A DNA stretch of 64,000 nt, taken from an uncultured Gammaproteobacteria bacterium (lineage in GTDB: Bacteria; Patescibacteriota; Patescibacteriia; Magasanikbacterales; UBA922). The stretch is taken from contig OZ246405.1 of NCBI GenBank assembly GCA_965231005.1, positions 231,204 to 295,203 of the forward strand, written 5' to 3'. Under the pieces are notes generated by a model. That model ran no database searches. It was not told the origin of the DNA and saw only the letters and a program-made list of their open reading frames with translations. Shown here piece after piece: positions 1 through 64,000 of this stretch (the first letter of the stretch is position 1; each line of letters begins with the position of its first letter). Both the position numbers and the translations under genes were made by a program.

Positions 1-454
1 TTTGCATTATAAAATGCTTTCTGACTTCCCTCTACTTTACAATGCGTTCCTTGTTTTTGCGCATCTCCTGTTGTGAGTCGCACTGCAAACCGTGTAATAC
101 TGTATGCACTTAGGATAATAAGCAGCCCAATGGCTGAATTAACTATTACTGACTTTCCATGAGCAATTTTCTCTTCATTTCCACCAGAAAGCAAAATCAA
201 ATATCCACCATATACCATATATATTAGAACAAGTGTCCCGAGCAAACCTAGTGCTGCTTTAATAATATTTGCAACAATAAGGCGTGGGTCATTTGGCTTT
301 CCAAGATCTGCTCCATCTGAACCAGCAAAGGCTGCATTCTGCTTTTTCAAATCATCTTTGAAGTCTGCAGATACATATTCTGGCTGTGCAAAGGAGAAAA
401 AAAGTAAACTAACAACAAAAAGACTTGCTGTTAAAAATATTATTGATGTCTTTT
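1..454 (-). CDS. TrbC/VirB2-like T4SS pilin family protein (paralog 1), C-terminal part runs off the window edge
   Basis: My own minus-strand translation from ATG at 454 gives MILKKTSIIFLTASLFVVSLLFFSFA...IYMVYGGYLILLSGGNEEKIAHGKS.... It has a signal peptide plus the family core motif YGGY-x-W/L-x-T/S-x-GG-NEE followed by a second hydrophobic helix. It is absent from the ORF track because it is open at the window edge. Confidence 0.7.
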
Positions 455-460
455 TTAAAA

Positions 461-898
461 TCATAGATCAAGAGGTATTGCCTGATAAGAATTTTCATTG
501 ATTTCGTATGCCTTGTCTGACGAAACAGTATTCTGAATCCGTTTTGCAACAAATGTTGTAATAGCATAGGAACTTAAGATAATTCCAAGCCCTATTACTG
601 CCCCTGTCATTGTTTTCTTTGCTTTCAAAATTTGATCTTGTTCACCATCTGCAGTAATAAGCCAATATCCTGCGAGCACAATAAGCCCAGTTACCATCAT
701 TCCTACAAGACCAAGGGCTATCTGGATAATTTCTGCAACAATGAGTTGAGGCGGTTTTGGGTTTTCAACTTCAAAACCTGCTTTTCCACCTCCTGCTTTT
801 AGCTGTCCACCCACATCGGCCCGAAGATCGCGCTGTGCACTTGCTGGCTGAAATATGAGCAAGCATGCGAACAATGAAACAATGAGAATCTTTTTCAT
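461..898 (-). CDS. TrbC/VirB2-like T4SS pilin family protein (paralog 2)
   Basis: ORF track 461..976 trimmed to the internal ATG at 898 (MKKILIVSLFACLL...), which abuts the stop of the next gene at 900. It has a signal peptide, the core LIVLAGYWLITADGEQDQILKAKK and a second TM helix. Confidence 0.75.
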   Translation of the reverse strand: MKKILIVSLFACLLIFQPASAQRDLRADVGGQLKAGGGKAGFEVENPKPPQLIVAEIIQIALGLVGMMVTGLIVLAGYWLITADGEQDQILKAKKTMTGAVIGLGIILSSYAITTFVAKRIQNTVSSDKAYEINENSYQAIPLDL

Positions 899-899
899 A

Positions 900-1295
900 T
901 TATTTAATTTGAGAAGCAGGCGCTGTTGTCTTTTCAATAACTTTTCCAACAACAAAATTACTAATTGCATATGCACTAAGTGTCACAACAAGCCCGATAA
1001 GTGAACCAGTAATAATTTTCTTTGCTTGATCAATCTGATCGGCTTCACCACGAGCAGTCATCCAAAGATAGCCTGCGTACACCATAAGTGCTGTAAAAAT
1101 AACACCAATAAGTGAAAGTGCTGAACTTACTACTGTACCAATGGTCTCTGCAAAGGTTGTTTCACTTGCTTCTTTAAATCCAGCTTCTTTTCCTGCTTTA
1201 TGTACATCGTCAATACCAAGATTTACTGCCCCAACAGATGCAAATGGTGCAAAAGCTAGTAGTGCCAATGAAAACATGAATAATATCTTCTTCAT
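900..1295 (-). CDS. TrbC/VirB2-like T4SS pilin family protein (paralog 3)
   Basis: 131 aa with a signal peptide. The core LMVYAGYLWMTARGEADQIDQAKK is followed by a hydrophobic helix. This is the conserved pilin motif seen in all array members. Confidence 0.8.
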   Translation of the reverse strand: MKKILFMFSLALLAFAPFASVGAVNLGIDDVHKAGKEAGFKEASETTFAETIGTVVSSALSLIGVIFTALMVYAGYLWMTARGEADQIDQAKKIITGSLIGLVVTLSAYAISNFVVGKVIEKTTAPASQIK

Positions 1296-1305
1296 ATAAT
1301 ACTAA

Positions 1306-1689
1306 TTAAAGATCTTTAAATCGAGAAGTAACAAAGGTGGTGATTGCGTATGCACTTACAACAATCACAATTCCAATTACTGCTGCAATAATAATTTGCT
1401 TTGCTTTGTCAATCTGATCTGCCTCTCCACGCGCTGTCATCCAGAGATATCCTGCATACACCATCAAAATAAGGAAAATAAGACCCACAAGTGTGAGAGC
1501 AGCATTTATGATTCCACCGATAATTGTTGGAAGATTTGTATTTGTGTTTGCGCCGGCCTTTTGACCGATTGCATTCAGATTTTGTCCTGCATTTTTCAAT
1601 CCTTGCGTTGAAGCAGCCTGCATTCCAAAAAGGAGGACAAACGAACAAAGTAGAACACTCATTATCTTTTGATATTTTTGTATAAACAT
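1306..1689 (-). CDS. TrbC/VirB2-like T4SS pilin family protein (paralog 4)
   Basis: 127 aa. The core LMVYAGYLWMTARGEADQIDKAKQ is near-identical to paralog 3. An alternative start is the MSVLL codon at 1662. Confidence 0.8.
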   Translation of the reverse strand: MFIQKYQKIMSVLLCSFVLLFGMQAASTQGLKNAGQNLNAIGQKAGANTNTNLPTIIGGIINAALTLVGLIFLILMVYAGYLWMTARGEADQIDKAKQIIIAAVIGIVIVVSAYAITTFVTSRFKDL

Positions 1690-1798
1690 AAAACGATTTT
1701 ACTATCATTAGTTAATAGTTACTAGCGAACTAGGCAAGATTGTTCTTACAAGATCTAATAACTATTAGCTAGTAGCTAATAACTAGTATATCACAGAC

Positions 1799-2413
1799 CT
1801 AACAACTACTGGTACACTGAACACCTACCACACCACCATCCCATTCAAACTCTGTAAATTGATCTCCTGAACTTGTCTTTTTTGCATCTGTTTCACAAGC
1901 AGAATATGTTTTAATACTACAACCCCAGACAGCGATTTCAGCCTGACCAAAAATTTGTGGTTTTCCAATTCTATCTCTGCAACAACCCAATGCCTCACCA
2001 CCCAACTGCTGTTGCTGTGTGGTTTGAGTAGCTTTTTCTTGATTGAGAACCCTACTTGTAATAAATGATGTAATGGTAAATCCACTCACAACAATTGCAA
2101 GACCAATGATCGATCCAATAATCGTATCTCGTGCTTTTGTAACATTTTCATCATTTCCTCTTGCTGTCATCCAACGAAATCCTGCATATACCATGAGAAT
2201 GAGAAACGCAAGACCAACAATTGAAAACGCTGTTTGAATCACTCGTGCAACAACCTCTGGTACTTCTATATCTGTTTCAGAGCCTGCCTTTTTTGCTACA
2301 ATATTTAAATTCCCTTCACTAGAATTGAATGTTTGTCGAGCTAAAACATTTCCTGCTGGCGCTAGCATAAGGAGCATAAAGAAAAAAATTGTTCCCTTAC
2401 GTAACCACGTCAT
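1799..2413 (-). CDS. T4SS pilin family protein with C-terminal Cys-containing extension (paralog 5)
   Basis: 204 aa with a signal peptide and the core MVYAGFRWMTARGNDENVTKARD. It has a C-terminal tail of about 70 aa with 7 Cys. Confidence 0.75.
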   Translation of the reverse strand: MTWLRKGTIFFFMLLMLAPAGNVLARQTFNSSEGNLNIVAKKAGSETDIEVPEVVARVIQTAFSIVGLAFLILMVYAGFRWMTARGNDENVTKARDTIIGSIIGLAIVVSGFTITSFITSRVLNQEKATQTTQQQQLGGEALGCCRDRIGKPQIFGQAEIAVWGCSIKTYSACETDAKKTSSGDQFTEFEWDGGVVGVQCTSSC

Positions 2414-2416
2414 AGA

Positions 2417-2905
2417 CTACTTATTAGCATTACATTCTTCTAAGGAATTGAACAAATTCCCCACGCAAGATCCTTTTGGATCAAACTTTGTACACTGGCC
2501 ATTGGCTGCACAATACTGAACATCTTCTGGCGTTGCTTGTTGAGGACCAAGACGTTTGAAGACGAATGTTGTAATGGTGTATGCAGCAACCACAATGATA
2601 ATCCCAACAATTGCTGCAATAATAGTATCTTGCGCTGTTCGAATTTCATCTTCATTCCCTCTTGCAACCATCCACCTGAACCCTGCATAAAGAATATGAA
2701 CAAAAAAGATAATTGAAATTAAACCAAGTGCTGTCCCAATAATGTTCCCAATAATTCCAAGAACATTTTCTTGTTTTTCTCCTGCTTTATATAATCCTGC
2801 ACGCCCGGCAGTTTCTTCTAGGCCAAGTTGTGCATGAGCTGTTGGAGCAAATACAAAAAATATAAATGTGAAGGAAAGAAGTATTGTGAATATTTTTTTC
2901 TTCAT
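2417..2905 (-). CDS. T4SS pilin family protein with C-terminal Cys-rich tail (paralog 6)
   Basis: ORF track 2417..2926; the start is placed at ATG 2905 (MKKKIFTILLSF..) to avoid overlap with the upstream stop. The core is ILYAGFRWMVARGNEDEIRTAQD and the tail is QYCAANGQCTKFDPKGSCVGNLFNSLEECNANK. Confidence 0.7.
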   Translation of the reverse strand: MKKKIFTILLSFTFIFFVFAPTAHAQLGLEETAGRAGLYKAGEKQENVLGIIGNIIGTALGLISIIFFVHILYAGFRWMVARGNEDEIRTAQDTIIAAIVGIIIVVAAYTITTFVFKRLGPQQATPEDVQYCAANGQCTKFDPKGSCVGNLFNSLEECNANK

Positions 2906-2916
2906 ACAGAATTTTT

Positions 2917-3855
2917 TTAGTCGCAAACCCTTGCACTACAATTTCCATCACTTTTGCAAAAAGTATTCTTAGGGCAATGTGAATCAACTTTACAACTACT
3001 CTGAACACACAGACCAGACAAACAATTCGAATTTGACTTACATATTTCACCTTTTTTCAGCAGTTTTGGAGTACAAACACCCGAAATACAAATATTACTT
3101 TGACAATCTACATTTTCTTTACAGAATTTGCCACCAGGAAGTGGTGTACACAATCCTGATGAACAATTATTACTTTTACAATGATAGTTCAAACCACAAG
3201 CTTTTCCACCATCGAGTTGACCACCAACACACACACCTTTTACACATGCATTTCCTGCACATTCAGCTTTAACAGTACACTTCTTTCCTGCAGGAAGTGG
3301 CGCACAAAAACCAGATACACATCCACCGAGTTTACATTCATCAGTACTTGTACACGCTGCTCCACCCAAGAGCGTTCCACCTGAAGAACTTCCTTGGTCC
3401 TGTGTTGGAGAACCACCAACTGTTTTTTCTGGTTGATAATTTCCACTAATGCTTTGGAACAAGAATTGTGTTATTGCGTAGGCAGACAGAATAACAATGA
3501 TTCCTGCAACTGCGCCAAAAATAGTTTTCTTTCCATCTTCAACTTGTTCTTCGTCTCCTCGCGCTGTCATAACCATAAATCCACCATACAGCATAAGCGC
3601 AAAGAACAGTACTGAGACAAGTGAGAGAACACTTCCAAGAACATTTCCAACGAGCTGTGGAATATTATCGTTCTGTCCTTTTTCTTGATAGATTCCTGCC
3701 TCACCAGCAACTGCTTTTAGTCCATAACTTTTTATTGGAGCAAGTTCTTGCGCAGAAACAGTGGAAAACAAACCAAACATCATCACTAGTAATGCCGTCA
3801 TTATAATTGTTACTCTGAATATTTTCATACCAGTATACAAAAATTGAGGTTTCAT
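2917..3855 (-). CDS. T4SS pilin family protein fused to a repetitive cysteine-rich module domain (paralog 7)
   Basis: 312 aa with a signal peptide and the core LMLYGGFMVMTARGDEEQVEDGKK. The C-terminus of about 170 aa has at least 5 repeats of C-x5-C-x4-C-x4-C, for example CKSNNCSSGLCTPLPGGKFC. Confidence 0.8.
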   Translation of the reverse strand: MKPQFLYTGMKIFRVTIIMTALLVMMFGLFSTVSAQELAPIKSYGLKAVAGEAGIYQEKGQNDNIPQLVGNVLGSVLSLVSVLFFALMLYGGFMVMTARGDEEQVEDGKKTIFGAVAGIIVILSAYAITQFLFQSISGNYQPEKTVGGSPTQDQGSSSGGTLLGGAACTSTDECKLGGCVSGFCAPLPAGKKCTVKAECAGNACVKGVCVGGQLDGGKACGLNYHCKSNNCSSGLCTPLPGGKFCKENVDCQSNICISGVCTPKLLKKGEICKSNSNCLSGLCVQSSCKVDSHCPKNTFCKSDGNCSARVCD

Positions 3856-3940
3856 TAACTAAGAAGTTGGAAACTAGAAATTAGAAATTGGGGCTTTTTC
3901 AAAGATATCTTATATTGGTTCCCTAATTTCAAATTTCTAA

Positions 3941-4561
3941 TTATTGTATTAAGTTCTTACCCTTAATATCCCCTTCACAAATTCCTTTTGAAAAACCAGA
4001 TCCACCATCTGCACACTTTTTACCTTCTGCTAGCTCCTCACATGAATAGAGCACACCTTTTTTTACAATACAATATTTCTTAGCAGCGATCGGATCAACA
4101 TTTCCTTGGGCAGCTCCCTTTGGCTCATTCAATTCTCCTTTTACTGCTTTGAAAATAAGTTGGGTAAGCGCGTATGCGGAAATAACAATCACAAGACCAA
4201 GAATTGCGCCTAAAATTGTTTTCAATGCTTTTGTTGACTTTTCTTCGTTCCCTCTTGCTGTCATCCACATAAACCCACCATACAGCATAAGCAAAAAGAA
4301 AATAACAGACGTAAACGTAAGAGCAGCACCAATCAAATCTCCTGCTCTTGCTGCAAGTGTTGGATTTCCACCTTTTTCATTGTACAAACCAGCTTCCCCA
4401 CCTGTTTCCTCGAGTCCAAATGCTGCAGACGCTGGAGAAACAAACCCAACAAAAACAAACGCAATAATAAAACACAGCAGTATTGCACTGACATGTCCCA
4501 ATACTGCTTTATGCCATCGCTTACTGCTGTCAGATTGACTGTGTTTTATATATTCACGCAT
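3941..4561 (-). CDS. T4SS pilin family protein with C-terminal Cys-containing extension (paralog 8)
   Basis: The ORF track starts at a TTG (4594); the first ATG is at 4561 (MREYIKHSQ...). The core is LMLYGGFMWMTARGNEEKSTKALK. The C-terminal tail has several Cys (CIVKKGVLYSCEELAEGKKCADGG...). Confidence 0.7.
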   Translation of the reverse strand: MREYIKHSQSDSSKRWHKAVLGHVSAILLCFIIAFVFVGFVSPASAAFGLEETGGEAGLYNEKGGNPTLAARAGDLIGAALTFTSVIFFLLMLYGGFMWMTARGNEEKSTKALKTILGAILGLVIVISAYALTQLIFKAVKGELNEPKGAAQGNVDPIAAKKYCIVKKGVLYSCEELAEGKKCADGGSGFSKGICEGDIKGKNLIQ

Positions 4562-4597
4562 ATGCTTCCACTTGCATGAGAAAATCAATATCAAACC

Positions 4598-5005
4598 TTA
4601 TGGATTTTGCTGCTGACCTGTTTGATAATTTTGTCCTGTTGTAGCTTGGTAAAGGTTTTTAACAACAAAGTTAGTAATTGCGTATGCACTCAAGACAATT
4701 GCAAGTCCAATAACTGCAGCACTAAGGCGCTTCTTTGCAGAAGATACTTGGTCTTCGTTTCCACCTGCTGTCATCCATTCAAATCCAGCCCAGATTATGA
4801 TAACAACCGTCAAAATTCCAAGCAAACTAAGCGCAACACGAATAATATTTGCTACTTGTAGACGAACGTCTGTATTCCCAAGTCCAGTTGCTGACCCATA
4901 ATTCAACCCAAGAATATCATTTGATGTAGCAAGAGCATCTGGCACGAGTGCAAATAGCCCAAGAGCAAATACACCTACCATGCCCAAAGCAAGATACTTT
5001 TTCAT
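4598..5005 (-). CDS. TrbC/VirB2-like T4SS pilin family protein (paralog 9)
   Basis: Start trimmed to ATG 5005 (MKKYLALGMVGVFALG..). The core is IIIWAGFEWMTAGGNEDQVSSAKK followed by a hydrophobic helix. Confidence 0.75.
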   Translation of the reverse strand: MKKYLALGMVGVFALGLFALVPDALATSNDILGLNYGSATGLGNTDVRLQVANIIRVALSLLGILTVVIIIWAGFEWMTAGGNEDQVSSAKKRLSAAVIGLAIVLSAYAITNFVVKNLYQATTGQNYQTGQQQNP

Positions 5006-5119
5006 ATATATAGAAATTATGTTTATGTGTGCATACAAGAAATAGTGTATGCGCGCGTAAACACAATTGAAGAGAAAGCGTAGAGGGGAAGCCCCCCTCT
5101 ACACAATCTTTTACTTTTA

Positions 5120-5650
5120 CTATTTGAGAATATCAGCTGCGTCACCAGAGCCAGTAGCTGTAGACAATTCTCGGAGTACAAACGTTGCAATTGCCCATGC
5201 GGACATGATAATTGCCAATCCAATAATACCTTGGATAATACGTTTTCTCGCTTCTGTAACTTTTTCTTCATTACCACCAGCGGTCATCCATTGGAAACCA
5301 CCAATCAAGATGATAACAACAGAAACAATACCAAGTAAACTCAAAGCAACATTGATAATCTTTGCTGCTGTTGTCCGTAAATCTGTTCTACCAAGTGATG
5401 TTTTAAGACCTGTATCAACGGTTTTGATTCCAAACACATCTTCACTAGATGACTTAGAACTATCGTTTTGTGTAAGAACACACTTACTCGCTGAATTACA
5501 TGTGTAACCTTTGTCACAAGGATTCTTTGAATCACACTTGTCAGGATTTGTCGCACTAGCTATTCCTGGGGCAAACATGAGTACCATGGCTGCGGTTGCA
5601 ATAACTGCGAAAATCGTTTTGAATCGTGCAAGTTTTACGACTGCGTACAT
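5120..5650 (-). CDS. T4SS pilin family protein with N-terminal Cys-rich insert (paralog 10)
   Basis: 176 aa with a signal peptide, then PDKCDSKNPCDKGYTCNSASKC, then the core VIILIGGFQWMTAGGNEEKVTEARK. Confidence 0.75.
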   Translation of the reverse strand: MYAVVKLARFKTIFAVIATAAMVLMFAPGIASATNPDKCDSKNPCDKGYTCNSASKCVLTQNDSSKSSSEDVFGIKTVDTGLKTSLGRTDLRTTAAKIINVALSLLGIVSVVIILIGGFQWMTAGGNEEKVTEARKRIIQGIIGLAIIMSAWAIATFVLRELSTATGSGDAADILK

Positions 5651-5779
5651 ATGCTCACCCCCTTTCGTTGTAAGATATATTTACTCATAAAGAAATAAAT
5701 AGCCTAAAAGGCCAGAAGGAAAGAAAAACGAACATTTCCCTTTCCTTTTCTACCTTTTAGAAAAAAATAAGTAAAATAA

Positions 5780-6166
5780 CTACGCTCCAGCCTGGAGACC
5801 AAGTCCTGAAATAACTGTACTCAGTATAGCATAGCTTCCAAAAATAATGAACAATCCAAGTACTGCCCACATCATGATTGTTTTTCCTTTTGCAACTCTA
5901 TCTGCATTACCACCACTTGTCATCCACAAAAATCCACCATAGACAAATACCACAAGTGTGAGTGATCCAATTAATGCCAGTCCGGCTTTCACTATTCCTC
6001 CAATAATAGCTGCCATATTTGTCTGCCCTTCTGGATTCTCAACTGTTCCACCTATAGGATTCACAAGAGGAACTATTCCTTTTTGCTTTGCAACTTGTGC
6101 AAATGCCGGAGCAGCACTACTAAATAATATTAGTATACTAATTGCTATTATTGTTTTCTTCATCAT
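5780..6166 (-). CDS. TrbC/VirB2-like T4SS pilin family protein (paralog 11)
   Basis: 128 aa with the start MMKKTIIAISILILF (signal peptide). The core is VVFVYGGFLWMTSGGNADRVAKGKT. Confidence 0.8.
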   Translation of the reverse strand: MMKKTIIAISILILFSSAAPAFAQVAKQKGIVPLVNPIGGTVENPEGQTNMAAIIGGIVKAGLALIGSLTLVVFVYGGFLWMTSGGNADRVAKGKTIMMWAVLGLFIIFGSYAILSTVISGLGLQAGA

Positions 6167-6225
6167 ATATCTTCTTAAAAGAGCCTTTTAAGCCTTTACA
6201 GCTTTTAAGGCATTTATGGCTTTTT

Positions 6226-7353
6226 CTACTTTGTTTGTTCTAACGTTCCAACAGCTCTAAATGCATCGCTGACTTGAAGAGCATCAAGAACAAAATCAAC
6301 TACAAGATATGCACTAAATAAAATAATCATACCAAGAATTGCTGCAACAAGAGTCTGTTTCCCCTGCGTAATTCTTTCTTCCATTCCAAAGGATGTCACC
6401 CATAAAAATCCACCGTAGACAAAAAATCCAAAGGCAATCACACCAACAATCCCAAAGAATGAACGACCAAACCGAATGAACAACTCTATAATATCATTTA
6501 TATCATCACATGTCCCTTCAAATGCACATGGTGGGAGAATCTGACTTGGATATTCTGCCTCACTTGGTGCTTTATACTTACTTTTTAAATACGCTTCTAT
6601 ATTTTCATCTTGAATTTCTTTCAGTTCTTCGCTGGTTAATGCACTCTTCAATTTGCACGACTCAGAACTTGTCACATATGCACAATGACTATGCTTTATA
6701 CAGTTATTTCTATCTTTATTTAATTTTGTACAATCAAATTTAGCTTTTACCTGTTCTTCAAAACCAACAAAATAAATAGCAAGTTGTTCCTTAACAAATC
6801 TAAAACGGATTCTCTTTTTGACATTTACTGTTTTAGACGGGCCTGTTGTTTTTACCTGACATGTTGAATCCTCTTTCTGTGAGAGGGTATAGACAAAATC
6901 ACTAGCAGTCGATTTTGGACCATCTTGTGCCCAAGAGACAAATCCCTCTTTGGAGCCGCAGGCAGACAGTTCTCTATATACATCATGGGACTTCCAAGGG
7001 GCACCAACAGTTGCTGGAGTACCTTTTGCCAAATCATCAAAATTAATACCTTTTACACCCTCATTTACTTCGATACAAAATTCCTTACCCGTTGTTGGAT
7101 CAAGATTTTCATCATAATTCTTGTATACATGAAGTTTGTTCCCTATCTTAGGCTCTTTTGCTGTATCTGCCACAAAGACTGCAAATAGCTTTCCCTTTGG
7201 TGTTTCTTTTAATCCGAATTGCTTTACACAATTTATTTTTGCTTCATATGCTGCTACAGGCTGGACAAATAAAAAAGGAAGAAAAAGAAGTGCAGCAAAA
7301 AATACTACCTTCCAAAGTGATACTTGTTGTAATTTTTGTACGTTCAACATCAT
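6226..7353 (-). CDS. T4SS pilin family protein with large N-terminal Cys-containing extracellular domain (paralog 12)
   Basis: 375 aa with a signal peptide. An N-terminal domain of about 280 aa has about 10 Cys. The C-terminal pilin core is FFVYGGFLWVTSFGMEERITQGKQ with a TM helix. Confidence 0.7.
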   Translation of the reverse strand: MMLNVQKLQQVSLWKVVFFAALLFLPFLFVQPVAAYEAKINCVKQFGLKETPKGKLFAVFVADTAKEPKIGNKLHVYKNYDENLDPTTGKEFCIEVNEGVKGINFDDLAKGTPATVGAPWKSHDVYRELSACGSKEGFVSWAQDGPKSTASDFVYTLSQKEDSTCQVKTTGPSKTVNVKKRIRFRFVKEQLAIYFVGFEEQVKAKFDCTKLNKDRNNCIKHSHCAYVTSSESCKLKSALTSEELKEIQDENIEAYLKSKYKAPSEAEYPSQILPPCAFEGTCDDINDIIELFIRFGRSFFGIVGVIAFGFFVYGGFLWVTSFGMEERITQGKQTLVAAILGMIILFSAYLVVDFVLDALQVSDAFRAVGTLEQTK

Positions 7354-7356
7354 ATT

Positions 7357-8736
7357 TTAGAATGTTTGTTGAATAGTTATTGCAGCATTTTTGATAATAG
7401 CAATATCACGCTTCAATGGATTTTCCCCATCAGCATAAGACTGTAAGAACTGATCAATCATAAGTTTCATCGCGTCATTTGTTGTATCAATATCGTTTCC
7501 TCTATACCAATTTTCTGCTGTTAATACACCAGTCACAAATGGTCCTAAGATATCGTCCTTTGCCTGATCTGTAATTTGGGATCGAAGTGGTGTAAGACGT
7601 CCTGTTGCCTCGGTATATTCAGCGATTTTTTCTGGTGTAGTAATAAACCGAACAAAATCCCATGCAATATTCTGATTTGCAGATTTTCCTACAACAGATT
7701 CTACCCAATAGTTTGCAACATTTTTTGGTTCTCCAGGGTTCAGCTGTGGCATTGGCAATACACCCAAACTCATCTGTGGTGCACGAGAAGTAATTCTCTC
7801 AGCGTCAAATGCAAATCCAATGTAAAATGCAGAACGACCTGCTGTAAATGATTCAAGTGCGTCTCCTTGTGAAGCATTCCAGCTATATGCTTCTTTTGTA
7901 GGTCGAGCAAAATCAGTATAAAAACGAAGCGCCTCTCGTGTAGGATGTGCTCCTGGATTTTCTTCTATTCCATTTGCAAATGTGACACTCCCTTTGTGTG
8001 TAACAGGAACATTGTTCTGCATCAATAGCAGTGCCATAATATCTGGTGAATTTGTAATATTATTTCCTGTACCTAAGGCTATTCCTGATTGGATAATATT
8101 TCCATTTGCATCAAACCGTGTTGTTGCACGAACGGCTTCTAACAATTCTGCCCATGTTGTTGGAGGAACAGCAATACCTGCACTATCTAATAAATCTTTA
8201 TTGTAATAAACGGCTAATGTATCTACAGAAAGTGGAAGACCCAAAATATTATTTGAAAAAATCACATCTTCTCCAACTGTTTTTACAAAAGCAGAAGAAA
8301 CAATGTTTGGTGTTGGCATTGCATTGACCTCGTTTGTTACAACAACCTCTTTTGCATATTCACCTTTAATTGACACATTTGAAACCTGCACACTTCCAGG
8401 CATTGAAGACAGCCGTGGTGCGTATTTATTGAGCCAACGAACGTGAAGTGAAACAATATCTGGTGGTACATCATCTGCAAGGGAATTTACTAACAATGTA
8501 TCAAACTCATCATACCGAACCTGACGAATATTGATCGTTACATACGGCTTTAACTGTTTATACTGTTCAGCAAATGTCCGCAAAACACTCACATCATTAA
8601 ATACTGTCCAGTATTCAATATTTACTGGTTTGATAGATGCTTGTTGGTCGTCTGAAAGACCTTTACAACCTAAACCTGTTGTTATTAACAACAGAAAGAG
8701 TAAAGGAAATAAAAATATTTTTTTATTCATAATCAT
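7357..8736 (-). CDS. ABC-transporter-type extracellular solute-binding lipoprotein (family 1, sugar-type)
   Basis: 459 aa with a lipobox LITTGLGC. The pattern LAVYYNKDLL...PTTWAELLEAV is typical of SBP_bac_1 substrate-binding proteins. It is embedded in the pilin array with a 3-nt spacing to both neighbours. Confidence 0.7.
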   Translation of the reverse strand: MIMNKKIFLFPLLFLLLITTGLGCKGLSDDQQASIKPVNIEYWTVFNDVSVLRTFAEQYKQLKPYVTINIRQVRYDEFDTLLVNSLADDVPPDIVSLHVRWLNKYAPRLSSMPGSVQVSNVSIKGEYAKEVVVTNEVNAMPTPNIVSSAFVKTVGEDVIFSNNILGLPLSVDTLAVYYNKDLLDSAGIAVPPTTWAELLEAVRATTRFDANGNIIQSGIALGTGNNITNSPDIMALLLMQNNVPVTHKGSVTFANGIEENPGAHPTREALRFYTDFARPTKEAYSWNASQGDALESFTAGRSAFYIGFAFDAERITSRAPQMSLGVLPMPQLNPGEPKNVANYWVESVVGKSANQNIAWDFVRFITTPEKIAEYTEATGRLTPLRSQITDQAKDDILGPFVTGVLTAENWYRGNDIDTTNDAMKLMIDQFLQSYADGENPLKRDIAIIKNAAITIQQTF

Positions 8737-8739
8737 AAT

Positions 8740-10224
8740 TTAGGGTATTTGTGAAACGCACGAACCCACTTTCTCCGTTGTCTTGCCATCACTAGATTTC
8801 TTCTTTTCACAGATATGATCTGAAGCACAGCTAATATCTGTCTGGCATTTTACTCCCTCTTTTCCGTTCGTACACTTATTATCTACAGGATTACAAATAT
8901 TACTTTTACATTCACTTCCCACGCTACAAGATTCCCCATCTTTCTTCTTAGTTGCTTTCTTCTTAGTTCCAATTTTCTCACATGTGCCTGGCTTATCTCC
9001 AGGACCTACGTTTGACTTAGAACATATTAATCCTTTTGCACAACCGCTATTATACAAGCAAACAGTTCCTTCCTTTCCATCTGTACACACTCCTTCTTCA
9101 AGAAGACTCTTAAGACTACATATTCCTGTATCACAGTCTTTTCCAGTACTACATTGTTGTACTTTACCAGATGAATCAACACACTTATTGTTCTTACATT
9201 CACCCGATTCACACTGTGTGGACTTCGTACAAGAACTGCCAATTTTTCTTTTGACTGTGTCAGTACTCGCTTGATTGGTTGCAGCAGGTTCAAACGATTC
9301 AAATGGATCAAAGACTAGGTCAACAATTGCATAACTTGAGAAAATAACAAACATTCCAGCCACTGCCCAGGTAATAACATCTTTTGCTTTGCTAATATCT
9401 TGTTTTGTTGCACCACCACCAACAACTGTTGAACCCATCATGAGAAGAAAACCACCATAAATAAACATGGCAAATGCAATGGTTCCAAGAAGACCCATTG
9501 CTGTTTTAATGATTCTTCCAATGAGTTTTTGTACGGTTGTACCAGGAGTAAATTGGTTTAAATCTTTTAATAACTTTGCCTGATCAGCAGTAAGTAAATC
9601 ACTGTGCTGATACTTCTTTGCATCTTTTTCAATAGCATCAACAGCCTTTTTTACCTCTCCTGCAGCTCCCAAAGCTGCTTTTTTTGCCTTCTCATATGCC
9701 TCAGTTTGGGACTTTTTTAGTTTTTCCAAACCTTCTTTACAAAGTGGATCATGCGATTGAGTTTTTTTTGATGTATAACCAGTACTAGTATATGATGGAC
9801 ATGTCCCTGGATTGTTATCAATCGCACTCTGCAGATTACCCCCCTTGTAATATAAACAACAGACAAAAGCATCCTTAACTGCACAGGTCAGTTCGTGCGT
9901 ATGATCCAAGTATGAAACTGTTTTTTTATAACCTGAGCATTCTTTTTGTTTAACTTCCACAGGAAGATCTGAATTTAAGTACGCCTTGGAAAAGGCATAA
10001 CCTTTCTTTTTGGGAGGACATTCTTTATTAACAGAATCAGAAAAATCAATCAAATCTAAATTTTTGGGTAAATCCTTCCATGCTTGTAAACCTGATACAT
10101 TACATTCTTTTCCTTTAATAGTAAGAATACACTCACACACTGATGCCGCACTAACAGGAGGGACAAAAAACACACCCATCAATAGTATTGAGAGAACTAA
10201 TCCTATTCTGAAGAAATACTTCAT
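8740..10224 (-). CDS. Large T4SS pilin family protein with N- and C-terminal Cys-rich domains (paralog 13)
   Basis: 494 aa with a signal peptide. The central pilin core is FAMFIYGGFLLMMGSTVVGGGATKQDISKAKD plus a TM helix. The C-terminal ~170 aa has the same C-x-S-x2-C-x-SG-x-C modules as paralog 7 (CTKSTQCESGECKNNKC...). Confidence 0.7.
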   Translation of the reverse strand: MKYFFRIGLVLSILLMGVFFVPPVSAASVCECILTIKGKECNVSGLQAWKDLPKNLDLIDFSDSVNKECPPKKKGYAFSKAYLNSDLPVEVKQKECSGYKKTVSYLDHTHELTCAVKDAFVCCLYYKGGNLQSAIDNNPGTCPSYTSTGYTSKKTQSHDPLCKEGLEKLKKSQTEAYEKAKKAALGAAGEVKKAVDAIEKDAKKYQHSDLLTADQAKLLKDLNQFTPGTTVQKLIGRIIKTAMGLLGTIAFAMFIYGGFLLMMGSTVVGGGATKQDISKAKDVITWAVAGMFVIFSSYAIVDLVFDPFESFEPAATNQASTDTVKRKIGSSCTKSTQCESGECKNNKCVDSSGKVQQCSTGKDCDTGICSLKSLLEEGVCTDGKEGTVCLYNSGCAKGLICSKSNVGPGDKPGTCEKIGTKKKATKKKDGESCSVGSECKSNICNPVDNKCTNGKEGVKCQTDISCASDHICEKKKSSDGKTTEKVGSCVSQIP

Positions 10225-10232
10225 ACTATTTA

Positions 10233-11108
10233 TTATGCAAAGAGTGATGCAATATTATCTTTCATCTCTTTGTCTTTTAGTGCAAAATGAATAGACGTCT
10301 TCAAGAGAGCAAGTTTATTTCCAGTATCAAAGTAAATTCCATCATATTCATAGGCATAAAATGGCTTTTTCTTTGCAAGTTTATTTGCTGCATCAGACAA
10401 CCAGACCTCGCCATCACGTCCACCTTTTTGTTTTTCAAGAATTGGCCAAATATCTTTTGTAAATATGTATCTCATTCCTCCAACGATAAGACCTTGTGGA
10501 GAAACATTTCGCAATTTTGGCTTTTCTTCAAATTTCTTTACTTTAAATAGTCGAGAATCCTTTGTTGGAGTAGCATATACATTTCCGTATTTTGTCATTG
10601 CTTCCCGATCTTGAATGCGTTGAACACCAATCACTGATGCTTTTCTCTTATAAAAGACATTGAGGATTTGTTTTGTAACTGGAACACGAGAATCAATAAT
10701 ACTGTCACCATCTGAAAATGCAAATGGCTCATCTCCTATAATATCTCGAGCACAGAGTAATGCGTCTCCATTTCCAAGTGGTTTTGATTGTCTTGTATAA
10801 ATAAAACGTGCCTTCTTTGACAATGCTACCAAGTCAGCAATACGAGAAAACTTTCCTTTCTTTTTCAAATACTGCTCATAATCAAGATTACGATCAAAAT
10901 GATCTTCAATCGCACGCTTTTGCGAACTTGTAACAAATATAATTTCTGTAATTCCACTTGCAACCATTTCCTCTACAATATATTGCACAACTGGCTTATC
11001 CAGCACTGGCAACATTTCTTTTGGCATGGCCTTTGTTGCTGGCAAAAAGCGCGTCCCTTGCCCAGCAACCGTAATAACTCCCTTTCTCACACGAAGAGAT
11101 TTTGACAT
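10233..11108 (-). CDS. galU: UTP-glucose-1-phosphate uridylyltransferase
   Basis: VITVAGQGTRFLPATKAMPKEMLPV is the classic GalU N-terminal motif. The start was trimmed to ATG 11108 (MSKSLRVRKGVIT). Confidence 0.85.
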   Translation of the reverse strand: MSKSLRVRKGVITVAGQGTRFLPATKAMPKEMLPVLDKPVVQYIVEEMVASGITEIIFVTSSQKRAIEDHFDRNLDYEQYLKKKGKFSRIADLVALSKKARFIYTRQSKPLGNGDALLCARDIIGDEPFAFSDGDSIIDSRVPVTKQILNVFYKRKASVIGVQRIQDREAMTKYGNVYATPTKDSRLFKVKKFEEKPKLRNVSPQGLIVGGMRYIFTKDIWPILEKQKGGRDGEVWLSDAANKLAKKKPFYAYEYDGIYFDTGNKLALLKTSIHFALKDKEMKDNIASLFA

Positions 11109-11169
11109 AAAAAAACTATTCTTAAGTGGGAATAGTATAACACACAATGATTGTGAAATAAAACACGTT

Positions 11170-11628
11170 TTATTCTTTTATTTGACGAATCATAACATCC
11201 ACCAATTGCTCTGCCCTTTGCATAATTTCATCCTTGCTCAGATCTTGTTCTTGTTCACTCAAAATCTTGATCTGTTCGCGGACCAAGTCATGTCTCATAT
11301 TCTCAAGTTCTGTTTGATATGTAGATATTTTCTCTTTTAATATTTCAATTCTTTTTTGATCTTGTTTTACAGAATCTGGGTCATCTGCATCAGCGAGCTG
11401 AAGCTGAGCGCGAAGCTGCTGAAGTGCTTGTTTTACCTGCTGCATATTCAAAAAAATATTCTGCATCTGTTTTTTACTACTTTTAACTTCTTTTACCAAA
11501 AGATCAGCACGCTCAAGTGCGGCTGCGGCCTTTAGCTCTGGATCAACCTCACCCTCTCGTTGTTCTTTTGATTCATGCTGAGGTTCTCGTTCCCGAGTTT
11601 TTCTCAATATTTCCTTTTCTGATTCCAT
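11170..11628 (-). CDS. hypothetical coiled-coil protein
   Basis: 152 aa, charged, predicted coiled coil, with no recognisable motif. Confidence 0.5.
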   Translation of the reverse strand: MESEKEILRKTREREPQHESKEQREGEVDPELKAAAALERADLLVKEVKSSKKQMQNIFLNMQQVKQALQQLRAQLQLADADDPDSVKQDQKRIEILKEKISTYQTELENMRHDLVREQIKILSEQEQDLSKDEIMQRAEQLVDVMIRQIKE

Positions 11629-11753
11629 ACTAAAATGCTTTAAATGCCCTAAAGGCTTTAATAAGTATAGATTATTTTTTAGAAAAACAAAAACAGGACT
11701 TAGAAAATCCTGCTTTTATAGCCTTTAAGGCCTTTAGAGCCTTTACGGCATTT

Positions 11754-13541
11754 TTAGAGGAATCCTCCAGCTTGTAATTCCCACAACTTCTTATACGTTC
11801 CTTTCTTTTTCTTCAAGAGCTCTTTGTGCGATCCATCTTCAATAATCTTTCCATCTTCCATAACAATAATCCGATCCATCTTCATAATTGTTGAAAGTCT
11901 ATGAGCAATAACAATCACAGTCTTTCCTTTCATAAGTTTATCTAGAGCATCTTGGATAAACCCTTCAGATTCAGAATCAAGGCTTGACGTTGCCTCGTCT
12001 AAAATGAGGATTGGAGCATTTTTTAGCATTGCACGAGCGATCGAAACACGCTGACGTTCACCACCAGAAAGCTTTACCCCACGCTCTCCAACATAGGTAT
12101 CATATCCATCTGGAAAACTTGAAATAAACTCATGACAATGGGCTGCCTTTGCAGCAGCAATAACTTCTTCATCTGTTGCATCAGGATTTCCATAACGAAT
12201 GTTTTCCATAAGTGTTCGATGAAACAAAATTGCATCTTGCGGAACATAACTAAGTTGTGAGCGTAAGCTTTCAAGTGTGACTTGAGAAATCCGCTGACCA
12301 TCAATAAACACTTTTCCTCTTGTTACATCGTGGATACGAAGGAGCAATTTAACAATGGTAGATTTTCCAGCACCTGAATGACCAACAAATGCGAGTCTAC
12401 TTCCTGCACTGATCTTCAGACTAAAATCTGAAATAACCTGACGCGTTTTGTTGTAGCGAAAATCAACATGATCAAATTCAATTTTTCCTTTTTTAATAAC
12501 GAGTGGTTTTGCTCTTCGTGAATCAACAATTTCATGTGGTGTATCAAAAATCTCAGCCATTTCTTCTGCATCTGCAATGCGTTCATAATAATGTCGAATC
12601 ATTTTTCCAACATCCCACAACTGATGAAAAATGGTAAGCAAGTATGCCTGCAAAAGCACAAAGTCACCAACAGTAATAATACCCTTTGTCCAAAGATCAA
12701 TTGCAATGTAGAAAATTCCAAACTCAAGAAAAATCATGAGTAAAATCTGTACTGCTTCAAATGCCGTAGATAAATCCCAAGTAAATTTTCTGAGTTTTCT
12801 CAATGTTTCGGTAACATCTGCAAAACTCTTTTTTTCTCGTTCGTATCCTGTAAACAATTTCACATTTGAGTGATTTGTAATTGTATCTGCAAGCACTCCC
12901 GTCACTTTACTGTCCAGCCGGCTCCGCTCAAAATCATATTTTAATTTGTATCTGCTAAATGCATAGTTCAATAAAAATATAATAATGACCCAACCAAAAA
13001 TGCTGACGCTAAAAATAGGATGTTCAAAAAATAAGACAACAATAATTGCAGCAATTGATGTAAGCATCGGAACAAGTTCCCATGTAATAATGTCTGCAAT
13101 CCCTTCGAATGATCTGTAAAATCTATTTACCCGTTTTACAAGCGAACCAACAAAATGATTTTGGAAAAATGAAAAAGAGTGTTTGTGCAAATACCCAAAA
13201 CAAGTGTTTGCAAGTTCTGTCATAAGTGTTGTCTGATAATAGCTGTTAACAAATCCTGAAATACGCCAAAATAACCAGCCTGCAAGATACACCATGAGGA
13301 TGGTGACAATAACTGAAAGTAATTCTGCTGGAACATTTCCAACAGCAACTGTGCCAGTTACAATATTAAAAAATTTCTTGTAGAGAATTGGCCCCACCTG
13401 ATTAAGAAGTGATGCAATAATAACTGAAACAATCAAAACAAAGCCCGCTATGTTATGCTGACGCATGTGTTGCCAATAAATTTTGTATGTAAGCTTTGTA
13501 AGTCGTTTCATAAAATGAGAAAGAGGCATATGATGCCCCAA
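11754..13541 (-). CDS. ABC transporter ATP-binding/permease fusion (exporter, MsbA-like)
   Basis: 595 aa with six N-terminal TM helices. It has the ABC signature LSGGERQRVSIARAML and the Walker B ILILDEATSSLD. An alternative start is ATG 13511. Confidence 0.85.
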   Translation of the reverse strand: MGHHMPLSHFMKRLTKLTYKIYWQHMRQHNIAGFVLIVSVIIASLLNQVGPILYKKFFNIVTGTVAVGNVPAELLSVIVTILMVYLAGWLFWRISGFVNSYYQTTLMTELANTCFGYLHKHSFSFFQNHFVGSLVKRVNRFYRSFEGIADIITWELVPMLTSIAAIIVVLFFEHPIFSVSIFGWVIIIFLLNYAFSRYKLKYDFERSRLDSKVTGVLADTITNHSNVKLFTGYEREKKSFADVTETLRKLRKFTWDLSTAFEAVQILLMIFLEFGIFYIAIDLWTKGIITVGDFVLLQAYLLTIFHQLWDVGKMIRHYYERIADAEEMAEIFDTPHEIVDSRRAKPLVIKKGKIEFDHVDFRYNKTRQVISDFSLKISAGSRLAFVGHSGAGKSTIVKLLLRIHDVTRGKVFIDGQRISQVTLESLRSQLSYVPQDAILFHRTLMENIRYGNPDATDEEVIAAAKAAHCHEFISSFPDGYDTYVGERGVKLSGGERQRVSIARAMLKNAPILILDEATSSLDSESEGFIQDALDKLMKGKTVIVIAHRLSTIMKMDRIIVMEDGKIIEDGSHKELLKKKKGTYKKLWELQAGGFL

Positions 13542-13777
13542 AATAAAAAGCCTTCTATAATAGAAGACGCTAAAATTAGCAAAATGTTACACTCAGCAAT
13601 GAGCAATTAGCAACTAACAATTAACAAACGAGTACAGAAAGACTCTTTATGCTGAGAATGGTATTACTAGTTATTAGCCAATAGGTAATAGACAATATAA
13701 AAAAGATTTAAACCTAATTAGCTAGTAACTAGTAGCTAATAACTAATCCCTTTCTGTCAAAGTCATTCTATACTAAG

Positions 13778-13827
13778 TTGTTAATTGCTAATTGTTAATT
13801 GCTAATTGTTAGTTGTTAATTGTTATT
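13778..13827. repeat. AT-rich tandem repeat of about 3.5 copies of a 14-bp unit TTAATTGCTAATTG
   Basis: Read directly as ttgttaattgctaattgttaattgctaattgttagttgttaattgttatt. It contains stop codons in all frames and sits in the 13560-13850 AT-rich spacer. Confidence 0.7.
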
Positions 13828-13849
13828 AAAAAAACACCTCATTAGGTGA
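13828..13849 (-). terminator. Rho-independent terminator (minus strand)
   Basis: An A-run is followed by the hairpin cacctcattaggtg, which on the minus strand is a hairpin followed by a T-run. It would terminate a minus-strand transcript covering the GC-rich element upstream. Confidence 0.5.
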
Positions 13850-13865
13850 ATCGACGAAAGTACTG

Positions 13866-14395
13866 AGGCCGCCGAGAGTGGTTTCTAACGATACTACTGC
13901 TGAACACTGTGATGGCCGTGGCCACCTATGTGTTCACAGTTGCACGATTAGCATACCTTTTAAACTCTCGGCTGGCGCCCCCTTTGTTTTTTGCCTTCTT
14001 GCTCCATTGGAACCACCAACAATCCAACGCTAGCTATTCGATTTACCAATGTCGTTTCCTATCTTGGTTATTCGATTTGCTGGTCTTCATGAAGGATTCT
14101 GTTCCTCAGGGTCCCGCTTCAGGCATTGCAGTTCTTGCTCCCAACCTTGCAGTCGGGCTTTGGTACGAAGCTGACGATCGGCCGTGGTCTTCGATAGGCC
14201 TGTCAGCTGCGTTAGCATTCTCCTGTTGGGTAGCGGAAGCGCACTCGTTGCACTCCACTAGTCTTTGCGGCTCTTGGTTGCGCCTGCTTTCTAGGTTCCG
14301 ATACACTTGAGTACACATGTACTCTCATGTAGTTTCTCCCTTGGGCTAAGCGCGTTACCCACCTTGGATAACCGAGCAGTATAGCACAAAAAAAG
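13866..14395 (-). ncRNA. GC-rich structured non-coding element (candidate large ncRNA of unknown class, or a decayed gene remnant)
   Basis: About 530 nt, markedly GC-richer than its flanks. It has only short overlapping ORFs in several frames and no SD. Nested GC hairpins are visible (for example gccgagagt...actctcggc, and ggccgtggcc twice). It is bounded by minus-strand terminators at 14388-14411 and 13828-13849. I could not find the RNase P, tmRNA or SRP hallmark motifs. Confidence 0.3.
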
Positions 14396-14411
14396 GGTCT
14401 TGTCAAGACCC
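14388..14411 (-). terminator. Rho-independent terminator (minus strand)
   Basis: The hairpin gggtcttgtcaagaccc is preceded on the plus strand by an A-run, which is a T-run after the hairpin on the minus strand. Confidence 0.55.
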
Positions 14412-14447
14412 TAGCGCATTTAATGTGGTATTTTTAGCTTATTTTAG

Positions 14448-14475
14448 CAAAAAAAATACTCCCTTCCGGGAGTAT
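14448..14475 (-). terminator. Rho-independent terminator of the rpsF-ssb-rpsR operon
   Basis: The hairpin atactcccttccgggagtat with a flanking A/T-run lies 20 nt downstream of the rpsR stop. Confidence 0.7.
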
Positions 14476-14494
14476 TTCAACTATTTGATTTAGT

Positions 14495-14731
14495 TTATTT
14501 TGGCACAAAAGCCATAAGTCCTGCAATGCGAGCTTGTTTAATAGCTCGTGCAACCTTACGTTGGTGCCAGGCACACAATCCACTACGTCTTCGTGGTGCA
14601 ATCTTATTATAAGATGACACAAAACGACGCAAAAGATGAATGTCCTTGTAATTTACTTCTGGAATATCGTTTAAACAATAGTAACATTGTTTTGGTTTTC
14701 CAGCCTTTGTCTTTGCTTTGGTCTTTGCCAT
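14495..14731 (-). CDS. rpsR: 30S ribosomal protein S18
   Basis: 78 aa; CYYC...YKDIHLLRRFVS...GLCAWHQRKVARAIKQARIAGLMAFVP matches the S18 pattern. Confidence 0.9.
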   Translation of the reverse strand: MAKTKAKTKAGKPKQCYYCLNDIPEVNYKDIHLLRRFVSSYNKIAPRRRSGLCAWHQRKVARAIKQARIAGLMAFVPK

Positions 14732-14745
14732 AGAATATGGTGTTC

Positions 14746-15168
14746 TTAAAATGGAATATCTTCCACTTTTATTTCATCTGTTGATTCAGGTGGTGGTGGA
14801 GTGTTTTGTCCTTGTGATGCTGGTGCACCATTTCCACCTCGTGGTCCGTCGAGCATAATCATGTCTCGGACAATAATTTCTGTTTTGTATTTTTTTGCTC
14901 CGTCTTGGCCATCCCAACTTCGTGTTTCAATACGTCCTTCAACATACACACGTCTTCCTTTTGTCATGTATTGACCAGCGATTTCACCAAGTCTTCCCCA
15001 GAGTACACAGTTGTGAAATTCTGGTTTTTCTTGTTGATTTCCTGACTGATCTTTCCATGTCATGTTTGTAACAACAGTCATGCTTGCAACTGTTTTTCCG
15101 TTTGGAGTTGTTCGTAATTCTGGATCACGTACTACGCGTCCTAGAATTGATGCTCTATTGAGATCCAT
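14746..15168 (-). CDS. ssb: single-stranded DNA-binding protein
   Basis: 140 aa with an OB-fold N-terminus (ILGRVVRDPELRTTPNGKTVASMTV), a Gly/Pro-rich linker and a C-terminal DIPF tail. Confidence 0.9.
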   Translation of the reverse strand: MDLNRASILGRVVRDPELRTTPNGKTVASMTVVTNMTWKDQSGNQQEKPEFHNCVLWGRLGEIAGQYMTKGRRVYVEGRIETRSWDGQDGAKKYKTEIIVRDMIMLDGPRGGNGAPASQGQNTPPPPESTDEIKVEDIPF

Positions 15169-15218
15169 AAGATATGTGTTAAGAATGAAAGATACCTACT
15201 GAACGCAGGGACGTTCCA

Positions 15219-15836
15219 CTATACATCTTCCAAAGTCTTATCCAAGAGTTCATCAAGTTTTTTATCGATATCTTCAAGATTAACATCTTCTGACTTTGTT
15301 TCAACTGGTGCTGAAACAGGGATATCTTCTTTCGCTTTTTCTTCTGAAGCAGGTGCTTGTTCGGCAACTGTTTCAACTTTTTTAGATTCTGTTTTTGAAA
15401 CCACTGCTTCTGCCTTTTGTTCTTTCACAGCAGGCTTGCTTTGTGCAGGTTTAGAATCTTCTTTTCTTTCTTCTTGCTTTTTCCCACGCTCATAGTCATG
15501 TTGTTTTTGCTGCATTTTTTTCATGACTTTTTCCATTGCCTCGCGTGTTTCAGGATTAAACAATGTTATTACTGAACGTAACAATTGTCTTTCCATACGG
15601 AGTTTTGCTTGGATTGCTGGAATATGTTCAGCTTCGGCTTGGAAAGTAAAAAGAGAGAAATATCCGTAGCGAATATGCTTGATTGGATATGCGAGACGGC
15701 TTTTGCCTTGATCTTCAACGGTAAGTTCAGAACCACCTTGCTCTGTAACAATCTTTTTTACTGAGTCAACAAGTGGTTGTACTTCGTCTTCTGCCAGTGT
15801 ACCTGGCAAAACACATAACATTTCGTAATGCTTCAT
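15219..15836 (-). CDS. rpsF: 30S ribosomal protein S6 with long charged C-terminal extension
   Basis: The N-terminus MKHYEMLCVLPG...RLAYPIKHIRYGYF is the S6 fold. It is followed by an E/K-rich tail of about 100 aa. Confidence 0.85.
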   Translation of the reverse strand: MKHYEMLCVLPGTLAEDEVQPLVDSVKKIVTEQGGSELTVEDQGKSRLAYPIKHIRYGYFSLFTFQAEAEHIPAIQAKLRMERQLLRSVITLFNPETREAMEKVMKKMQQKQHDYERGKKQEERKEDSKPAQSKPAVKEQKAEAVVSKTESKKVETVAEQAPASEEKAKEDIPVSAPVETKSEDVNLEDIDKKLDELLDKTLEDV

Positions 15837-16034
15837 AAAAGGTTTATTTTGTCACCATCCCCCTCTGCTCGGATCGACCTCCGAACGATAGTGTTTGTAC
15901 TGATATCTATTTGTAATAAGCTCGAGTACTATAGCATATTATATTTTTTTGTCAAGATTCACACCTAAAATTAGCCATTATTAAACAAAAGTGAAAATAG
16001 CATAAAAAAGCTACAAATGCTTTAAAAGCAAAAA

Positions 16035-16125
16035 AGGCTATAAAGGCTCTTTTCAAAGCCATCAAAATTTATAAAGCCTTTATGGCCTTTGGAGCCTTTA
16101 AGGCTTTTATGGCCTTTTTACATTG
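16035..16125. promoter_or_regulatory. Array of 10-bp phased CCTTTA (GCCTTTA-W-GGC) repeats, putative curved-DNA / upstream regulatory element
   Basis: Read as aaggctataaaggctcttttcaaagcc...aaagcctttatggcctttggagcctttaaggcttttatggcc. The T-tract recurs every 10-11 bp. Similar arrays are at 6181-6223, 11715-11760, 17789-17835, 17949-17988 and 38975-39015. Confidence 0.5.
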
Positions 16126-16205
16126 ACTTTTAAGAAAAAAAATGATTATATTAGAGCGCCTTAGAGCAAGGAATCATCCTTGGTTCTGAACAAAGGGAGA
16201 CGACA

Positions 16206-17714
16206 ATGCAAAACCCCAGTACTGTGACTGACTGCCCGAACGTGATTGATGGCAAAAAAATCAGAGGATCCTCTGATCGCGGAGTCACCCAGACCAACCC
16301 AGCTGACACTCGCATCAATGTGAGCCAGCGCTGGGACAGCACTCGTGAAGATGCGTTCGATGCTGTTGCAACAGCCGAAGGAGCTTTCCCTTTCTGGGCC
16401 GCAACTCCTGCACCTGCCCGCGCCGAGATCATTCGAAGAGCTACAGAACTGATGGCCGGAAAACTGCACGAGCTGTCCATGGCCATGGTCGCGGAAATCG
16501 GCAAGACGCGTGTAGGTGCGCGAAACGAAGTCAAGAAGACCATCAAGATCGGCAACTTCATGGCCGGACTCGGCAGTCAGCCTTCTGGCTACGTGGTCGA
16601 GCCGTGGCAGCCTGGCGTGAGCATGTACACGCGTCGCGTGCCGCTCGGCGTGGTCTGCCTGATCACTCCGTTCAACTTCCCGCTCGCTGTTTCCTGGTGG
16701 AAGATCGCCCCTGCCATCATCGCTGGCAACACAGTCGTGTGGAAGCCTTCGCCGTTCGCCCCGATCACATCGTGCATGATCATGGATCTGCTGACTGAGG
16801 CTGGCCTGCCGCCTGGTGTTGTCAACCTGGTTCACGGCGGTCCGGCTGTGGGAGAGGCCTTTGTCAAAAACCCGGCTGTGGAGGCAGTGTCGTTCACTGG
16901 TTCGACCAAGATCGGTCGCCAAATCGCTGTTGATGCGATCATGCGCGGGCTTGACCCGGGCAAGATCCTGTGCGAGATGGGTGGACAGAACGCTGTGGTC
17001 GTTCGGCCGAGCGCCAACCTCAATGCCGCTGCACAAGCCATTGTGGATGGTGCGTTCAAAGGCGAAGGCCAGCGCTGCACTGCAACCAGCCGTGCGATCA
17101 TCCATTCATCGGTGTACGAACAAATGCTGGGCCTGATCTCTGATAAGACCAGCACGCTGGTCGTTGGTCCTGGGACTGACCCGAAGAGTCAGGTCGGTCC
17201 TCTGGTCTGCAAGCATGCCCGCGATAGCGCGGTCAGCAAGATCGATGATGCTTTCATGAACGGCGGCATGGGAGTGCTCTGCGGTGGCAATAGGCTGACG
17301 GGAGACATTCACGAGCACGGCTGCTTCATGGAGCCAACCATTCTCACCGGCGATCCGACCAATCCCGACCACACCCTGTTTCACGAAGAAGTGTTCGGCC
17401 CTGTATTGGCCGTCTGCAGAGGTGACAACATGGACACCGTGCTGCGTCTCGTGAACAGCACCGACCACCGACACGTGGCTTCGATCTTCACCGGTGAACT
17501 GCGAGAAGCACTCGACTTCGTCGACGGCGCCAACGTGGGCATGGTGCATGTGAACAACTTCACGTTCGGCGGTGATGAGCACGCTGGCTTTGGCGGCCTG
17601 GGTGGAGCGACCAGCTTTGGTCCCAAGGAAATGGGCCCTGACTGCCTCGACTTCTTCACCCGACCCAAGACCGTGGACATCAACTACGGAGACGCACCCG
17701 CACCCGGGCGCTAA
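16206..17714 (+). CDS. NAD(P)-dependent aldehyde dehydrogenase family protein (high-GC islet)
   Basis: 502 aa. It has the ALDH motifs FTGSTKIGRQI and EMGGQNAVVV and the catalytic Cys in GQRCTA. The SD agggag lies 7 nt upstream. Its GC content is far above that of neighbouring genes. Confidence 0.85.
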   Translation: MQNPSTVTDCPNVIDGKKIRGSSDRGVTQTNPADTRINVSQRWDSTREDAFDAVATAEGAFPFWAATPAPARAEIIRRATELMAGKLHELSMAMVAEIGKTRVGARNEVKKTIKIGNFMAGLGSQPSGYVVEPWQPGVSMYTRRVPLGVVCLITPFNFPLAVSWWKIAPAIIAGNTVVWKPSPFAPITSCMIMDLLTEAGLPPGVVNLVHGGPAVGEAFVKNPAVEAVSFTGSTKIGRQIAVDAIMRGLDPGKILCEMGGQNAVVVRPSANLNAAAQAIVDGAFKGEGQRCTATSRAIIHSSVYEQMLGLISDKTSTLVVGPGTDPKSQVGPLVCKHARDSAVSKIDDAFMNGGMGVLCGGNRLTGDIHEHGCFMEPTILTGDPTNPDHTLFHEEVFGPVLAVCRGDNMDTVLRLVNSTDHRHVASIFTGELREALDFVDGANVGMVHVNNFTFGGDEHAGFGGLGGATSFGPKEMGPDCLDFFTRPKTVDINYGDAPAPGR

Positions 17715-17735
17715 ATCCTACAACACACCGTAGGT

Positions 17736-17778
17736 CCCCTCGATCCGATACGTCGTAAGACAACGTCGGGTCGAGGGG
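17736..17778 (+). terminator. Long GC-rich hairpin terminator after the aldehyde dehydrogenase gene
   Basis: cccctcgatccgatacgtcgtaagacaacgtcgggtcgagggg followed by ttctttattt. Confidence 0.6.
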
Positions 17779-17991
17779 TTCTTTATTTAAAAGCCATAAA
17801 TGCTTTAAATGCCTTAAAGTCTCTAAATGCTTTTCAGAATATTTTGTCAAAACTTTTTTTCTCTTAAAGCCTTTACGTCTTTTTGTGACTCTGTTAAACT
17901 GAGCTCATTAAATAAGCCTATAATCCTTGCACAACGCCAAAGACTGCCTCTATGGCATTTTGAGCCTTTAAAGCCTTTACGGCCTTTTCAT

Positions 17992-19068
17992 ATGTTATCA
18001 ATCGGAATAGTTGGTCTGCCAAATGTGGGAAAATCAACATTATTTAATGCACTGACCCGCAGTAAGCAAGCTGACGCACAAAATTATCCGTTCTGCACCA
18101 TCGAACCAAACGTTGGTGTTGTTGAGGTTCCTGATAGTCGTTTGCAACAGTTGTCTGATGTTTCAAATTCAACAAAAATTATTCCAACAGCAATTGAATT
18201 TATTGATATTGCTGGAATTGTAAAAGGTGCATCTGAAGGAGAAGGGCTTGGAAACAAATTTCTGTCTCATATTCGAGAAGCCGATGCTATTGCACAGGTT
18301 GTCCGTGCATTTACAGACAGCAACATTACGCATGTTCATAATAATGTAAATCCTACAAACGATGCTGATGTGATAAATCTTGAACTTGTTATGGCTGACT
18401 GGCAAACAGTAAGTAAACGTCTTTCAAATGTAAAATCAAAAGCAAAAGGGATTGCAGCAAAAGAATTAGCAGGTGAACTTGCACTACTTGAAAAGGTAAG
18501 TTCACATTTGGAAGCCGGACATCCTGCAAGAACATTGGAATATACTGATGATGAACAAATGATAATGAGAGATCTTCATTTACTTACAATGAAGCCAATG
18601 ATGTACATTGTAAACATGGATGAAATGCCATCTGAAGATCAACAAAAAACAATTATTGAAGAAGGTGTTCCTCACGTGTACATTTCTGCCAAGCTGGAAG
18701 CTGAACTTGTTGACCTTTCTGAAGAAGAAGCAAAAGAATATATGAAAGAGCTAGGAATGGATCAAACAGGACTTGATAAAATCATTTTAGCTGGATACAA
18801 ACTATTAGACCTGATTACATTTCTTACATCAGGAGAACTTGAAACGCGTGCATGGACATGCAAGGCTGGAACACTGGGTCCAGATGCTGCTGGTGTGATT
18901 CACACAGATTTTATAAAAGGATTTATCAAAGCTGATGTTGCCAACTGGGAAGATTTTGTGGAATTAAAAGGTTGGCCTGGTGTCAAAGAATCTGGTAAGA
19001 TGAAATTAGTCGGAAAGGACTATGAAGTGCAAGACGGTGATGTCTGCTACTTCCATGTTTCAACATAA
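17992..19068 (+). CDS. ychF: ribosome-binding ATPase YchF (Obg-family GTPase)
   Basis: MLSIGIVGLPNVGKSTLFNALT has the P-loop, and the C-terminal TGS domain is present. The ORF track start at 17827 was trimmed to ATG 17992. Confidence 0.9.
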   Translation: MLSIGIVGLPNVGKSTLFNALTRSKQADAQNYPFCTIEPNVGVVEVPDSRLQQLSDVSNSTKIIPTAIEFIDIAGIVKGASEGEGLGNKFLSHIREADAIAQVVRAFTDSNITHVHNNVNPTNDADVINLELVMADWQTVSKRLSNVKSKAKGIAAKELAGELALLEKVSSHLEAGHPARTLEYTDDEQMIMRDLHLLTMKPMMYIVNMDEMPSEDQQKTIIEEGVPHVYISAKLEAELVDLSEEEAKEYMKELGMDQTGLDKIILAGYKLLDLITFLTSGELETRAWTCKAGTLGPDAAGVIHTDFIKGFIKADVANWEDFVELKGWPGVKESGKMKLVGKDYEVQDGDVCYFHVST

Positions 19069-19078
19069 TTAAAATAAT

Positions 19079-19975
19079 ATGCATGGTGAACACCGAGACG
19101 CTAAGCGCGAACATTTAAAGGAGTTAGCCGGTCGTTGGGAAAAACGATTTGATGATGCTATCGACGCAATCCAAGAAAATGATGAGGCAACATTTGATGA
19201 CCTCATTGGTGCTATTTGGGAAAAAGGAATGTTAGGAAGAATTGCTCCTGAAGATCCTCAAGAAGCAAATGCAAGAAAAGATCTTGGAAAAACTGTTTGG
19301 GAAGGAAAAAAAGGAAGAGATGATGAAGACCTGTATTGGAGTATTATTTATTGCTTGAGAAGTCAAGAATTATCCATGAAAGCAAGGGATACTATCGCAG
19401 CAGCAGATTATACAGGTGGTGGAATGAGTGCAGTTTATCAATTCACTCGTAACAATGAAAAACAAAGACAGCTATTTGGAGATAAAAGTTTTGAAGATAT
19501 TTTTCTTTCAGTGGGTGCTGCGATAACAGAAAAAGCAAAAGGAGAAATTACACGTCTTGGTGGAACACCTCCAACATCGTTTGTTGAGCTCGGAGCTCAA
19601 GGAACAGTAAATGGTATTGATGTTATTGTTGAGCGATATACTGGCGAGGGGAAATTATCTCTTAAAGCACGAAATTTCGAAGATCATGCAGCATTATATG
19701 AAATAACTCCTATTAGTGCGTCAAAACTTAATCCTGAAGAATTCAAAGTCCCATCAGTTCATGTTACTGAAGAGGTTGACCTTTCTGACAGAGGAAAACT
19801 GTTTCAAGGAATGAGAACAATGCTTGGAAAGTTGCCAGAAGGAGTGCGACCACAATTATTTGATGCCAGCCCAAAGTACTTTGAAGCAACAAAACCTTTT
19901 GAAGGAAAAAAAGTAAATATATCAATAACATTTACACAAGAGGATGGTGTGAGTTTTCAAGTTGAAGAAATTTAA
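19079..19975 (+). CDS. hypothetical protein, co-transcribed with ychF
   Basis: 298 aa starting 10 nt after the ychF stop, with no recognisable motif. Confidence 0.5.
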   Translation: MHGEHRDAKREHLKELAGRWEKRFDDAIDAIQENDEATFDDLIGAIWEKGMLGRIAPEDPQEANARKDLGKTVWEGKKGRDDEDLYWSIIYCLRSQELSMKARDTIAAADYTGGGMSAVYQFTRNNEKQRQLFGDKSFEDIFLSVGAAITEKAKGEITRLGGTPPTSFVELGAQGTVNGIDVIVERYTGEGKLSLKARNFEDHAALYEITPISASKLNPEEFKVPSVHVTEEVDLSDRGKLFQGMRTMLGKLPEGVRPQLFDASPKYFEATKPFEGKKVNISITFTQEDGVSFQVEEI

Positions 19976-20096
19976 AATCTTTAAAACAAAAAAAGGCCGA
20001 AAGGCTTTTTTTTGATGCTATTTTCACTTTTGTTTAATAATGACCAAATAAATGCACAATTATTGACATAAAAATGAGCATCGATATAATAAAAAT

Positions 20097-20315
20097 ATGA
20101 AATATAAAAAAGAAAAACAATTTAATGCTGTCATTTGGAAAGAAAAAGGTGGGTATGTTTCTGTTTGTCAAAATAACGATGTTGCAAGCCAAGGGAAGAC
20201 AGTACTATCAGCTGTAAAAAATCTGCAAGAAGCATTGGAACTTTATTATGAGGAAGACTGCATAAAGGCAATAATTACATACAAAATTGTTAAGCAGCAA
20301 CTTGCATTAACGTAA
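20097..20315 (+). CDS. hicB: HicB-family antitoxin (UPF0150)
   Basis: 72 aa; KEKGGYVSVCQNNDVASQGKTVLSAVKNLQEALELYYEE matches the HicB short-form pattern. Confidence 0.65.
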   Translation: MKYKKEKQFNAVIWKEKGGYVSVCQNNDVASQGKTVLSAVKNLQEALELYYEEDCIKAIITYKIVKQQLALT

Positions 20316-20322
20316 AGAGGGC

Positions 20323-20550
20323 ATGCCACCACAATATACAAGGAGGGACGTTGTTAAAGTCCTACAAAAAGTAGGTTTTATTTTTGTATCGCAAAAAGGA
20401 AGTCATATGAAGTTTCAGATAGTAATAAATAACAAGAAATACACAACAATTGTTCCAAATAAAAAAACAATCCGTTATGGAACGTTTCGCAAAATTCTTA
20501 AACAGGCAAATCTAACCGAACAAAAATTTATTGAACTACTTAATCTCTAA
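20323..20550 (+). CDS. hicA: HicA-family mRNA interferase toxin
   Basis: 75 aa; VVKVLQKVGFIFVSQKGSHMKF...RYGTFRKILKQANL matches the HicA/YcfA pattern. It starts 8 nt after hicB. Confidence 0.65.
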   Translation: MPPQYTRRDVVKVLQKVGFIFVSQKGSHMKFQIVINNKKYTTIVPNKKTIRYGTFRKILKQANLTEQKFIELLNL

Positions 20551-20557
20551 AATACTT

Positions 20558-21274
20558 TTAATAAAATTTTTCAACCAACTGTCCAACAAAAAATCCAATT
20601 GCCCCAGCAACACTTGCAAGCGCTAACATTTCAAATCCAGCTTTCACCCAACTACGTTTTGAAAACTTTGTTGTAATTGCACCAACAATAAACAATGCAA
20701 AAAGTGTTAATGGAATTGATACAGCAAGTGCAGTTTGAACTGGAAGAAAAAAATAAGATGAGAGTGGAATAATCCCCCCAACAATGTATGCAGCCCACAT
20801 TGCAACAGCATTCTTTTTAGGGGACTCTAAATTGTCTGGAAATACTTTTAATTCTCTGTACGCCATTTCTCGCAATAATAAATCTTCATCTTTTGCAGCA
20901 GTGTCTGCCATTTGTTTTGCCAAGGTTTTTGGCCAACCATCTTCTACAAACAATCCAAACATTTCTTTCCGTTCATGCTCAATGTGTTCAACTACTTCAC
21001 TTTTTTCTTCTTCAAGTTTTCTTTCGTCAATTGCGCGTTCAGACTTAGAAGAAAGAAATGAACCAACCCCCATTGAAACTGATTCAACAGAAATAATAAC
21101 AATGCCTGACAGGAGCACAAAAAATGGATCGTGCGTTGCCGCAGCAATTCCAGTGATTGCACCAAAGGTTGAAACGATCCCATCTTCAATTCCAAATACT
21201 GCCTCACGAATTATTGCAGTTGAAACGCTTTGCTGATGATGAATAAAATCTTTTCTATTATGATGATACATCAT
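20558..21274 (-). CDS. VIT1/CCC1-family (DUF125) iron/manganese transporter-like membrane protein
   Basis: FGIEDGIVSTFGAITGIAAAT plus C-terminal TM helices. The start is at the ATG at 21274 (MMYHH), which has the SD gagagagg. Confidence 0.7.
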   Translation of the reverse strand: MMYHHNRKDFIHHQQSVSTAIIREAVFGIEDGIVSTFGAITGIAAATHDPFFVLLSGIVIISVESVSMGVGSFLSSKSERAIDERKLEEEKSEVVEHIEHERKEMFGLFVEDGWPKTLAKQMADTAAKDEDLLLREMAYRELKVFPDNLESPKKNAVAMWAAYIVGGIIPLSSYFFLPVQTALAVSIPLTLFALFIVGAITTKFSKRSWVKAGFEMLALASVAGAIGFFVGQLVEKFY

Positions 21275-21313
21275 AGTACCCAAAACCTCTCTCAAAGAAG
21301 AGAGGTTTATGTA

Positions 21314-24300
21314 TTATTGTGGTGGTTTAGGACCATTGTTTCCTCCCGGACCCGGACCTCCTGGTGGAGGACCTCCTCCTGAAGGTGGGCCTGAGATTTG
21401 CGGTGGTGGAGGCGTGAAATTGCCACTAGATTGTGGTGGCTTGTCACCGCCTGAAGGTGGCTTTGGCGGCTGACGATCTCCTCCTGAAAATGAAGGTGGT
21501 TTTGGTTGTGAAGGTTGTGGAGCAGGTCTTACATTATCTGGACGTTCGTTCGGAACAAACTTTGGCGGCTGTGGAAGATCCTGCGGTCTGTCAGGCTTAG
21601 AAATATTCGGCCGAGGCTGTGACCGTTCATTTTTCTTGAATTCCTCTTTCCGCTTGTCACGTGGATCGACCGAAGGGAAATCTTTACGTGATTCCTCATG
21701 TTTAAATTCTTCACGACGCTCTTCTCTCTTAAAATCTGGTTTTCGCTCCTCACGAAAATCATCCTTTTTATCATCAAAACGAACCTTCCGTTCTTCTTTG
21801 ATTTCAATTCTTCCATCTTTTTCACGGACTTCTTTTTTGAATTCCTCTTTTTTTACATCACGTGGATTAAATGACGGACGATCCTTTCGTGAATCTTCGA
21901 GATGTTCACGAATAAATCGAGTGTCTGGTTTTGGAGGGGATGGAATAATATTTTTTGGATGTTCGTCATTGAAATGCTCAAATTCTTCTTTCCGCTCTTC
22001 TCGCTTTTCTTCATTAAATTTGCGAATTTTATTTATATCATCTCCATTTGGTGGACGAAAGTCACCACGGACAGGTGCAATTCTGTTTACATCATCACTA
22101 TCAAACTTTGGTGGACCTAAATCACGATCAAAAACTTTTTTAAAGAATCCTCTATCACCGTTTGGTTCAGGTCGATCATGATCAAATGTTGGTCTTTCAA
22201 AGTTGCCATCTCTTTCTCCTGGAAATGGAGGACGACCTCTATCAAAATCTTCATCACCATCATGGTCATCACCAAATTCTTCTCTCATTTTTCTTTCAAA
22301 CTCTTCCCGTTCTTTTTCAAGATCTTCACGATGTCTTCTATCTGAAAATTCATCTAATTCTCTACTTAGTTCAAAGAACACATCGACTTCATGTTCATTT
22401 CTTCTATCAAATTCTAATTTTTGTTGGAAACGTTTTGATTCTTCATTTCTACAACGCTCGTCACAGAAAGGATTATTGTTTAAGAGATCTCCAAAAATCT
22501 GTTGACGTTTTTTATGTGTTCGTTCTTGGAACTCAGAACGTCGATTGTTTAACTCTTGTTTTAACCCTTCAACATCTTCTCCTGCTTCAATCGCTGCATC
22601 AATTTTATTTTTAATTTCTTCTTCAAGTCGTTGCCGTTCTTGTTCATTGTCACGACGAAACTGCTCACCAAAGTCATCTTGTTGGCGGAAGAAATTTATT
22701 TTTGAATTAAATGCTTGACCAACATTTCCCTGACGTCTTTCTAATTCACGAAGTGCTCCATCATCAAGACCTTCAAACTTCTTTTGAAAATGAGCAAAAA
22801 TTTCAGGGTCATCGATCTCTCTTATATTTTCAAAAACATGTTCTGATTGCTTTTTAATAGCTTGATCAAAAAATCGTTCAAATCCTGGAGGTGGCCCATG
22901 TCCAAACGGTGGAGGACCAAATCCGTCAGGACCAATTCCTGGAGGACCGTCTTCAAATGGGTGTGGTCCAAAGAATTCATCTGGATTTTCTGCAAAATCA
23001 AATTGCAATTTTTTAAATATTTCAATGTCTTCTGGATTGTTAGAAGCAATTTCATCAAAAAACTTTTCTCCTTGTTCACGTGCTTTTGCAGCAAACTGCT
23101 GTTTTGCTTCTTTTTCCATTCGTTCAATAAACTCACGCTTGGAAGGATCTGACAAGACTTTTTCTTCTAATTGTTGTAAAAGTCTAAATGTTGTTGGATC
23201 TGGATTTTCTGCCATCTTTTTTGAAAGACGACGAAATTCTTCTGCATCTTCATTTGCATCTGGGAATGCTGCTTTAAATTTATCAATGGATGCTTCATGT
23301 TGCTTTTCCATTTCTGCTTGTAATTCTGTGTCATCAAATTGTACACGATTACGCATTTCCTCCATGACACGAACTTTAATCACATCCCCATCATTTTCAC
23401 GAATATGATCGAACGCTCGTTGTTGCATTCGCTTTCGGAACCCTTGATCAAATCCATCTTCTTCAAATGATTCAAACTTATTTTGAAAACGGCGAGCTGC
23501 AATATCTTTTGCTTGTTCTAATTTTTCACGAATATCATCTGGAACATCATCGAACTGTTTTAATCGATCAAAAATTTCCATGTGACGTGTTTCGTCTCCC
23601 TCCATATTATGAGCGTATTTTTCAAATCGCTCTGCACGCTCTCTTGGACTCATTCGTTCTGCTGAATGTGCAAATCGCTTAAATGCATTGTCTTGTGCTC
23701 GTCGAATTGCTTCACGCGCTTGTTGTGGAACCGCATCTTCAAGTCTTGTAAGCACTTCGACATTTCTCATTTCTTTAAAGTCACTTCCTGGCTGTCTTTG
23801 AAGCACACGATCCATACGTGCAACAAGTGCGTTTTCATCATCAACTTTTGAAATAAGCTCTCCAACATGTCCTGCAGCTCGTTTTTTTACTTCTTGAATT
23901 TTTTCTAATGCTTGCCCTGCTTCACTTTTTGAAGCAAATTTAAGAATTCTTTTTTCAACATGAGCAAGAACCTTTTGTTGTTTGATTTGTTTATCTAAAA
24001 CATCATCTAATAATTTGTCAGCTCCTTGGTCACCACCTTGTCTTTTTTCTTGAATTTTTTTAGCTGCTCTATTAATATCTTTTAGTTTTCCTTCAAACTT
24101 TTCAAATGCTTTTGCTGCGGCACGAGCTGCACCAGGATCATCTGCATGTTCCTCAATAAGTTCACGTGCGTCTGCAAGTTCTTGGGTTGCATGTTTTAAT
24201 TTTAATTCTGCTTTTTTTACTGAGTCAAAAGTAAAGGCCTCTTTAAATCCACGTTGCAAACGCTTTAAAGAATAAAAAGGACTGTCCGGTAAGACAGTCG

Positions 24301-24607
24301 ATTCCTCTGCGCCTAAATCTTCGTCACTTACTGCTTCATCTGCATCTACATCTGCTGATGTTGCTTCTTCAACAGATGCTTGTGCTCCAGTAGAAGGAGT
24401 TGCTGAAGAATTTGTTTCGTCTGCAGAAGCCTCAGATGTTGTTTCTGAAGTTTGTGCAGAAGAATCATCAGATTGTGCAAGAGCTGGAACAGACAACAAA
24501 AAAACAGCAGTAAAAATGCTGATTATTATTAATAAGTATGCTTTCTTGTTAAAGAGACCAAATAAAATACGTGACTTTGCGCTCAAAGGCGGAGTTGCAG
24601 ATTGCAT
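21314..24607 (-). CDS. Very large (1098 aa) low-complexity, highly charged secreted/anchored protein with Pro/Gly-rich C-terminus
   Basis: The start is at ATG 24607 (MQSATPPLSAKSRILFGLFNKKAYLLIIISIFTAVFLLSVPALA). Long E/K/R/D/F-rich repetitive segments (KEEFKKEVREKDGRIEIKEERKVRFDDKKDDFREERK...) are followed by a PPxGG-rich tail. Confidence 0.65.
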   Translation of the reverse strand: MQSATPPLSAKSRILFGLFNKKAYLLIIISIFTAVFLLSVPALAQSDDSSAQTSETTSEASADETNSSATPSTGAQASVEEATSADVDADEAVSDEDLGAEESTVLPDSPFYSLKRLQRGFKEAFTFDSVKKAELKLKHATQELADARELIEEHADDPGAARAAAKAFEKFEGKLKDINRAAKKIQEKRQGGDQGADKLLDDVLDKQIKQQKVLAHVEKRILKFASKSEAGQALEKIQEVKKRAAGHVGELISKVDDENALVARMDRVLQRQPGSDFKEMRNVEVLTRLEDAVPQQAREAIRRAQDNAFKRFAHSAERMSPRERAERFEKYAHNMEGDETRHMEIFDRLKQFDDVPDDIREKLEQAKDIAARRFQNKFESFEEDGFDQGFRKRMQQRAFDHIRENDGDVIKVRVMEEMRNRVQFDDTELQAEMEKQHEASIDKFKAAFPDANEDAEEFRRLSKKMAENPDPTTFRLLQQLEEKVLSDPSKREFIERMEKEAKQQFAAKAREQGEKFFDEIASNNPEDIEIFKKLQFDFAENPDEFFGPHPFEDGPPGIGPDGFGPPPFGHGPPPGFERFFDQAIKKQSEHVFENIREIDDPEIFAHFQKKFEGLDDGALRELERRQGNVGQAFNSKINFFRQQDDFGEQFRRDNEQERQRLEEEIKNKIDAAIEAGEDVEGLKQELNNRRSEFQERTHKKRQQIFGDLLNNNPFCDERCRNEESKRFQQKLEFDRRNEHEVDVFFELSRELDEFSDRRHREDLEKEREEFERKMREEFGDDHDGDEDFDRGRPPFPGERDGNFERPTFDHDRPEPNGDRGFFKKVFDRDLGPPKFDSDDVNRIAPVRGDFRPPNGDDINKIRKFNEEKREERKEEFEHFNDEHPKNIIPSPPKPDTRFIREHLEDSRKDRPSFNPRDVKKEEFKKEVREKDGRIEIKEERKVRFDDKKDDFREERKPDFKREERREEFKHEESRKDFPSVDPRDKRKEEFKKNERSQPRPNISKPDRPQDLPQPPKFVPNERPDNVRPAPQPSQPKPPSFSGGDRQPPKPPSGGDKPPQSSGNFTPPPPQISGPPSGGGPPPGGPGPGGNNGPKPPQ

Positions 24608-24848
24608 ATGTTTATTTTTATGTTTATTTTTTCTCACCGATGCGAGATTTTCAGTATATTTTGTACTTAAAAACCTTTTTTTGACACGGTGAGTACTTGT
24701 ATTATAGCACATTTTTGGGTGTTTGTCAAGCCCTCTGGCTACAAATTGTATACACTAGTGTAGACAAATATTCGTTTTAGGAACAAACCTTGATTTATCA
24801 CGGCCTACATGATAATGTCCAAGCACAAAACCAACAAGGGGGTTTAGC

Positions 24849-25106
24849 ATGGGACTTAAAATCGTTGTGAACGACATTCTGCTCAACCAGGAAGCGCAAG
24901 GCACAAGGAAGTGCAAAGGCATGCCCAAGTGTTCCGAGTCGACAACATACGGAATGGTCGCTTCCTTCACTGGCACGGACAATGTTGGACCGTTCGCCGG
25001 CACCAAGGTGACGGAGCATTGTTGCAGCAAAACGACCTGCAAAAACGTGGCTGGACAGAAGGCGGCAGATGCTCTCGGGAGGATCGCGAAAAGCTGTGTG
25101 AAGTAG
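24849..25106 (+). CDS. small Cys-rich protein (85 aa), high-GC islet
   Basis: MGLKIVVNDILLNQEAQGTRKCKGMPKCSES...HCCSKTTCKNV...KSCVK has 7 Cys. A strong SD aagggggt lies 6 nt upstream, and its own hairpin terminator is at 25129-25185. Confidence 0.6.
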   Translation: MGLKIVVNDILLNQEAQGTRKCKGMPKCSESTTYGMVASFTGTDNVGPFAGTKVTEHCCSKTTCKNVAGQKAADALGRIAKSCVK

Positions 25107-25128
25107 TCGACAAGATCATGCTCAAAAA

Positions 25129-25185
25129 AACCTCCTCACTGACGCGTCGCACAGACAAGTCGGTGAGGAGGTTTCTCTATTTTTA
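25129..25185 (+). terminator. Rho-independent terminator
   Basis: aacctcctcac...gtgaggaggtt followed by tctctattttt. Confidence 0.65.
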
Positions 25186-25194
25186 AAAGCCTTT

Positions 25195-26307
25195 TCAGCC
25201 TTTTTTTACAAACCGCCAAATATCTCTTCCAACTTTTTGGCCTGAACGGTGGTAGAGGAGGGAAGAATTCTCTTTTGAAAACGGTTCAATCGCAAATCCT
25301 TGATTTTTAATATCTTCTATACAATCAATTTCAATCCAGCCTTCATTATATTGAAATTTTGGAATAATAAATACTACAACACCATCATTTTTTAATATTT
25401 TTGAAAAATTCCTAAACGCATCTACATACAATCCTTTTAATTCTACGGCTTGCCCACGCAAAAAATCTTCTTTTTCATTTCCATGAAGTGGTTTTCCCAT
25501 ATATGGTTCTGTAACAATCACATCAACCATTTCTTTTACTGTTGATGAAAGATTTTTTACATCGCTCTTGACGACTTTTCCTTCCTTTTCAATCCAATCC
25601 AAATTTTTCTTTGTGTCCTCAACAGCTTTTTCTGAAATATCTGATCCCATTGCTTTAAAACCAAGAAGCGCTGCTTCCATTAAAAGAACACCTGAACCAC
25701 AAAAAGGATCAAGGAGTGTTCCTTTCTCAATACCAGATAGATTAATCATCATACGAGCAAGCTTTGGAGGAAGCATACCACTCTTGCTATCTGCTCCTGG
25801 CTTACCATAATCACGAGAAGAAAATTCTTCAAGTGGTTGGATTGCTCTAGTGACAAACACATCTTTTTTCAAAACAGTAAAATCAGTTTGTTTTTCAACC
25901 AAATTATTGTGCAACACTGTTGCAGAATTCTTTTCTTCAATATACCGAACAGAACGTCCAGTGCTTTTAAGTTCTTTCTTTACTTTTAATGCAGTTTGTT
26001 TTGCATTATCTCCATGAACAGAAAAATGAATCTTGCCCTCTGGTTGAAGTTTCTGAATATGACTAACCAAAAAAGAAACAACATTCTCTGCTTGTCCAAG
26101 ATGCTCAGAAATTGATATTGTTCCACCAAGTCTTTGCATCAATGCTGTACAATCGATCTCATGATCTAATTCAATGTGCAACAATCCATTCTCCAATTTC
26201 CAACCCGCCTGTCCGGCAGGCAGGTTTCGAATTTCCAATTTCAAAATTTGCTGAATCTCTGCAGCAGATATGTGTGGTTGATGTCCAAGTGTAAATAAAT
26301 ATTTCAT
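25195..26307 (-). CDS. THUMP-domain RNA (guanine-N2 / adenine-N6 type) methyltransferase
   Basis: 370 aa. Motif I is LDPFCGSGVLLMEAA and motif IV is VTEPYMG (DPPY-like), with an N-terminal THUMP-like region. Confidence 0.65.
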   Translation of the reverse strand: MKYLFTLGHQPHISAAEIQQILKLEIRNLPAGQAGWKLENGLLHIELDHEIDCTALMQRLGGTISISEHLGQAENVVSFLVSHIQKLQPEGKIHFSVHGDNAKQTALKVKKELKSTGRSVRYIEEKNSATVLHNNLVEKQTDFTVLKKDVFVTRAIQPLEEFSSRDYGKPGADSKSGMLPPKLARMMINLSGIEKGTLLDPFCGSGVLLMEAALLGFKAMGSDISEKAVEDTKKNLDWIEKEGKVVKSDVKNLSSTVKEMVDVIVTEPYMGKPLHGNEKEDFLRGQAVELKGLYVDAFRNFSKILKNDGVVVFIIPKFQYNEGWIEIDCIEDIKNQGFAIEPFSKENSSLLYHRSGQKVGRDIWRFVKKG

Positions 26308-26451
26308 ATGAATGCAATACTTTACAGTATGATATCACAAAAGTCAATTTGACATTCAATTATCAGTGTAGTAATCTATGTATAACAATTCAAAAGTATC
26401 AAGAAGGACAGAGGGAAATGGCCCGTTGACGTCCTACCAACCTAGTGCACA

Positions 26452-26560
26452 GTTTGACAACCTCGACTCACTGCGATAAGGTGGTACATCCATCCCAGCA
26501 AGGGAACGATACGCTCTAAAAGAGAAAAAAATCTTCTTGCTGCTTGCAAGTTTTTTTGAT
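26452..26560 (+). ncRNA. candidate small RNA transcription unit (promoter to terminator, no ORF)
   Basis: TTGACA-N17-TAAGGT at 26452-26480 is followed by about 80 nt with no ATG-initiated ORF. This is followed by the hairpin cttgctgcttgcaag and a T7 run at 26536-26558. Confidence 0.3.
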
Positions 26561-26642
26561 GCAGAAATATATATTACTGTTGTGTATACTTCTGCGTTAA
26601 CAAACGCAAACCTCGAAACACACAGGCATAAGGGGGTGTACA

Positions 26643-27965
26643 ATGCCACATGTTTTCCTTGGAAATTTTGACCAATTCTTCGATGGTCCGCCAACTCGAA
26701 AAGACGCTCACAAGATCTTTCGTCTTGGAGACAGAATCACGCACAATACTGTCGAAGTAGCAGGGTTTGACCCTGACTCAGTCGGCATTCTTCCTTCGCA
26801 GCCAAGCCGAGAGTACCTCAGCTACCTCCAGCACCAGCTCTACCGCTGTGGGAGCAGCCTGCCAAGATTTGTCGCACCAACCACTGTTGATCCAAATCGA
26901 CTGTGTCTGGCAAAGGCGCTTCTTGAAGACAAAGCACTCATGAGGGAGCTGAAGAGGAAAAAAGGCTGGGTCGTTCATGGCCTGATTTCTTCTCCTGACC
27001 TGACAGAAGTCGCAGAAGCCCTCGGCGGAACGGTTGCACCGATGACAGACCGTGCTATGCGAGCAGGAATCGCCATGCGCATCCGCAGCAAGGGCTGGTT
27101 CAAGGCAATCTGCAGTCGAAAGGACATCAACATCAGGACTCCAGAAGGCGTGTGTGTTGATTCGATTGGAAACGCTGCACATGTTTGCCTTAATCGGCTT
27201 GAGCGTGACATCGATCTGATGCTCAGAATCGACATCTCTGCTGGTGGCCTGGGCAACCTCGAGTTTCTTCGAAGTCTCTTCGATGGCGAGCTCTCATTCA
27301 GAACGGTTCTCGCAACGCTTCAGCACAAAAGCCCAGAGTCTTGGGCTGGCAAGCTCATTCATGTCGAAACCAATCACGAGACTGTTCACGACCTGGCAAG
27401 CGTCTACTACGTCGATGACGAAGGACCCAAATTCCAGTGCCTGGTCGACCGAAAGGTCAAAAAGGGTGAGTCTGGAGGAGCAATCTGGCCCTCGACCTGC
27501 CCTGAGCCGCAAGCACAGGAAATCCGACAGGCGTCTGATCGGTTCATGCAACTTCTCTGGAACATTGGATACCGTGGCTGGGCAGACATTGACTGGGCGA
27601 TTCTCAAAGATGGAAGCATCATGGCCTTTGAGTGCAATGCGCGCTGGCTGGCCACGAACGCTCTCCTGTCCATGCTGAATCGACACGAACTCAATATGAG
27701 CCAGCTTGCTGGGGAAAGCATCGACTACCTGAAACTGCCGCACCATGTTGACCAAGCACAATTTTCTGCCTTCATGCTGCGAGGAAACCAACCTACAAAC
27801 AGGCGAATGTGGACTCAGGCAGAAATCATGATTCCAGCTCAGAACGGTTCAGCGTCTCTGGTCATTCTTGGCCAGGATGCAGACAGCATCGATCTGAGAA
27901 AGCGACAGATCTACTCATGGTGTAGGGAAGGCTCAAGCCCAAAAAAGCCGCGTGCAGCACTCTAG
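26643..27965 (+). CDS. ATP-grasp-like ligase family protein A (high-GC islet)
   Basis: 440 aa. The C-terminal IGYRGWADIDWAILKDGSIMAFECNARW carries the ATP-grasp E-x-N-x-R metal-binding motif. The SD aagggggt lies 6 nt upstream. It is a paralog of the 35514..36854 gene. Confidence 0.6.
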   Translation: MPHVFLGNFDQFFDGPPTRKDAHKIFRLGDRITHNTVEVAGFDPDSVGILPSQPSREYLSYLQHQLYRCGSSLPRFVAPTTVDPNRLCLAKALLEDKALMRELKRKKGWVVHGLISSPDLTEVAEALGGTVAPMTDRAMRAGIAMRIRSKGWFKAICSRKDINIRTPEGVCVDSIGNAAHVCLNRLERDIDLMLRIDISAGGLGNLEFLRSLFDGELSFRTVLATLQHKSPESWAGKLIHVETNHETVHDLASVYYVDDEGPKFQCLVDRKVKKGESGGAIWPSTCPEPQAQEIRQASDRFMQLLWNIGYRGWADIDWAILKDGSIMAFECNARWLATNALLSMLNRHELNMSQLAGESIDYLKLPHHVDQAQFSAFMLRGNQPTNRRMWTQAEIMIPAQNGSASLVILGQDADSIDLRKRQIYSWCREGSSPKKPRAAL

Positions 27966-28052
27966 CTAGCAAAACACAACAAAGGGGGGTTCCAGGATGC
28001 ATCGCGTCCTGGAACACTCAGCTGAATAAGAATACCTCTTATTGAGTTGAAT

Positions 28053-28082
28053 AAAAAAGCAGGCAAAGACCTGCTTTTTTGT
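28053..28082 (+). terminator. Rho-independent terminator
   Basis: aaaaaagcaggcaaagacctgctttttt. Confidence 0.7.
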
Positions 28083-28338
28083 TTACTTGGGTTGACGGCC
28101 TAGGTGCCCAATTTCTCACACCAATCCCCCCATCCCAAGTATCCATTCACAGGGACTCGGAAGAGTCCCCACGTCTTATGGGAGACGAGAAATGAGTTCT
28201 ATTATGGAGATGATAACTCTCCAGTCAATATGTATATTGATATAGAACTGTTTCGTTTTGATGATCATATGCGTGTTTGCATATGGGACAACAATGATGG
28301 GGCTTACTAGCCCCTGTGAGTGGACAAAAAAACGCCTA

Positions 28339-28636
28339 GTTGGGCAGAATGAATGCGAGTCAATTGTCCCGTCTACGTTACGCAGACTACAATACCGGAC
28401 ATACGTTTCCGGAAGGCGTTACATGACGTGCGTCAAACCCTTAACTCTACATCCATTGGGGTCTGCCCAACGAAAGCGTTTTATGTGTTGAATTTTGGAT
28501 AGATCAGTAGTATATCATAAATAAAAAAGCCTTTTAATTGGGCGGAATGTTGAGTCGATCCTATCATCTGTGATACGAGGAGGCGTTACTCGATAGTTAT
28601 TATCGAACCCTCAGACCAACTCTGTAGATTCCGCCT
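28339..28636 (+). repeat. Two tandem, diverged ~100-130 nt structured elements (each closed by a 9-10 bp stem) upstream of the IS1595 transposase gene
   Basis: Unit 1 (28339-28471) is closed by gttgggcaga...tctgcccaac. Unit 2 (28538-28636) is closed by gggcggaat...attccgccc. Both begin TTGGGC(A/G)GAATG(A/T)(A/T)G.GAGTC, are preceded by an A6-7 run, and are followed by a CAGTA(G)TATA motif. Confidence 0.45.
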
Positions 28637-28733
28637 GCTTAAAAAGCTTTTTACACAGTATAGCATATTCTAGTTATCCGCTTGTATAACACAAATAGAT
28701 TCACCTATAATCGGTAATTTTTGGCTTGCAAAT

Positions 28734-29648
28734 ATGACTATGCCTAAACCAGAACGCTATTCAATCAAGGACTTCAGACGCGACTTCGGTGACGATGACG
28801 CGTGTTTAAAGTACCTATTTGAGACGTATTATGAAGGGTATTCATGTCCTAATTGCGGGCGTTCTGCGAAGTCATTTAAGCGAGTCAGAGGTCGCAAAGA
28901 TTACGCTTGCGCATGTGGCCACCAAATCCGACCATTGGCAGGGACGATCTTTCGGAAAAGCACCACACCACTTAGCGTCTGGTTTTATGCTATTTTCCTG
29001 TTCAGCCACTCGAAACATTCCATTACTGGAGCAGAACTTGCCCGTCAACTCGGAGTAACTGAAAAGTGCGCCTGGAGGATTGGAATGAAGATTCGATCAC
29101 TTATGGCGCAGAAAGACCCCCAGTATGCGGAGCGTACTGATGGAGTCTATGAGCTAGACGAGTGCTATATCGGTGGGGTGGTACGTAGGCGGAAAGGGTA
29201 TTTTAACAAAGACGGCTGGAAGCAACATGAAGACAAAAAAACCCCAGTATTTGGGATTTTGAAACGGGGTGGAGCAGTCTTTGCAAAGGTTGTTTCCGAT
29301 ACACAGCGACTGACACTTTCAAAGTATATCTTTAGGATGATTAAGGCTGGATCAGAAGTGAATACCGATGAGGCGTCAGTATATAGTGATCTAGGAAATC
29401 GGTATGTACACCGGACGGTTAATCACACAAAGAAAGAGTTTGTGTATAAGACGTGCTATACCAATTCACTAGAGAACTTCTGGCGATCTGTTAAGGATTG
29501 CTATCGTGTTCACAGGTACATTTCTCGCAAACACCTTCAGGCGTATGTTGATTACTGCGTGTTTCTTTACAATCACAGGAATGATCGTGTTCCGATCTTT
29601 CTGACCCTTCTTGGTCGTGCCTGCCAATCGCCTTATTTAAAAGACTAA
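28734..29648 (+). CDS. IS1595-family transposase (copy 1)
   Basis: 304 aa with an N-terminal zinc ribbon (CPNCG...CACGH) and an IS1595-type DDE catalytic region. The conserved C-terminus is ENFWRSVKD...YNHRN. Its GC content is intermediate. Confidence 0.8.
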   Translation: MTMPKPERYSIKDFRRDFGDDDACLKYLFETYYEGYSCPNCGRSAKSFKRVRGRKDYACACGHQIRPLAGTIFRKSTTPLSVWFYAIFLFSHSKHSITGAELARQLGVTEKCAWRIGMKIRSLMAQKDPQYAERTDGVYELDECYIGGVVRRRKGYFNKDGWKQHEDKKTPVFGILKRGGAVFAKVVSDTQRLTLSKYIFRMIKAGSEVNTDEASVYSDLGNRYVHRTVNHTKKEFVYKTCYTNSLENFWRSVKDCYRVHRYISRKHLQAYVDYCVFLYNHRNDRVPIFLTLLGRACQSPYLKD

Positions 29649-30272
29649 AAAAGGCTTTTTTGTTTGTTGATTTTGGGTTCATATGGATCCAGTATAGCAA
29701 TTCCGATGTTGAGAAATCAAGTAGGACTTGCAATATATTTAATATCGTGTAAAATAAGAAGTGGCTATATCATACTAACTTCAAAATTTTTATAGATATA
29801 ATTTTTAAGAAGTCCAATGTGGTGGCAACATCGCACCTATCTCAACAGAGGAAGGTGTGATATAGCCAAATTTCACACAACCTATTCGATTTGTATCTAT
29901 ATACAAAAAGATGGGTGTTGATTTGCCCCTACATTGGACTTTTTTGTTCATTAAAGACCAGCTGTCTCAGATACTATCCTCCCGATGGTATTATGGCGCA
30001 GACCAAAAAAGACGTGCAGCGCACACGTCTTTGATGGAAAAGATAGTTAGATTAACACCCAGTTGATTTTTCTAGCAAATTCTCCCACACAACCAGTGTG
30101 GGGTTTTTGTTTTATTTATTTTGGATGGAGTAGTATTAAACCACGTCAGGTTTTGCTTGTCAAGTACAGTATATCATAGGAATTATGCTTACGCTAGCAT
30201 ACTAATTGTAACCTGTGAATAACGCTTTATAAAGGGTTATAACCCCTTAAAGCTGTTACCTATTACCCACCT

Positions 30273-30304
30273 AAAAAACACCCCTCAGCTGAGGGGTTGT
30301 TTTA
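30273..30304. terminator. bidirectional hairpin terminator
   Basis: aaaaaacacccctcagctgaggggttgtttt. Confidence 0.6.
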
Positions 30305-30616
30305 ATCTCTAATTCCTTTCATTCTCATACAGACATTGTATACAGCGAAGCTTTCTTTCACTCTAGAATCTACAAGTTGTCTTGGTGGTGGACCTACTGC
30401 CAATGGTCTTAATTCCATGCTTTGCTCATATGCAGATTCAATAGTTCTTTTTTGCATCTTCCCACACTCTACGCTGACAATAGCGGGATACACCTCAAAC
30501 CAGAGAAACAAGCCAGTGCCAGCGATAATAATAAGAATTGTTTTTTTATTAAATTTTTTTGTAAACATATAAAGAAGTATATCATATCTTCCCCCAACCA
30601 TTGACAAGCTCCTCAA
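30302..30616 (-). CDS. small hypothetical membrane protein
   Basis: 104 aa with one TM segment (KTILIIIAGTGLFLWFEVYPAIV). The start is uncertain; an alternative is MFTKKF. Confidence 0.4.
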   Translation of the reverse strand: MRSLSMVGGRYDILLYMFTKKFNKKTILIIIAGTGLFLWFEVYPAIVSVECGKMQKRTIESAYEQSMELRPLAVGPPPRQLVDSRVKESFAVYNVCMRMKGIRD

Positions 30617-30795
30617 AATATGATAGATTCGAAGTGGCTATCCAATATCTAAAATCAACATTTTACTTATTTTTTTATCACGAACGGAGACTATCTATAG
30701 TACACTCCTCTTTGCTTATGAGCAAAGATGGTAGTCGTTCCATAAGCTCATCGTTCGTGATGAAAATTTGGGTAGCCACGACTACCTTTTTTGTT
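30601..30795 (+). promoter_or_regulatory. sigma70-type promoter plus ~130-nt structured leader ending in terminator hairpin + U-tract (candidate riboswitch/attenuator)
   Basis: TTGACA-N17-TAGATT is at 30601-30629. Nested stems atcacgaacg...cgttcgtgat and gcttatg...cataagc follow. The hairpin ggtag-ccacga-ctacc plus tttttt then lies immediately before the ATG of the 30768 ORF. Confidence 0.4.
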
Positions 30796-30995
30796 ATATG
30801 AAAACTGAAACATGGGGTAGGAGGTTAGGATTTGTTGTACTCGCGGTTCTCTTTACTGCGCTGTATAATGGCGAATCCACTGTCATACATTGGGGATGGG
30901 AGTCCTGGCTTGTCAAAGCCGGGGTCATGTACCTTCTCATCTGGGCAATGTACGAAGTTGGAAGAATTGAAGAAAAACAAACACAAATGAAATAA
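30768..30995 (+). CDS. small hypothetical 2-TM membrane protein
   Basis: 75 aa (65 aa if translation starts at MKTETWG). It has two hydrophobic helices and is followed by the terminator at 30995-31027. Confidence 0.45.
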   Translation: MGSHDYLFCYMKTETWGRRLGFVVLAVLFTALYNGESTVIHWGWESWLVKAGVMYLLIWAMYEVGRIEEKQTQMK

Positions 30996-31027
30996 AAAAA
31001 CAGCCCTTTGTAGGGCTGTTTTTTTAT
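30995..31027 (+). terminator. Rho-independent terminator
   Basis: aaaaaacagccctttgtagggctgttttttt. Confidence 0.7.
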
Positions 31028-31075
31028 GCTGTTTTACACTCAACACCCCCCCACCACCAATCTAATGAATACCGC

Positions 31076-31915
31076 TTGTTTGTCAAGGTCACTCTACTTG
31101 GGCTGAAGGGTTGGATGCCCATTATTTTAATTTTTCATGATTTTTATTTTATTTATGTGACATATTATGTGTCGTACATTCCTATGCAGGATAGTTGCGA
31201 CTCTGATGAACAACCACATTCAAGAGGGATCTTCTCCCTTTTCAAAAAAAATGTGGAAGGTAACTATCCCCTTATGACAAGTAAACAGGGTTTACCCTAT
31301 AGACAAGTAAAAAAAGAACGTGGTAGACTACGGGATATGATTGAAATATATAAAATGTGGAGAGTATGCCGCTTGCTCAGAAAGAATGAATCTATTTGGT
31401 ACTGTGCGAGAAAAACACGAGAGACTCGTTCGTATTTGGATGGAAAAGATGAATACAAACATTATCATAGTGAAGATTTAGATAAAATCGTACAAGGACG
31501 TGTTACTTATGGAATAGCGTTAGACGAGGATAGGCTACTAGCTAAAAGAAATACCCTCGTTTGGGCGTATATTACAAAATACCACAAAGAACTAAAAAAG
31601 AAAGGATCAGATAATGTAATCGGTCTCAAAGACCCACTTAGCAAGGAGGTTGCGAGAACGGTGTCAAAAGTACAATCATACATAAACAGCTGTATAGATA
31701 GGGGTTTTATAGGTGAAAAAAACAAAATGATTTATATTACAGGCAAAGGAAAATTGTTTGCTGATCCGACTTGTGTGGGATTACTAAAATCTTGGATAAA
31801 TGAGATTGGTACACTATGGAAAGTCATTATGCTCATTCTAACTTTTCTTGCTGGTTTGAATTGGAGTCGTATATCTGATATAGTACAAACATTCTATGAA
31901 AAAATCAGTCAATAA
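31076..31915 (+). CDS. hypothetical protein with C-terminal TM helix (start uncertain)
   Basis: An ORF of up to 279 aa; candidate starts are MQDSC (31184) and MTSKQ. It has no recognisable motif and lies between the two IS1595 transposase genes. Confidence 0.4.
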   Translation: MFVKVTLLGLKGWMPIILIFHDFYFIYVTYYVSYIPMQDSCDSDEQPHSRGIFSLFKKNVEGNYPLMTSKQGLPYRQVKKERGRLRDMIEIYKMWRVCRLLRKNESIWYCARKTRETRSYLDGKDEYKHYHSEDLDKIVQGRVTYGIALDEDRLLAKRNTLVWAYITKYHKELKKKGSDNVIGLKDPLSKEVARTVSKVQSYINSCIDRGFIGEKNKMIYITGKGKLFADPTCVGLLKSWINEIGTLWKVIMLILTFLAGLNWSRISDIVQTFYEKISQ

Positions 31916-31944
31916 AAAATCATTCTTCTCCCTTCTTAGCAAGG

Positions 31945-32817
31945 CTATTTCACCATCTCAGAAAGAAGATGAAGAAAAATTGGGAGTGGCGAATGACGAT
32001 GATTATAATGATACGCAATCTCATCCACATACCGCTGAAGATACTTCGGAGAAACAGAATGATACGTCCCAGAAATAGATCTCTTTAGCTGAGACCAAAA
32101 CCCTTCAATGGTATTTACATGGACTACGCCTCGGGCGTATTCTTTTTTTCCATGATTCACAGTTCCATGAGTGTACCGATGCTTCAATGTATCGTACACA
32201 GAGAACTCGTCAGTCATAACAATGGAATCCAGTTCTACCTGTTGTCGGATAAGTGGCATAACGGATGATCTTGTTGTATCTGCCACTGTTTTGGCGTAAA
32301 CGCCCCCACACCTCTTAGCAATCCCTACTACTGGTGTTTTATCTGTACCACGCCCTCTTTTGTGCTTTCTCTTACTCATATGCTTATTCCTGTCTGCTCC
32401 ACCTACATACGTCTCATCTATCTCAAATACCCCTATATCTTTCTTAGGGTCTTGTCCCATTAACTTGCGTATCTCCTTTGCCATTCTCCACGCTGTCTTA
32501 TATGTTACCCCCACATGACGCTCTATTTCCTTGGCAGATACCCCATTTTTAGACTGGCTCATAAGAAAAATGGCAAAAAACCACAAATTCAATGGTGTAC
32601 TAGACTTTTCAAAGATCGTCCCCTTTAAAGGATGAATTTGAAAACTACACCACTGACAAGAATAGCACTTCCGCTTTGAAACCCTATGGAATTTTGACTT
32701 CTTATGCTTGCACTTTGGACAAGTAAACGCTTGACCAAACTTCTTATTAAAGATATACTCTAAACAAGTAATATCATTTGGAAACTCTTTTTTAAGCCTA
32801 GATATAGTATATTTCAT
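31945..32817 (-). CDS. IS1595-family transposase (copy 2, low-GC)
   Basis: 290 aa with a zinc ribbon (CPKCKH...CQWC) and the same conserved blocks as copy 1 (about 45 % identity by eye), ending in ...EGFWSQLKR...YNHRH. Confidence 0.8.
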   Translation of the reverse strand: MKYTISRLKKEFPNDITCLEYIFNKKFGQAFTCPKCKHKKSKFHRVSKRKCYSCQWCSFQIHPLKGTIFEKSSTPLNLWFFAIFLMSQSKNGVSAKEIERHVGVTYKTAWRMAKEIRKLMGQDPKKDIGVFEIDETYVGGADRNKHMSKRKHKRGRGTDKTPVVGIAKRCGGVYAKTVADTTRSSVMPLIRQQVELDSIVMTDEFSVYDTLKHRYTHGTVNHGKKEYARGVVHVNTIEGFWSQLKRSISGTYHSVSPKYLQRYVDEIAYHYNHRHSPLPIFLHLLSEMVK

Positions 32818-33127
32818 ATGTCGTACATTATTTATTACGACTGTATTATATCACGGCATAAACTACTTGTCAAGAAGGGATAGTTACCATGTGGAATGCA
32901 TTCCTTCTCTGAAGGTCGGCAATTCTAATTTGCAATCTAGAACACACAGTTATCTACTTGTCAAGCAAGTCGTCAAAAACAGGCCAAAATTAAACAAATG
33001 TGAAAATAGCTTCATATGGAACAAAATTAAACAAATTGTTTAATTTTATATATACTTTTTGCAAAACAATTAAAAAAGTATAGACTACTCTATACTTTTT
33101 CAAAACTCTAAGAAAAAATTTTTGTAG

Positions 33128-33199
33128 TCCCCTCGGCATGAATCGAACATGCGTTTAGGCGTTAGGAGTGCCTCGTTCTATCCACTGAACTACGAGGGG
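33128..33199 (-). tRNA. tRNA-Arg (anticodon CCT)
   Basis: Folded by hand. The acceptor stem CCCCTCG/CGAGGGG is perfect. The D-arm is GTTC-AGTGGATA-GAAC and the anticodon loop CTCCTAA gives anticodon CCT. The T-arm is GCATG-TTCGATT-CATGC with discriminator A. CCA is not encoded. Confidence 0.8.
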
Positions 33200-33206
33200 G
33201 TAACAA

Positions 33207-33683
33207 CTATGATGAAGCCTTCCTCTCTGGATACTCCCTAGCCTTATATCCCATTGGAAGGAGTTCCTGTGTATTTGTTTCAATAACTGTTGAAAAATCA
33301 CTATTACTAATCAAAATCCTGATAGGTCCTTTGCTCGCTCCATACGACTCAGCCTCAGAAAGAATCTGCCTACACAATCCGCAAGGAGCCATAGGACTGT
33401 CTGGAGCCTTATCTCCATAAAAGCCTACAATTGCGAGCAGATCATAATTATAGTCTCCCTCGTACAAAGCTCTATCAAGAGCCATCCGTTCTGCACAAGT
33501 AGAATTACTTGCATTTGTCCTGCGAACACTCACTCCATTGTGAATTACGCCATTGCTTGCCAGAAGAGCAGCACCGACATAACGATTTGCCTTCTTATTT
33601 ATATATCTACCACCAACACTATGAGCTGACTTCAAAAGATTCTGCTCATTTTCACTCAGATTGTTGTATTCAAGATGCTTCAT
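33207..33683 (-). CDS. cdd: cytidine deaminase
   Basis: The zinc-binding motifs CAERMAL and PCGLCRQ are typical of the CDA family. The start was trimmed to ATG 33683 (MKHLEYNN). Confidence 0.8.
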   Translation of the reverse strand: MKHLEYNNLSENEQNLLKSAHSVGGRYINKKANRYVGAALLASNGVIHNGVSVRRTNASNSTCAERMALDRALYEGDYNYDLLAIVGFYGDKAPDSPMAPCGLCRQILSEAESYGASKGPIRILISNSDFSTVIETNTQELLPMGYKAREYPERKASS

Positions 33684-33930
33684 ATTACAATTGTGCGACA
33701 CTAAAATTATACTTAATCTAGATTAATACTTTATACAAGATCAATCCGTCTTTTTAAAAGACAATTCCATTGGCATTCTTTTCTACGCATAGAATAGAGA
33801 AAAAAAAAGAATTTGTCAATGCAAATTTCTTTGCTATTTTCGCTTTTGTTTAATTCTCTATATAAAAATCACTCTTTGCTTGTCTTGCCAAATTATAATG
33901 ATATAATATGGTAGCTATTAACAATATTTT

Positions 33931-35055
33931 ATGGAAGCATTCTCATCATTTACCTTTCTTCTCCTTCTTCTTTTTATTATTGCAGTAATTGTAATTATTT
34001 CTTTGTATAAGAAAATAAGTATGCTCCAAAAGAAGGACCAGCCCAATGACAATCTCTTTCTACTGTTGCAACAACAAATACAAGATCTGAACAAAACTGT
34101 TGATCAAAAAATGTCAGAGACAACAAAAACAATGCATAGGACGCAACAAGACATTAGCAAGACACTGCAAGAACAATTTGGGCAAAGCACAAAAATTATT
34201 CAAGGAATCACAGGGCAAAGTGCAAAAATGATTTCTGATATTACAGAGAAACTTACAAGTCTTGATAAAACAAATCAACAAGTTATTGGCTTTTCTGAAC
34301 AGTTGCACAATTTAGAAAAAGTTTTAAAACACCAAAAGCAACGAGGAAATCTTGGGGAAGCTGGATTGCAACTTGTTTTAGAAAATATTTTGCCACCAAC
34401 AGCATTTAATTTGCAGTACCAATTTGAAAATGGATCTGTTGTTGATGCTGTTGTTGTTACAAAAGATGGATTAATTCCAATTGATGCAAAGTTTTCACTC
34501 GATAATTATGAACGGCTTGTTCATGAAGAAGATGAACATAGAAAAAATGAATTGGAAAAAGAATTTAAAAATGATTTGAAAAAACGTATTGATGAAACAA
34601 GTAAATATATCCTTCCAAAATTTGGAACACTTGATTTTGCGTTTATGTTTATTCCGAGTGAGGCAATTTATTATGATTTACTTGTAAACGAAGTTGGTGC
34701 AGTAAAGGTCAACACACGAAGTCTCATTGATTATGCATTTAATGACAAAAAAGTTATTATTGTTTCTCCAACAACATTTGCAGCATACTTGCAAACAGTG
34801 TTGCAAGGACTGCGCGCTTTGAAGATTGAAGAAAGTGCAATAGGAATTAGAAAAAATGTTTCCCAGTTGCAAAAACATATCAAAGCATACGAAGATTATA
34901 TGAAAAAACTTGGTGGAAGTATGAGCACAACAGTAAATCATTACAATACTGCGTATAAAGAACTTGGAAAAATTGATAAAGATATTGTTCGAATAACAGA
35001 AGGGGAGAGAATCATTGATCCTGTTGCACTTGATAAACCAACATTAGAAGAATAG
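33931..35055 (+). CDS. rmuC: DNA recombination protein RmuC
   Basis: 374 aa with an N-terminal TM segment and a coiled coil. KQRGNLGEAGLQLVLENILP matches the conserved RmuC block. Confidence 0.8.
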   Translation: MEAFSSFTFLLLLLFIIAVIVIISLYKKISMLQKKDQPNDNLFLLLQQQIQDLNKTVDQKMSETTKTMHRTQQDISKTLQEQFGQSTKIIQGITGQSAKMISDITEKLTSLDKTNQQVIGFSEQLHNLEKVLKHQKQRGNLGEAGLQLVLENILPPTAFNLQYQFENGSVVDAVVVTKDGLIPIDAKFSLDNYERLVHEEDEHRKNELEKEFKNDLKKRIDETSKYILPKFGTLDFAFMFIPSEAIYYDLLVNEVGAVKVNTRSLIDYAFNDKKVIIVSPTTFAAYLQTVLQGLRALKIEESAIGIRKNVSQLQKHIKAYEDYMKKLGGSMSTTVNHYNTAYKELGKIDKDIVRITEGERIIDPVALDKPTLEE

Positions 35056-35056
35056 T

Positions 35057-35464
35057 ATGAGTGACAAGCTACCAAACTTTTTTGAAAACAGAAATGAACC
35101 ATGGCGCTTTGAAGATGTGTTAGATTTTATACGCACACATTTTGATGTAAAAGATAATGTTTCATATCGTGTTGGTGAAAAACAAAATAGTGCAGATGAA
35201 AACCAACGAGCACTTATTGTTTTGGCATATGCACAACTCATGAACTATACATTCAATCAAGTAAAAGCATTGTTTGCTGAACATGATCATTTTGCAATTG
35301 CAATGCCTGAAACAAGACAAGGAAGAAATATTTTGGAAGTTAATAATATTTATTCAAAACTTCTTAAAGAGGGATTGGATTACAATGTAAAAATAAATGA
35401 CGTACCCGAGTATTTTGAAATTCCAAATACTGTTTTAACAAAAAAAAGCGCGCGCCTTGCATAG
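35057..35464 (+). CDS. HopJ-type-III-effector-family (PF08888-like) protein
   Basis: 135 aa; FEDVLDFIRTHFDV...VGEKQNSADENQRALIVLAYAQL follows the HopJ-family pattern F-x5-I-x3-Y/F-D...GE-x2-N-x-A-x-EN...AYAQL. Confidence 0.45.
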   Translation: MSDKLPNFFENRNEPWRFEDVLDFIRTHFDVKDNVSYRVGEKQNSADENQRALIVLAYAQLMNYTFNQVKALFAEHDHFAIAMPETRQGRNILEVNNIYSKLLKEGLDYNVKINDVPEYFEIPNTVLTKKSARLA

Positions 35465-35513
35465 AGCAGAGACGCGCTTAGAAAACCCCCTTGTTCGTTC
35501 TTGTTCCGTTTTG

Positions 35514-36854
35514 TTATCCACCGACTCGATGTCGCACTTCCTGAAGCAGCTCTTGCACTCGCAGTGCTGCGTTTTTGTTTCTACCATGACGAGACATTGC
35601 CACGAGACTGAACTTGCCAGGAAGCAAACCTGTCATCAGCGGCAACACACCTTCGTCACCATCTGGAAGTAGATCTTTGATGGTTCGCTGCAGCTCAGCA
35701 AAGTCACTTACAGCACCCGAGGCTGGCCACACATTGCTCATGAGCACTGCCCATGCACCACCATGCGCTGCTTCGAGTTGATTGAGTACTGACTTGGGAT
35801 ACTGCGACGCAGTCATGCGCGGATTTGGATCCACGAACCGCCAGTCAAGCATTTGCCCGTTTCTCATTGCCGTGATTTCGTCGCGAGTCAGGTCAGTGTG
35901 ACTACCGAACTCAGTCTTTTTTCCGCAAATGCCAATGGCATCGCAGCCAATCTGACCTCGATAACCCATGAGCCACCAGATTTGTGCAATCCTTCGTCCA
36001 CGACGTTGCAAACACGCAAGATCGAACTTGCTGAAACCTGGGAGTGCATCTGCACTTGCAACCAAGTTGCCAGCATGATCTTTTCCGTGAAGAATGATCT
36101 GCGCGTTGACAAACACGTCCTCAACACCGTCGTCTGTCAAAGACATTTGCACTGCAGCATCGACAATGTCTGCGTATCCAGCTTCTGCCAGAATCTCAGT
36201 ACCTTGTCCATTGCAGTGCTCACGACCGTAGCCGTCAATGTCTGCCTGTGTTCTGACAATTGCAGTACCAACACCAGAAGCCCAGGCATCCCGCTTGAAA
36301 ACAGAAAAGTCCGGAGACTTGATAGTGTGGTTCACTCGCATGAGCGTTGCATGTGCTGCATGAAGTTCTGCTGCACTCGAGCAAATGCGAGCAGGAACAA
36401 CAATGTAGTCCATGCCGCAAAGACGAGCCATTCTGTGAAACGCAATCTTCGATTCGATTTGCTGCGTCACCGATGCTTTGGCGCTCCACACGTGCTGAGA
36501 TGAAAGTCCCAGCTCGCACGTCACATCAGCTTCACGCTGACCAACATAGAAGTACTGCAGTCGCAGGTCACCTTGAGACCGAACATGATGTTGAATCGTG
36601 TCTGCATGTCTGCCAGAAGTGACACCGCCGTATACATCCTCAAGCGGTACAACGTGCTCTGCACCAAGGCCGTTTTTCCTCCACAAACGATGCTCGTTTG
36701 GGATCTCTCCAGTGGCAGAAACGAATGCGATTGGCACGTCCATGGAAATGCCGCGGCCGCCGTATGGACCAACATTGAGCCCTGGCAAAAAGCCAAAGGC
36801 ACTTTCTAGGCACCATACGCCGACCAGAGCTGGTCGCTTTCTTTTATGTCCCAT
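35514..36854 (-). CDS. ATP-grasp-like ligase family protein B (high-GC islet)
   Basis: The start is at ATG 36854 (MGHKRKRPALVG...), which has the SD aaggggaaag. The C-terminal LMGYRGQIGCDAIGI block is homologous to protein A (IGYRGWADIDWAIL). The opposite-strand ORF 35853..36503 is an antisense artefact of the high GC content. Confidence 0.55.
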   Translation of the reverse strand: MGHKRKRPALVGVWCLESAFGFLPGLNVGPYGGRGISMDVPIAFVSATGEIPNEHRLWRKNGLGAEHVVPLEDVYGGVTSGRHADTIQHHVRSQGDLRLQYFYVGQREADVTCELGLSSQHVWSAKASVTQQIESKIAFHRMARLCGMDYIVVPARICSSAAELHAAHATLMRVNHTIKSPDFSVFKRDAWASGVGTAIVRTQADIDGYGREHCNGQGTEILAEAGYADIVDAAVQMSLTDDGVEDVFVNAQIILHGKDHAGNLVASADALPGFSKFDLACLQRRGRRIAQIWWLMGYRGQIGCDAIGICGKKTEFGSHTDLTRDEITAMRNGQMLDWRFVDPNPRMTASQYPKSVLNQLEAAHGGAWAVLMSNVWPASGAVSDFAELQRTIKDLLPDGDEGVLPLMTGLLPGKFSLVAMSRHGRNKNAALRVQELLQEVRHRVGG

Positions 36855-37273
36855 TGTTCTTTCCCCTTGTGTTGAACGTGAATGGATAAAAGCTCTTTTT
36901 GTTAATAAGAGCCTTCTAAGATGTACAGCATACACCTGAGTAGGCTCTTATTTTTCTGGATTAGGTTACTACAGAAAATTGATTTGAGCAAGATTTGTAA
37001 TGAACGAAATAAAAAACACCGCTGAGCGGTGATTCTTTTGTATGTCTTATTTACTTAAGCACATGTACAAAAACCACCGCTTCTGGTGAGAAGGAGGAGG
37101 TTTAGGAGAAGATGTGATTTGTGCCTCATATTCATATATTTTTATCCTAGCACGACGTGTTTGATCATGCAAGTAAAACAAAAAAAGTCCAAAAATGGAC
37201 TTCTTTTGTTGGCGCCCAAGTTTATTAGACTCAGGCACCCTCCTTTTTCTTGATTTTCCTTGTACTGTGATGA

Positions 37274-38875
37274 CTACTCTCCGACGGCCATCAGCTGAAC
37301 CAGACCGAAGAGCCAAAGCGCATGATCAGACAGCTGCTGCATGGACGTGAGCTCCTTCTCACTCTCGGGCGCGAAGTAGCCCGTACCGAGATTGACAAGG
37401 CCGATCTTGTTGTCCAGGAATGCGTCAATACCAGTGCCACCGCGAATCGGTGTGACGTTCACCGGGAGTCCGAGCTGCTCTGCAGCCTCGACTGCGAATT
37501 CACGGAGGTGAAGGAAGGACTGCATCTCAGGCCCCATGTTGCGGTACTGAGGAGTCAGCTCCACGAAGACCAGCTCATGATCGTGCTGGAGCTGGAGCAA
37601 GTCCAGTCCGCGTCGATTGAACCCCTCTTCAGTGAAGTCACGAATGCGGAAGAAAAGATGCCAGCCATTTCCATCTTCGTCCGGCTTGATATCGAACGGA
37701 TTGGTGTAGCCCTGGAATCCCTCGCTGTCTTCCGGAAGAACCGGCTGAGTGACCCGATCATGGCAGAGGAAATCCCAGACAAGACCGAACAACCGATCCA
37801 GACTCTTGTCGAGCGAGTCCACAACTGGAGAATCCTTGTGCAGTTCGAGCCGAGCACCGAGAGGTTGGTGCATCTCGAGCTGACCGCGAATCAGGTCGAG
37901 CGCTCGATCCAACGCATCGTCAGCAGCCGCTTCATCATCATCTTCGAAGCAGTAGGAGAGGCAGACATCTGCAACACACTCGTTGAGCGGATCACCCTTG
38001 AAATCACTGACCCACACACGACCCATCTGCTCGTGGACACGAGCGAGCACAGTGATTGGATTCAGACCGCGCTCAGCCTTGGCAGTTGCACCGTGCGTCT
38101 TCACACCGTGGATGCGAATACGCTGGGTCATGATTTCCTCGCTGCCGTTGTTGTCACCACCCCAGGTCTTCATGTGCACATCACCGAGCGCAGCATTGAA
38201 GTTCTCCAGACTGATCTCAAACGAGGCAATGCCGTCGACTGTGTACCCATGCGTCACACCCTGTGCTGCCAGCCACTTGGCCAGGTCAGCAACAGCTTCG
38301 TCTCGACCGATTTCCTCGTCAGCCCGACCAATGATGTAGATCGGCGGGTGAGGGGCGTCTTTGTTCGTGTGAAGCAGGTGTGCCAGGGTCATGAGATGGG
38401 TCAGGCCGAGTTTGTCGTCCAAACCGAACGGCGCCTTTCCAGGACCGTGCAGCACATCCTGCCCCACAAAGCCGTCGAGTTCTGGGTAGAGGTCGAGCGA
38501 GACGTTGATGTTGCTGTTCAGCGAGTAGTTGAGAGGCGAACCATTCCACTTGGGAACCTTGGTCAAAACCTCAACAGCTTCAGTGCCCTTTGCTGTATCC
38601 ATGTGAATCATGAACGCAACAGGCGGAGCATCAGAGTGGCGGGCACGCTTGTAAGCGATCATATTGCCTGTCTTCTCGCGCACTTTTGCTTGAAATCCTC
38701 GAGCGCGGAAGAAGACCTCGAGCATCCTGGCGAGCTCGAGCTGGCCTGTGGTGCTCGGAATCGTCTGACTGTGTTCGTCACTCTGAGAATCGATTCTCAG
38801 TGCCTTCATCAGGTGCATGTGTGCGACCATCGCGATAGCCGAAGCAGACTGAGTCGGAAGAATAAACTGGCTCAT
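37274..38875 (-). CDS. M20-family metallopeptidase, peptidase T (PepT)-like, with insertions (high-GC islet)
   Basis: The start is at ATG 38875 (MSQFILPTQ), which has the SD aggagg. The M20 metal-ligand motifs are present: AFMIHMDTAKG, GLDDKLGL, IGRADEEIG and IRGGTGIDAF. The opposite-strand 526-aa ORF was rejected. Confidence 0.65.
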   Translation of the reverse strand: MSQFILPTQSASAIAMVAHMHLMKALRIDSQSDEHSQTIPSTTGQLELARMLEVFFRARGFQAKVREKTGNMIAYKRARHSDAPPVAFMIHMDTAKGTEAVEVLTKVPKWNGSPLNYSLNSNINVSLDLYPELDGFVGQDVLHGPGKAPFGLDDKLGLTHLMTLAHLLHTNKDAPHPPIYIIGRADEEIGRDEAVADLAKWLAAQGVTHGYTVDGIASFEISLENFNAALGDVHMKTWGGDNNGSEEIMTQRIRIHGVKTHGATAKAERGLNPITVLARVHEQMGRVWVSDFKGDPLNECVADVCLSYCFEDDDEAAADDALDRALDLIRGQLEMHQPLGARLELHKDSPVVDSLDKSLDRLFGLVWDFLCHDRVTQPVLPEDSEGFQGYTNPFDIKPDEDGNGWHLFFRIRDFTEEGFNRRGLDLLQLQHDHELVFVELTPQYRNMGPEMQSFLHLREFAVEAAEQLGLPVNVTPIRGGTGIDAFLDNKIGLVNLGTGYFAPESEKELTSMQQLSDHALWLFGLVQLMAVGE

Positions 38876-38974
38876 TGTGGACCTCCTGGTCTTGGGTTTT
38901 GAGCGACCCTTGTGAAAATCGAACCGCATCAATAAAACCAGTTTTTTAGCACTTTGTCAAGAAGAAAAATGCGC

Positions 38975-39015
38975 AAAAAGCCATAAATGCCGCAAAGGTC
39001 TTAAAAGCATTTACT
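38975..39015. promoter_or_regulatory. phased GCCATAAATGC / CCTTTA-type repeats upstream of rpsT and the M20 gene
   Basis: aaagccataaatgccgcaaaggtcttaaaagcatttac belongs to the same family as the 16035-16125 array. TTGACA-N15-TATCATATATACT at 39029-39061 is the probable rpsT promoter. Confidence 0.45.
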
Positions 39016-39118
39016 GGGATTCTGCCCTTGACAATTAGGCACTTATCATATATACTCTCCACACGATAAAAAAGGGATGCTCTCGCCCTAATGAACAAGT
39101 AAACCAATTAACGAACCT

Positions 39119-39379
39119 ATGCCTAATTTACAAGCTGCAAAAAAAGCGCTTCGTCAAACAAAAAAACGAGCTCTTGCAAACAAAACAGTAAAAAATGCCT
39201 ATAAAGACGCTGTAAAGACTGCCCAAAAAGGTATTCTTGCTGGAAAGGAAGTTGCAGAAGAACTTCGATTGGCACAAAAAAAACTCGACAAAGCTGCCAA
39301 GAAAGGTGTTATTAAGAAAAATACTGCTGCAAGAAAGCTCTCACGATTGATGAAGAAAGCAAACGCAACAAAAAAATAA
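39119..39379 (+). CDS. rpsT: 30S ribosomal protein S20
   Basis: 86 aa; MPNLQAAKKALRQTKKRALANKTVKNAYKDAVK is the S20 pattern. Confidence 0.9.
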   Translation: MPNLQAAKKALRQTKKRALANKTVKNAYKDAVKTAQKGILAGKEVAEELRLAQKKLDKAAKKGVIKKNTAARKLSRLMKKANATKK

Positions 39380-40357
39380 TTAGACTTGTTTGTAGACCAT
39401 CTGTCCAACAAACATATCAATAAGCAATGACTGGTCACCCTGACCAGTTTTTGTTTTGATATCAATATCGAGCAATTGCTCATATGATGTTCGAAGCTCT
39501 GAAAGTGGGTACCTTTTAACCATTCCTAAGGATTTTTTTACAACGAATGGATGGAGTCCGAGTTTTTTTGCAACAGCTGTACTATTTTGTAATTCATCTC
39601 GATCATACAAATCTCTTAGTTGCAATAAAATGCGAAATTGTCGAATAAGCATGGCAAGAATATATCCTGGATCTTTCCCAGTTCTGTACTGCTCTTGCAA
39701 CATTGCAAATACTTTTTTTTGCTGTCCAGCAACAATTGCGTCGACAAGGGTAAAAATATTATCGTCCTCTTTTTTTTCTACAAATAATGCAACATCTTTG
39801 CGCTCTATTGTTTTACCTGCACAGTACGAAATAAGTTGATCAATTACTGTATTAATTCTCCACATGTCTTCGCCAACATGTTCTATAAGATAGTGAATTG
39901 CATCATGTTCTATTTTCCCACCTCGCTCAGCAACTTCTACAGAAATCCATGCTTCTAATTTTTTTCCAGAGAGAAGATCGAATTGTTGTGCATACTTTTC
40001 TTGTTGCAACCGTTCAAATAATTTTTTTGCATCTTTTGTTTTTGCTTTTTCAATTGCTTCCCAAAAAATAATGACTGTTTGATCTGACAATGTTTTTTCT
40101 TCAATTCTCTTTTGTATTTCTTGTTGAATTTCACTGTGCTTTGTTGCAAGTAAATGTTCAACAACAACCATACGTTTTTCAGCCAAAAATGGTGTCGCAA
40201 GAATTTGCTCAATAATCATTCCTGGTTTTTCTAATTCTGCATTCACAATCACAACATTAAGACCTTGTGGATCGCGATCTTGCTTAAACTTTGCAATCAT
40301 TTTTTTTACTTGTTGACGCGAACGAAATGTGTCTTTGCCGTACAAAAATAAAATCAT
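39380..40357 (-). CDS. holA: DNA polymerase III delta subunit
   Basis: The start is at ATG 40357 (MILFLYGKDTFRSRQQV). The clamp-loader delta N-terminal pattern and the overall length are consistent with HolA. Confidence 0.7.
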   Translation of the reverse strand: MILFLYGKDTFRSRQQVKKMIAKFKQDRDPQGLNVVIVNAELEKPGMIIEQILATPFLAEKRMVVVEHLLATKHSEIQQEIQKRIEEKTLSDQTVIIFWEAIEKAKTKDAKKLFERLQQEKYAQQFDLLSGKKLEAWISVEVAERGGKIEHDAIHYLIEHVGEDMWRINTVIDQLISYCAGKTIERKDVALFVEKKEDDNIFTLVDAIVAGQQKKVFAMLQEQYRTGKDPGYILAMLIRQFRILLQLRDLYDRDELQNSTAVAKKLGLHPFVVKKSLGMVKRYPLSELRTSYEQLLDIDIKTKTGQGDQSLLIDMFVGQMVYKQV

Positions 40358-40481
40358 ACTACGTATTGCTATTTGTATGAGTAGGATATATCTCCAACAT
40401 AACATTGTCAATGATATATTAAAGCTTCCTCATGAACCATCCACGTGATATACTCATATAAATAATATATAGTATATACAT

Positions 40482-40901
40482 ATGAATATTCCTTTTTCAC
40501 ACAAAAATTTAAAGGACCATCCAATGATAGCAAGCAAGAAAAAGCTTACCGTTGGACAACGAGCTTCTGATGGATTGAGTGAATTCATGGGAAGCTGGTC
40601 ATTTTTGTTTTTATTTTTGATTTTTCTCGGTATTTGGATGGCACTCAATGCCGTAGCCTGGTACAAACATTGGGATCCATATCCATTTATTTTATTGAAT
40701 CTTGTTCTTTCTTGTATTTCTGCTCTTCAAGCACCAATCATTTTGATGAGCCAAAACAGACAGGCAGAACGAGACAGAATTGAAGCAAAGTATGACTATG
40801 CCGTAAACAGAAAAACAGAGCGTGAAGTTAGCGATATGCAAGCTGACTTAGAAGAAATTAAAAAACTTATAAGAAAACTAGATAAGGCAAAGAAAAAATA
40901 A
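40482..40901 (+). CDS. DUF1003-family membrane protein
   Basis: It has two TM helices (FLFLFLIFLGIWMALNAVAWY..) and a charged coiled-coil C-terminus. An alternative start is MIASKKK (40524). Confidence 0.5.
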   Translation: MNIPFSHKNLKDHPMIASKKKLTVGQRASDGLSEFMGSWSFLFLFLIFLGIWMALNAVAWYKHWDPYPFILLNLVLSCISALQAPIILMSQNRQAERDRIEAKYDYAVNRKTEREVSDMQADLEEIKKLIRKLDKAKKK

Positions 40902-40905
40902 CCGT

Positions 40906-42126
40906 ATGAGCAAACTGAATAAGACTGATATCGTCATACTTGGGGCAGGGATAGGTGGATATGAAACATTTCGCTCACTTGCGAAACAGCTCAAACGTAA
41001 ACGAATCAAAAAAACAATCACACTTGTAGACAAAAATAATTATTTTACGTTTACTCCAATGCTACATGAAGTGGCTTCTGGTGCTGTTGAGCCAAGTCAC
41101 TGTGCAATTCCACTTCGCGAACTTGTATATAACACTCCGCACACATTTCTTCGTGCAGAGGTAGAGGCTATTGATCCAAAAAAACAAATTGTAAAAACAT
41201 CAAAAGGTTCTCTTTCTTATGAGTACTGTGTTGTTGCACTTGGAAGTAGAACAAATTATTTTAATGTTCCCGGAGCAAAGGAGCACAGTCATCATGTTCG
41301 TGATCTGCAAAGCGCCATTGATTTGCAAGAAGCAATTGTAGAAAAACTTGAAGATCCTCACATTTCTGATCTCCAAGTGACTGTCGTTGGTGGTGGTTTT
41401 ACTGGTGTTGAAGTTGCAGGACAACTCTGTGACATGTTTCATACAGATGCAAAAAAATTGTACAAAGAAAAAACACTAACAGTAAATGTAATTGAATCTG
41501 GTGAGACAGTATTAAAACACATGCCAAATATTGTCCGAAGAAAAATTACAAATAGATTGGAAAAAAATGGCGTTCACATCCACAATAACTGTCGAGTTAA
41601 AAAAGTAACAGAGAATGAAGTATTTCTAAATACCGAAAAAACATTAAAAAGTCATATTACTGTTTGGTGTGGAGGATTTAAAAATATCGCAGGAGAATTT
41701 TTGCCTGAAGAATACACAGATCGGGGAAGAATACCTGTTACAAGCTGTTTAAAGCATGAAAAAATAAGTACATTGTATGCAGTTGGAGATATTGTTTTAT
41801 TTACCGATGGAAAAACTGGATTGATTGCACCACAACTTGGTGAAGCAGCACATAAAGAAGGACAATACGTTGCAAAAAATATTGTTGCAACAATAAAAAA
41901 GAAAACATGTAAACCGTTTTTCTTTAAACCGCACGGCACACTTATCCCTGTTGGTGATTGGTATGGCGCAGCAATTATTGGGCACATTATTTTCTTTGGC
42001 AGATTTGCATGGTGGATTCGTAGAACAACATACTTACTTTTTATGCCTGGAATAAAACGAAAAATTAAAATTATGATTGATTGGACATTGCATATGTTCG
42101 GATTCAGATATATAATAGATCTATAA
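40906..42126 (+). CDS. type II NADH:quinone oxidoreductase / FAD-dependent pyridine nucleotide-disulfide oxidoreductase
   Basis: It has two Rossmann motifs: IVILGAGIGGYETF and VTVVGGGFTGVEVAGQL. Confidence 0.8.
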   Translation: MSKLNKTDIVILGAGIGGYETFRSLAKQLKRKRIKKTITLVDKNNYFTFTPMLHEVASGAVEPSHCAIPLRELVYNTPHTFLRAEVEAIDPKKQIVKTSKGSLSYEYCVVALGSRTNYFNVPGAKEHSHHVRDLQSAIDLQEAIVEKLEDPHISDLQVTVVGGGFTGVEVAGQLCDMFHTDAKKLYKEKTLTVNVIESGETVLKHMPNIVRRKITNRLEKNGVHIHNNCRVKKVTENEVFLNTEKTLKSHITVWCGGFKNIAGEFLPEEYTDRGRIPVTSCLKHEKISTLYAVGDIVLFTDGKTGLIAPQLGEAAHKEGQYVAKNIVATIKKKTCKPFFFKPHGTLIPVGDWYGAAIIGHIIFFGRFAWWIRRTTYLLFMPGIKRKIKIMIDWTLHMFGFRYIIDL

Positions 42127-42194
42127 AGAAGTGTGTAGCGTGTAGTGTTTACGTATACTTTCGTTACATCTATTTATTTTTAATTCATACACGT

Positions 42195-42626
42195 ATGAAA
42201 AAACTCATATGTTGTGGTGATCCTGCAAACATGAAGAAGTGGGGACTATTTCTCCTTCGTCTTTCTGTAGGTCTTATCTTCATCTATCACGGATGGGGTA
42301 AGCTCACCAACATTGAAGCAACCATTGGTTTCTTCACATCACTAAGTTTTCCAGGTGCAGCCTTTTGGGCATACTTGGTCGCGCTTATTGAGTTCTTGGG
42401 TGGTCTAGCAGTTGTACTCGGAATCTGGGTACGTTTTGCTGCAAAACTCCTTGCAATCATCATGATTGTGGCACTTCTCACAGTCCACATGAAGATGGGA
42501 TTTGCACAATCAGAGCTCGTTATCGCATTGCTTGGTTCAACCCTCGCCATTTCCATGCTTGGTGGTGGAGACTGGCAATGGATGAAAGACAACGAGTGCG
42601 TCCCAATGTGTGTTTCGAAGAAGTAG
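42195..42626 (+). CDS. DoxX-family membrane protein
   Basis: The start was trimmed to MKKLICC after the upstream stop. It has four TM helices with the YHGWGKL and LIEFLGGLAVVLGIW DoxX-like pattern. Confidence 0.6.
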   Translation: MKKLICCGDPANMKKWGLFLLRLSVGLIFIYHGWGKLTNIEATIGFFTSLSFPGAAFWAYLVALIEFLGGLAVVLGIWVRFAAKLLAIIMIVALLTVHMKMGFAQSELVIALLGSTLAISMLGGGDWQWMKDNECVPMCVSKK

Positions 42627-42644
42627 AAGACACATATATACTGA

Positions 42645-42673
42645 AAATCTCCCTAAAAATGGGAGATTTTTTG
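42645..42673 (+). terminator. Rho-independent terminator
   Basis: aaatctccctaaaaatgggagatttttt. Confidence 0.7.
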
Positions 42674-42768
42674 TTTGGAGCCAGGTATTTAGCTTTACAA
42701 AGCAGTATTTTTGTGGTACGCTCGCCACAGAACACATACACGGCCAATCCATGGCCTAAGGGGGTAGT

Positions 42769-43500
42769 ATGATGTCTTCACACGATACAAACGTATCTAG
42801 TGGCAGCGCAGTTTCAACACCGCGCCGATCTGGATCACAGAAGATGCGCGCAAGGCCTGCACGTCTTCCAAGAGCACAGCATGCATCAGTGCGAACTGCA
42901 CTCGAAGAATGTTGGAAACGGTTCGCACCAGAAGGAACAACACTGACTAACACTGCTGACGGACGAGAGCCAGTACTCCTTCGTTCCTTCCTCATGCTGA
43001 TAATGCACGAAGTTGTTTTCATGAGCGTCGAGGACATTGCAGAACTGCTTGGCTCAAGAAACTCACAAGGGGTTCACTACCAGATCCAGGCTCTTCGATC
43101 CAAAATCAGCCAAGATCCAAGCCTGACCGTGCGTATCAATGAGACTGCTGCTCTGTTCTTCGACACCTCGCCGTCTCTGATCTATGCAAAACCAAGCCAA
43201 GTGGTTGCTGCTGTCTCTGAGCACTATCGCACGCCAAGAAATGATCTGCTCAAAAAAGAAGACGGCAGAAAAGAGACGCGAGAGCGACAAATCCTGATGT
43301 ACATGCTCAGAACGCATGCTCGCATGAAGTTCAGGCAGATCAAGGAAATGCTAGGGATCAGAAACCGACAAAATGTACACCAGGCAATTGGCGGCGTCCA
43401 ACGAAAGATCGAATCAGATCCTGACGTTGCTGATGAAATCCGCCACATCGCTGGTAAACTTCCGCAACAGAGCCACATCAGCGACACAGAGGCTGCATGA
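42769..43500 (+). CDS. protein composed of two tandem DnaA C-terminal (domain IV, Bac_DnaA_C-like) HTH domains, no AAA+ domain (high-GC islet)
   Basis: Repeat 1 is RSFLMLIMHEVVFMSVEDIAELLGSRNSQGVHYQIQALRSKI. Repeat 2 is RERQILMYMLRTHARMKFRQIKEMLGIRNRQNVHQAIGGVQRKIESDPDVADEIRHI. Both align with this window's own DnaA domain IV ([38 protein letters not shown]). The SD aagggggt is present upstream. Confidence 0.6.
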   Translation: MMSSHDTNVSSGSAVSTPRRSGSQKMRARPARLPRAQHASVRTALEECWKRFAPEGTTLTNTADGREPVLLRSFLMLIMHEVVFMSVEDIAELLGSRNSQGVHYQIQALRSKISQDPSLTVRINETAALFFDTSPSLIYAKPSQVVAAVSEHYRTPRNDLLKKEDGRKETRERQILMYMLRTHARMKFRQIKEMLGIRNRQNVHQAIGGVQRKIESDPDVADEIRHIAGKLPQQSHISDTEAA

Positions 43501-43594
43501 TTCAGACATCATACAAACAACACAAGGAGGGTGGAGGTGGTTGCAAATCATCTCTCACCAACTACACTCTTTTAACAAAAGATTGTTGAGGAAT

Positions 43595-43623
43595 AAAAAA
43601 TCTCCAAAGCGGAGATTTTTTGT
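43595..43623. terminator. bidirectional terminator between the DnaA_C-domain gene and polA
   Basis: aaaaaatctccaaagcggagattttttg. Confidence 0.7.
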
Positions 43624-43634
43624 TTGTTTAACTG

Positions 43635-46340
43635 TTACTTTATTTTCCCCCAACGCTTATCCGTATCAACATGTACTTCAATTGGAACATCAAGTTTTGT
43701 CACATCCTCCATAATCTTTTTTACAAGCTTGCCAACCTCATCTGCTAGATCATTTTTTACTTCAAGAACAAGTTCATCATGTACTTGCAAAAGCATTTTT
43801 ACTTCTTCAGAAGAATATGTTTCTTTTAATTTTTTATGCACTTCTATCATTGCAAGCTTCATAAGATCGGCAGCAGTTCCTTGCACTGGCATATTAATTG
43901 CCATGCGTTCTCCTGCATTCCTTATTTGAAAATTGTCTGAACTCAATTCTGGAATATATCGTTTTCTTCCAAATAATGTTTCAACATATCCGTCATCTTT
44001 TGCATTTTCAAGCAGTGTATCTAAAAATGTTTTTACTCCTGCAAATGATTCAAAATATTTATCAATAAAATCTCGCGCTTCATAGTGCGTGAGTCCTGTT
44101 CGCCAAGAAAGACCGTGTGCCCCCATTCCATAAAGCACTCCAAAATTAACAGCCTTTGCTTTTGACCGCATATCTTTTGTCACATCTTTTAAATCAACGC
44201 CTTGAATAAGGGCTGCTGTTGCTTTGTGAACATCCTGTCCTTTTTTAAAAATGTCTATTAAATTTTTGTCATCTGCAAGTGAGGCAACAATGCGCAATTC
44301 AATCTGAGAATAGTCTGCAGCCAGCAGCGTGTATCCGCGATCTGCAACAAATGCATCTCGAATTTTTCTCCCAAGCTCTGTACGAATTGGAATGTTTTGT
44401 AAGTTCGGATCTGAACTCGATAACCGTCCTGTGGTTGCAACAGTTTGATTGAACGTTGTATGAATCCGGCCTGTTTTTTTATTAATAAGTGTTGGAAGAA
44501 CATCGATATATGTATTTCTTAACTTTTCAATTTCGCGATACTCTTCTATCATTGAAATAATTGGATGCATGTCTCTTAATTTTTCTAACTCTGATGCTGC
44601 AGTTGAATATCCTGTTTTCCCTTTTTTAATTCCTTGCGTTGGAAGTGCAAGTGTTTCATACAAAATTTCTCGAAGCTGAACTGATGATGAAACATTAAAC
44701 TCTTGTCCTGCTTCTTTATGAATCTTTTTTACAAGAGCAGCAATATCTTTGTGTGCAAGTGCTGACATTTCTTTGAGCATTTTTTCATCCAAAGCAATAC
44801 CATTGAGTTCCATGTCTGCCAACACTGGGATAAGCGCCATTTCCATATCATCAAATAATCCTCTCACAGCTTCCTTGTGCATTTCCCGTTCATATTTTTG
44901 ATAAATTTTCCCAATACCAACTAACTCATTAGCAAGCGCAGCAGGATCTGCGCCAAACAATGTCCCTTGGTCATTTTCAGGAAGCTCCAATCCAATTTCT
45001 CTTAACAATATTTCTTTTAAACCGTGTGCTCGAGTGCTTGAGTTTAACACATATGAGCCGATCATAATGTCAAACAGCTTTGCTTGTACATCGATTTCAA
45101 GAACAAACAATGCTTTGAAAAGTTTTTTTAAATCATGACCAACAATCAAATGTTTTGATTCTTCAAACAACGAAAATATTTTTTTTGTTTCTTCTTTATT
45201 TAAGCGGGACAAATCAATAAAGTATGATTTTCTTTCAACAACACAAACTAAACCAGTAAGTATTGAAGATACAGCATCGTCTCCAGAAATAATTTCTTTA
45301 CACGCAAATTCTTTTACTGTTTTTACATGTTTTACAAATTCTTTTACCATTGTTGACGAATCAACATTGATCATCTTTATTTTCTTTGTTTGCTTTTTTG
45401 GCTTATCATCTTCAAATACGTTTTCTTCTTCATTTCCTGGAATACGTTTTAACAAAGAATAAAATTCAAACTGCTTAACAAGTTCTGTAACTTCCTTAAG
45501 CTCAAAATTATATGCATCACAATCTTCTAGCTTAAATCTAAGACCCGTCACATTTGTGTGAATCGTAGCAAGTTCCAAACTCATGTGCGCGTCTTCTTTT
45601 CCTTCTTGTAATTTTTTAATTGTTGATGCTTTTATCAACTCTTCTAATTTTTTCTGATTACTTTTTTTATAAATATCTGCAATTCCACCAATTTTTTCAA
45701 TAAGTTCTTTTGCTCCTTTATCCCCAATTCCTCGTACACCTGGGATATTATCAGAGGAATCACCTTTTAATGCTTTGTAATCAACAACTCGCTCTGGACC
45801 AAATCCATATTTTTCAATGACTGCTTTTTCGTCGTATAACTTCATATCACTAAATCCGCGACGGAGTAAATACACTTGTGTCTTTCCATCATCAACAAGT
45901 TGCAACATATCCCCATCTCCTGTTGCAACAATGGTGGTAACACCTGGATGTTTTTTCTTCATTTGTTTTGCAAGCGTTCCAATGACATCGTCTGCTTCAA
46001 ATCCTTCTTTTTCATAAATTGGAATGTTAAAAGCTTCAACAACATCGTAGACAAGTGGTATTTGGTCGTACAAATCTTGATCTGCGGCAACACGCGTTGC
46101 TTTGTAATCTTCGTAAATTTCATCTCGAAATGTACCTCCAGCAACGTCAAAACTTACTGCTAAATAATCTGGCTCCAGCTGTTCGTATACTTTTAATAGC
46201 ATTGATGTAAACCCAAAAACAGCATTCACAATTGTGCCGTCTTTTGTGGTTAAACCAGGAATTGCATGGTATGCCCGATGAATAATGGCATGACCATCAA
46301 TGATAACAAATGTCTTGTTTTTAGTCTTTTTTGCTGCCAT
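43635..46340 (-). CDS. polA: DNA polymerase I
   Basis: 901 aa with a 5'-3' exonuclease N-terminus (IIDGHAIIHRAYHA), a 3'-5' exo-like middle region and pol A family motifs (RRxAKAVNFGVLYG, QVHDELV). Confidence 0.95.
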   Translation of the reverse strand: MAAKKTKNKTFVIIDGHAIIHRAYHAIPGLTTKDGTIVNAVFGFTSMLLKVYEQLEPDYLAVSFDVAGGTFRDEIYEDYKATRVAADQDLYDQIPLVYDVVEAFNIPIYEKEGFEADDVIGTLAKQMKKKHPGVTTIVATGDGDMLQLVDDGKTQVYLLRRGFSDMKLYDEKAVIEKYGFGPERVVDYKALKGDSSDNIPGVRGIGDKGAKELIEKIGGIADIYKKSNQKKLEELIKASTIKKLQEGKEDAHMSLELATIHTNVTGLRFKLEDCDAYNFELKEVTELVKQFEFYSLLKRIPGNEEENVFEDDKPKKQTKKIKMINVDSSTMVKEFVKHVKTVKEFACKEIISGDDAVSSILTGLVCVVERKSYFIDLSRLNKEETKKIFSLFEESKHLIVGHDLKKLFKALFVLEIDVQAKLFDIMIGSYVLNSSTRAHGLKEILLREIGLELPENDQGTLFGADPAALANELVGIGKIYQKYEREMHKEAVRGLFDDMEMALIPVLADMELNGIALDEKMLKEMSALAHKDIAALVKKIHKEAGQEFNVSSSVQLREILYETLALPTQGIKKGKTGYSTAASELEKLRDMHPIISMIEEYREIEKLRNTYIDVLPTLINKKTGRIHTTFNQTVATTGRLSSSDPNLQNIPIRTELGRKIRDAFVADRGYTLLAADYSQIELRIVASLADDKNLIDIFKKGQDVHKATAALIQGVDLKDVTKDMRSKAKAVNFGVLYGMGAHGLSWRTGLTHYEARDFIDKYFESFAGVKTFLDTLLENAKDDGYVETLFGRKRYIPELSSDNFQIRNAGERMAINMPVQGTAADLMKLAMIEVHKKLKETYSSEEVKMLLQVHDELVLEVKNDLADEVGKLVKKIMEDVTKLDVPIEVHVDTDKRWGKIK

Positions 46341-46484
46341 AATACTCTCATACTAGCACAGAACCCCCTTGAAAAAAAGAGTCTTCTGTGTTACTCTATA
46401 CACCGATTTGCTAATCAAAAACAAGCTTGTCTTGTTAAAAATCTAATAAATAATAGATATTAGATAATAAATATTAGCTAATAT

Positions 46485-46555
<71 letters not shown>

Positions 46556-46561
46556 CAATTT

Positions 46562-47314
46562 ATGAAACTCACCATCCTTGTTGAAAACCAAACAAGCAGA
46601 ACAAACAATAAACTCTGTGCATCTGAGTGGGGATTTTCTGCTTTTCTTGAAATAAAAAATATTAATATCCTTTTTGATTCAGGACATTCAGATATTTATA
46701 AGAAAAATGCAAAAAATTTGGGAATTGATCTTGAAAAAACAGATGTTGTTATCCTTTCTCATTATCACTGGGATCATGCAAAAGGATTACTTCACCATGA
46801 GTTTAAGACAAAGAAAAAGCTGATACTTCATCCGCATGTTCTTGAAAAAATTACTGAAGAAGAGGCAACGAAATTTAAAAACGACTTTGAAATTATTTCA
46901 ACAGAAGAAGTACTTGAGTTTAGTCCTGATATATTTTTCTTAGGACAAATTCCACGAGTAACACCATTTGAAAAAGGAATGGCAAAAGGAGAACACATGT
47001 TTGATGATACTGCACTTGCCATTAAGACGGACAATGGAGTTGTTGTGTTAACTGGATGTTCTCATTCTGGGATTGCTAATATTTGCAAATACGCAACAAA
47101 AATTACAGAACAAAAATTGTATGCTGCACTCGGCGGATTTCATTTATTTGAGACTGATCCAAAAGGTGTTGCCGGTGCAATTGAATATTTTAAAAAAGAA
47201 AAACCAAAACACTTATATCCAATGCACTGCATTGATCTTCCAACACTTGCTTCATTTTATAATGAATTTGGAATTATAAAATATGGAGCTGGAGATACGA
47301 TTGAGATTGAATAA
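46562..47314 (+). CDS. metallo-beta-lactamase-fold hydrolase
   Basis: It has the HYHWDHAKG (HxHxDH) motif. The ORF track start at 46499 overlaps the tRNA, so the start was trimmed to MKLTILVEN at 46562. Confidence 0.7.
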   Translation: MKLTILVENQTSRTNNKLCASEWGFSAFLEIKNINILFDSGHSDIYKKNAKNLGIDLEKTDVVILSHYHWDHAKGLLHHEFKTKKKLILHPHVLEKITEEEATKFKNDFEIISTEEVLEFSPDIFFLGQIPRVTPFEKGMAKGEHMFDDTALAIKTDNGVVVLTGCSHSGIANICKYATKITEQKLYAALGGFHLFETDPKGVAGAIEYFKKEKPKHLYPMHCIDLPTLASFYNEFGIIKYGAGDTIEIE

Positions 47315-47394
47315 TAAAATAAATAGATAATAATCAAAAGGCGGATGAGGCCTAGTTAGATGAAAAATATTTTTAATATTAAGCAAGAATAAAT

Positions 47395-47766
47395 ATGGAT
47401 ACTTCGAGCCCTGAACTACAAAAAGAAGCCGCCAAACAGATGGCGTTTACTAAAGCTTTAGAAGATTTAAAGCGTATTGTGGGTATTGTCAAAAAGTGTG
47501 GAATAAAAAGGGTCTGTGAATACTGTGACTGGTCTGATCAAGAAATCTCAGCAGAATCTGATGCAGCATTCCGAGAGGAGTGGGAAAGTAAGTTCTCATC
47601 TGGCATGCCAATTGTTCGTGATGGCATGGACGGAATACGCATAAGCCGCAGCGACGATGATCGTTTACTTGTCGGGTTTACGAATGGATTTGAAAATCCA
47701 GAAAACCCCATACGCAAAAAAATTACAGAAGCACTCACTTCTGAGGGATTTGATGTAATTGAGTAA
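47395..47766 (+). CDS. hypothetical protein
   Basis: 123 aa with no recognisable motif. Confidence 0.4.
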   Translation: MDTSSPELQKEAAKQMAFTKALEDLKRIVGIVKKCGIKRVCEYCDWSDQEISAESDAAFREEWESKFSSGMPIVRDGMDGIRISRSDDDRLLVGFTNGFENPENPIRKKITEALTSEGFDVIE

Positions 47767-47825
47767 AAAATATTCACTATACAACAACACACATGACCTC
47801 AACCCCGCTCATAGGTCAAATCCTA

Positions 47826-48728
47826 TTATTCATGATTTATTCTTTTCCTTACCAATTCCATTGTCGGCATACGCTCAACACTCACACCTCCAGTATTTTC
47901 AATACATAAACTAGCTGCGGCCGAAGCAAATACTCCTGATTTTTCAATATCTTTTGTTCTTAAGTAGTAGGTTAAAAACCCAGCCATAAACACATCCCCA
48001 GCACCAGTTGTATCCTTAACATTGGCTTTAAAAGCAGGAATCTGAAACTGATGTTTTTTTGTTAGAAGTAAAGATCCTTTGTCACCTAAAGTGATAATAA
48101 CACTGCTCGCTCCCCACGTTAAAAACCGTTGTGCCATTTTTTCTATATCAATATTTTTATCACCACTCAAACGTCGACAATCTTCATCACTTGCTTTTAC
48201 AATGTTAAAACAAGATACTAATTCTTTTGTAAACTCAAAATCTTTTTTTGCATTTGAAACTGCTGAATGAGCTCCTCCATATCCACCAATGTCGAGTGCC
48301 ATTAATTTTCCAAGATTTTTTAATTCTTTAACAACACTAAGAGAAACTTCAAAGTCCATAGGACAGATGTAAAAAAGTTTGGCATTCAAATACTCCTTTG
48401 GAATATCTTGAAAAATAATGTCAGGAGCTTTTTTTAAAAATGTTATTTCTTTGCTTCCATCTTCCCGATACACAAGCTGATTTGTGGTAGAAAAATTACC
48501 TTTTTGAATAATTCCTTTTGGATCAACTCCTGAGTCGAAAATTGGCTTAAGTAATTTTTTTGGAAAATCTAATCCAATGTTTGTGACAATCCCAACGTTT
48601 GCTTTGAGTCGTGCTGCAGCAACCATAGCATAGGCTGGTGGGCTTCCTAAAACAGCCTTGATTTCTTTTCCAGGAAAAACAATAGTCTCATTTAAAATAT
48701 GTCCGAAAGCAATGATGTCAAAAGAGTT
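47826..48728 (-). CDS. PfkB-family carbohydrate kinase (ribokinase-like)
   Basis: DIIAFGHILNE is the N-terminal sugar-binding motif, and VKDTTGAGDVFMAGF is the C-terminal PfkB signature. Confidence 0.8.
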   Translation of the reverse strand, partial: NSFDIIAFGHILNETIVFPGKEIKAVLGSPPAYAMVAAARLKANVGIVTNIGLDFPKKLLKPIFDSGVDPKGIIQKGNFSTTNQLVYREDGSKEITFLKKAPDIIFQDIPKEYLNAKLFYICPMDFEVSLSVVKELKNLGKLMALDIGGYGGAHSAVSNAKKDFEFTKELVSCFNIVKASDEDCRRLSGDKNIDIEKMAQRFLTWGASSVIITLGDKGSLLLTKKHQFQIPAFKANVKDTTGAGDVFMAGFLTYYLRTKDIEKSGVFASAAASLCIENTGGVSVERMPTMELVRKRINHE

Positions 48729-48905
48729 CATAATTATCAAAAATATCTAGTAGTACTATCTTAATATAATAAATAAAGAAGTCAAAACATTGCAACAAAA
48801 AACATCGATCATCTCGATGTCTTTTGTATACGCCGCATGTGAAAGTTCTCCCAATTCTTTCGCGGCGCAAAGTCTCTTGGAGTTCAGTTGTGGTTGCTCG
48901 TGTGG

Positions 48906-49547
48906 CTACTCGTCGTCAACAGGGGTGTACGGATCGCACCAGTCCAACCTGTGGTTACGCGTGTTTGCGTGCTGCGCCCTGAGCCTGAGGGTCTCGCCAA
49001 ATCCCCGTGCGAATTTGAAGTTGCCCTGGACAGGAATGATCAACCGAAAGCCCTTGAGCAGAAGCGTTTTGGCATTCGCGATCTCTCGGTCACCAGACCG
49101 CCGATCCTTGTCGATCTTGTCGATGGCACGCGCGACGTAGAACCCTGCCTTGGCCGAAGCGTTGACGAGCCTGTCCCGTTGCCTGGTCCTGATGTCGAGC
49201 TTTTCCTTCAGGCGGTCTTTCTCTGCCTCCAGCGGTTCGAACTTACCACGAAGCGTCTGGGTCTCTGCCTGAGCCGCTGCGAGCTTGCCCTGCGTTTCAT
49301 CCAGATCTTGCTTCATCGCAGACCCAAACTTGTGCGCCTCAACAAGAAGCAGTATCAGACCCACAATGACGACCATGAAGAACACAAATGTGATGATGAA
49401 CATACCACCCGTGTACTGAACCTCACCATCTACATCTGAAATCAGCGCCAGGACGACTATTGCTGAAACGGCCAAAAAGCCGAGCACCGCAATAAACCCG
49501 ACAAAAAGGTGGAGAGCCTTCCGCATCTCCATGCCGAACAGTTTCAT
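48906..49547 (-). CDS. hypothetical membrane protein with coiled-coil (high-GC islet)
   Basis: The start is at ATG 49547 (MKLFGMEMRKALHLF), which has the SD agagagg. It has two TM helices, a coiled coil (KQDLDETQGKLAAAQAETQTLRGKFEPLEAEKDRLKEKLD) and a C-terminal domain. A terminator lies at 48808-48835. Confidence 0.55.
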   Translation of the reverse strand: MKLFGMEMRKALHLFVGFIAVLGFLAVSAIVVLALISDVDGEVQYTGGMFIITFVFFMVVIVGLILLLVEAHKFGSAMKQDLDETQGKLAAAQAETQTLRGKFEPLEAEKDRLKEKLDIRTRQRDRLVNASAKAGFYVARAIDKIDKDRRSGDREIANAKTLLLKGFRLIIPVQGNFKFARGFGETLRLRAQHANTRNHRLDWCDPYTPVDDE

Positions 49548-49748
49548 GTTAACCTCTCTTGTGCATTGCACAGAAGTCGCTCCACAAATCTTGACGACCG
49601 GCCTCTTTCGGCCTAAGGCTGTGTTGATCATGCTGGCCTTGTCCAACACAATCAACGACAGGTCCCTCTCCCGTCGTATTTGCTTTGCTACGTTTGCTCC
49701 AATTGAGCATAAAGCACTCTTTGGTAAGAGTGCTTCTGCTTAATTAGA

Positions 49749-50327
49749 TTACTTTCCGTAAATTTCCATCTTGAGGCGTTTGAGACCAAACTGCTTTGCA
49801 GTTTGTTTTGACGCATAGTTATCGAGTTTTCCATTTTCATCGAGAACAGCGATATACATGTCAATTCTATTTGTACCATTATATCGTTTGTTCATACGAT
49901 CGCGAACAACAAATACTTTATTACCATACAATTCTGGGAAACGAACCTTTGTTCCTTTCGCAAGAAAGTTGGCAGCAATCGTATTTACCTCACCCTGTTC
50001 TGCGTGTTCACATAAATCGTAATTCACGGCTGGAATACATGGGGTAGAGTCTGTTTGATACGGATCACTTGAGTATGCTGTTGCAATAACGTTTTTTGAT
50101 CGTAATGGAGCTCTATCTTCTGAAACTGGAAATACCTGTTTCATGTAAGACATACCAGACGGTGCTGCTGGGAGCACACTTGCAACCACTTCATTAGTTG
50201 CAGCGTTTACCACTTGTGCAGGAACCATTCCCACGACAAGAGTAAAAAGAGTAACCAGCGCTGTCAGTCTTTCTACCTGCTTTTTGTTTACCATAGCTTC
50301 TAATACTGTATTTATAGGCTGCATCAT
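49749..50327 (-). CDS. 3D-domain (RlpA/MltA-like) cell-wall-binding protein
   Basis: ATAYSSDPYQTDSTP...IAANFLAKGTKVRFPELYGNKVFVVRDRM...IDMY is the 3D-domain pattern. It has an N-terminal signal anchor. Confidence 0.65.
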   Translation of the reverse strand: MMQPINTVLEAMVNKKQVERLTALVTLFTLVVGMVPAQVVNAATNEVVASVLPAAPSGMSYMKQVFPVSEDRAPLRSKNVIATAYSSDPYQTDSTPCIPAVNYDLCEHAEQGEVNTIAANFLAKGTKVRFPELYGNKVFVVRDRMNKRYNGTNRIDMYIAVLDENGKLDNYASKQTAKQFGLKRLKMEIYGK

Positions 50328-50599
50328 ATTATCAAATTCTTAATTAAAAAACAAGGTTTTGCCTTGTATATATAACAGCACAGTATAACATAAATTTGCT
50401 CCTTTGTCAAGTGTTTTGTAGAAGAAAAATAAATAAAAAATGGCTAAAATAAGCGAAATAATCCACAAATCTATTGATTTCTTTGCCTAAATAAGCCTAA
50501 AAGTCTTCACCTTTATTTGACAATACAGCCATCTATGGTAATTTTAAGGAATTGTGGTATAATATGAAGAGTATTTTTACCTTATCTTAGCGAAAAAAT

Positions 50600-53563
50600 A
50601 TGTCGAACCGCCGAAGCTACGGCTATGAATCAAGAAAACCTGAGCAAAGTCGGAAACAAATAAAAAAAGGAGGAAAGCAAGAACAGGATCCTATTTGGAT
50701 GAAAATCCTTCTTTTGCCTTTAAAAGCAGTCTGGGTGATTTTGACAGTACTTTGGATTATCATTGCAAGTCTCTGGAAAAAGAGACCTCACATTCCTGGT
50801 AGGACAAAAGAAGAAATTAGAGCAAAAATGTTTAAATATGGAACAAGTCTTATTATTTTTGGACTTGTTTTTGGTGTGATTACTGTTGCATGGGTAAGTA
50901 AGGACCTTCCAGACCCAGATAAACTCACAGATAGAAAGATTGCACAGAGCACAAAAATTTATGACAGAACCGGAGAACACTTATTGTATGAAATTTTCAC
51001 AGACCAACGAAGAACCATTATTGATTATGATGAAATTCCACAACAATTAATTGATGCAGTCATTGCAACAGAGGACACAAAATTTTATGAACATGGTGGA
51101 ATTCGTCCACTGAGTATTGCACGTGCAATTTTCTTTGGTGCATTTACAAGTAAAAGAATTGGAGGAACATCAACACTCACGCAACAACTTGTTAAGAATG
51201 CAATTCTTACAAACGAACGATCCATCATTCGAAAAATAAAAGAAATTATTTTGTCAGTCCGACTCGAACAAAAATATACAAAAAAACAAATTCTAAAAAT
51301 TTACTTTAATGAAATTCCATACGGATCAACAAACTACGGTGTTGAAGCTGCATCATTAAATTATTTTGGAAAGTCTGTCGGAGAACTTGAACTTGGACAA
51401 CTGGCATCACTTGCAGGATTGCCAAAAGCGCCGTCACGATATTTACGAAATAAAGATGCACTAAAACAACGACGCGACTTTGTGTTGAAACGGATGTTTG
51501 AAGAAGGATTTATTTCTGAAGAAGAAAAAAATAAAGAACAAGCAAAAGAAGTAACACTTGAACAGCGTTTTGATAACATTCGTGCACCACACTTTGTTCT
51601 TCATGTAAAAGAACAATTGATTGAACAGTTTGGAGAAAATACTGTAAACACAGAAGGACTCCACGTTGTTACAACACTTGATTGGGACAAACAACTCGCA
51701 GCAGAAAAAGCTGTAACAGAAGCTGGAAAAGAAAAATTAGAAAAAGCAGAAGCAAACAATGCATCACTTGTTGCGCTTGATCCTGAAACAGGACATATTC
51801 TTGCAATGGTTGGATCATATGATTTTTTTGATGAAGATATTGATGGACAATTTAATGTTGCAACACAAGGAAACCGACAACCAGGGTCATCTTTCAAACC
51901 AATTGTATACACTGCTGCTTTTGAAAAAGGATACACGCCAGAGACTGTTCTTTATGATACCGTGACTGACTTTGCAGTGAGTGGAAAAAGTTATAAACCA
52001 CTCAATTATAATTTAAAAGAACTCGGACCCGTCAGCATGCGACAAGCTCTGCAAGGTTCAATGAATATTCCTGCTGTGAAAACACTCTACCTTGTTGGTG
52101 CAGAAAAAGGAATTGAGTTTGCTGAGCGGCTTGGATACACAACATTGAGTGAAGGATCGTTTGGACTATCACTTGTTCTTGGTGGAGGAGAGGTAAAACT
52201 ATTAGAACATGTAAGCGCGTACAGTGTGTTTGCAAATGATGGTGTACGACACGAACCAACCTCTGTTATTGAAGTAACCGACAGCAAAGGAGATGAAATC
52301 TTTAAATGGAAAAAGAAAAAAGGTGAACGAATCATTGATAAAGAAATTGCTGCAACTATTTCAAACGTACTAAGCGATGATGCAGCACGAGCCTTTGCGT
52401 TTGGTCGTGGTGGAGTTCTCACAGTTCCAGGACACAATGTCGCAGCAAAAACAGGGACAACCAACGCGTACGTTGATGCATGGACTGTTGGATACACACC
52501 AAAACTTGCTGCAGGTGTGTGGGCAGGAAATACAGATAACACACCAATGAAGCGTGGTTTTGGAGGAAGTAAGGTTGCTGGACCAATTTGGAATGCGTTT
52601 ATGAAAGAAGCACTAAAAGATACGCCGGCTCAAACATTTACAGAAGCACCAAAAAACGAAGCGAAAAAAGCAGTGCTCCGTGGATCTGAAGGTGGTTCAA
52701 TTACACTTGCCGTAAACAGAGTAACAGGACGAAGAGCAACAAGCTCAACACCAGAACATTTGATTGCGCAACGAACATTTGTCCAACCACATTCAATTCT
52801 TCATTATGTAAAAAAGGATGATCCACGTGGTTCTGTTCCAAGTGATCCAACACAAGAACCACAATACGAAATTTGGGAAGCTGCAATTCAAGATTGGATA
52901 AAGCGAAAAAAAGAAGAAGAGCCAGATTGGGAAATTAGTTTTGAAGAACCACCAACAGAAGAAGATGATGAATATTCACTTGAACTCATGCCAACACTTG
53001 AGCTTGTATATCCTACAAAAAAACAACGAATTCTTTCAAGACAAATTGATACAGATATTCGCGTGAGTGCACCTCGTGGTGTTACAAAAGTTTCATACAA
53101 ATTAGATGATGCATGGGTTGCTGTTGTGCGTGAACATCCATTTAATTTAAATTATTACGCAAAAGGACTTGAACCAGGAGACCACACACTTACAATTTTA
53201 GTTGAAGACGATGTTGGAAATAGGTTGGAAGAAGCTGTGCCATTTACACTTGATGCGCCAGCAGAAAAACCAGGAATTATTTGGGTAGATAAAAATCTTA
53301 CACTCTCAAAAAATAATCTTCCAAAAACACTTTTCATGGAACATGTGAAATTGGACGAAATAAAAACTGTTCATGTGTTTGTAAAAAGAGGATCAGGAAA
53401 AACACTTCTTGAGTCAATTACTGACTTTTCAAACCTATTTAATAATCAACTACAAGTAACACTGAAAGATCTTGAAAGCGGAAATATAGAGCTTGTAACA
53501 GAGGTTGAAACAAAGAGTGGGGGAAAAAACAGTAGTGGATCACTCTCGATAAAAATTAAATAA
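50600..53563 (+). CDS. class A penicillin-binding protein (PBP1A: glycosyltransferase + transpeptidase) with long C-terminal extension
   Basis: 987 aa with a TM anchor. The GT51 motifs are EDTKFYEHGGI and RKIKEIILSVRLEQ. The transpeptidase motifs are SSFKP, SMN and KTGTT. Confidence 0.9.
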   Translation: MSNRRSYGYESRKPEQSRKQIKKGGKQEQDPIWMKILLLPLKAVWVILTVLWIIIASLWKKRPHIPGRTKEEIRAKMFKYGTSLIIFGLVFGVITVAWVSKDLPDPDKLTDRKIAQSTKIYDRTGEHLLYEIFTDQRRTIIDYDEIPQQLIDAVIATEDTKFYEHGGIRPLSIARAIFFGAFTSKRIGGTSTLTQQLVKNAILTNERSIIRKIKEIILSVRLEQKYTKKQILKIYFNEIPYGSTNYGVEAASLNYFGKSVGELELGQLASLAGLPKAPSRYLRNKDALKQRRDFVLKRMFEEGFISEEEKNKEQAKEVTLEQRFDNIRAPHFVLHVKEQLIEQFGENTVNTEGLHVVTTLDWDKQLAAEKAVTEAGKEKLEKAEANNASLVALDPETGHILAMVGSYDFFDEDIDGQFNVATQGNRQPGSSFKPIVYTAAFEKGYTPETVLYDTVTDFAVSGKSYKPLNYNLKELGPVSMRQALQGSMNIPAVKTLYLVGAEKGIEFAERLGYTTLSEGSFGLSLVLGGGEVKLLEHVSAYSVFANDGVRHEPTSVIEVTDSKGDEIFKWKKKKGERIIDKEIAATISNVLSDDAARAFAFGRGGVLTVPGHNVAAKTGTTNAYVDAWTVGYTPKLAAGVWAGNTDNTPMKRGFGGSKVAGPIWNAFMKEALKDTPAQTFTEAPKNEAKKAVLRGSEGGSITLAVNRVTGRRATSSTPEHLIAQRTFVQPHSILHYVKKDDPRGSVPSDPTQEPQYEIWEAAIQDWIKRKKEEEPDWEISFEEPPTEEDDEYSLELMPTLELVYPTKKQRILSRQIDTDIRVSAPRGVTKVSYKLDDAWVAVVREHPFNLNYYAKGLEPGDHTLTILVEDDVGNRLEEAVPFTLDAPAEKPGIIWVDKNLTLSKNNLPKTLFMEHVKLDEIKTVHVFVKRGSGKTLLESITDFSNLFNNQLQVTLKDLESGNIELVTEVETKSGGKNSSGSLSIKIK

Positions 53564-53668
53564 GGAATATTTTACGCAATCAAAAAAGCACCCGAAAAGG
53601 TGTTTTTTAGATTGACAGCTCAATCTCATATTGCTAGGATAACTTATCCTCAGACAAAAGGAGTTTAC

Positions 53669-54115
53669 ATGGAGACCAACAATAGCCGCCGTACTCGTCA
53701 CATCTTGTCAGGAATCATTTTCGCATCTATACCAATCATCTTGTGCGTTGGCGCAGCAAACAACCACGGATACTGGCAGGCAACACTCCAGGACTTGAAC
53801 GACGCAAATATGGCACTCGAGGAAATCGAAGGTCTACTTGAGTCGCTTCATTGTTTTGAACGTGAAGCTGGCTTTCCAAAGAAACATATTGATGAACGAG
53901 AACTTGCGATCCTCGAAGTTCAGAAAACGACCAGAGAAACTAGGAAAGCCATTGAAAAAAACAAAGAGCTCCCTTGGTACGAAACCTTGATCTTCAGCTA
54001 CGCAACAAGGTCTCACATAAGTGGTTTCAAATACCACTGGTTTCTCAAGAGGAGAAAACTACTGATCCTGGTCAAGGATCGACTTGTTGCTGGAAAAGAG
54101 TGTTTGAGGACCTAG
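53669..54115 (+). CDS. hypothetical membrane protein (moderately GC-enriched, own SD and terminator)
   Basis: The start is at METNNSRR with the SD aaggag. It has one TM helix. A hairpin lies at 54142-54170 and a terminator at 54185-54215. Confidence 0.45.
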   Translation: METNNSRRTRHILSGIIFASIPIILCVGAANNHGYWQATLQDLNDANMALEEIEGLLESLHCFEREAGFPKKHIDERELAILEVQKTTRETRKAIEKNKELPWYETLIFSYATRSHISGFKYHWFLKRRKLLILVKDRLVAGKECLRT

Positions 54116-54221
54116 AAGGAGTGGAAACATCGAGAAGTTCGCCTGTGTTTGCTTGTCTTTCACAGGCGGGCAAATACTACTATCAAAAAAACACCTTTTC
54201 AGGTGCCTTTTTTATTTTTAA

Positions 54222-54539
54222 TTATTCTTTCATCATTTCACGATACACAGCCCAGATATCGTCTCGAATATTTTCATATAATGCTTTTGCATCTTCCTGA
54301 TTTTCTTCCCTCTCTACAACATCTAACATTTGAGAGATTGTATAGTAACAAGCATCCTGGATTGAGTTCCAACTTTTTAGTGCATCCTCTTTCAACTTTC
54401 TTAATAATTCCCTTACCTTCTCTTTTCCTTCTTCACTCACATCACCACTTTCATCAACAATAGACAACCACAAATCATATTGCTCTGCAATTCTATTTAA
54501 AAATTTTTGTTCTACTGGAAGACGTCTTTCATTTTCCAT
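54222..54539 (-). CDS. hypothetical protein
   Basis: 105 aa, acidic and helical, with no motif. Confidence 0.4.
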   Translation of the reverse strand: MENERRLPVEQKFLNRIAEQYDLWLSIVDESGDVSEEGKEKVRELLRKLKEDALKSWNSIQDACYYTISQMLDVVEREENQEDAKALYENIRDDIWAVYREMMKE

Positions 54540-54551
54540 ACTAATTTATTA

Positions 54552-55472
54552 TTAAGTAGATAGTGCTTTTATAGATAGCGCCGTTACCAACGCGCTGCTT
54601 CCAAAATATCGCTCTTCACTCCCAAGCTTAAATAAAGCATCTGCTGGCCATGAACCATCTGATTGCTGTAATTGTAGCAATAATTCTTTTTCTTTTCTAT
54701 TCTCCATACCAAGAAGCTTTGCAAGAGAAACTCTCATTGCAAGATCTAAAGGATATTCTGTTTTTCCAATCCTCTGACGAAGCTGTTTAGTAAGTTTTGG
54801 TTTTATTTTCTTAGCAAGTTCAGGAAATTTCATTAATCTCCCCATAAAATATAGAAATGAGTCTGGTGACTGATAATAACGCGAACCATCTTTATAATCT
54901 CCAGAATCGAGCGTATCTAATACCCAATCTTCTGTTTCTGTTAATTCAGAACCTCGTTCAAGAAGATGTGCAAAGTAAAGTGCATTTACTCCAACAACAG
55001 GATCTAGTCTATTTTCTCTTTCTTTCGAAAGCCAAACTTGCACTAAACCATTTTCATCTTTGTAATCTACTATTTTATCTAATACCGTATCAGCATCTTC
55101 TCTTGATATTTTACCAGATTCAAGTAAAAGTGAGTGTCCAAGTGCGTCTGTATCAGCATCTGGTGGGTACAAATTTCTATCTTCAAAAAAAGTAAATTGT
55201 CCTGACCGTCTCTGCTCTTCTAGATAGTTTAATGAGACCTCTTTTGTTTCACCACTCAATTTAGTATTTTTTACTGCCTCCACAATAACAACCGTTGAAA
55301 AAACTTCACGTGGGGATTCTTCTGCATTTGATAGATCTCGACTATCACCAATATATGATGGAAAATACCCATTTTGCTGTTCTGATTCCAAAAATTTTAC
55401 TCCTTGTTCAACAGCTCTTTCTGTATCTGGTTTCCTTTCTCTGTTTTTTTCTGGATTCATATGCTCCACCAA
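54552..55472 (-). CDS. prenyltransferase / squalene-oxidase-repeat (terpenoid-cyclase-like alpha-alpha toroid) protein
   Basis: It has QxxDGSW-type repeats (LQQSDGSWPADALF; DENGLVQVWL). An alternative start is MNPEKN (55460). Confidence 0.5.
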   Translation of the reverse strand: MVEHMNPEKNRERKPDTERAVEQGVKFLESEQQNGYFPSYIGDSRDLSNAEESPREVFSTVVIVEAVKNTKLSGETKEVSLNYLEEQRRSGQFTFFEDRNLYPPDADTDALGHSLLLESGKISREDADTVLDKIVDYKDENGLVQVWLSKERENRLDPVVGVNALYFAHLLERGSELTETEDWVLDTLDSGDYKDGSRYYQSPDSFLYFMGRLMKFPELAKKIKPKLTKQLRQRIGKTEYPLDLAMRVSLAKLLGMENRKEKELLLQLQQSDGSWPADALFKLGSEERYFGSSALVTALSIKALST

Positions 55473-55484
55473 AACAAACCCACA

Positions 55485-56609
55485 TTACTGCCGAATAGGC
55501 ATGACAATATATAAATAACTTTCATCACCCTTTCCTCTAAACATACATGGCATTTCACTGCTGTTCAAAAGAAACTCTACATCTGTTCCATTAATATGTT
55601 GTAAACCATCCAGCACATAGCGATGGTTTAATAAAATTGAATTTTCTTCCCCAGAAACATCAGCATCTACAACAGAGGAGTGCTCTCCTGTTTGTGCACT
55701 TGTAGAAGAAACAGCAATATTGTTTTCAGAAGCATTTACATCAAAAGAAACAGCGTTTATTCCATTTGTTGTAAACAAACTAGCAGCCTTAATATGTTTT
55801 ATCGTTGTATCAACAGGAAGTGTTGCTGTTGTTTTAAATGAACTAGGAATAATTTGTGTGTAATCTGGATATTTCCCATCTACAAGACGACTTGTCATTT
55901 CAAAACCATTGTAGCGAATTGCAATTTGATTATCACTTACCCACAAACGAACATCGCTTTCTGATTGTTCGCCCTTTGAAAGACCAATTACTTTAATCAT
56001 TTCAGAAACAGTCTTAATAGGAACAATACAAGAAACTTCATCTTCACCTTGTTTTACTGGAATCTTCTTCTCTGCCAGTCTATATGAATCTGTGGCAGCA
56101 AGCACAAGCTCTTTATTTCCCCCTGTAAGCAGTCCAAAGTATGTTCCGGCTAGCTCGGGTCGTATTTCGTTTCTTGCGGCTGCTATGAGCACTTTTGAGA
56201 GAGAATCTTTAAATAATTGTGCATCCAATAGATAATGATGATTTTCTTCTATCTCTGGAATAACAGGGAACTCCTCATCTGATTGTCCTTTTATTTTTGT
56301 ACTAGAGCTTCCAGCTCGTACTTCAAGTTCATTTTCTTTTAATTCAATTTCAATACTATTGTCTGAAATAAGTTGCACAACATCATTGAGTGTTTTTGCT
56401 GGTACAGTAAACGATCCTGTCTTATCTACTTTTGCTCGAACATTCATGCGAAGTGCTATTTCAAGATCTGTAGCAATAAGCTCTACATTTGATTCTTTTG
56501 CATGAATTAAAATGTTAGAGAGGATTGGTAAGTTTCCACCTCTCCCTGCAACACTGTTTATGAGGTTTAGTGCGTGTGAGAAATTTTCTTTGGTGCTTGT
56601 GAATAACAT
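55485..56609 (-). CDS. dnaN: DNA polymerase III beta subunit (sliding clamp)
   Basis: 374 aa with the three-domain clamp pattern (N-terminus MLFTSTKENFSHALNLINSVAGRGGNLPILSNILI). It lies immediately downstream of dnaA. Confidence 0.9.
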   Translation of the reverse strand: MLFTSTKENFSHALNLINSVAGRGGNLPILSNILIHAKESNVELIATDLEIALRMNVRAKVDKTGSFTVPAKTLNDVVQLISDNSIEIELKENELEVRAGSSSTKIKGQSDEEFPVIPEIEENHHYLLDAQLFKDSLSKVLIAAARNEIRPELAGTYFGLLTGGNKELVLAATDSYRLAEKKIPVKQGEDEVSCIVPIKTVSEMIKVIGLSKGEQSESDVRLWVSDNQIAIRYNGFEMTSRLVDGKYPDYTQIIPSSFKTTATLPVDTTIKHIKAASLFTTNGINAVSFDVNASENNIAVSSTSAQTGEHSSVVDADVSGEENSILLNHRYVLDGLQHINGTDVEFLLNSSEMPCMFRGKGDESYLYIVMPIRQ

Positions 56610-56882
56610 ACCTCTTTTCTTTTATTCTTATATATAAATATAAACGATAGTAATAGTAGGGGGTGTGAATAGCGGGGATAAGTAGAAAACTGTTGTAGGT
56701 TGAGTATAAAAAAGTGTTTTTCTATGTGTGTAAAACCTGAAATGAATTGTTTGTTAATTGCGGAAAACTTTTCACCTTTTTTATTTTCTGTTAATAACTT
56801 TTTTTTCTTTCACACCGTTTCCACAGAAAAATCCTTGGGTTATCAGATAGTTATAAACAGAGTTATTCAGGAATCCTGTGGA
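56610..56882. promoter_or_regulatory. dnaA-dnaN intergenic region with DnaA-box-like sequences (possible second half of a bipartite oriC)
   Basis: CGGGGATAAG, TTTCCACAG, GGTTATCAGATA and TGTGGATTA are all visible in an AT-rich context. Confidence 0.45.
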
Positions 56883-58265
56883 TTAAATGCTTTCTGCGTA
56901 CAACTGTTGCTTTAAAACAACAAGGTCTTGTTTTAGTTTTGCGTCCTGTTCAATGTTTGAAGATATTTTTGTGTGTGCATGCATTGCTGTTGTGTGGTCT
57001 CGACCACCAAGTTCACCACCGATTGCCGGATAAGAAAGACGAAGTTCTTCACGAAGAAGATACATAGCAATTTGTCGTGGGAAAGAGAGTTTCTTTTCTC
57101 TGCTTTTACCAAGGACATCTACAATACTAATATCAAAGTATTTTGTTACCACTTCAATAACTTGTTTTGGTGTTACTGATCGTTTCATGCTCTGAGAAGC
57201 AAGACTATCTAGGATTGGTTTTACAGAAGCTTTACTTATTTCAATGTTTTTAAGTTCATGAAGGGCAATAATTTTGTTGAGTGCTCCTTCTAATTCTCTA
57301 ATATTGTTTTGGATTGCTTCTGCAATAAAGTACGCAATGTCTTCTGGAAGGAAAAATTGTCGTTCTTCTGCTTTTGACTGAAGAATTGCAGATCTCGTTT
57401 CAGTATCAGGAGTTGCAATATCTACGAGCATGCCCCATTCAAATCTACTTCTAAGACGATCTTCTAGCTTTGGAATGTCTTTTGGTGGGCGGTCACTTGT
57501 AAGGACAACTTGTTTGTTTTGTTGGTGAAGAGCATTAAATGTATGGAAAAACTCTTCCTGTGTTTGCTCTTTTCCAGCAATAAACTGAATATCATCAATA
57601 AGGAATAGGTCTACATTTCTATATCTATTTTTAAATTCACGTGCACGACCTTGTTTTACGGCTTCAATAAACTCATTTGTGAATTTTTCAGAACTCGCGT
57701 ACATAACACGTACTTGAGAGTCATTTTTTAGCATTTCATTTGCAATTGCTTGGAGAAGGTGGGTTTTTCCTAGTCCAACACCACCATATATAAAGAGGGG
57801 GTTATATGCCTGCCCGGGTCTGGTAGAAACAGCCTGGCAAGCAGCGTTTGCAAGTTCATTTCCTTTTCCAACAACATAGGAAGAAAAGGTATAATTTGGG
57901 TTAATACCAAATTTTTCTGCTTGAGTTGGTTGTTTTGGTCGTGCTGGGCGAGCTTGTACAGGAGGAGCAACAGGCTCTGGAGCGCTAAGTATAGCCTCTT
58001 TTTCAGTAATATTCTTTACACTTTCAACCCTATATTCGATCTTTTTTATTGGTTTTCCAGTGACTCTTTCAAGGGATTTTACTACTTCTGAGTGGAATTT
58101 CTTCTCTAGCCAGTTTCTTGTAAAGGCATTTGGGACGCAGATAATTGCTGATCCATTGTCATAATTAGAAATACCAGTATGACTAAACCATGTTGTAAAG
58201 CTCGCTTTAGATATTTTTAGTTCAAAATCAGCAAGAACAGCCTGCCAAATCTCATAGTTCGTCAT
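56883..58265 (-). CDS. dnaA: chromosomal replication initiator protein DnaA
   Basis: The start was trimmed to ATG 58265 (MTNYEIWQ). It has the AAA+ Walker A GGVGLGKTHLL and a domain IV HTH (RQIAMYLLREEL...GGRDHTTAMHA). Confidence 0.95.
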   Translation of the reverse strand: MTNYEIWQAVLADFELKISKASFTTWFSHTGISNYDNGSAIICVPNAFTRNWLEKKFHSEVVKSLERVTGKPIKKIEYRVESVKNITEKEAILSAPEPVAPPVQARPARPKQPTQAEKFGINPNYTFSSYVVGKGNELANAACQAVSTRPGQAYNPLFIYGGVGLGKTHLLQAIANEMLKNDSQVRVMYASSEKFTNEFIEAVKQGRAREFKNRYRNVDLFLIDDIQFIAGKEQTQEEFFHTFNALHQQNKQVVLTSDRPPKDIPKLEDRLRSRFEWGMLVDIATPDTETRSAILQSKAEERQFFLPEDIAYFIAEAIQNNIRELEGALNKIIALHELKNIEISKASVKPILDSLASQSMKRSVTPKQVIEVVTKYFDISIVDVLGKSREKKLSFPRQIAMYLLREELRLSYPAIGGELGGRDHTTAMHAHTKISSNIEQDAKLKQDLVVLKQQLYAESI

Positions 58266-58657
58266 ATTTTTGTGTTTATTTAGGTAAAAAATTATGTTTT
58301 TTAGTAAAAAAGTTGTGGATAAGGGGTAAAAAAAACTCCTTTTTTTCACTCCAGTACCATTTTAACATAGAAAAAGATATGGAAAAATGGCTTAACATAG
58401 CTAAAAAGTGAGTAAAATGGGGATAACTTGTGGACTATGGGGATAACTAGACGGGTTGACATCAAATATTCAAATATGCTTCAGCTTATTTCTATAGTGA
58501 AAAAAGTATGTCATAGAAAAAGTACTTCGTCCAATAATTTATGCAAAAGGGCATTTTTTACTAGTTTTTTAACATATCCCCTGTGGTTTGTGCCCAGACC
58601 TTGACTTTCTCTTCTTTTTTCTATATAATGTTGTGGCACAAGAAGTACAGAATATTA
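58266..58657. promoter_or_regulatory. putative oriC / dnaA promoter region with DnaA boxes and AT-rich tract
   Basis: A perfect TGTGGATAA box is at 58314-58322. Two TGGGGATAAC boxes 20 bp apart are at 58418-58447. AT-rich stretches lie between dnaA and rpmH, the classic origin location. Confidence 0.6.
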
Positions 58658-58843
58658 ATCTATAATATGCCTAAGAGAACGTATCAACCAAAAAAACGTA
58701 AACGCGCAAAAACGCACGGCTTTCGCAAACGAATGAGTACGAAAGATGGACAAGCTGTCCTAAAGAAAAGACGAACAAAAGGACGTAAAAAGCTTACCAC
58801 AAGTGATGAGAAAACAGGAAAGCGTCGACGTAAAACACGATAA
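58658..58843 (+). CDS. rpmH: 50S ribosomal protein L34
   Basis: [44 protein letters not shown]. The ORF track start was trimmed to this Met. Confidence 0.9.
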
Positions 58844-58901
58844 TAATATCCCCGGTTTTGACCGGGGTTTGTGTTATACTTAGAAAATAAAAATAATATA
58901 T

Positions 58902-59216
58902 ATGTCAGCAGAAAAAATAGTAAGAGGGCGTCCTATAGACCCACTTGAAATTCTTTCAAGAATAGATGCAATTTCAGAAGAAGATATTGCTGCAACACGT
59001 TCTAAGGTCGTATTGCCTGAGCGATTCAGAAGTTTTTTTGATGAATGTGACGAGAGGGAAAAACGGTTTTTGGCAACGGTTGTTAAGTTAACTGATGATG
59101 AAATACAATCAATTTTTTCAGAGCAAGAGTATAACTTTGGAGTTCATGAATTAAAAAATTACATTACACTGTTGGGAGAAATAACTGGAGATGCAAGGTA
59201 TTTTAAAAAAGAATAA
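58902..59216 (+). CDS. hypothetical protein inserted between rpmH and rnpA
   Basis: 104 aa with no recognisable motif. Confidence 0.45.
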   Translation: MSAEKIVRGRPIDPLEILSRIDAISEEDIAATRSKVVLPERFRSFFDECDEREKRFLATVVKLTDDEIQSIFSEQEYNFGVHELKNYITLLGEITGDARYFKKE

Positions 59217-59219
59217 GAT

Positions 59220-59597
59220 ATGATTCCTAGAAAATATCGTCTTAAAAAAATGAAGGATTTTGAAATTCTTTTTAAAGAAGGTCGTTTTGTTGGTGCAGAT
59301 TTGGTTACGGCAAAAGTCTGGAAAATTGATTCAGAAAAATATCCACGAAGAAAATATTCAGTCGAGGATTTGAAAATCGGATTTGTTGTTGGATTAAAAG
59401 TGAGTAAGAGTGCAGTAAAAAGAAACCGGTTGAAAAGACAAATGAGAGAAGTTGTCCGATTGTTATTGAAAGAAGAAAAAATAAAAAAGGGATTTATGGT
59501 AGCAGTGATTGCGAAAAAAGAAATGATTGGAAAAGAGTATGAAGACATTGAAAAAAATATTCTTCATGTTTTAAAACGCGCAAAACTTTTGGTCTAA
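59220..59597 (+). CDS. rnpA: ribonuclease P protein component
   Basis: 125 aa, basic. [19 protein letters not shown] resembles the RnpA RNR-motif, and the gene is in the rpmH-rnpA synteny. Confidence 0.8.
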
Positions 59598-59601
59598 ACG
59601 T

Positions 59602-59868
59602 ATGACTCGTTGGTTTAAAAAAATAACAAAGTATCAACGCTATCCACTGTTGTGGTTGATTCGTCTGTATCAAAAAACATTGTCACCAGATCATGGGCCA
59701 CTTAAATGTTTTCATCCATATGGGTATTGTAAATTTTACCCATCCTGTAGTGAATACGGTCACCGCATTATTAAAAAGAAAGGAATATTAATTGGTGTGC
59801 CAAAAACAATCTGGAGAATTTTGCGCTGCAATCCTTGGAACAAGGGTGGAATTGATATGCCAAAATAG
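59602..59868 (+). CDS. yidD: membrane protein insertion efficiency factor YidD
   Basis: 88 aa; [43 protein letters not shown] is the YidD signature. It lies downstream of rnpA. Confidence 0.85.
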
Positions 59869-59886
59869 TTTAAAAATAAGAAGAGT

Positions 59887-60330
59887 ATGAGTTCAGTAAT
59901 TGTAAAACAAGATTCAGTTGAAAATGCACTAAGCGTTCATCTTGGAATTGAGGAATTTAATGATTCTCATGACATAGGTTTTTTTGAAGAAAGATTGCAA
60001 GGGAAAAGTCATATTGTTTTTGTTTCATATGTAGACAATGAGCCTGCAGGTTATTTGATTGCATATGATCGCTATGAAGACGGATCAATATATTGTTGGA
60101 TGACAGGAGTTTGCAAAAAGTTTAGAAAGAAGGGAGCTCTTACCGCCCTTATGAATGAGTTAGAACGTTGGAGCAAAGAGAATGGATTTTATACTATTAA
60201 AATAAAAACAAGAAATAAGCGTAGAGAGATGTTAGCATTTTTGATTAAGCACAAATATTCTTTTACAGACGTTCAAGAAAAAGAAAGCATTGAAGAAAAT
60301 AGAATTTTGTTAAAAAAAAAGTTGTCTTAA
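59887..60330 (+). CDS. GNAT-family N-acetyltransferase
   Basis: 147 aa with an acetyl-CoA-binding-like block (CKKFRKKGALTALMNELERWSKENGF). Confidence 0.6.
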   Translation: MSSVIVKQDSVENALSVHLGIEEFNDSHDIGFFEERLQGKSHIVFVSYVDNEPAGYLIAYDRYEDGSIYCWMTGVCKKFRKKGALTALMNELERWSKENGFYTIKIKTRNKRREMLAFLIKHKYSFTDVQEKESIEENRILLKKKLS

Positions 60331-60339
60331 AAAAAAGTT

Positions 60340-60368
60340 GCCCCGCTAGCCAAACGACTAGCGGGGGT
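60340..60368 (-). terminator. hairpin terminator downstream of the small GC-rich minus-strand gene
   Basis: gccccgctagccaaacgactagcggggg, with a T-run on the minus strand after a short spacer. Confidence 0.55.
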
Positions 60369-60398
60369 TGGAGGAAAAGTTCGTGTGTCTCGTTGCTC

Positions 60399-60641
60399 TC
60401 AGGTCATGCAGACGCGTTCGACCGTGATCTTCTTCATGTGGTCGTAGCGGAGCGGCAGTCGACCGCCGGCCTTCTTGTTGAAAACGACACCGTTCTCGCC
60501 GAGGTCTTCGACGGTGCTGGAGTCGATCGTGCAGACGTTGCCGTCTGAAAGTTTGATCTTGAGTTGGCCGAACGGTCCAGCCTTATCGAGCTGGTGAACG
60601 AGAGATACGAACATTGGATGCATTATAGAAACCCCCTTGTG
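60399..60641 (-). CDS. small hypothetical protein (80 aa), high-GC islet
   Basis: My own translation from ATG 60641 gives MHPMFVSLVHQLDKAGPFGQLKIKLSDGNVCTIDSSTVEDLGENGVVFNKKAGGRLPLRYDHMKKITVERVCMT. The SD aagggggt lies 7 nt upstream. The 226-aa track ORF 60399..61079 is a read-through artefact. Confidence 0.55.
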   Translation of the reverse strand, partial: HKGVSIMHPMFVSLVHQLDKAGPFGQLKIKLSDGNVCTIDSSTVEDLGENGVVFNKKAGGRLPLRYDHMKKITVERVCMT

Positions 60642-60705
60642 TCCAACAGTGGACATACAATCTATATCATAGCACAGAGGTTTTGTCAAGTGTAAATACA
60701 TATTT

Positions 60706-61032
60706 ATGAATAACTTAAAAGCAATGCAACAGCAAGTTGCAGAAACATTTAAAAAATACGAAAGCCAGGGTACAGAACCTTGGACATTTGAAACTGCTGC
60801 ACAGGATTTGCAGTACCAAATTGGAAGCATTGCAAAGTGTGTGTTGCAATTAAAAAACAAACGCTTTGTAGAAGGCTTGTCTGAAGAGGAAATAAAGAGA
60901 GTTTTATCTGACGAGCTTGCAGATGTTATAGCAGATGTACTGTTTATTGCAGACGACCTTGGAATTGATATTGAACAAGCATGGGAAGGGATGCTGAGAA
61001 GTGATGATAAAAAAATTAAAGAAAGAACATAA
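60706..61032 (+). CDS. MazG-like nucleotide pyrophosphohydrolase
   Basis: 108 aa, all-alpha. The EExxxxxSDELADVIADVLFIADDLGID block is typical of the MazG/NTP-PPase fold. Confidence 0.6.
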   Translation: MNNLKAMQQQVAETFKKYESQGTEPWTFETAAQDLQYQIGSIAKCVLQLKNKRFVEGLSEEEIKRVLSDELADVIADVLFIADDLGIDIEQAWEGMLRSDDKKIKERT

Positions 61033-61148
61033 ACAAAAAAATACCTTGCTAGGTATTTTTTTGACTGATCCCGAACCACAATGGTGATGTGCGGCTCGGG
61101 AGAGCAGTCATCATACGTTAGTGGTTCAGGGTTTGGTTGTTGCTTCAG

Positions 61149-61688
61149 CTACTTCCACGGTCGCTTGAGCGCGTTTTCAAGATCGGTGTGCGAGAGCGAG
61201 AACTCCACAGTCATCGGATCAGGAGCAGTACGGCCCTGTTCATGGTCCATCATTGAGATGTGCCATTCGATCTTGTGTTTCCACGCCCATTCTACAGCGC
61301 GGACGAATTTTTGCACCTCGTCGTTGTTTGAAAAACGCATCGATGCTGTGATGTACACAATGCCAAAGTCCAGAGCCTTGCGTCCATTTTTGAGGACCAT
61401 TTGAGGTCTGACCGTGAGATCGAAACGGTATCCACACTCCAATTGGATTTGGGCTCGGAAGGTCTGCTTGGACTGGTCGAGCCGATCGTCCCAGGTCTCA
61501 GGATTCCTGCTATTTTCTCCATACACACCCATAGATTGGCATGTCGGCAGCTTCCAACGGATAGGTCGGAGAATCCCTCGGTGTGAACGTACGAGCTCAG
61601 GGCCGAACATGGCTTCCAGTTTCCGCATGAGACAGCGAACACTGAAAGGCATTTGACCGTTTTCAACAGTTTTGGTGGGCTTTGTCAT
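61149..61688 (-). CDS. hypothetical protein (179 aa), high-GC islet
   Basis: MTKPTKTVENGQMPF.... The SD aggagga is present upstream. It has no recognisable motif. Several antisense ORFs in this region were rejected. Confidence 0.5.
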   Translation of the reverse strand: MTKPTKTVENGQMPFSVRCLMRKLEAMFGPELVRSHRGILRPIRWKLPTCQSMGVYGENSRNPETWDDRLDQSKQTFRAQIQLECGYRFDLTVRPQMVLKNGRKALDFGIVYITASMRFSNNDEVQKFVRAVEWAWKHKIEWHISMMDHEQGRTAPDPMTVEFSLSHTDLENALKRPWK

Positions 61689-61886
61689 AATATCCTCCTA
61701 GCGTGGAAGAAACGTTGGCAGACCTGAGCATGACTACTCAGCAACGCCAGGACTAGCACGTCCTGTGGTATATTTAGTCTGCATAGCTGTGGTTGCACAG
61801 CAGAATTGAGACAGGATGTTGTCTCCATTCTGCTACCCAACTTTTAACGCCTTATTATGACAGGTTTTTGTTGTTTTGTCAAGACC

Positions 61887-62123
61887 TTAGGATTCTTCAA
61901 TTTCAACAACTTTATTTCGCGCGTTTTTTCCCTTTACAATGGTTATTAACGACTTGGCTACTCTAAATTTCTTGCTCAAAAGTGTAAGAAGTTTTTTGTT
62001 TGCTTCACCATCAACTGGTGGGGCAGTTAAATAAATTTTATAACTTCCATCAGACAGTGGTCCAACAATTTCATTTTTTGAAGAACGCGGCATGACTTTT
62101 ATTGATATTTTCATAACTAACAA
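61887..62123 (-). CDS. DUF167 (YggU/UPF0235) family protein
   Basis: KISIKVMPRSSKNEIVG...YKIYLTAPPVDGEANKKLLTLLSKKFRVAKSLITIVKGKNARNKVVEI is the DUF167 pattern. Confidence 0.7.
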   Translation of the reverse strand: MLVMKISIKVMPRSSKNEIVGPLSDGSYKIYLTAPPVDGEANKKLLTLLSKKFRVAKSLITIVKGKNARNKVVEIEES

Positions 62124-62239
62124 TTAACAAAAAACAAAGAACAAGGATTTGGATTGAAATATAATTACAAGACTAATATAGCAATAAAATAAAATTGTTT
62201 CTATGTAGAAAAAAATCTCGGTTTCCCGAGATTTTCTTG

Positions 62240-63628
62240 TTATTTGTTATTTGTTTCTTGTTCTTTTTTACCATGCTCACAACTTTCTCCATCTGCATGG
62301 TCATGACCACAACCAAATTTTTTCAGTTCAGGATCATTCAATATTTCTTCACCAAGAACTTTTACCTTTAACCAACCCATAACTTTTTTATTTTGCATTG
62401 CTGTTGCAATACTTTCACGAACTTCTTGCTTATCAAGATTTTCTAGATATTGAGGATTGTCTTTGTACATATCTTTCATCATATTGATTTCACCATCAAG
62501 TTCTTCTGGTGAGATAACAATGTTTTGTTCAATTGCAACTTGACGGGAAACAAGAGCAGCCTTTGCGCGTTTTTCAGCTTGCGCAGCAAAGTCATCAAAC
62601 AATTCTTGTTCTGTTTTTTTAATATCTTGCAAATATTGTTGAATTGAAATATTATTTTTTTCCAAATCTTTTGTTAATTCATAAAACATTTTTTGTCTTT
62701 CATTGTTCATGAGCACATCTGGAATTGGGTCAAATTTTGTTTTTTCAATAAGCTGTTCAAGAATAGCAATTTCTGCTGTTTGCATTGCTTTTTGCTCTGC
62801 TTCGTTCAATAAATTGCTATGGATTAATTCTCGCAATTTTGCTACAGACTCTTGTCCAAGTTTTTTTGCAAATTCATCGTTCATTTCTGGAAGCTGTCTT
62901 TCAAAAACATCTTTTACTGTTACTTTGAAATCAACTTTTTTTCCAGCCAGGTGTTTTTGATAATGTGTTTCTGGGAACGCAAGAGTAAATTCTTTTTTAT
63001 CATCTTTTTTTAATCCAGAAAGTTCTTCATTCAATCCTGGGATGTAATGTTTTTCACTTAAATATACTTGATGGTCTTTTGCTTGTCCGCCTTCGACAGG
63101 AACATTGTCAATAAGCATGTCCATATCAATAACAATTTTGTCTGTTCCTTCTGCTTTTCCATCTTTGATTACTTCTTTTGCTTGCATGCCTCGCAACATG
63201 TCAATTGTTTCGTCGACATGTGAATCTTCAACAGGTTTACGATCTTTTTTTACTTTAATTTTTGAAACGTCACAGAGTGTAACTTTTGGCATAAGTGCAA
63301 CAACGGCTTTGTAGACGATATCATTTTCTGGTGCTACTTTTTCAACACTAATCTGTGGCATACCAAGAGTTTCTAATTTTTCTTCAACAACAGCCTTATA
63401 AAATGTTTCTTTAATAACGTCTTCAAGTGCTTCTTGTAAAATGGCCATGTCACCAAGTTCTCGCTTTACAATATCAAATGGAGCTTTTCCTTTACGGAAC
63501 CCTTTGATATTTGCTCTTTCTGACAACTTAACAGCTGCTTTTTCAAGATGTTTTTGATATTCGTCTGGTGTTACTGTGATAGTAAGTTCAACTTGTGACT
63601 TATCTAATGTCTTTGTTGCGTGTTGCAT
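62240..63628 (-). CDS. tig: trigger factor with C-terminal Cys/His-rich tail
   Basis: 462 aa with an N-terminal ribosome-binding domain (GFRKGKAPFDIVKRELG), followed by PPIase-like and C-terminal domains. It ends with GCGHDHADGESCEHGKK. Confidence 0.85.
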   Translation of the reverse strand: MQHATKTLDKSQVELTITVTPDEYQKHLEKAAVKLSERANIKGFRKGKAPFDIVKRELGDMAILQEALEDVIKETFYKAVVEEKLETLGMPQISVEKVAPENDIVYKAVVALMPKVTLCDVSKIKVKKDRKPVEDSHVDETIDMLRGMQAKEVIKDGKAEGTDKIVIDMDMLIDNVPVEGGQAKDHQVYLSEKHYIPGLNEELSGLKKDDKKEFTLAFPETHYQKHLAGKKVDFKVTVKDVFERQLPEMNDEFAKKLGQESVAKLRELIHSNLLNEAEQKAMQTAEIAILEQLIEKTKFDPIPDVLMNNERQKMFYELTKDLEKNNISIQQYLQDIKKTEQELFDDFAAQAEKRAKAALVSRQVAIEQNIVISPEELDGEINMMKDMYKDNPQYLENLDKQEVRESIATAMQNKKVMGWLKVKVLGEEILNDPELKKFGCGHDHADGESCEHGKKEQETNNK

Positions 63629-63800
63629 AACATTGGTTAATTAGTTAATTTGTTGATTGGCTCTAATAGGTAGAAAAATCTACTAGTTAACTAATTAACC
63701 AATCAACTAATTTTCTATTTTGTTGCAGAAGTATAGCGTGTTTTTGAGGTATTGTCAAGGGATAATTTGCTTAATTAAGCTAAAATTAGATAAATTTTGC

Positions 63801-63829
63801 TTGACAAACACCCTTTTTTCTGCTATACT
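63801..63829 (+). promoter_or_regulatory. near-consensus sigma70 promoter TTGACA-N17-TATACT
   Basis: Read directly as ttgacaaacacccttttttctgctatact. The perfect 16-bp palindrome AGTGACAATAGTCACT at 63841-63856 just downstream looks like an operator. Confidence 0.5.
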
Positions 63830-63899
63830 AGGTATATCTTAGTGACAATAGTCACTTTTGTGTCATTTATATATAGATGATGCAAATAACGTCATATAT

Positions 63900-64000
63900 A
63901 TGCCTGAAGTAGGTAGCGCTGCCGCTGCAGCATCAGCTGCGAGAGGGGAAGCATTTAACGCCGATAGAGATCGGTTCCAACAAGGAACCAGCGTTGATCG
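63900..64000 (+). CDS. 5' end of a GC-rich ORF (MPEVGSAAAAASAARGEAFNADRDRFQQGTSVD...), runs off the window
   Basis: An ATG at 63900 opens a frame whose composition switches abruptly to GC-rich codons. Confidence 0.3.
   Translation, partial: MPEVGSAAAAASAARGEAFNADRDRFQQGTSVD

Follow-up and report, generated by a model that had tools for sequence, protein, structure and literature searches.

We have analyzed a window of 64,000 nucleotides, the whole stretch of DNA under study, from the genome of an ultra-small patescibacterium. It is of the candidate-phyla-radiation type, as had been read from the sequence before, and has its nearest relatives in the Magasanikbacteria (class ABY1). At the left end of the window we found 13 minus-strand genes (P1 to P13) that belong to the T4SS pilin family, all of them passing the Pfam profile PF18895 (T4SS_pilin) with 27.0–50.5 bits (E 2e-13 to 5e-6), where the gathering score of 26.6 bits was taken as the threshold for membership. 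A HMM built from the core of these paralogs recovered exactly 13 members in the whole 64 kb. The initial annotation had counted 14 consecutive paralogs; 13 of them stand, and the remaining gene (7357–8736) codes for a SBP_bac_1/SBP_bac_8 lipoprotein that lacks the pilin core and interrupts the row of pilin genes. The shared hydrophobic-helix motif lies where it had been placed, with a similarity far beyond chance: a 70-residue two-helix core aligns across the 13 paralogs with a mean pairwise identity of 38% (range 23–60%), and the flanks outside it gave no alignment among the 13 members. The gaps between genes range from −10 to 129 nt, the operon-like packing that had also been noticed at first. 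All 13 proteins carry signal peptides with AxA-type cleavage sites, which predicts that they are exported by Sec.

All the features of this paragraph are on the minus strand. The first gene of the array, P13 (8740–10224, 494 aa, PF18895 27.0 bits), has directly upstream a GalU-like nucleotidyl transferase (10233–11147, NTP_transferase 94.8 bits) and consists of a signal peptide, an N-terminal domain of ~230 aa with 10 Cys, the hairpin core and a C-terminal tail of 186 aa in which 20 Cys are arranged as C-x5-C-x4-C-x4-C units. The solute-binding lipoprotein follows (459 aa, lipobox LGC, SBP_bac_8 83 bits, SBP_bac_1 77 bits), located 3 nt from each flanking gene. It gave weak matches only to NCBIfam sugar-binding proteins, no cognate permease gene was found near it, and it might serve at the surface as a partner for glycan binding or assembly. 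P12 (6226–7353, 375 aa, 33.1 bits) has, ahead of its core, an N-terminal domain with 10 Cys and the conserved motif LPPCAFxGTCxxIN, about 260–280 aa long (~280 aa in the initial annotation); its AF2 model had a pLDDT of 44.5, too low to use. After the minimal P11 (5780–6166, 128 aa, 27.9 bits) comes P10 (5120–5650, 176 aa), the best family-profile match of the array (50.5 bits, E 2e-13), which here bears a 4-Cys insert behind the signal peptide. An extended Shine-Dalgarno, GAAAGGGGGTGA (5655–5666), ends 4 nt ahead of its start codon, and directly 3' of the gene there is a terminator-like hairpin of 12 pairs (7 G-C) followed by a T-rich run (5078–5104). The closest paralog of P10's neighbor P9 (open frame 4598–5038, 135 aa from the ATG at 5005, 39.3 bits) is P10 itself. 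P8 (3941–4594, 206 aa from the ATG at 4561, 30.6 bits) has a C-terminal tail of 66 aa with 4 Cys, P7 (2917–3855, 312 aa, 33.7 bits) one of 176 aa made of six 4-Cys units (24 Cys), P6 (2417–2926, 162 aa from the ATG at 2905, 33.0 bits) a 4-Cys tail and P5 (1799–2413, 204 aa, 38.3 bits) one of 82 aa with 6 Cys, the C-terminal part of P5 orthologs having a median of 82 aa and 4 Cys. Then come P4 (1306–1689, 127 aa, 37.2 bits), P3 (900–1295, 131 aa, 36.0 bits), P2 (461–898, 145 aa from the ATG at 898, 30.1 bits) and the last gene P1 (1–464, 33.1 bits), whose start overlaps the stop of P2 (ATGA). P1 is coding from 3 to 464 and its final 20 codons lie past the window start; in a metagenome that contains the same contig (L001) the gene is complete, with 174 aa, and the array stops there. 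Five of the 13 genes (P3, P4, P9, P10, P11) are minimal and have no cargo domain. The domain layout described at first was found in all these genes: besides the minimal pilins of 127–146 aa, it comprises Cys tails at the C-termini of P5, P6 and P8, repeated C-x5-C-x4-C-x4-C units in both P7 and P13 and an N-terminal insert of 4 Cys in P10.

Each array protein is built on a predicted VirB2/TrbC-like two-helix membrane hairpin. In the AF2 model of P4 (mean pLDDT 79, with the core residues 61–120 at 87–96) the signal-peptide helix and a short helix are followed by two long ones (residues 53–85 and 90–126). In 770 members of the family G34, G42 and G60 are 99–100% invariant and the loop (consensus W-M-T-A-x-G-N-E-E...K-A-K) is among the best-conserved parts, which speaks for a partner common to all the subunits. 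Outside the core the number of Cys is even in the paralogs of the window, and also in at least 91% of the orthologs at every position (at least 96% except at P9). With disulfide-type domains ahead of helix 1 as well as behind helix 2, the predicted topology must be one in which both termini face outwards and the conserved loop faces the cytoplasm. As to the origin of the Cys-rich tails, P7 gave a DUF7107 match of 18.4 bits, below threshold, and its tail has 340 relatives among 1.84 billion representative proteins, several of which pass DUF7107, EB or Dickkopf_N; PF18895 was present in none of the 10 tested. The tails are, as judged by these profiles, grafted DUF7107/EB-type modules.

With regard to other families, eight genes (P2, P4, P6–P11) gave matches of 11–22 bits to TrbC/VirB2 (PF04956) and no array member reaches its cut-off of 27.9 bits. 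The match of P6 scored 21.7 bits (E 2e-4), and close homologs reach 25–27 bits (E around 1e-5). The TrbC/VirB2 identity assigned at first stands in part: the scores are below the cut-off, but the alignments of P2, P4, P6 and P11 run along almost all 98 positions of the profile and take in the signal peptide. Besides, NF045849 (Mycoplasma ICE pilin-like) matched seven of the eight proteins scanned (six pilin paralogs plus P1) with E 1e-8 to 2e-3 and 17–35 bits, all below its 40-bit cut-off.

We have compared the array with 53 related loci, mostly from Magasanikbacteria. The gene order is collinear in the 53 (median Spearman 0.986), orthologs score above paralogs at 13 of 13 positions and the domain architecture is conserved position by position; by this comparison the 13 are ancient genes, each orthologous to its counterparts at the same position, in a fixed order. 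The conserved order of the locus is the GalU-like gene (homolog in 45/53 loci), P13, the solute-binding protein (49/53, in 37 of these behind the first array member), P12 to P1 and a convergent glycolipid glycosyltransferase of the MGDG_synth type (32/53), located past P1 as seen in L001. In 28/53 loci the array begins with a gene of the P13 type; P12 has an ortholog in 52/53 and P11 in 53/53. The P6 type appears in 3/53 only, and P6 is thus a lineage-specific duplicate of P8/P7. The arrays of the relatives have up to 15 members.

The position that stands out is P10. GAAAGGGGGTGA is the sole strong ribosome-binding site in the array, and it recurs as a conserved motif in 44 related loci. P10 orthologs, which are mostly minimal (median 155 aa, mean identity 52%), have a median Shine-Dalgarno duplex energy of −14.0 kcal/mol, assuming a canonical 16S 3' end, a sequence located outside the window. 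Strong sites (−9 kcal/mol or lower) were found in 85% of them, against 0–10% at the other 12 positions and 7% of the other genes of the window. A terminator-like hairpin follows P10 orthologs in 13/55 loci, with at most three cases at any other position, and the gaps flanking P10 are the largest of the array (medians 77 and 93 nt). A strong Shine-Dalgarno at P10 alone, often with a hairpin following, is what a set of one major subunit and twelve minor ones would be expected to show, and we propose P10 as the apparently dominant one: it would be made in bulk as the main building block, and the other twelve hairpin proteins would be low-abundance minor subunits.

The machinery that could assemble them is not encoded nearby. 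We found no T4SS genes in the 64-kb window (54 kb on one side of the array), in 9 kb past its left end or in 4 kb past its right end, nor any in the flanks of 79 related loci, where the Walker-A proteins of at least 500 aa were five FtsH, four PilB and one unannotated ORF. T4SSs of the Gram-positive type normally make no pilus. Published tables place VirB4 elsewhere in the genome (TrsD-VirB4) in 5/6 relatives that have the array, e.g., at CDS 801–802 of GCA_000990355.1. The T4SS machinery to which the pilins had been referred is absent from the window and near flanks and reported in the lineage. In our best explanation, to which we give about an even chance as a whole, the locus is a conserved 14-gene cell-surface operon (13 hairpin genes plus the lipoprotein) for a multi-part, pilus-like surface filament with P10 as main and the other twelve as minor subunits, served by a remote T4SS. 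Subunits would be extracted from the membrane via their common loop and polymerized into a short filament by a T4SS of the monoderm type (TrsD-VirB4), whose genes would lie in another part of the genome, and the modular minor subunits, with Cys-rich N-terminal domains on P13 and P12 and DUF7107/EB-like C-terminal stalks on P13, P7, P5, P8 and P6, would have these domains outside, contacting the host cell.

Against a filament stand the lack of T4SS genes near the array, the TrbC/VirB2 scores, the usual lack of a pilus in Gram-positive-type T4SSs and very large hairpin fusions. In relatives the PF18895 hairpin (residues ~45–130) heads proteins of 600 to >3,300 aa with Big_5, TIG, fn3, FG-GAP and Laminin_G domains, and those of 1,900 to >3,300 aa are hard to fit in a packed filament. 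Together with the generic fold and the lack of a T4SS gene near any of the arrays examined here, they favor a different reading, which we hold at perhaps half the likelihood of the filament: the hairpin would only anchor surface proteins (adhesins, stalks, enzymes) by two N-terminal helices in the cytoplasmic membrane of a wall-poor monoderm, with no polymer, and 'pilin' would be no more than the name of the family. However, the single member with a strong Shine-Dalgarno, P10, consists in most species of the hairpin alone and has no domain to display, the four other minimal genes are equally free of cargo, the near-invariance of cytoplasmic loop and helix glycines is more than a passive anchor would need, and arrays in other classes adjoin virB4 and are essential. 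The separation from virB4 in this lineage (they are adjacent in Microgenomatia and Saccharimonadia), together with the locus having its own conserved neighbors, could also mean a self-contained appendage without T4SS, which would need nothing but Sec/YidC, or else some unknown factor, for its assembly. We consider this unlikely, as the locus has no conserved gene that could be an assembly ATPase or platform and a TrsD-VirB4 without a local pilin gene is tabulated in a relative, as expected if a remote array supplies the pilins.

The initial annotation had seen in the array an expanded and diversified set of pilins for antigenic variation or for attachment to varied hosts, a view in which the pilins would be interchangeable and diversify fast. 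The paralogs are indeed wholly different outside the core, P7-type tails go from 0 to 505 aa between species, the mid-array positions P8/P7/P6 gain and lose copies, and such a role has been proposed for the arrays of Patescibacteria from the parallel with Bartonella and Anaplasma (PMC12102498). But the collinear order and the higher scores of orthologs argue against it. DNA repeats between paralogs are just 60–75% identical and so cannot serve for gene conversion, the array contains neither long identical repeats nor silent cassettes or invertible elements, and one strong ribosome-binding site misfits interchangeable alternatives, making this quite improbable. A fixed ancient set with one apparently dominant subunit rather points to a multi-part surface filament than to a variable coat. 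Even less probable, by a little, is that the genes form some generic family with two transmembrane helices that has no relation to T4SS pilins and resembles TrbC/VirB2 by hydrophobic composition. The sub-threshold TrbC scores, weak matches to many unrelated membrane families and the lack of any match among PDB sequences for a profile from the 13 genes would fit it; the near whole-profile TrbC alignments (also in close homologs), the second and independent T4SS-linked family NF045849 and the PF18895 genes adjoining TrsD-VirB4 in other Patescibacteria would not.

VirB2/TrbC/TraA conjugative pilins of Gram negatives share with the array the cleaved signal peptide, two hydrophobic helices, the short charged loop and, in the minimal members, the small size. 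They differ in being one gene rather than 13 paralogs, several here with large extracellular domains in a monoderm host, and in having adjacent VirB machinery and a VirB5-type tip protein. The Mbov_0395 family (NF045849, in Mycoplasma ICEs) has a similar hairpin of ~80 residues in a monoderm T4SS context, but is a single gene within a mobile element. In Bartonella and Anaplasma the VirB2/Trw pilin genes are also amplified in tandem; there the copies are recent, similar and thought to give variation, whereas here they are ancient and orthologous across species. Type IV pilus operons (PilB and PilC of Streptococcus sanguinis) are a functional analogy only, with an abundant small subunit and rarer ones carrying grafted binding modules as some do here; fold and assembly machine are unrelated, and the array proteins have neither a prepilin-peptidase motif nor the N-terminal single hydrophobic helix.

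The initial annotation made no mention of earlier arrays, yet VirB2-like pilin arrays had been described in Patescibacteria before (PMC12102498; PMC10633639). They are essential in Southlakia epibionticum (PMC10633639; PMC12857230), and in cultured Patescibacteria T4SS_pilin proteins rank among the unknown genes with the highest expression (PMC10936435). The T4SS locus of S. epibionticum ML1 (SEML1_0006-0019), the TM7x 'Sec-secreted array' and those in PMC12102498 are all PF18895: tandem, divergent, Sec-exported paralogs of low pairwise identity, sometimes split by a non-pilin gene, in monoderm host-dependent bacteria. They have 2–11 members (6 in S. epibionticum) against 13 here, come mainly from Microgenomatia and Saccharimonadia, and the described examples adjoin trsD-virB4, unlike this array with its distant T4SS genes, conserved solute-binding lipoprotein, fixed order and single member predicted to be strongly translated. 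What is new is the conserved order and locus, one apparently dominant gene, the lack of local machinery and the putative grafted modules. In Magasanikbacterium GW2011_GWC2_37_14, for which a published table gives three VirB2 calls only, none via PF18895, we found an array of 11 genes, and 10 of the 10 members scanned passed PF18895.

When the open reading frames of positions 1–12,000 were listed and translated, successive minus-strand genes turned out to share a central segment. Thirteen of them pass the PF18895 (T4SS_pilin) profile in a Pfam scan, with 27.0–50.5 bits against a gathering score of 26.6 bits for the whole protein, and the assignment to the T4SS pilin family made in the initial annotation is right. 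The array is real as well, with the count corrected: instead of 14 consecutive pilin paralogs there are 13 and one unrelated gene for a solute-binding lipoprotein (7357–8736, minus strand; SBP_bac_8 83 bits and SBP_bac_1 77 bits in Pfam), located between P13, the first gene of the array (8740–10224, minus strand), and P12. An HMM of the shared core found exactly 13 members across the entire 64 kb. The last one, P1, is truncated by the window edge; in an identical metagenome contig (L001, ENA ERZ930061) its full length is 174 aa, the array terminates there and a convergent MGDG_synth-type glycosyltransferase gene comes next. The gaps between array genes go from a 10-nt overlap up to 129 nt.

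The alignment of the 13 proteins shows a signal peptide and then two hydrophobic helices with a short loop, that is, the PF18895 layout. The shared core that had been proposed was confirmed, with 70 residues, two helices and a mean pairwise identity of 38% (range 23–60%). The flanks outside it are unalignable, and the full-length identity of the paralogs to P1 is 20–35%. In the AF2 model of P4, one of the short members, the helices span residues 53–85 and 90–126, with block-mean pLDDT of 87–96 over residues 61–120. Among 770 family members gathered from related loci, three glycines were 99–100% invariant and the loop was among the best-conserved parts. The earlier descriptions of individual array members were also correct.

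The proteins had been called TrbC/VirB2-like too, and here the profiles disagree: PF18895 is passed, but the gathering score of PF04956 (TrbC/VirB2, 27.9 bits) is reached by none of the 13, the best being P6 with 21.7 bits (E 2e-4). Matches of 11–22 bits were found in eight of them (P2, P4 and P6–P11) and the remaining five have no match. The alignments of P2, P4, P6 and P11 cover nearly the whole 98-position profile including the signal peptide, and close homologs outside the window score from 25 to about 27 bits. The NCBIfam model NF045849 (Mbov_0395 pilin-like conjugal transfer protein of the Mycoplasma ICE) gave 17.7–34.8 bits, with E values down to 1e-8, below its curated cut-off of 40 bits, and a profile of the 13 genes had no match among PDB sequences even at an E of 10. 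Type IV (PilA-type) pilins are ruled out by the AxA signal peptides and the two helices, together with the lack of a prepilin motif. An ICE or prophage was rejected as well: the array has the G+C content of the surrounding genome and is not accompanied by a relaxase, coupling protein or VirB4. Many related arrays do have a Xer-type recombinase close by, but this is one gene of the housekeeping type. A promoter scan of the locus gave matches no more frequent than in shuffled sequence.

A VirB2-like pilin array in a CPR genome is an already known kind of feature. A survey described 441 VirB2 arrays of 2–11 pilin genes in 383 Patescibacteria assemblies (PMC12102498), Southlakia epibionticum has an essential array of six VirB2-like pilins within its T4SS locus (PMC10633639, PMC12857230), and T4SS-pilin proteins are among the most highly expressed unknown genes in cultured Patescibacteria (PMC10936435). 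With 13 members and one binding-protein gene, the window array falls under the definition of the survey (at least two VirB2/PF18895 genes, in tandem or with one non-pilin gene between them). It is also divergent like the published arrays, with a mean core identity of 38% and a maximum of 60% against 25% and 54% (PMC12102498). What is new here is the comparative anatomy of 53 related loci and the proposal of P10 as candidate major subunit.

Outside the core every cysteine count is even: the C-terminal parts have 2, 4, 4, 6, 24 and 20, the N-terminal ones 4, 10 and 10. P13 has Cys-rich domains on either side of the hairpin, which would put both its termini on the extracytoplasmic side and the conserved loop on the cytoplasmic one. 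Judging from the sequences, this must be the topology of the hairpin proteins, with termini outside and loop in the cytoplasm. The tail of P7 consists of six C-x5-C-x4-C-x4-C units. A word-based homolog search with this tail retrieved no relatives, and an exhaustive search found 340, typically large multi-repeat proteins. Among them are a PhoD phosphatase fusion and several proteins that score above threshold for DUF7107, EB module or Dickkopf_N in Pfam; PF18895 was absent from all 10 tested. The P7 tail is thus a disulfide-rich extracellular module of a generic kind that has been grafted onto the hairpin. Matches of this tail to coronavirus spike in the PDB were discarded as compositional. 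For the N-terminal domain of P12 only three homologs were detectable and there was no relative among PDB sequences; the AF2 model of P12, from an alignment of only four sequences, is unusable (pLDDT 44.5). In other CPR lineages, proteins of 600 to >3,300 aa with Big_5, TIG, fn3, FG-GAP and Laminin_G domains begin with this hairpin at their N-terminal end. The giants among them (1,904 to >3,300 aa), with the PF18895 hairpin at residues ~45–130, were seen in the related loci L004 (3101–13095), L005 (12581–18295), L081 (9455–17976) and L083 (3164–11742), usually paired with a 600–860-aa Big_5 fusion just upstream.

We have compared the array with related loci, retrieved from species-representative genomes with four array members as query. 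The 79 closest loci, among which the window's own genome (1.23 Mb) was not included, come from candidate-phyla-radiation MAGs whose lineage-naming titles are mostly Candidatus Magasanikbacteria, pointing to a Patescibacteria genome as the host. Many CPR MAG records (L014, L016, L018 and others) are titled "uncultured Gammaproteobacteria bacterium" despite arrays of Magasanikbacteria type collinear with the window, and these titles look like bulk mislabels. The related arrays typically have 9–15 PF18895 genes. When each member was assigned to its best-matching window paralog, a common order, P13 P12 P11 P10 P9 (P8/P7/P6) P5 P4 P3 P2 P1, appeared in 53 loci, with a median Spearman collinearity of 0.986 (minimum 0.69). 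Architecture is also specific to position: the leading genes P13, P12 and P11 have Cys-rich domains at the N-terminus, those in mid-array (P8, P7, P6, P5) have Cys-rich tails at the C-terminus, and P10, P9, P4 and P3 are bare hairpins. At every position at least 91% of the proteins have an even number of C-terminal cysteines, and at all positions except P9 at least 96% do.

These data bear on the proposal that the array is a variable repertoire, possibly for antigenic variation, which they do not support. At all 13 positions the ortholog in the closest species outscores the best paralog within the genome (for P12, 186 vs 57 bits), and with positional orthologs in 53 loci, fast copy turnover between related genomes was not seen. 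The nearest paralogs are neighbouring genes, a trace of old tandem duplications, and copy gain or loss is confined to the middle block. Long near-identical DNA tracts or silent cassettes were not found between the paralogs; the longest shared segments, of 66–138 nt, have only 60–75% identity and therefore offer no substrate for recombination by gene conversion. Other copies of the window locus were 100% identical to it. The conserved order, the orthology and the repeats speak against antigenic variation or a repertoire in quick diversification and favour a set of 13 non-redundant components.

The surroundings of the array are conserved too. Of the 53 loci, 49 have the binding-protein gene, usually behind the first member, 45 have a GalU-like gene and 32 the convergent MGDG_synth-type glycosyltransferase. 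In the window, a GalU-like UDP-sugar pyrophosphorylase (10233–11147, minus strand) brackets the array on one side; the other bracket is an MGDG_synth/UgtP-type diacylglycerol glycosyltransferase, seen in L001 (11433–12515, minus strand, convergent). Conjugative pili are protein-lipid assemblies, and a glycolipid link between the array and these flanking genes is conceivable.

The only strong Shine-Dalgarno in the array is that of P10 (5120–5650, minus strand), GAAAGGGGGTGA, ending 4 nt upstream of the ATG. Assuming a canonical anti-Shine-Dalgarno, the median duplex energy over the P10 orthologs is -14.0 kcal/mol, and 85% of them reach -9 or lower, as do 0–10% of the genes at every other position and 7% of the other window genes. 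The motif is kept upstream of P10 in 44 loci, with no conservation of the remaining upstream sequence. The largest intergenic gaps of the array are those flanking P10. A terminator-like hairpin lies 3' of the window's P10, as it does in 13 of 55 loci. P10 is also the best PF18895 profile match of the 13 and a bare hairpin in most species. Its conserved translation signal makes P10 a candidate major subunit.

As for the secretion machinery, Pfam scans of the larger genes in window 10–64 kb found no VirB4, VirB6, VirB3, VirD4, TrsD or PrgI, and T4SS genes were also absent from 9 kb past the left end and 4 kb past the right end. The flanks of the 79 related loci likewise had no VirB4, VirB6 or VirB3 gene and no VirB4-like ATPase; ten Walker-A proteins of at least 500 aa were present there, of which five are FtsH, four are PilB and one is an ORF with no annotation. 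Unlike those of S. epibionticum and the Microgenomatia, the array is therefore not in a virB4 neighbourhood; the Microgenomatia arrays adjoin trsD-virB4 in Table S3 (PMC12102498). T4SS genes lie near dnaA in some Patescibacteria classes according to the literature. In the window, dnaA (56883–58349, minus strand) and dnaN (55485–56609, minus strand) are in the replication-origin region (55485–59900), ~47 kb away from the array. In this region, with dnaA, dnaN and rnpA near 55–60 kb, the genes rpmH, rnpA and yidD are on the strand opposite dnaN/dnaA.

VirB4 is nevertheless marked present in five of the six Magasanikbacteria genomes whose arrays were compared here (Table S1, PMC12102498). The relative GW2011_GWC2_37_14 (GCA_000990355.1, our locus L066) has TrsD-VirB4 at CDS 801–802 in Table S3, which gives only three VirB2 calls for this assembly (CDS 461, 463 and 531), all flagged as away from virB4 and none by PF18895 (PMC12102498). 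We found an array of 11 genes in L066, and all 10 members scanned pass PF18895. Among ~240 rows of Table S3, the PF18895-based calls are all flagged near virB4, and remote arrays therefore seem to have fallen largely outside the survey. As far as these rows go, arrays far from virB4 seem to be under-counted in it (PMC12102498), and with them missing the family may be larger and its organisation more varied.

Our leading explanation, about which confidence and doubt weigh much the same, is a conserved heteromeric surface structure formed by one major (P10) and twelve minor VirB2-like subunits, which would be built by a T4SS encoded elsewhere in the genome. The main rival, that PF18895 hairpins are a family of membrane anchors that do not polymerise, we consider unlikely. 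Pilus operons typically combine one abundant small subunit with many that are weakly translated, a pattern harder to square with passive anchors. A bolder and rather improbable extension makes the whole locus (GalU, P13, binding protein, P12–P1 and glycolipid glycosyltransferase) a distinct lineage-wide appendage of Magasanikbacteria, a heteropolymeric protein-lipid filament independent of the T4SS core. P10 would again be the one major subunit, with about twelve specialised VirB2-like minor subunits; the locus would have become genetically, perhaps mechanistically, independent of that core, the lipid partner of the filament would come from the UDP-glucose and glucosyl-diacylglycerol enzymes on its flanks, and the binding-protein lipoprotein would act as its receptor or chaperone.

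The locus bears on the question of how CPR bacteria hold on to their hosts and feed on them. Few systems involved have been proven essential; the T4SS and its pilin array, in Saccharibacteria, are among these. To this the locus adds a testable structure, a repertoire that is fixed and ancient, not variable, with 13 subunit types, a named candidate for the major subunit, Cys-rich modules on minor subunits and a conserved lipoprotein partner. Its interest is mainly in this testable major/minor model and in the conserved design of the locus.

Other features of the window were recorded. Three islands of 48–54% G+C, in a genome of ~37%, are located at 16–18 kb, 26–28 kb and 35.5–39 kb. Besides an aldehyde dehydrogenase (427 bits) they contain a weak match to M20 peptidases and two ORFs of ~450 aa that have no annotation. 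Among them are two IS1595-family transposases (28734–29648, plus strand; 31945–32817, minus strand), which suggests that the islands are horizontally acquired genes. A SAM riboswitch (RF00162, 50.5 bits) at 26393–26515 on the plus strand is followed downstream by a G+C-rich ORF of 440 aa (26643–27965, plus strand) with no Pfam match and one of the window's few strong Shine-Dalgarno sites. The minus-strand gene at 21314–24712 codes for a highly charged low-complexity protein of 1132 aa that has a DUF5667 domain and is rich in Pro and Gly at the C-terminus; in 13 related loci, too, proteins with DUF5667 lie close to the array. A 243-aa protein (42769–43500, plus strand), encoded apart from the full dnaA, has the C-terminal helix-turn-helix of DnaA (49 bits) as its sole domain. 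Finally, a HicA toxin gene (57.7 bits) and a 72-aa ORF before it occupy 20097–20550 on the plus strand, the small ORF being likely its antitoxin.

Follow-up and report, generated by a model that had tools for sequence, protein, structure and literature searches.

The window analysed here (the whole 64-kb stretch of DNA) holds an array of 13 VirB2-like pilin paralogs with one solute-binding lipoprotein (SBP) gene among them, lying some 47 kb from dnaA on the chromosome (Table 1). Paralog 1 is cut at the window edge, and the full array was seen on L001. Of the 12 complete paralogs scanned, 8 exceeded the cut-off of the Pfam family PF18895 (30.6-50.5 bits in six paralogs other than 7 and 13). A Patescibacterial VirB2 pilin array is defined as at least two tandem, divergent PF18895 genes, one intervening non-pilin gene being allowed (PMC12102498); with its 13 pilin genes and one SBP gene, the array described here belongs to this class. 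VirB2-like pilin arrays occur in Patescibacteria and are essential in S. epibionticum (PMC12102498, PMC10633639, PMC12857230); they have been described as widespread in the group and essential in one species tested (PMC10633639, PMC11665869, PMC12857230). Previously reported arrays (Wang et al., 2023, PMC10633639; Quinonero-Coronel et al., 2025, PMC12102498) likewise consist of tandem, divergent paralogs, but their number ranges from 2 to 11, whereas here there are 13, without an adjoining virB4 within the window.

Table 1. Positions in the window of the pilin array and of the features of paralogs 7, 10 and 13.
Feature	Position	Strand	Basis
13 VirB2-like pilin paralogs and one solute-binding lipoprotein gene	1..10224	-	Pfam, synteny
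Solute-binding lipoprotein (SBP) gene, array position 2	7357-8736	-	
Paralog 7 (W7), 312 aa, VirB2-like pilin with Cys-module tail	2917..3855	-	ORF and PF18895
Paralog 7, predicted signal peptide, aa 1-35, end ...STVSA/QE	3751..3855	-	read from sequence
Paralog 7, pilin core, two hydrophobic helices, aa 65-96 and 102-137	3451..3669	-	Pfam and AF2
Paralog 7, Gly/Ser/Pro/Gln-rich linker, aa 136-167, predicted disordered	3355..3450	-	pLDDT <50 at aa 140-160
Paralog 7, six 4-Cys modules, aa 168-311	2923..3354	-	Cys spacing, shuffles, di-module alignment, AF2
Paralog 7, module m1	3304-3354	-	
Paralog 7, module m2	3229-3279	-	
Paralog 7, module m3	3148-3198	-	
Paralog 7, module m4	3073-3123	-	
Paralog 7, module m5	2992-3042	-	
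Paralog 7, module m6	2923-2976	-	
Paralog 10 (gene 5120-5650), single module CDSKNPCDKGYTCNSASKC at the mature N-terminus	5480..5536	-	
Paralog 13 (W13), 494 aa: N-terminal 10-Cys domain, pilin core aa 229-303, module tail	8740..10224	-	
Paralog 13, five modules of the tail, aa 332-489	8758..9231	-	spacing, alignment, profile
Paralog 13, individual modules	9181-9231, 9085-9153, 8980-9060, 8872-8928, 8758-8847	-	

The array is one-to-one orthologous to the 13-gene array of L005, and its synteny is kept across Candidatus Magasanikbacteria-like genomes, from an NTP_transferase gene to an MGDG_synth gene, with the SBP lipoprotein gene conserved inside. A scan of the genome collection with paralog 7 found no relatives, and an alignment of the SBP was used in its place.

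Gene calls on metagenome contigs, and on an NCBI contig of 1.23 Mb, include a protein identical to paralog 7. Paralog 7 is a member of PF18895, T4SS_pilin (E 3.9e-8; 33.7 bits versus a gathering cut-off of 26.6; Pfam scan, aa 63-132). It stays below the cut-offs of PF04956, TrbC/VIRB2 (14.3 versus 27.9 bits), and of NCBIfam NF045849, Mbov_0395 pilin-like (33.8 versus 40 bits). Its leader comprises a basic residue, a hydrophobic stretch and then V-S-A, after which the putative cleavage site would lie; AF2 modelled this leader as a helix (residues 5-37). In the AF2 model, the core is a helical hairpin (pLDDT about 85-92), its two helices being connected by the short loop TARGDEEQVEDGKK. Paralog 7 thus fits the structural definition of VirB2/TrbC (predicted leader, two hydrophobic helices, short polar loop), and it resembles the conjugative pilins VirB2, TrbC and TraA in its predicted signal peptide, its two-helix hydrophobic hairpin and PF18895. 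Classical VirB2 pilins, on the other hand, are 70-120 aa long and have short termini, sometimes trimmed or cyclised. When the full-length model was compared with the PDB using Foldseek, generic helical hairpins were recovered, an archaeal conjugation pilin being at rank 36 (E 4.2). VirB5-type families were absent from the Pfam matches of paralog 7. The fusion of a pilin to a repetitive Cys domain, as put forward in a preliminary description of this DNA, was therefore confirmed, the pilin being of the T4SS/VirB2 type and not a type IV pilin. Core and tail are joined by a linker of ~30 aa (32 aa), and Gly/Pro-rich linkers of a similar kind lie upstream of the ortholog tails too.

Each of the 24 Cys of paralog 7 falls within aa 168-311, and the protein ends one residue beyond the last of them. 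The gaps between them are, in order, 5,4,4; 8; 5,4,4; 10; 5,4,4; 8; 5,4,4; 10; 5,4,4; 5; and 5,5,4, so that the tail (~16% Cys) consists of five strict C-x5-C-x4-C-x4-C modules and a sixth of the form C-x5-C-x5-C-x4-C. The tandem 4-Cys modules of the preliminary description hold, being six in number with five strictly of the proposed form; the example quoted there, CGLNYHCKSNNCSSGLC, is module 3, and the ~170 aa assigned to the region agree with the 176 aa that follow the second helix (32 aa of linker and 144 aa of modules). When the tail was shuffled 200,000 times with its composition preserved, six modules were never reached (maximum, 3). Similarly, a di-module profile built exclusively from proteins of other organisms scored 49.9 bits on the tail of paralog 7 and 49.8 bits on that of paralog 13, the maxima over 2,000 shuffles being -10.6 and -3.8 bits, respectively. 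The di-modules align cleanly, with 7 invariant Cys. A compositional artefact, set beforehand as what would speak against the modules, was refuted by these shuffle tests, since the conserved Cys spacing survives both the shuffles and the independent profile.

Tandem Repeats Finder did not find a DNA-level array in the tail of paralog 7, which rules out a recent tandem duplication of the modules, and by blastn the tail resembles itself only weakly, at shifts of one and of two modules. Because the DNA-level array is absent and the internal similarity is weak, the repeats are taken as old. The inter-module linkers are APLPAGKK or TPLPGGKF, and the identities between modules are 10/24 for m1-m3, 7/25 for m2-m4 and 10/25 for m3-m4, the remaining pairs having at most 5 identical residues. 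The linkers together with this identity pattern indicate a two-module super-repeat of roughly 52 aa.

An exhaustive phmmer search with the tail of paralog 7 retrieved 337 proteins at E <= 1e-3; used alone, the tail gave no match in a word-indexed homolog search, which, given those 337 matches, reflects a limit of sensitivity. Among 91 of the phmmer homologs scanned, Pfam matches were to (i) DUF7107 (39/91; best match, E 1.4e-37); (ii) EB (23/91); and (iii) Dickkopf_N (11/91). The tail of paralog 7 itself is below the DUF7107 (PF23416) cut-off (18.4 versus 24.6 bits; E 0.0027; aa 192-237). In the Pfam scan, paralog 13 had no DUF7107 match, and neither paralog 7 nor paralog 13 had a match to PF04706, Dickkopf_N; the ortholog P0152 is annotated PF04706+PF18895 (faint). 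Judging by sequence, the modules belong to a widespread extracellular repeat family that overlaps Pfam DUF7107, EB and Dickkopf_N. Searched against the PDB, the di-module profile matched the first finger of the C-terminal domain (CRD2) of DKK1 (E 1e-4); it replaced a single-sequence search whose matches to coronavirus spike (E 0.01 or worse) were spurious. In an AF2 model of the di-module (pLDDT 91) there is a beta-hairpin in each module, and in Foldseek it superposed best on procolipase and on toxins with two or three disulfides (24-25 residues at rmsd 0.4-0.7 A), with E-values of 0.3 or worse that are not significant, as expected for 25-residue units. Each module is thus modelled as a small beta-hairpin unit which probably resembles a Dickkopf/colipase finger with two disulfides, and, by analogy, the bonds are probably C1-C3 and C2-C4. 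The homologs, the DKK1 match and the predicted structures agree with the earlier view of the repeats as extracellular and of disulfide type.

The Dickkopf/colipase group (PF04706, PF23416, PF01683) and the modules of paralog 7 have in common the framework G-x2-C-x5-C-x-S-G-x-C-...-C and the predicted beta-hairpin finger. Nevertheless, the Dickkopf/colipase domain has 10 Cys, while paralog 7 has 4-Cys units in series (8 Cys per 52-aa super-repeat) and is bacterial, pilin-fused and without a link to Wnt or lipase biology. The best single-module superpositions (probability 0.87-0.93) were with beta-hairpin toxins (disulfide-directed beta-hairpin, inhibitor cystine knot), e.g., omega-atracotoxin-Hv1a and U3-scytotoxin-Sth1a, which are free peptides, whereas paralog 7 strings six units on a membrane protein without the third, knotting disulfide. 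A mini-domain of the disulfide-directed beta-hairpin type is defined by C3 and C4 on the hairpin and by the cross-links C1-C3 and C2-C4.

The tail is the variable part of the gene. Among paralog-7-type orthologs, cores align in 594/595 pairs and tails in 5/595; at least 4 tail Cys are present in 81% of these orthologs. P0151, the closest relative of paralog 7 by its core (64% identity), has an unrelated tail with 18 Cys. When related arrays are compared, as had been suggested, tails are seen to swap for unrelated Cys-rich domains, and module number is 4, 5, 6 or 7. The paralog-7 position is therefore hypervariable between related genomes. In a sister-species ortholog, population variants amount to 4 substitutions, all in the tail, too few for an inference of selection. 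The module also occurs on the pilin-like P0152, P0171, P0172 and P0184, the last with three fn3 domains, and an array of modules is mounted on a type IV pilin-like protein within an MSHA-like pilus operon. The best explanation is a pilin core that acts as conserved carrier and a Cys-rich tail that is exchangeable cargo.

Cys-containing extensions are also present on paralogs 5, 6, 8, 10, 12 and 13, and, in the paralogs of the window, Cys beyond the signal-peptide region are confined to N- or C-terminal extensions. Several paralogs have Cys-rich N- or C-terminal ectodomains, and no description of such pilin ectodomains was found in the searchable literature. Paralog 13 (PF18895, 27.0 bits versus a cut-off of 26.6) is the first gene of the conserved array and adjoins the NTP_transferase gene. 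Both peptides attributed to it earlier were found, at aa 332-348 and 433-451, and the reuse of the module stands: its five modules are of the same family but looser, the C3-C4 loop varying from 4 to 16 residues. This tail is present only in this genome and its nearest relative (L005/L008 ortholog, 4 modules), the orthologs of other genomes stopping 1-3 aa beyond the pilin core. At the N-terminal site where paralog 10 has its single module, the L007 ortholog has CKVSADCTAGNSCQSGKC and the L005 ortholog a different 4-Cys segment. A strong terminator-like hairpin lies 3' of paralog 10, the best-scoring plain pilin.

It had also been proposed that modules were shuffled between the two pilin genes. 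The tails of paralogs 7 and 13 match each other at blastp E 0.11, and their DNA matches are all <=18 nt, so that a direct exchange was rejected as unsupported; the tail of paralog 7 matches barnacle, Nanoarchaeia and type IV pilin-like module arrays at E 1e-16 to 1e-21. On sequence, the two tails do not appear to be specifically related, so that grafting is supported and exchange between the two genes is not. Grafting itself agrees with the lineage-limited tail of paralog 13 and with the unrelated tails of paralog 7 orthologs.

Cysteine number was counted in tails with at least 2 Cys, in a set of 667 pilins from 78 related loci; it was even in 173 and odd in 4. This parity, together with the confinement of Cys to the terminal extensions, favours extracytoplasmic disulfides.

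The overall best reading, to which about an even chance is given, is that of a surface-displayed, variable contact domain on a VirB2-like pilin of an epibiotic Patescibacterium. In an ultra-small, Candidatus Magasanikbacteria-like Patescibacterium, paralog 7 would be a pilin-like membrane protein of the VirB2/TrbC type. Once the signal peptide is removed, its two hydrophobic helices would pair as a hairpin whose short charged loop lies towards the cytoplasm or the pilus lumen. Conjugative pili of known structure have the loop of the helix-loop-helix turned to the lumen (PMC12037004); with the loop so placed, both termini of paralog 7 would point outward. The flexible linker would lead from the core into six autonomous mini-domains and, since the outward C-terminus runs on into the module string, this string may be exposed either at the cell surface or on the exterior of a T4SS-type filament. 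A tail that varies completely between related genomes would be expected of an epibiont's contact or recognition surface, and the variable pilin tails probably serve contact with other cells. Several points count against this reading: (i) we know of no filament shown for any Patescibacterial VirB2-like protein; (ii) VirB4, VirB6 and VirD4 were not detected among the larger Pfam-scanned ORFs of the window; (iii) a 150-aa appendage on each subunit might hinder packing; and (iv) Patescibacteria generally have no respiratory chain to supply an obvious oxidant for disulfides, and no thioredoxin-like CxxC proteins were found among the ORFs of the window, to which that search was confined. The Pfam families of VirB4, VirB6 and VirD4 are also absent from the called genes flanking the syntenic arrays; by the functional definition of VirB2/TrbC, encoded together with a VirB4-containing T4SS that assembles the pilin into an extracellular filament, the array falls outside the class within the window and the syntenic flanks.

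Precisely this apparent lack of T4SS machinery genes among the ORFs scanned near the array, here and in syntenic loci, is what a rather unlikely alternative would explain: that there is no pilus, the VirB2-like hairpin being a two-helix membrane anchor, the array building a surface coat or membrane complex, and the tail projecting from the cell membrane through the wall. Pili are normally missing from monoderm T4SSs (PMC12102498, PMC12857230), a lipoprotein SBP gene is kept inside the array, and the one-to-one orthology of each of the 13 paralogs suggests a fixed hetero-complex. Nevertheless, sequence and predicted fold match a filament-forming pilin family of diderms and archaea, and such pilin genes adjoin virB4 in many Patescibacteria (PMC12102498). 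In any case, this alternative differs from the best reading solely in the place where the tail is displayed.

The tail could also be an inert stalk, spacer or protective bristle, i.e., a rigid, protease-resistant disulfide rod without a specific ligand, which is unlikely. Its repeats are simple, with conservation limited to the Cys/Gly framework, the number of modules varies among orthologs, and Cys-rich repeat stalks are known in myxobacterial TraA (PMC3325183, PMC6626042). A stalk, however, would have no distal domain to present here, since the protein stops right after its last Cys, and orthologs swap the repeats for unrelated Cys-rich domains instead of changing length alone. Dickkopf, colipase and toxins, the known relatives of the module, are binding domains.

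That paralog 7 is a minor pilin which caps the filament, its tail being an adhesive tip (the candidate tip adhesin of the preliminary description), seems quite improbable. It is among the long-tailed paralogs of the 13-gene array, and the terminator-like hairpin after paralog 10 might point to another paralog as the abundant subunit, but known T4SS tip proteins are of the VirB5 type and not VirB2 fusions (PMC12857230), and other paralogs bear Cys-containing extensions as well. Removal of the tail, either as a pro-region or as a freed soluble knottin-like toxin, inhibitor or signal, is still less probable: within the pilin family, TrbC and TrhA are known to be processed at the C-terminus (PMC12037004), the linker between core and tail is predicted to be disordered, toxins and inhibitors are the folds that come closest, and a conserved N-terminal carrier with a variable C-terminal cargo recalls polymorphic secreted proteins; the segments known to be cleaved, however, have 5-31 aa versus 176 aa here, neither a TraF/TrhF-type peptidase nor immunity-like genes were found in the array, where the neighbours are pilins, and the N-terminal module of paralog 10 lies outside that logic. 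Finally, artefactual or metal-binding Cys clusters instead of disulfide modules have a negligible chance: the tail is rich in Cys, and the organisms, largely anaerobic, have no known pathway for oxidative folding (PMC10633639), but the observed values were never reached in shuffles, the module profile matches a disulfide-bonded Dickkopf finger, the x5/x4/x4 spacing is unlike CxxC metal knuckles, tail Cys numbers are almost always even, and the tail is predicted to be extracytoplasmic.

The contact domain of the best reading has counterparts in known systems. Myxococcus TraA (PMC3325183, PMC6626042) also has tandem Cys-rich repeats projecting from the envelope, cell-cell contact and a polymorphic recognition part. 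TraA, however, has repeats of another family, is anchored by a MYXO-CTERM and ends distally in a variable, PA14-like domain; in paralog 7 the distal end is formed by the repeats, and the pilin hairpin serves as anchor. A specialised or variable pilus part likewise contacts the target in VirB5 tips, large minor type IV pilins and the VirB2 paralogs of Bartonella and Anaplasma, and paralog variation has been proposed to broaden host interaction (PMC12102498). Paralog 7 has no homology to VirB5, however, and the variation lies in the appended domain, not in the pilin core; the paralogs here are ancient, stably inherited orthologs and not recent duplicates.

The tail of paralog 7 exemplifies the fast-changing outer tails of these pilus genes. 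If the tails were merely inert decoration, this would be a routine domain fusion. Particular paralogs of the array would seem, instead, to bear outward-facing, disulfide-type ectodomains; these, together with the hypervariable position and the presence of the module on a type IV pilin-like protein, suggest a testable idea, namely that the arrays build a display scaffold for host-cell contact. A respiratory chain is generally missing in Patescibacteria, and disulfide-bonded modules would raise the question of how organisms without one oxidise dozens of extracellular Cys. More tentatively, the paralog-7 position could be a specificity slot, in which a VirB2-like carrier receives interchangeable disulfide-rich binding cassettes, the Dickkopf-like module string being one of them. 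If so, the cassettes would come from a pool common to archaeal, eukaryotic and type IV pilus proteins, the cassette would set which host cell can be attached, as phage receptor-binding proteins do, and this would be a first clue to the function of the Patescibacterial pilin arrays, which are essential but enigmatic.

The fusion of a pilin to four-cysteine modules, proposed in the preliminary description, stands; the pilin itself, judged by sequence, is of the VirB2 type of type IV secretion systems and not a type IV pilin, since PF18895 (T4SS_pilin) was matched above cut-off by all eight array proteins scanned with Pfam. Matches of the array proteins to PF04956 (TrbC/VirB2) and to the NCBIfam Mycoplasma ICE pilin-like family were weaker and sub-threshold. 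In an AlphaFold2 model of paralog 7, built with 32 aligned sequences, a confident helical hairpin (residues 65-96 and 102-137, pLDDT about 85-92) is followed by a disordered stretch (residues 140-160) and then by the modules, whose confidence is mixed. The loop joining the two helices has basic and acidic residues, and all the cysteines lie past helix 2.

Coordinates of the window features discussed in the text
Feature	Position	Strand	Description
Pilin array	1-10224	-	13 genes, all on one strand; first truncated by window edge
Paralog 7	2917-3855	-	312 aa
Strong terminator-like hairpin	5078-5104	-	directly 3' of paralog 10; 12-bp stem, 7 GC pairs, then T-rich run
Paralog 10	5120-5650		single module
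Weaker terminator-like hairpin	5700-5714		after paralog 11
SBP gene	7357-8736	-	solute-binding lipoprotein; SBP_bac_1/8, lipobox-like GLGCKG
Paralog 13	8740-10224	-	494 aa
High-GC islands	~16000-18000, 26400-28000, 35500-39000		GC 0.45-0.54
DUF5667 protein	21314-24712	-	1,132 aa; DUF5667 = sole Pfam match
SAM riboswitch	26393-26515	+	Rfam, 50.5 bits
ORF downstream of riboswitch	26643-27965	+	440 aa
IS1595-family transposase	28734-29648	+	between high-GC islands
IS1595-family transposase	31945-32817	-	between high-GC islands
Overlapping ORFs	37274-38932, 37322-38902	opposite	in high-GC island

Paralog 7 has 24 cysteines, every one within residues 168-311, with inter-cysteine gaps of 5,4,4 / 8 / 5,4,4 / 10 / 5,4,4 / 8 / 5,4,4 / 10 / 5,4,4 / 5 / 5,5,4. 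At least five tandem modules had been claimed for its C-terminus; six were found: (i) five strict C-x5-C-x4-C-x4-C modules; and (ii) a variant sixth, C-x5-C-x5-C-x4-C. When this tail (the sequence C-terminal to the pilin core) was shuffled 200,000 times, six modules never appeared, three being the most seen. Tandem Repeats Finder detected no DNA-level repeat in the tail, whose DNA self-similarity is weak (offsets 75 and 156 nt). The inter-module linkers are pairwise alike (APLPAGKK and TPLPGGKF) and module identities reach 10/24 (m1-m3), 7/25 (m2-m4) and 10/25 (m3-m4), all other pairs giving at most 5; these two patterns point to a two-module unit of ~52 aa having been duplicated long ago.

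An alignment of twenty di-modules (two modules in series) of pilin-linked proteins is clean: seven cysteines are invariant, and the consensus is G-x2-C-x5-C-x-S-G-x-C-x2-G-x-C. A profile built without the window scored the paralog 7 tail at 49.9 bits and the paralog 13 tail at 49.8 bits, which places both in one module family; shuffled tails reached at most -3.8 bits, so the pattern is not compositional. Together, the shuffles and the profile exclude an artefact of composition without conserved cysteine spacing. An exhaustive phmmer search with the paralog 7 tail returned 337 proteins at E <= 1e-3 (69 at E <= 1e-10), highly diverse (150-3,100 aa) and carrying the same repeat, among them a barnacle protein, a Nanoarchaeia protein and a Sulfurimonas GspH-family protein. 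Pfam assigned DUF7107 to 39 of 91 matches scanned, EB module to 23 and Dickkopf_N to 11; T4SS_pilin occurred in the query only and the type IV pilin N_methyl motif in one. The paralog 7 tail itself scores 18.4 bits against DUF7107 (cut-off 24.6), and the paralog 13 tail has no Pfam match.

Against the PDB, the di-module profile matched the first finger of the Dickkopf-1 C-terminal cysteine-rich domain (E 1e-4) and, more weakly, DKK2, draxin, a Dumpy peptide and LEAP2. The di-module AlphaFold2 model has a mean pLDDT of 91 and shows, in each module, a turn and then a short beta-hairpin bearing C3 and C4. In the Foldseek check suggested earlier, the model superposes best on small disulfide-rich peptides (omega-atracotoxin-Hv1a, U3-scytotoxin, a conotoxin) and procolipase (rmsd 0.4-1.3 A over 24-26 residues), albeit with E of 0.3 or worse, as expected because the units are so short. 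By analogy with the disulfide map of Dickkopf, each module would have two disulfides, probably C1-C3 and C2-C4.

The claim that paralog 13 shares the module signature was confirmed by the profile and by the presence of both quoted peptides; its tail has five modules, each opening C-x5-C-x4/5-C, with a variable C3-C4 loop. Shuffling between pilin genes, also proposed, found no backing: the tails of paralogs 7 and 13 match each other only at E = 0.11 (blastp), with shared DNA matches of at most 18 nt, whereas E values of 1e-16 to 1e-21 link the former to non-pilin module arrays, and the latter is nearest to other foreign arrays and to the tail of its own ortholog. The two tails have the module family in common, with no sign of exchange between the genes. 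In paralog 10, the best-scoring plain pilin, the module immediately follows the signal peptide; the hairpin behind this gene may mark an abundantly expressed subunit.

The full pilin array is found on contig L001. The syntenic order (NTP_transferase, pilin with N-terminal domain, SBP lipoprotein, other pilins, and MGDG synthase on the opposite strand) is kept in the window and in the related loci L005/L006 (13 pilins) and L007 (10 pilins), and the SBP gene occupies array position 2 in every syntenic locus examined. Window and L005 paralogs (L005 array, 10001-20366) correspond one to one, in the same gene order and with 39-65% identity, and hence the array members are ancient, individually conserved paralogs, not recent amplifications. 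Related loci L042 and L077 have up to 14-15 pilin ORFs; a published census of Patescibacteria arrays gave 2-11 genes (PMC12102498). Such arrays are essential in S. epibionticum (PMC12102498, PMC10633639, PMC12857230).

Scanning one genome per species with an SBP alignment yielded 337 loci, the best 80 being mostly from Candidatus Magasanikbacteria, with some from Falkowbacteria and unclassified Patescibacteria. Many loci (L008, L009, L012, L016 and others) come from MAG records titled 'uncultured Gammaproteobacteria bacterium' that have a Patescibacteria-type array and an SBP sharing 40-64% identity with that of the window; these titles are evidently misassigned. ORFs were called in 78 related loci (L005, L007-L087), where 667 pilins were identified by HMM. 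Of these pilins, 149 have C-terminal tails 40 aa or longer; 149 have four or more tail cysteines and 65 have eight or more; two or more strict modules occur in only five. Of the tails with two or more cysteines, 173 have an even number and 4 an odd number, a strong if indirect indication that all the cysteines are paired in disulfides. N-terminal extensions with at least four cysteines are present in all paralog-13-type and 73% of paralog-12-type proteins. The organisms with these cysteine-rich pilins are reported to lack a respiratory chain.

These comparisons uphold the view that modules were grafted onto a pilin scaffold, the tails apparently behaving as cargo. Paralog-13-type proteins end 1-3 aa past the core in all genomes save that of the window and the one closest to it, L005/L008 (four modules), so this tail is a lineage-specific gain. 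Paralog-7-type tails range from 1 to 498 aa (at least four cysteines in 81%); when the 35 such proteins whose tails are 40 aa or longer were compared in pairs, the cores could be aligned in 594 of 595 comparisons, the tails in only 5. Unrelated cysteine-rich tails are found on P0151, the nearest core relative of paralog 7 (64% identity), and on P0170, the paralog 7 ortholog of the sister species; P0152, a more distant ortholog from L007, carries seven modules. Near-identical population variants of P0170 show four residue differences, all in the cysteine-rich tail and none in the core, and one variant lacks the C-terminal end. Module tails also occur in P0171, P0184 (three fn3 domains, pilin, then modules) and pilins of L036 and L065.

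Furthermore, an unrelated pilus system has independently come to use the module, since six modules of this kind are carried by a type IV pilin-like N_methyl protein, P0165 (L088, 8001-9590; also P0082), whose operon encodes a secretin, an MshE-type ATPase and a T2SSF platform protein. In a Sulfurimonas MAG, the type IV pilin-like module carrier is annotated as GspH family.

The remaining window genes are ordinary chromosomal ones (dnaA, dnaN, polA, class A PBP, trigger factor, S6, SSB), and a scan of the larger ORFs revealed nothing resembling VirB4, VirB6 or VirD4. The high-GC islands (about 0.37 elsewhere) were probably acquired horizontally; an aldehyde dehydrogenase is encoded in one, and the others contain long ORFs with no Pfam match or a sub-threshold one. 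The ORF downstream of the SAM riboswitch has no Pfam family, only a weak Pre-ATP-grasp match (E 0.004), and is not recognisable as a methionine or SAM gene. The DUF5667 protein may be another large surface protein.

In solved structures of conjugative pili, the helix-loop-helix loop faces the lumen (PMC12037004); in consequence, both termini of the membrane-embedded paralog 7 precursor would lie outside. By analogy with these pili, we conclude that the tail is extracytoplasmic, where it would be tethered through a flexible linker as six stiff mini-domains; a filament shaft, a filament tip and the cell membrane are all candidate sites for it. In the openly available full-text literature, nothing was found on DUF7107/PF23416 or on Patescibacteria pilins combined with 'cysteine-rich', and the accounts of the pilin arrays that were consulted make no mention of ectodomain extensions: both the pilin and the repeat family are known, their recurrent fusion undescribed. 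Because domains related to the module are binding domains, because tails are hypervariable at the paralog 7 array position, and because other pilus proteins carry the module too, a role for the tail in contact or recognition is favoured over a purely structural one, and it is the turnover of tails in this pilin-module fusion that is striking.

Follow-up and report, generated by a model that had tools for sequence, protein, structure and literature searches.

The 64-kb stretch of DNA analysed here (the window) is part of a ~1.23-Mb Patescibacteria (CPR) chromosome, as marked by T4SS_pilin and DUF5667 domains and by best polA matches to Falkowbacteria (47%). The host background has a GC content of 36.3% (51,979 nt outside islets; 400-nt windows, sd 3.4%, maximum 48.5%). 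Eleven outlier segments ("islets"), each 0.3-1.7 kb long, rise to 46-59% GC (z-values, 3-13); together they account for 17% of the window (Table 1). They are exclusively intergenic and often positioned at a terminator separating two host genes, and they lie near the replication origin between core genes, e.g., rpsF, ychF, holA, polA, a PBP gene, and dnaA. A sequence-only reading had listed these GC steps and considered them the window's most unusual global property. The recomputed profile confirms the steps and also the weakness of the 53.6-kb segment, which has the lowest z of the eleven; at the global level, the islets are what dominates the window. Its proposed islet from 63890 to the window end does have raised GC, but only ~100 nt are covered and it cannot be judged. 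A GC-rich stretch at 21241-21739 was rejected as a further islet; it merely codes for a host protein's Pro/Gly-rich tail.

Table 1. Islets and associated features in the 64-kb window. GC3, GC at third codon positions; SD, Shine-Dalgarno sequence.
Feature	Unit	Strand	ORF (length; GC3)	GC-rich segment (GC; z)	Signals and remarks
Non-coding islet	13829-14406	-		13835-14378 (50.7%; 4.9)	Promoter TTGACA-17-TATACT at 14406-14378; terminator 13848-13835
ALDH	16123-17787	+	16206-17714 (502 aa; 0.68)	16153-17779 (58.8%; 13.3)	Promoter TTGACT-18-TATATT at 16123-16152; SD GGGAG; Pfam E = 1e-127
Cys-rich ORF	24723-25176	+	24849-25106 (85 aa; 0.66)	24799-25172 (52.4%; 4.7)	Promoter-like site ~24723-24754; SD AAGGGGGT at 24836-24843
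ATP-grasp-A	26349-28081	+	26643-27965 (440 aa; 0.56)	26393-28081 (50.7%; 8.7)	Promoter TTGACA-17-TAATCT; SD AAGGGGGT at 26630-26637; hairpins 27985-28015 and 28055-28081
SAM-I riboswitch	26393-26515				In ATP-grasp-A leader; Rfam RF00162, 50.5 bits vs gathering score 44.4
Nested-hairpin stretch	28082-28520				Non-coding, 44% GC; between ATP-grasp-A unit and IS1595 transposase gene
IS1595 transposase gene			28734-29648 (GC3 0.45)		Pfam match
ATP-grasp-B	35441-36960	-	35514-36935 (GC3 0.46)	35448-36935 (51.3%; 8.5)	GC hairpin terminator at 35445-35475
M20/PepT-like di/tripeptidase	37176-38955	-	37274-38875 (533 aa; 0.65)	37274-38910 (56.1%; 11.7)	Promoter TTGACA-17-TTTTAT at 38955-38927; SD AGGAGG; AT-rich terminator 37185-37202
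Tandem DnaA_C (2x) protein	42662-43626	+	42769-43500 (243 aa; 0.48)	42713-43545 (50.7%; 6.1)	SD AAGGGGGT at 42758-42765
Membrane/coiled-coil protein	48800-49745	-	48906-49547 (213 aa from SD-led ATG; 0.69)	48831-49745 (53.3%; 7.5)	Long GC-rich leader; hairpin ~48830-48870
Weaker (53.6-kb) islet	53578-54216	+	53669-54115 (148 aa; 0.50)	53669-54172 (45.6%; 3.1)	Promoter TTGACA-17-TAGGAT at 53612-53640; SD AAGGAG; bidirectional-terminator copies 53578-53612 and 54182-54216 (35 nt, 89% complementary, inverted repeat)
74-aa ORF	60331-60688	-	60399-60623 (74 aa; 0.75)	60340-60625 (55.9%; 5.7)	Promoter TTGACA at 60688-60683; SD AAGGGGGT at 60631-60638
179-aa orphan ORF	61043-61882	-	61149-61688 (179 aa; 0.59)	61070-61839 (51.2%; 6.0)	Promoter TTGACA-17-CATAAT at 61882-61849; SD AGGAGG; ~160-nt GC-rich leader; hairpin 61070-61110, -27.5 kcal/mol

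Each islet is one monocistronic unit with a canonical, AT-rich sigma-70 promoter, a GC-rich leader containing a strong SD, one ORF, and a strong hairpin. The gene labels given earlier were all confirmed, i.e., ALDH, the M20 peptidase (here PepT-like), two ATP-grasp ligases (here PGM1-type), and a duplicated DnaA_C protein; the M20 gene, however, is on the minus strand, and the IS1595 transposase, previously placed within 26400-28500, is encoded outside that range. ATP-grasp-A matches the ATP-grasp peptide ligase PDB 8ynd (E = 1.3e-8), with no word-sharing homologue among 5.8e9 proteins. For ATP-grasp-B, translation likely starts at 36854, giving 446 aa as in the ENA gene call. Its family profile matches PGM1 (3wvq) and 8ynd, and among 1.84e9 clusters it has only 38 representative homologues. 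The DnaA_C protein is internally duplicated (internal repeat, E = 4e-11). In protein-family profile searches, the Cys-rich ORF had no family match and the membrane/coiled-coil protein no noteworthy one, while the 179-aa ORF was without a match in Pfam, NCBIfam, PHROG, and PADLOC.

The 13.8-kb islet differs in that its ~540 nt carry no long ORF, only fragmentary ones. Its minus strand has an MFE of -190.7 compared to -155.3 +/- 6.5 for shuffled sequences (z -5.5; plus strand, z -1.9), and no Rfam match was found at E <= 1. On the basis of this folding, the islet is a candidate ~540-nt structured RNA and probably not an acquired gene, which would also be why it is GC-rich. The nested-hairpin stretch downstream of ATP-grasp-A likewise folds better than expected (plus strand, z -6.0; minus strand, z -8.6) and has no significant Rfam match.

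The expression signals set the islet genes apart from the host genes, as the sequence-only reading had claimed for the canonical SD and the long terminal hairpin. The anti-SD duplex energy averages -7.6 kcal/mol for islet genes, whereas 48 host genes, in which an SD is almost absent, average -1.8 (Mann-Whitney p = 0.001). The motif AAGGGGGT occurs seven times vs one expected; it is common to four islet leaders and is also present upstream of two host genes. The start regions of islet genes are more structured (-9.8 vs -5.7 kcal/mol, p = 0.002), and the sole strongly SD-led host gene is also the one whose start is most structured. Initiation without an SD via open start regions has been described (PMC3121790). 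The best 3' hairpins average -21.6 kcal/mol for islets vs -12.3 (p = 1e-4), e.g., a 14-bp GC hairpin for ALDH (-30.3 kcal/mol) and a 16-bp hairpin for the Cys-rich unit (-32.2 kcal/mol), and all differ among islets. The 74-aa ORF unit shares a bidirectional terminator (60340-60375) with the upstream host gene. Together, these data support the view of the islets as distinct single-gene units of foreign appearance, each equipped with an SD and a terminator of its own.

Where does the GC-rich DNA begin and end? The change-points fall 1-55 nt past the -10 box at one end and at the terminator or stop codon at the other; for ALDH, the first lies 1 nt past the -10 box and the second stops 9 nt short of the T-run end. 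The promoters look host-made, with a perfect TTGACA in 7/9 and AT-rich spacers, and host-specific 9-nt repeat arrays touch the -35 box of the ALDH promoter and abut that of M20. Random insertion fails to account for them, which counts against horizontal capture. Such borders could be expected if mRNAs of a host or prey were reverse-transcribed and inserted, an islet being one transcript from start to terminator hairpin, and the often terminator-stem endings and host-made promoters fit that idea. We regard it as very improbable: the window has neither a reverse transcriptase nor the signature of poly-A and target-site duplication, and AT-rich promoters everywhere would give the same pattern equally. 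Moreover, in M20, DnaA_C, and the 53.6-kb unit the islet GC ends at the stop codon and is followed by an AT-rich host-type terminator.

The abrupt compositional steps raise the question of whether the islets are an assembly chimera, bin contamination, or engineered sequence, and same-population MEGAHIT contigs do end inside two islets (at 14154 and ~26647-26841). However, three MEGAHIT contigs (L001, L062, and L064), assembled separately from two sequencing runs, agree with the window at 99.98-99.99% and cross most junctions, including those of the islets for ALDH, Cys, ATP-grasp-B, and M20 and of the non-coding one. Megablast against plasmids and phages gave no match, each junction falls neatly between promoter and terminator with the host genes intact, and the pattern is also present in unrelated CPR MAGs. 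An artefactual or engineered origin, raised earlier as a possibility, is thus largely refuted and retains almost no credence.

The composition of the coding sequences points away from the resident genome. GC3 is 0.46-0.75 in islet genes vs 0.19-0.31 (near 0.22) in host genes, with further genes at 0.35-0.45. GC1 and GC2 are raised beside GC3, and the islet proteins are enriched in GARP and depleted in FYMINK residues. Among the 1.8-5.8 billion proteins of the databases searched, identity reaches at most 49% for ALDH, 46% for M20, and 59% for ATP-grasp-B, and there is no match for ATP-grasp-A; these searches identified no donor lineage for the islet proteins. The M20 family is large (best homologues, 45-46% identity), its named homologues belong to Myxococcota, Bradymonadia, and Planctomycetota, and one relative is native to a 71% GC contig (GC3 0.90). 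Distant ATP-grasp-B family members are GARP-rich. Judged from these relatives, GC-rich bacteria look like the native setting of both families. The two closest ATP-grasp-B relatives reside in unrelated, non-syntenic contexts: one is a single-gene islet of 62% GC adjoining a tRNA in a contig of ~42% GC, and the other exceeds its 43% GC contig by only ~5 GC points, which is consistent with amelioration.

Alternatively, the islets might be an endogenous gene class held GC-rich without horizontal transfer, by selection (e.g., for mRNA stability) or by a biased process such as GC-biased gene conversion in recombination hot spots. The missing donors and the nearest ATP-grasp-B relative, itself a GC-rich islet in a low-GC genome, would agree with this, as would the recurrence of the pattern across CPR lineages. 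Other low-GC CPR loci carry the same GC-rich, SD-led, mostly orphan islets: the SD energies of their GC3-outlier ORFs are -9 to -12 kcal/mol, compared with -0.5 to -3 for the other genes, and 8/9 of these ORFs are without a Pfam family. Yet the GC-type amino-acid composition, the borders sharp to within tens of nt, the apparent GC-rich origin of the M20 and ATP-grasp-B families, the non-syntenic ATP-grasp-B homologues, and the resident GC of ALDH relatives in other CPR genomes render an endogenous class distinctly improbable.

Taken jointly, GC1 and GC3 show that ALDH, M20, and ATP-grasp-A look little ameliorated, while the intermediate-GC genes (ATP-grasp-B, DoxX, and the 53.6-kb unit) suggest that the ages vary. 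Very recent acquisition, as proposed earlier, is thus borne out only in part; with best matches of just 46-59%, no donor can be identified. The atypical GC at all three codon positions conforms to the Lawrence-Ochman amelioration model, and in its terms the spread of GC3 among islets could reflect different residence times. Unlike the expectation from this model, identity to sampled lineages is low for genes that look barely ameliorated. The missing close relatives stand against slight amelioration and constitute a tension for horizontal capture. Acquired DNA usually exceeds the recipient genome in AT content; the islets are GC-richer, in a host at the AT-rich extreme.

Integron- or transposon-like delivery had been suggested from the letters of the sequence. 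Similar to integron cassettes, the islets are single-ORF, often orphan units followed by a hairpin-forming element. However, the window lacks IntI, an attI/attC consensus, an array, and a shared Pc promoter; each islet has a promoter to itself, and the hairpins, which are mutually unrelated, resemble ordinary terminators. No integrase or tyrosine recombinase was detected among the ~50 ORFs scanned, and the window has no attC-like repeat family common to islets and no flanking IS copies; its two IS1595 transposases share only 43% identity and bracket no islet. Target-site duplications were not found at islet borders, and junction direct repeats showed no excess over the null at 10/11 islets. 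These results argue against such delivery.

A less canonical version is a dedicated mechanism in which host promoter-terminator slots capture or exchange single foreign ORFs, site- or structure-specifically, for example with terminator hairpins as target and an integron-like logic that is scattered, not arrayed. At two islets, a host terminator is present in duplicate, one copy on each side: DnaA_C, where an exact direct repeat of 16 nt, GGAGATTTTTTGTTTG, occurs at 42662 and 43611 and nowhere else, and the 53.6-kb islet, which lies between its 35-nt copies. In a related pair of CPR genomes (L037 and L038), identical promoter-plus-SD and terminator sequences surround unrelated GC-rich ORFs, which hints at an ORF-swapping process, and one L037 islet lies between copies of a perfect direct repeat of 71 nt, next to a tRNA. 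The onset of GC-rich DNA just past host-style promoters and the AAGGGGGT motif in islet leaders can be added. Still, this mechanism is unlikely considering that the window is without integrase or recombinase, that islet borders have no common repeat family and every 3' hairpin is different, that flanking repeats do not exceed the null at 9/11 islets, that AAGGGGGT also precedes host genes, and that slot conservation is seen in the distant L037/L038 lineage only, not in the window genome. An empty-site relative of the window islets was searched for and none was found.

Collectively, the ~ten islets are probably best explained by repeated single-gene horizontal acquisitions with a moron-like layout and varied stages of amelioration. 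Phage morons are promoter-ORF-terminator units of deviant base composition between prophage genes (PMC4378225, PMC2920897). The islets share with them one gene per unit, an own promoter and factor-independent terminator, a composition sharply unlike that of their neighbors, and functional neighbor genes that are undisrupted. Unlike morons, they sit between essential core genes of a cellular chromosome, not in a prophage, and at very high density. Moreover, their PHROG matches are limited to generic enzyme families (ALDH and M20) and a marginal DnaA_C match, and no relatives were found in IMG/VR. The passages of PMC12455944 considered here report horizontal transfer into Patescibacteria of up to 13% of genome length, inferred from donor-recipient pairs, mostly CPR to CPR, and propose ComEC and pili as the route of DNA uptake. 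In contrast to those transfers, no islet could be paired with a donor here, and the two-class architecture, an SD-less AT-rich core vs SD-led GC-rich monocistronic modules, is absent from these passages.

In the scenario of repeated capture, the genes would have come from several GC-richer lineages and ameliorated unequally (GC3 0.46-0.75), each as a self-contained expression module, in one case with a SAM-I riboswitch in the leader. The DNA would enter by natural transformation and integrate by illegitimate or microhomology recombination, and selection would retain only those inserts that can be expressed and that spare core operons. The strong SD may be part of this retention filter, because GC-rich mRNAs fold around the start codon, while the AT-rich host mRNAs are open and need no SD.

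The GC content of the window is 36.3% outside the islets (GC-rich segments that each carry a single gene) and 46-59% inside the segments listed in the sequence-only reading, and the compositional mosaic described there is thus real. In 400-nt windows of host sequence, GC has an sd of 3.4% and a maximum of 48.5%. Of the twelve listed segments, 11 are clear outliers (z 3.1 to 13.3), while the last, 63890-end, comprises only about 100 nt. A GC-rich stretch missing from that list, 21241-21739, encodes the Pro/Gly-rich tail of a host protein. The islets, with a structured spacer at 28.1-28.5 kb included, make up 11.1 kb, i.e., 17% of the window and 23% of its 13.8-62 kb part. The GC content at the third codon position (GC3) is 0.19-0.31 in host genes vs 0.46-0.75 in islet genes; GC1 and GC2 are also higher in the latter, and amino-acid usage is shifted (G, A, R, and P up; F, Y, M, I, N, and K down). 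By their composition, atypical at every codon position and in the amino acids used, the islet genes look like horizontally acquired genes, and it is highly doubtful that they instead constitute an endogenous class of GC-rich genes. Within the window, GC3 forms a series: the ALDH, M20, Cys, 49-kb, and 60-kb units lie at 0.65-0.75, followed by steps at 0.46-0.59 and at 0.35-0.45 (DoxX, the IS1595 genes, and a deaminase). A dinucleotide signature for a common donor was considered and dropped, as the islet-host delta* (96-257, from pieces of 0.3-1.7 kb that are too short for that signature) overlaps the host's own scatter (93 +/- 36).

The suggestion that the mosaic reflects a chimeric assembly is contradicted by three separately assembled MEGAHIT contigs of the same population (ENA project PRJEB17505), originating from two sequencing runs, which match the window almost exactly [see the table]. 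These contigs cover both junctions of the non-coding 13.8-kb segment and of the ALDH, Cys, ATP-grasp-B, and M20 units. Similar islets are also present in unrelated CPR MAGs, which argues against an assembly artefact, an explanation that we consider extremely improbable. Two islets contain ends of contigs from this population (the start of L001 at 14154, and the ends of L064 at 26647 and of the L062 record at ~26841), and there may be strain-level variation at these places.

The islets are embedded among AT-rich core genes: rpsF-ssb-rpsR, ychF, an ABC transporter, rmuC, holA, polA, a class A PBP, trigger factor, dnaN-dnaA, and rnpA-yidD. T4SS_pilin paralogues, arranged in an array, and a DUF5667 protein are also encoded in the window; both are typical of the Candidate Phyla Radiation. 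Its proteins were found on a 1,232,850-bp NCBI contig, and the nearest species representatives according to PolA are Falkowbacteria and other Patescibacteria, with only 47% identity. The presence of dnaA-dnaN and rnpA together with a cumulative GC-skew minimum near 56 kb indicates that the window spans the replication origin; hence, the islets lie crowded near the origin. The 3' end of 16S rRNA reads GGAUCCACUCCUUUCU in the closest relative available (L002, a Falkowbacteria MAG), with CACUCC in place of the canonical CCUCC anti-SD, a change that fits the weak use of SDs by core genes in the group.

Host intergenic spacers carry 9-nt periodic arrays (AAAGGCnnn or GCCTTTnnn), e.g., TAAAGCCTT TATGGCCTT TGGAGCCTT, and arrays of opposite orientation are mutually complementary. 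Some are located just ahead of a start codon (ychF, and the genes that end at 11628 and 6166), others touch a -35 box (ALDH and M20). The arrays were rejected as marks of islet junctions since they are present inside host operons too. In addition, a motif of ~60 nt, GCTATTTTCACTTTTGTTTAAT ... TTGACA, is situated upstream of four host promoters in both orientations and may serve as a binding site for a regulator.

The islets match monocistronic transcription units one to one. In each unit, an AT-rich promoter with an almost perfect sigma-70 consensus (-35 box TTGACA in seven of nine units) is followed by a GC-rich leader with a strong SD, a single ORF, and a strong hairpin. With borders placed by a two-segment likelihood change-point, the 5' border lies 1-55 nt downstream of the -10 box in 8/9 units, and the 3' border falls within the terminator stem (six units) or else at the stop codon. 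Retro-transfer of mRNA as the source of these units is very improbable. The strong SDs and 3' hairpins noted by inspection were borne out: the mean SD-anti-SD duplex energy is -7.6 kcal/mol for islet genes vs -1.8 kcal/mol for 48 host genes (p = 0.001), and the mean of the best hairpin is -21.6 vs -12.3 kcal/mol (p = 1e-4). The sequence AAGGGGGT occurs seven times where one occurrence is expected. Four of these sites are islet SDs, one follows the ATP-grasp-B stop codon, and the remaining two are upstream of host genes (a pilin paralogue and polA); therefore, this strong form of the SD is presumably readable by the ribosome of this organism.

The predicted start-region folding is also stronger in islet mRNAs, -9.8 vs -5.7 kcal/mol in host mRNAs (p = 0.002), and of the host genes, the only one with a strong SD also has the start region with the most structure. 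It has been proposed that SD-less genes depend on an unstructured start region (PMC3121790), and the folding predicted for the islet starts fits this idea. This suggests that the need for an SD at folded starts could be the reason why only SD-bearing GC-rich immigrants stay. We consider it probable that single, self-expressing genes have repeatedly been acquired by horizontal transfer from several GC-richer lineages into this CPR chromosome, and that these genes, which resemble phage morons, passed a selection filter. In this model, the genes of the recipient chromosome are AT-rich and lack SDs, and selection for a harmless position and for expressibility would decide which acquired genes persist.

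The products encoded by the units are listed in the table. The two ATP-grasp ligases were rejected as recent paralogues, their pairwise similarity not being significant. The 5' leader of ATP-grasp-A harbors a full-length SAM-I riboswitch 128 nt upstream of the start codon (50.5 bits vs a gathering threshold of 44.4). An orphan PGM1-like peptide ligase in a CPR genome is thereby predicted to be under SAM-I control, and ATP-grasp peptide ligases are an unusual gene class for this riboswitch. No credible ORF was found in the 13.8-kb segment. Its minus strand carries a promoter and a terminator of the segment's own and folds far more stably than shuffled sequences (z -5.5), unlike the plus strand (z -1.9). 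A search of Rfam gave no match. Based on these predictions, the best reading of the segment is a structured RNA candidate of ~540 nt that would be GC-rich for structure, and not an acquired gene. The spacer of nested hairpins following the ATP-grasp-A terminator (fold z -6.0 on the plus and -8.6 on the minus strand) likewise has no significant Rfam match; the two RNA candidates are unrelated, and a common family was rejected.

Coordinates and products of the features discussed (positions refer to the window unless a locus is named)
Feature	Position	Strand	Description
T4SS_pilin array	150-6400	minus	about ten paralogous T4SS_pilin (PF18895) membrane-protein genes in tandem
9-nt periodic arrays	6167-6225, 11633-11754, 16003-16118, 17789-17997, 25185-25205, 38967-39012		host spacers
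~60-nt motif	15942-16009, 20009-20075, 32951-33014, 33826-33854	both	upstream of host promoters
Candidate structured RNA	13835-14375	minus	13.8-kb segment
SAM-I riboswitch	26393-26515		RF00162
Structured spacer	28082-28500		420 nt, between ATP-grasp-A terminator and IS1595 transposase gene
Second IS1595 transposase	28734-29648		mid-GC, no recognisable ends
Complete IS1595 element	31259-32888		25-nt terminal inverted repeats 31259-31283 and 32864-32888
tRNAs	33127-33199, 46485-46556		
Origin region	55485-59868	dnaN, dnaA minus; rnpA-yidD plus	
ALDH unit			aldehyde dehydrogenase
M20 unit			PepT-like di/tripeptidase
ATP-grasp-A and ATP-grasp-B units			two PGM1-type ATP-grasp peptide ligases, mutually unrelated (PDB 8ynd, 3wvq)
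DnaA_C unit			protein of two DnaA domain-IV repeats
Cys unit			85-aa Cys-rich protein
49-kb unit			membrane/coiled-coil protein
53.6-, 60-, and 61-kb units			three small orphan proteins
polA-proximal ORFs	42713-43545; L004:241-2406; L009:7480-9639; L035:9084-9926; L037:7069-7455; L038:8739-9431		GC-rich, SD-led
L001 contig	14154-24302		99.98% identity
L062 contig	27274-41194		99.986% identity
L064 contig	6206-26647		99.99% identity
16S rRNA 3' end	L002:3832-3860	minus	Falkowbacteria MAG

The sources of the islets appear to be foreign and GC-richer; all evidence points in this direction, and no donor can be named. Word-indexed protein searches and an exhaustive HMMER search revealed no relative with more than 59% identity. 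The best matches to ALDH are from other CPR (44-49% identical), where the gene has the GC content of its surroundings. For M20 there are thousands of homologues, the best at 45-46%; the named ones belong to Myxococcota, Bradymonadia, and Planctomycetota (Myxococcota, Planctomycetota, and similar groups at 40-46% in the match list), and one homologue is native to a contig of 71% GC (GC3 0.90). No word-sharing homologue of ATP-grasp-A was detected among 5.8 billion proteins, and ATP-grasp-B has only 38 cluster representatives among 1.84 billion, the distant ones mostly GARP-rich; the assessment of donor clades rests on match lists, with too few ATP-grasp-A and -B relatives to draw on. Of the two closest ATP-grasp-B relatives, the one at 59% is itself a single-gene islet (GC 62%, GC3 0.75) beside a tRNA in a contig of ~42% GC; the one at 47%, in a contig of 43% GC, is a gene with mildly elevated GC. 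The contexts of both are unrelated to the window, which suggests that this rare family entered low-GC genomes more than once, and their differing GC content that the copies are at different states of amelioration.

A phage, plasmid, or defence origin was rejected. PHROGs and PADLOC gave nothing specific for the islet proteins (PHROG matches were generic enzyme families only), and no match was obtained when IMG/VR was scanned with three islet proteins, when 48 kb was compared with plasmids and phages by megablast, or when both ATP-grasp proteins were compared with plasmids by tblastn. The units share with phage morons an autonomous promoter, a single ORF, an intrinsic terminator, and a composition unlike that of their neighbours; however, they are flanked by cellular core genes, and phage structural or integrase genes are lacking. 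Nor do they resemble classical genomic islands (>10 kb and multi-gene, with tRNA, integrase, and repeats), as they are 0.3-1.7 kb long and single-gene, and the tRNAs of the window lie away from islet borders.

Delivery by an integron- or transposon-like mechanism, as proposed from inspection, found no support. Pfam scans of ~50 window ORFs identified two DDE transposases of the IS1595 type but neither an integrase nor a recombinase, and thus no IntI with attI and Pc. No repeat family links the islet ends and the 3' hairpins all differ in sequence, unlike attC arrays. Moreover, integron cassettes are arranged head-to-tail, whereas the islets occupy both strands and are dispersed between core genes. 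The IS1595 pair, 43% identical to each other, brackets no islet. The longest direct repeats at the junctions, proposed there as a check, are 6-9 nt for 10 of 11 islets (null 7.5 +/- 1.3), and att-like cores or target-site duplications were rejected except at the DnaA_C and 53.6-kb islets. One terminator is present in two copies, one on each side of the DnaA_C unit, which is located between DoxX and the convergent polA; the copies include an exact 16-nt repeat that occurs nowhere else in the window. Similarly, 35-nt copies of a bidirectional terminator that match at 89% lie on either side of the 53.6-kb unit, whose neighbours are the PBP gene and a convergent gene. Insertion at a terminator with duplication of that terminator is therefore documented twice; these marks may reflect a mechanism or only places that tolerate insertion. 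The unit promoters look host-made, their spacers being AT-rich and host 9-nt arrays abutting the ALDH and M20 -35 boxes, and simple random insertion does not explain such host-like promoters. The mode of insertion is where the horizontal-transfer account is weakest. A search for empty sites did not recover a pre-insertion site: the PolA scan of genome contigs gave only relatives with at most 47% identity, and the RmuC scan of metagenomes gave short contigs ending before the islets.

Comparable units were found at PolA-anchored loci of low-GC, non-Saccharibacteria CPR (L004, L009, L035, L037, and L038). The SD energies of their GC3-outlier ORFs are -9 to -12 kcal/mol, compared with averages of -0.5 to -3 in the rest of the genes, and 8/9 of these ORFs lack a Pfam family. 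In the same scan, the window has the highest density seen, 12 outlier ORFs per 64 kb. A GC-rich, SD-led ORF lies ~0.1-0.6 kb from polA in every islet-bearing low-GC CPR locus, which could mark an insertion hot spot or be a sampling effect, as PolA was used to retrieve all of these loci. A dedicated slot or cassette mechanism is unlikely, but it is kept alive by two observations. First, L037 and L038, with flanks 82-93% identical, have the promoter, SD, and terminator hairpin of one unit in common, and between these shared borders (L037:7020-7500 and L038:8690-9500) contain GC-rich, lipoprotein-like ORFs (128 and 230 aa) that are unrelated to each other. Second, a neighbouring L037 islet (15372-16565) has a perfect direct repeat of 71 nt at its flanks, next to a tRNA, in a tandem cassette-like layout. 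The Buchananbacteria pair L009/L010 was set aside as a second test of slot conservation, being too diverged (70-75% identity) for intergenic borders to be compared. In its specific form, which we regard as unlikely, low-GC CPR would capture single foreign ORFs in host-made promoter-terminator slots, targeted to terminators, from a GC-rich SD-using pool essentially unsampled in databases. An SD and a terminator would then stay in place while the ORFs between them are exchanged, as in L037/L038, and the pool may be, e.g., physical hosts or CPR-specific mobile elements.

CPR bacteria have tiny genomes and depend on other cells, and by which route they gain new functions is an open question. Horizontal gene transfer into Patescibacteria is already known (PMC12455944); what is new here is the two-class architecture, its recurrence across CPR lineages, the lack of a sampled donor, and the terminator and slot features. 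The probable acquisition of single self-expressing genes provides a concrete case in which a translation-initiation requirement would filter which foreign genes persist. The slot exchange, if true, would represent a new mechanism of gene capture. In practical terms, there is a simple, donor-independent signature for mapping horizontal transfer in CPR genomes, and a natural blueprint (promoter, AAGGGGGT-type SD, and terminator) for expression cassettes in new CPR genetic systems. The window suggests that innovation in CPR proceeds in large part one gene at a time, by way of ready-to-express modules that are easily told by their high GC3, strong SD, and individual terminator from a genome otherwise without SDs.
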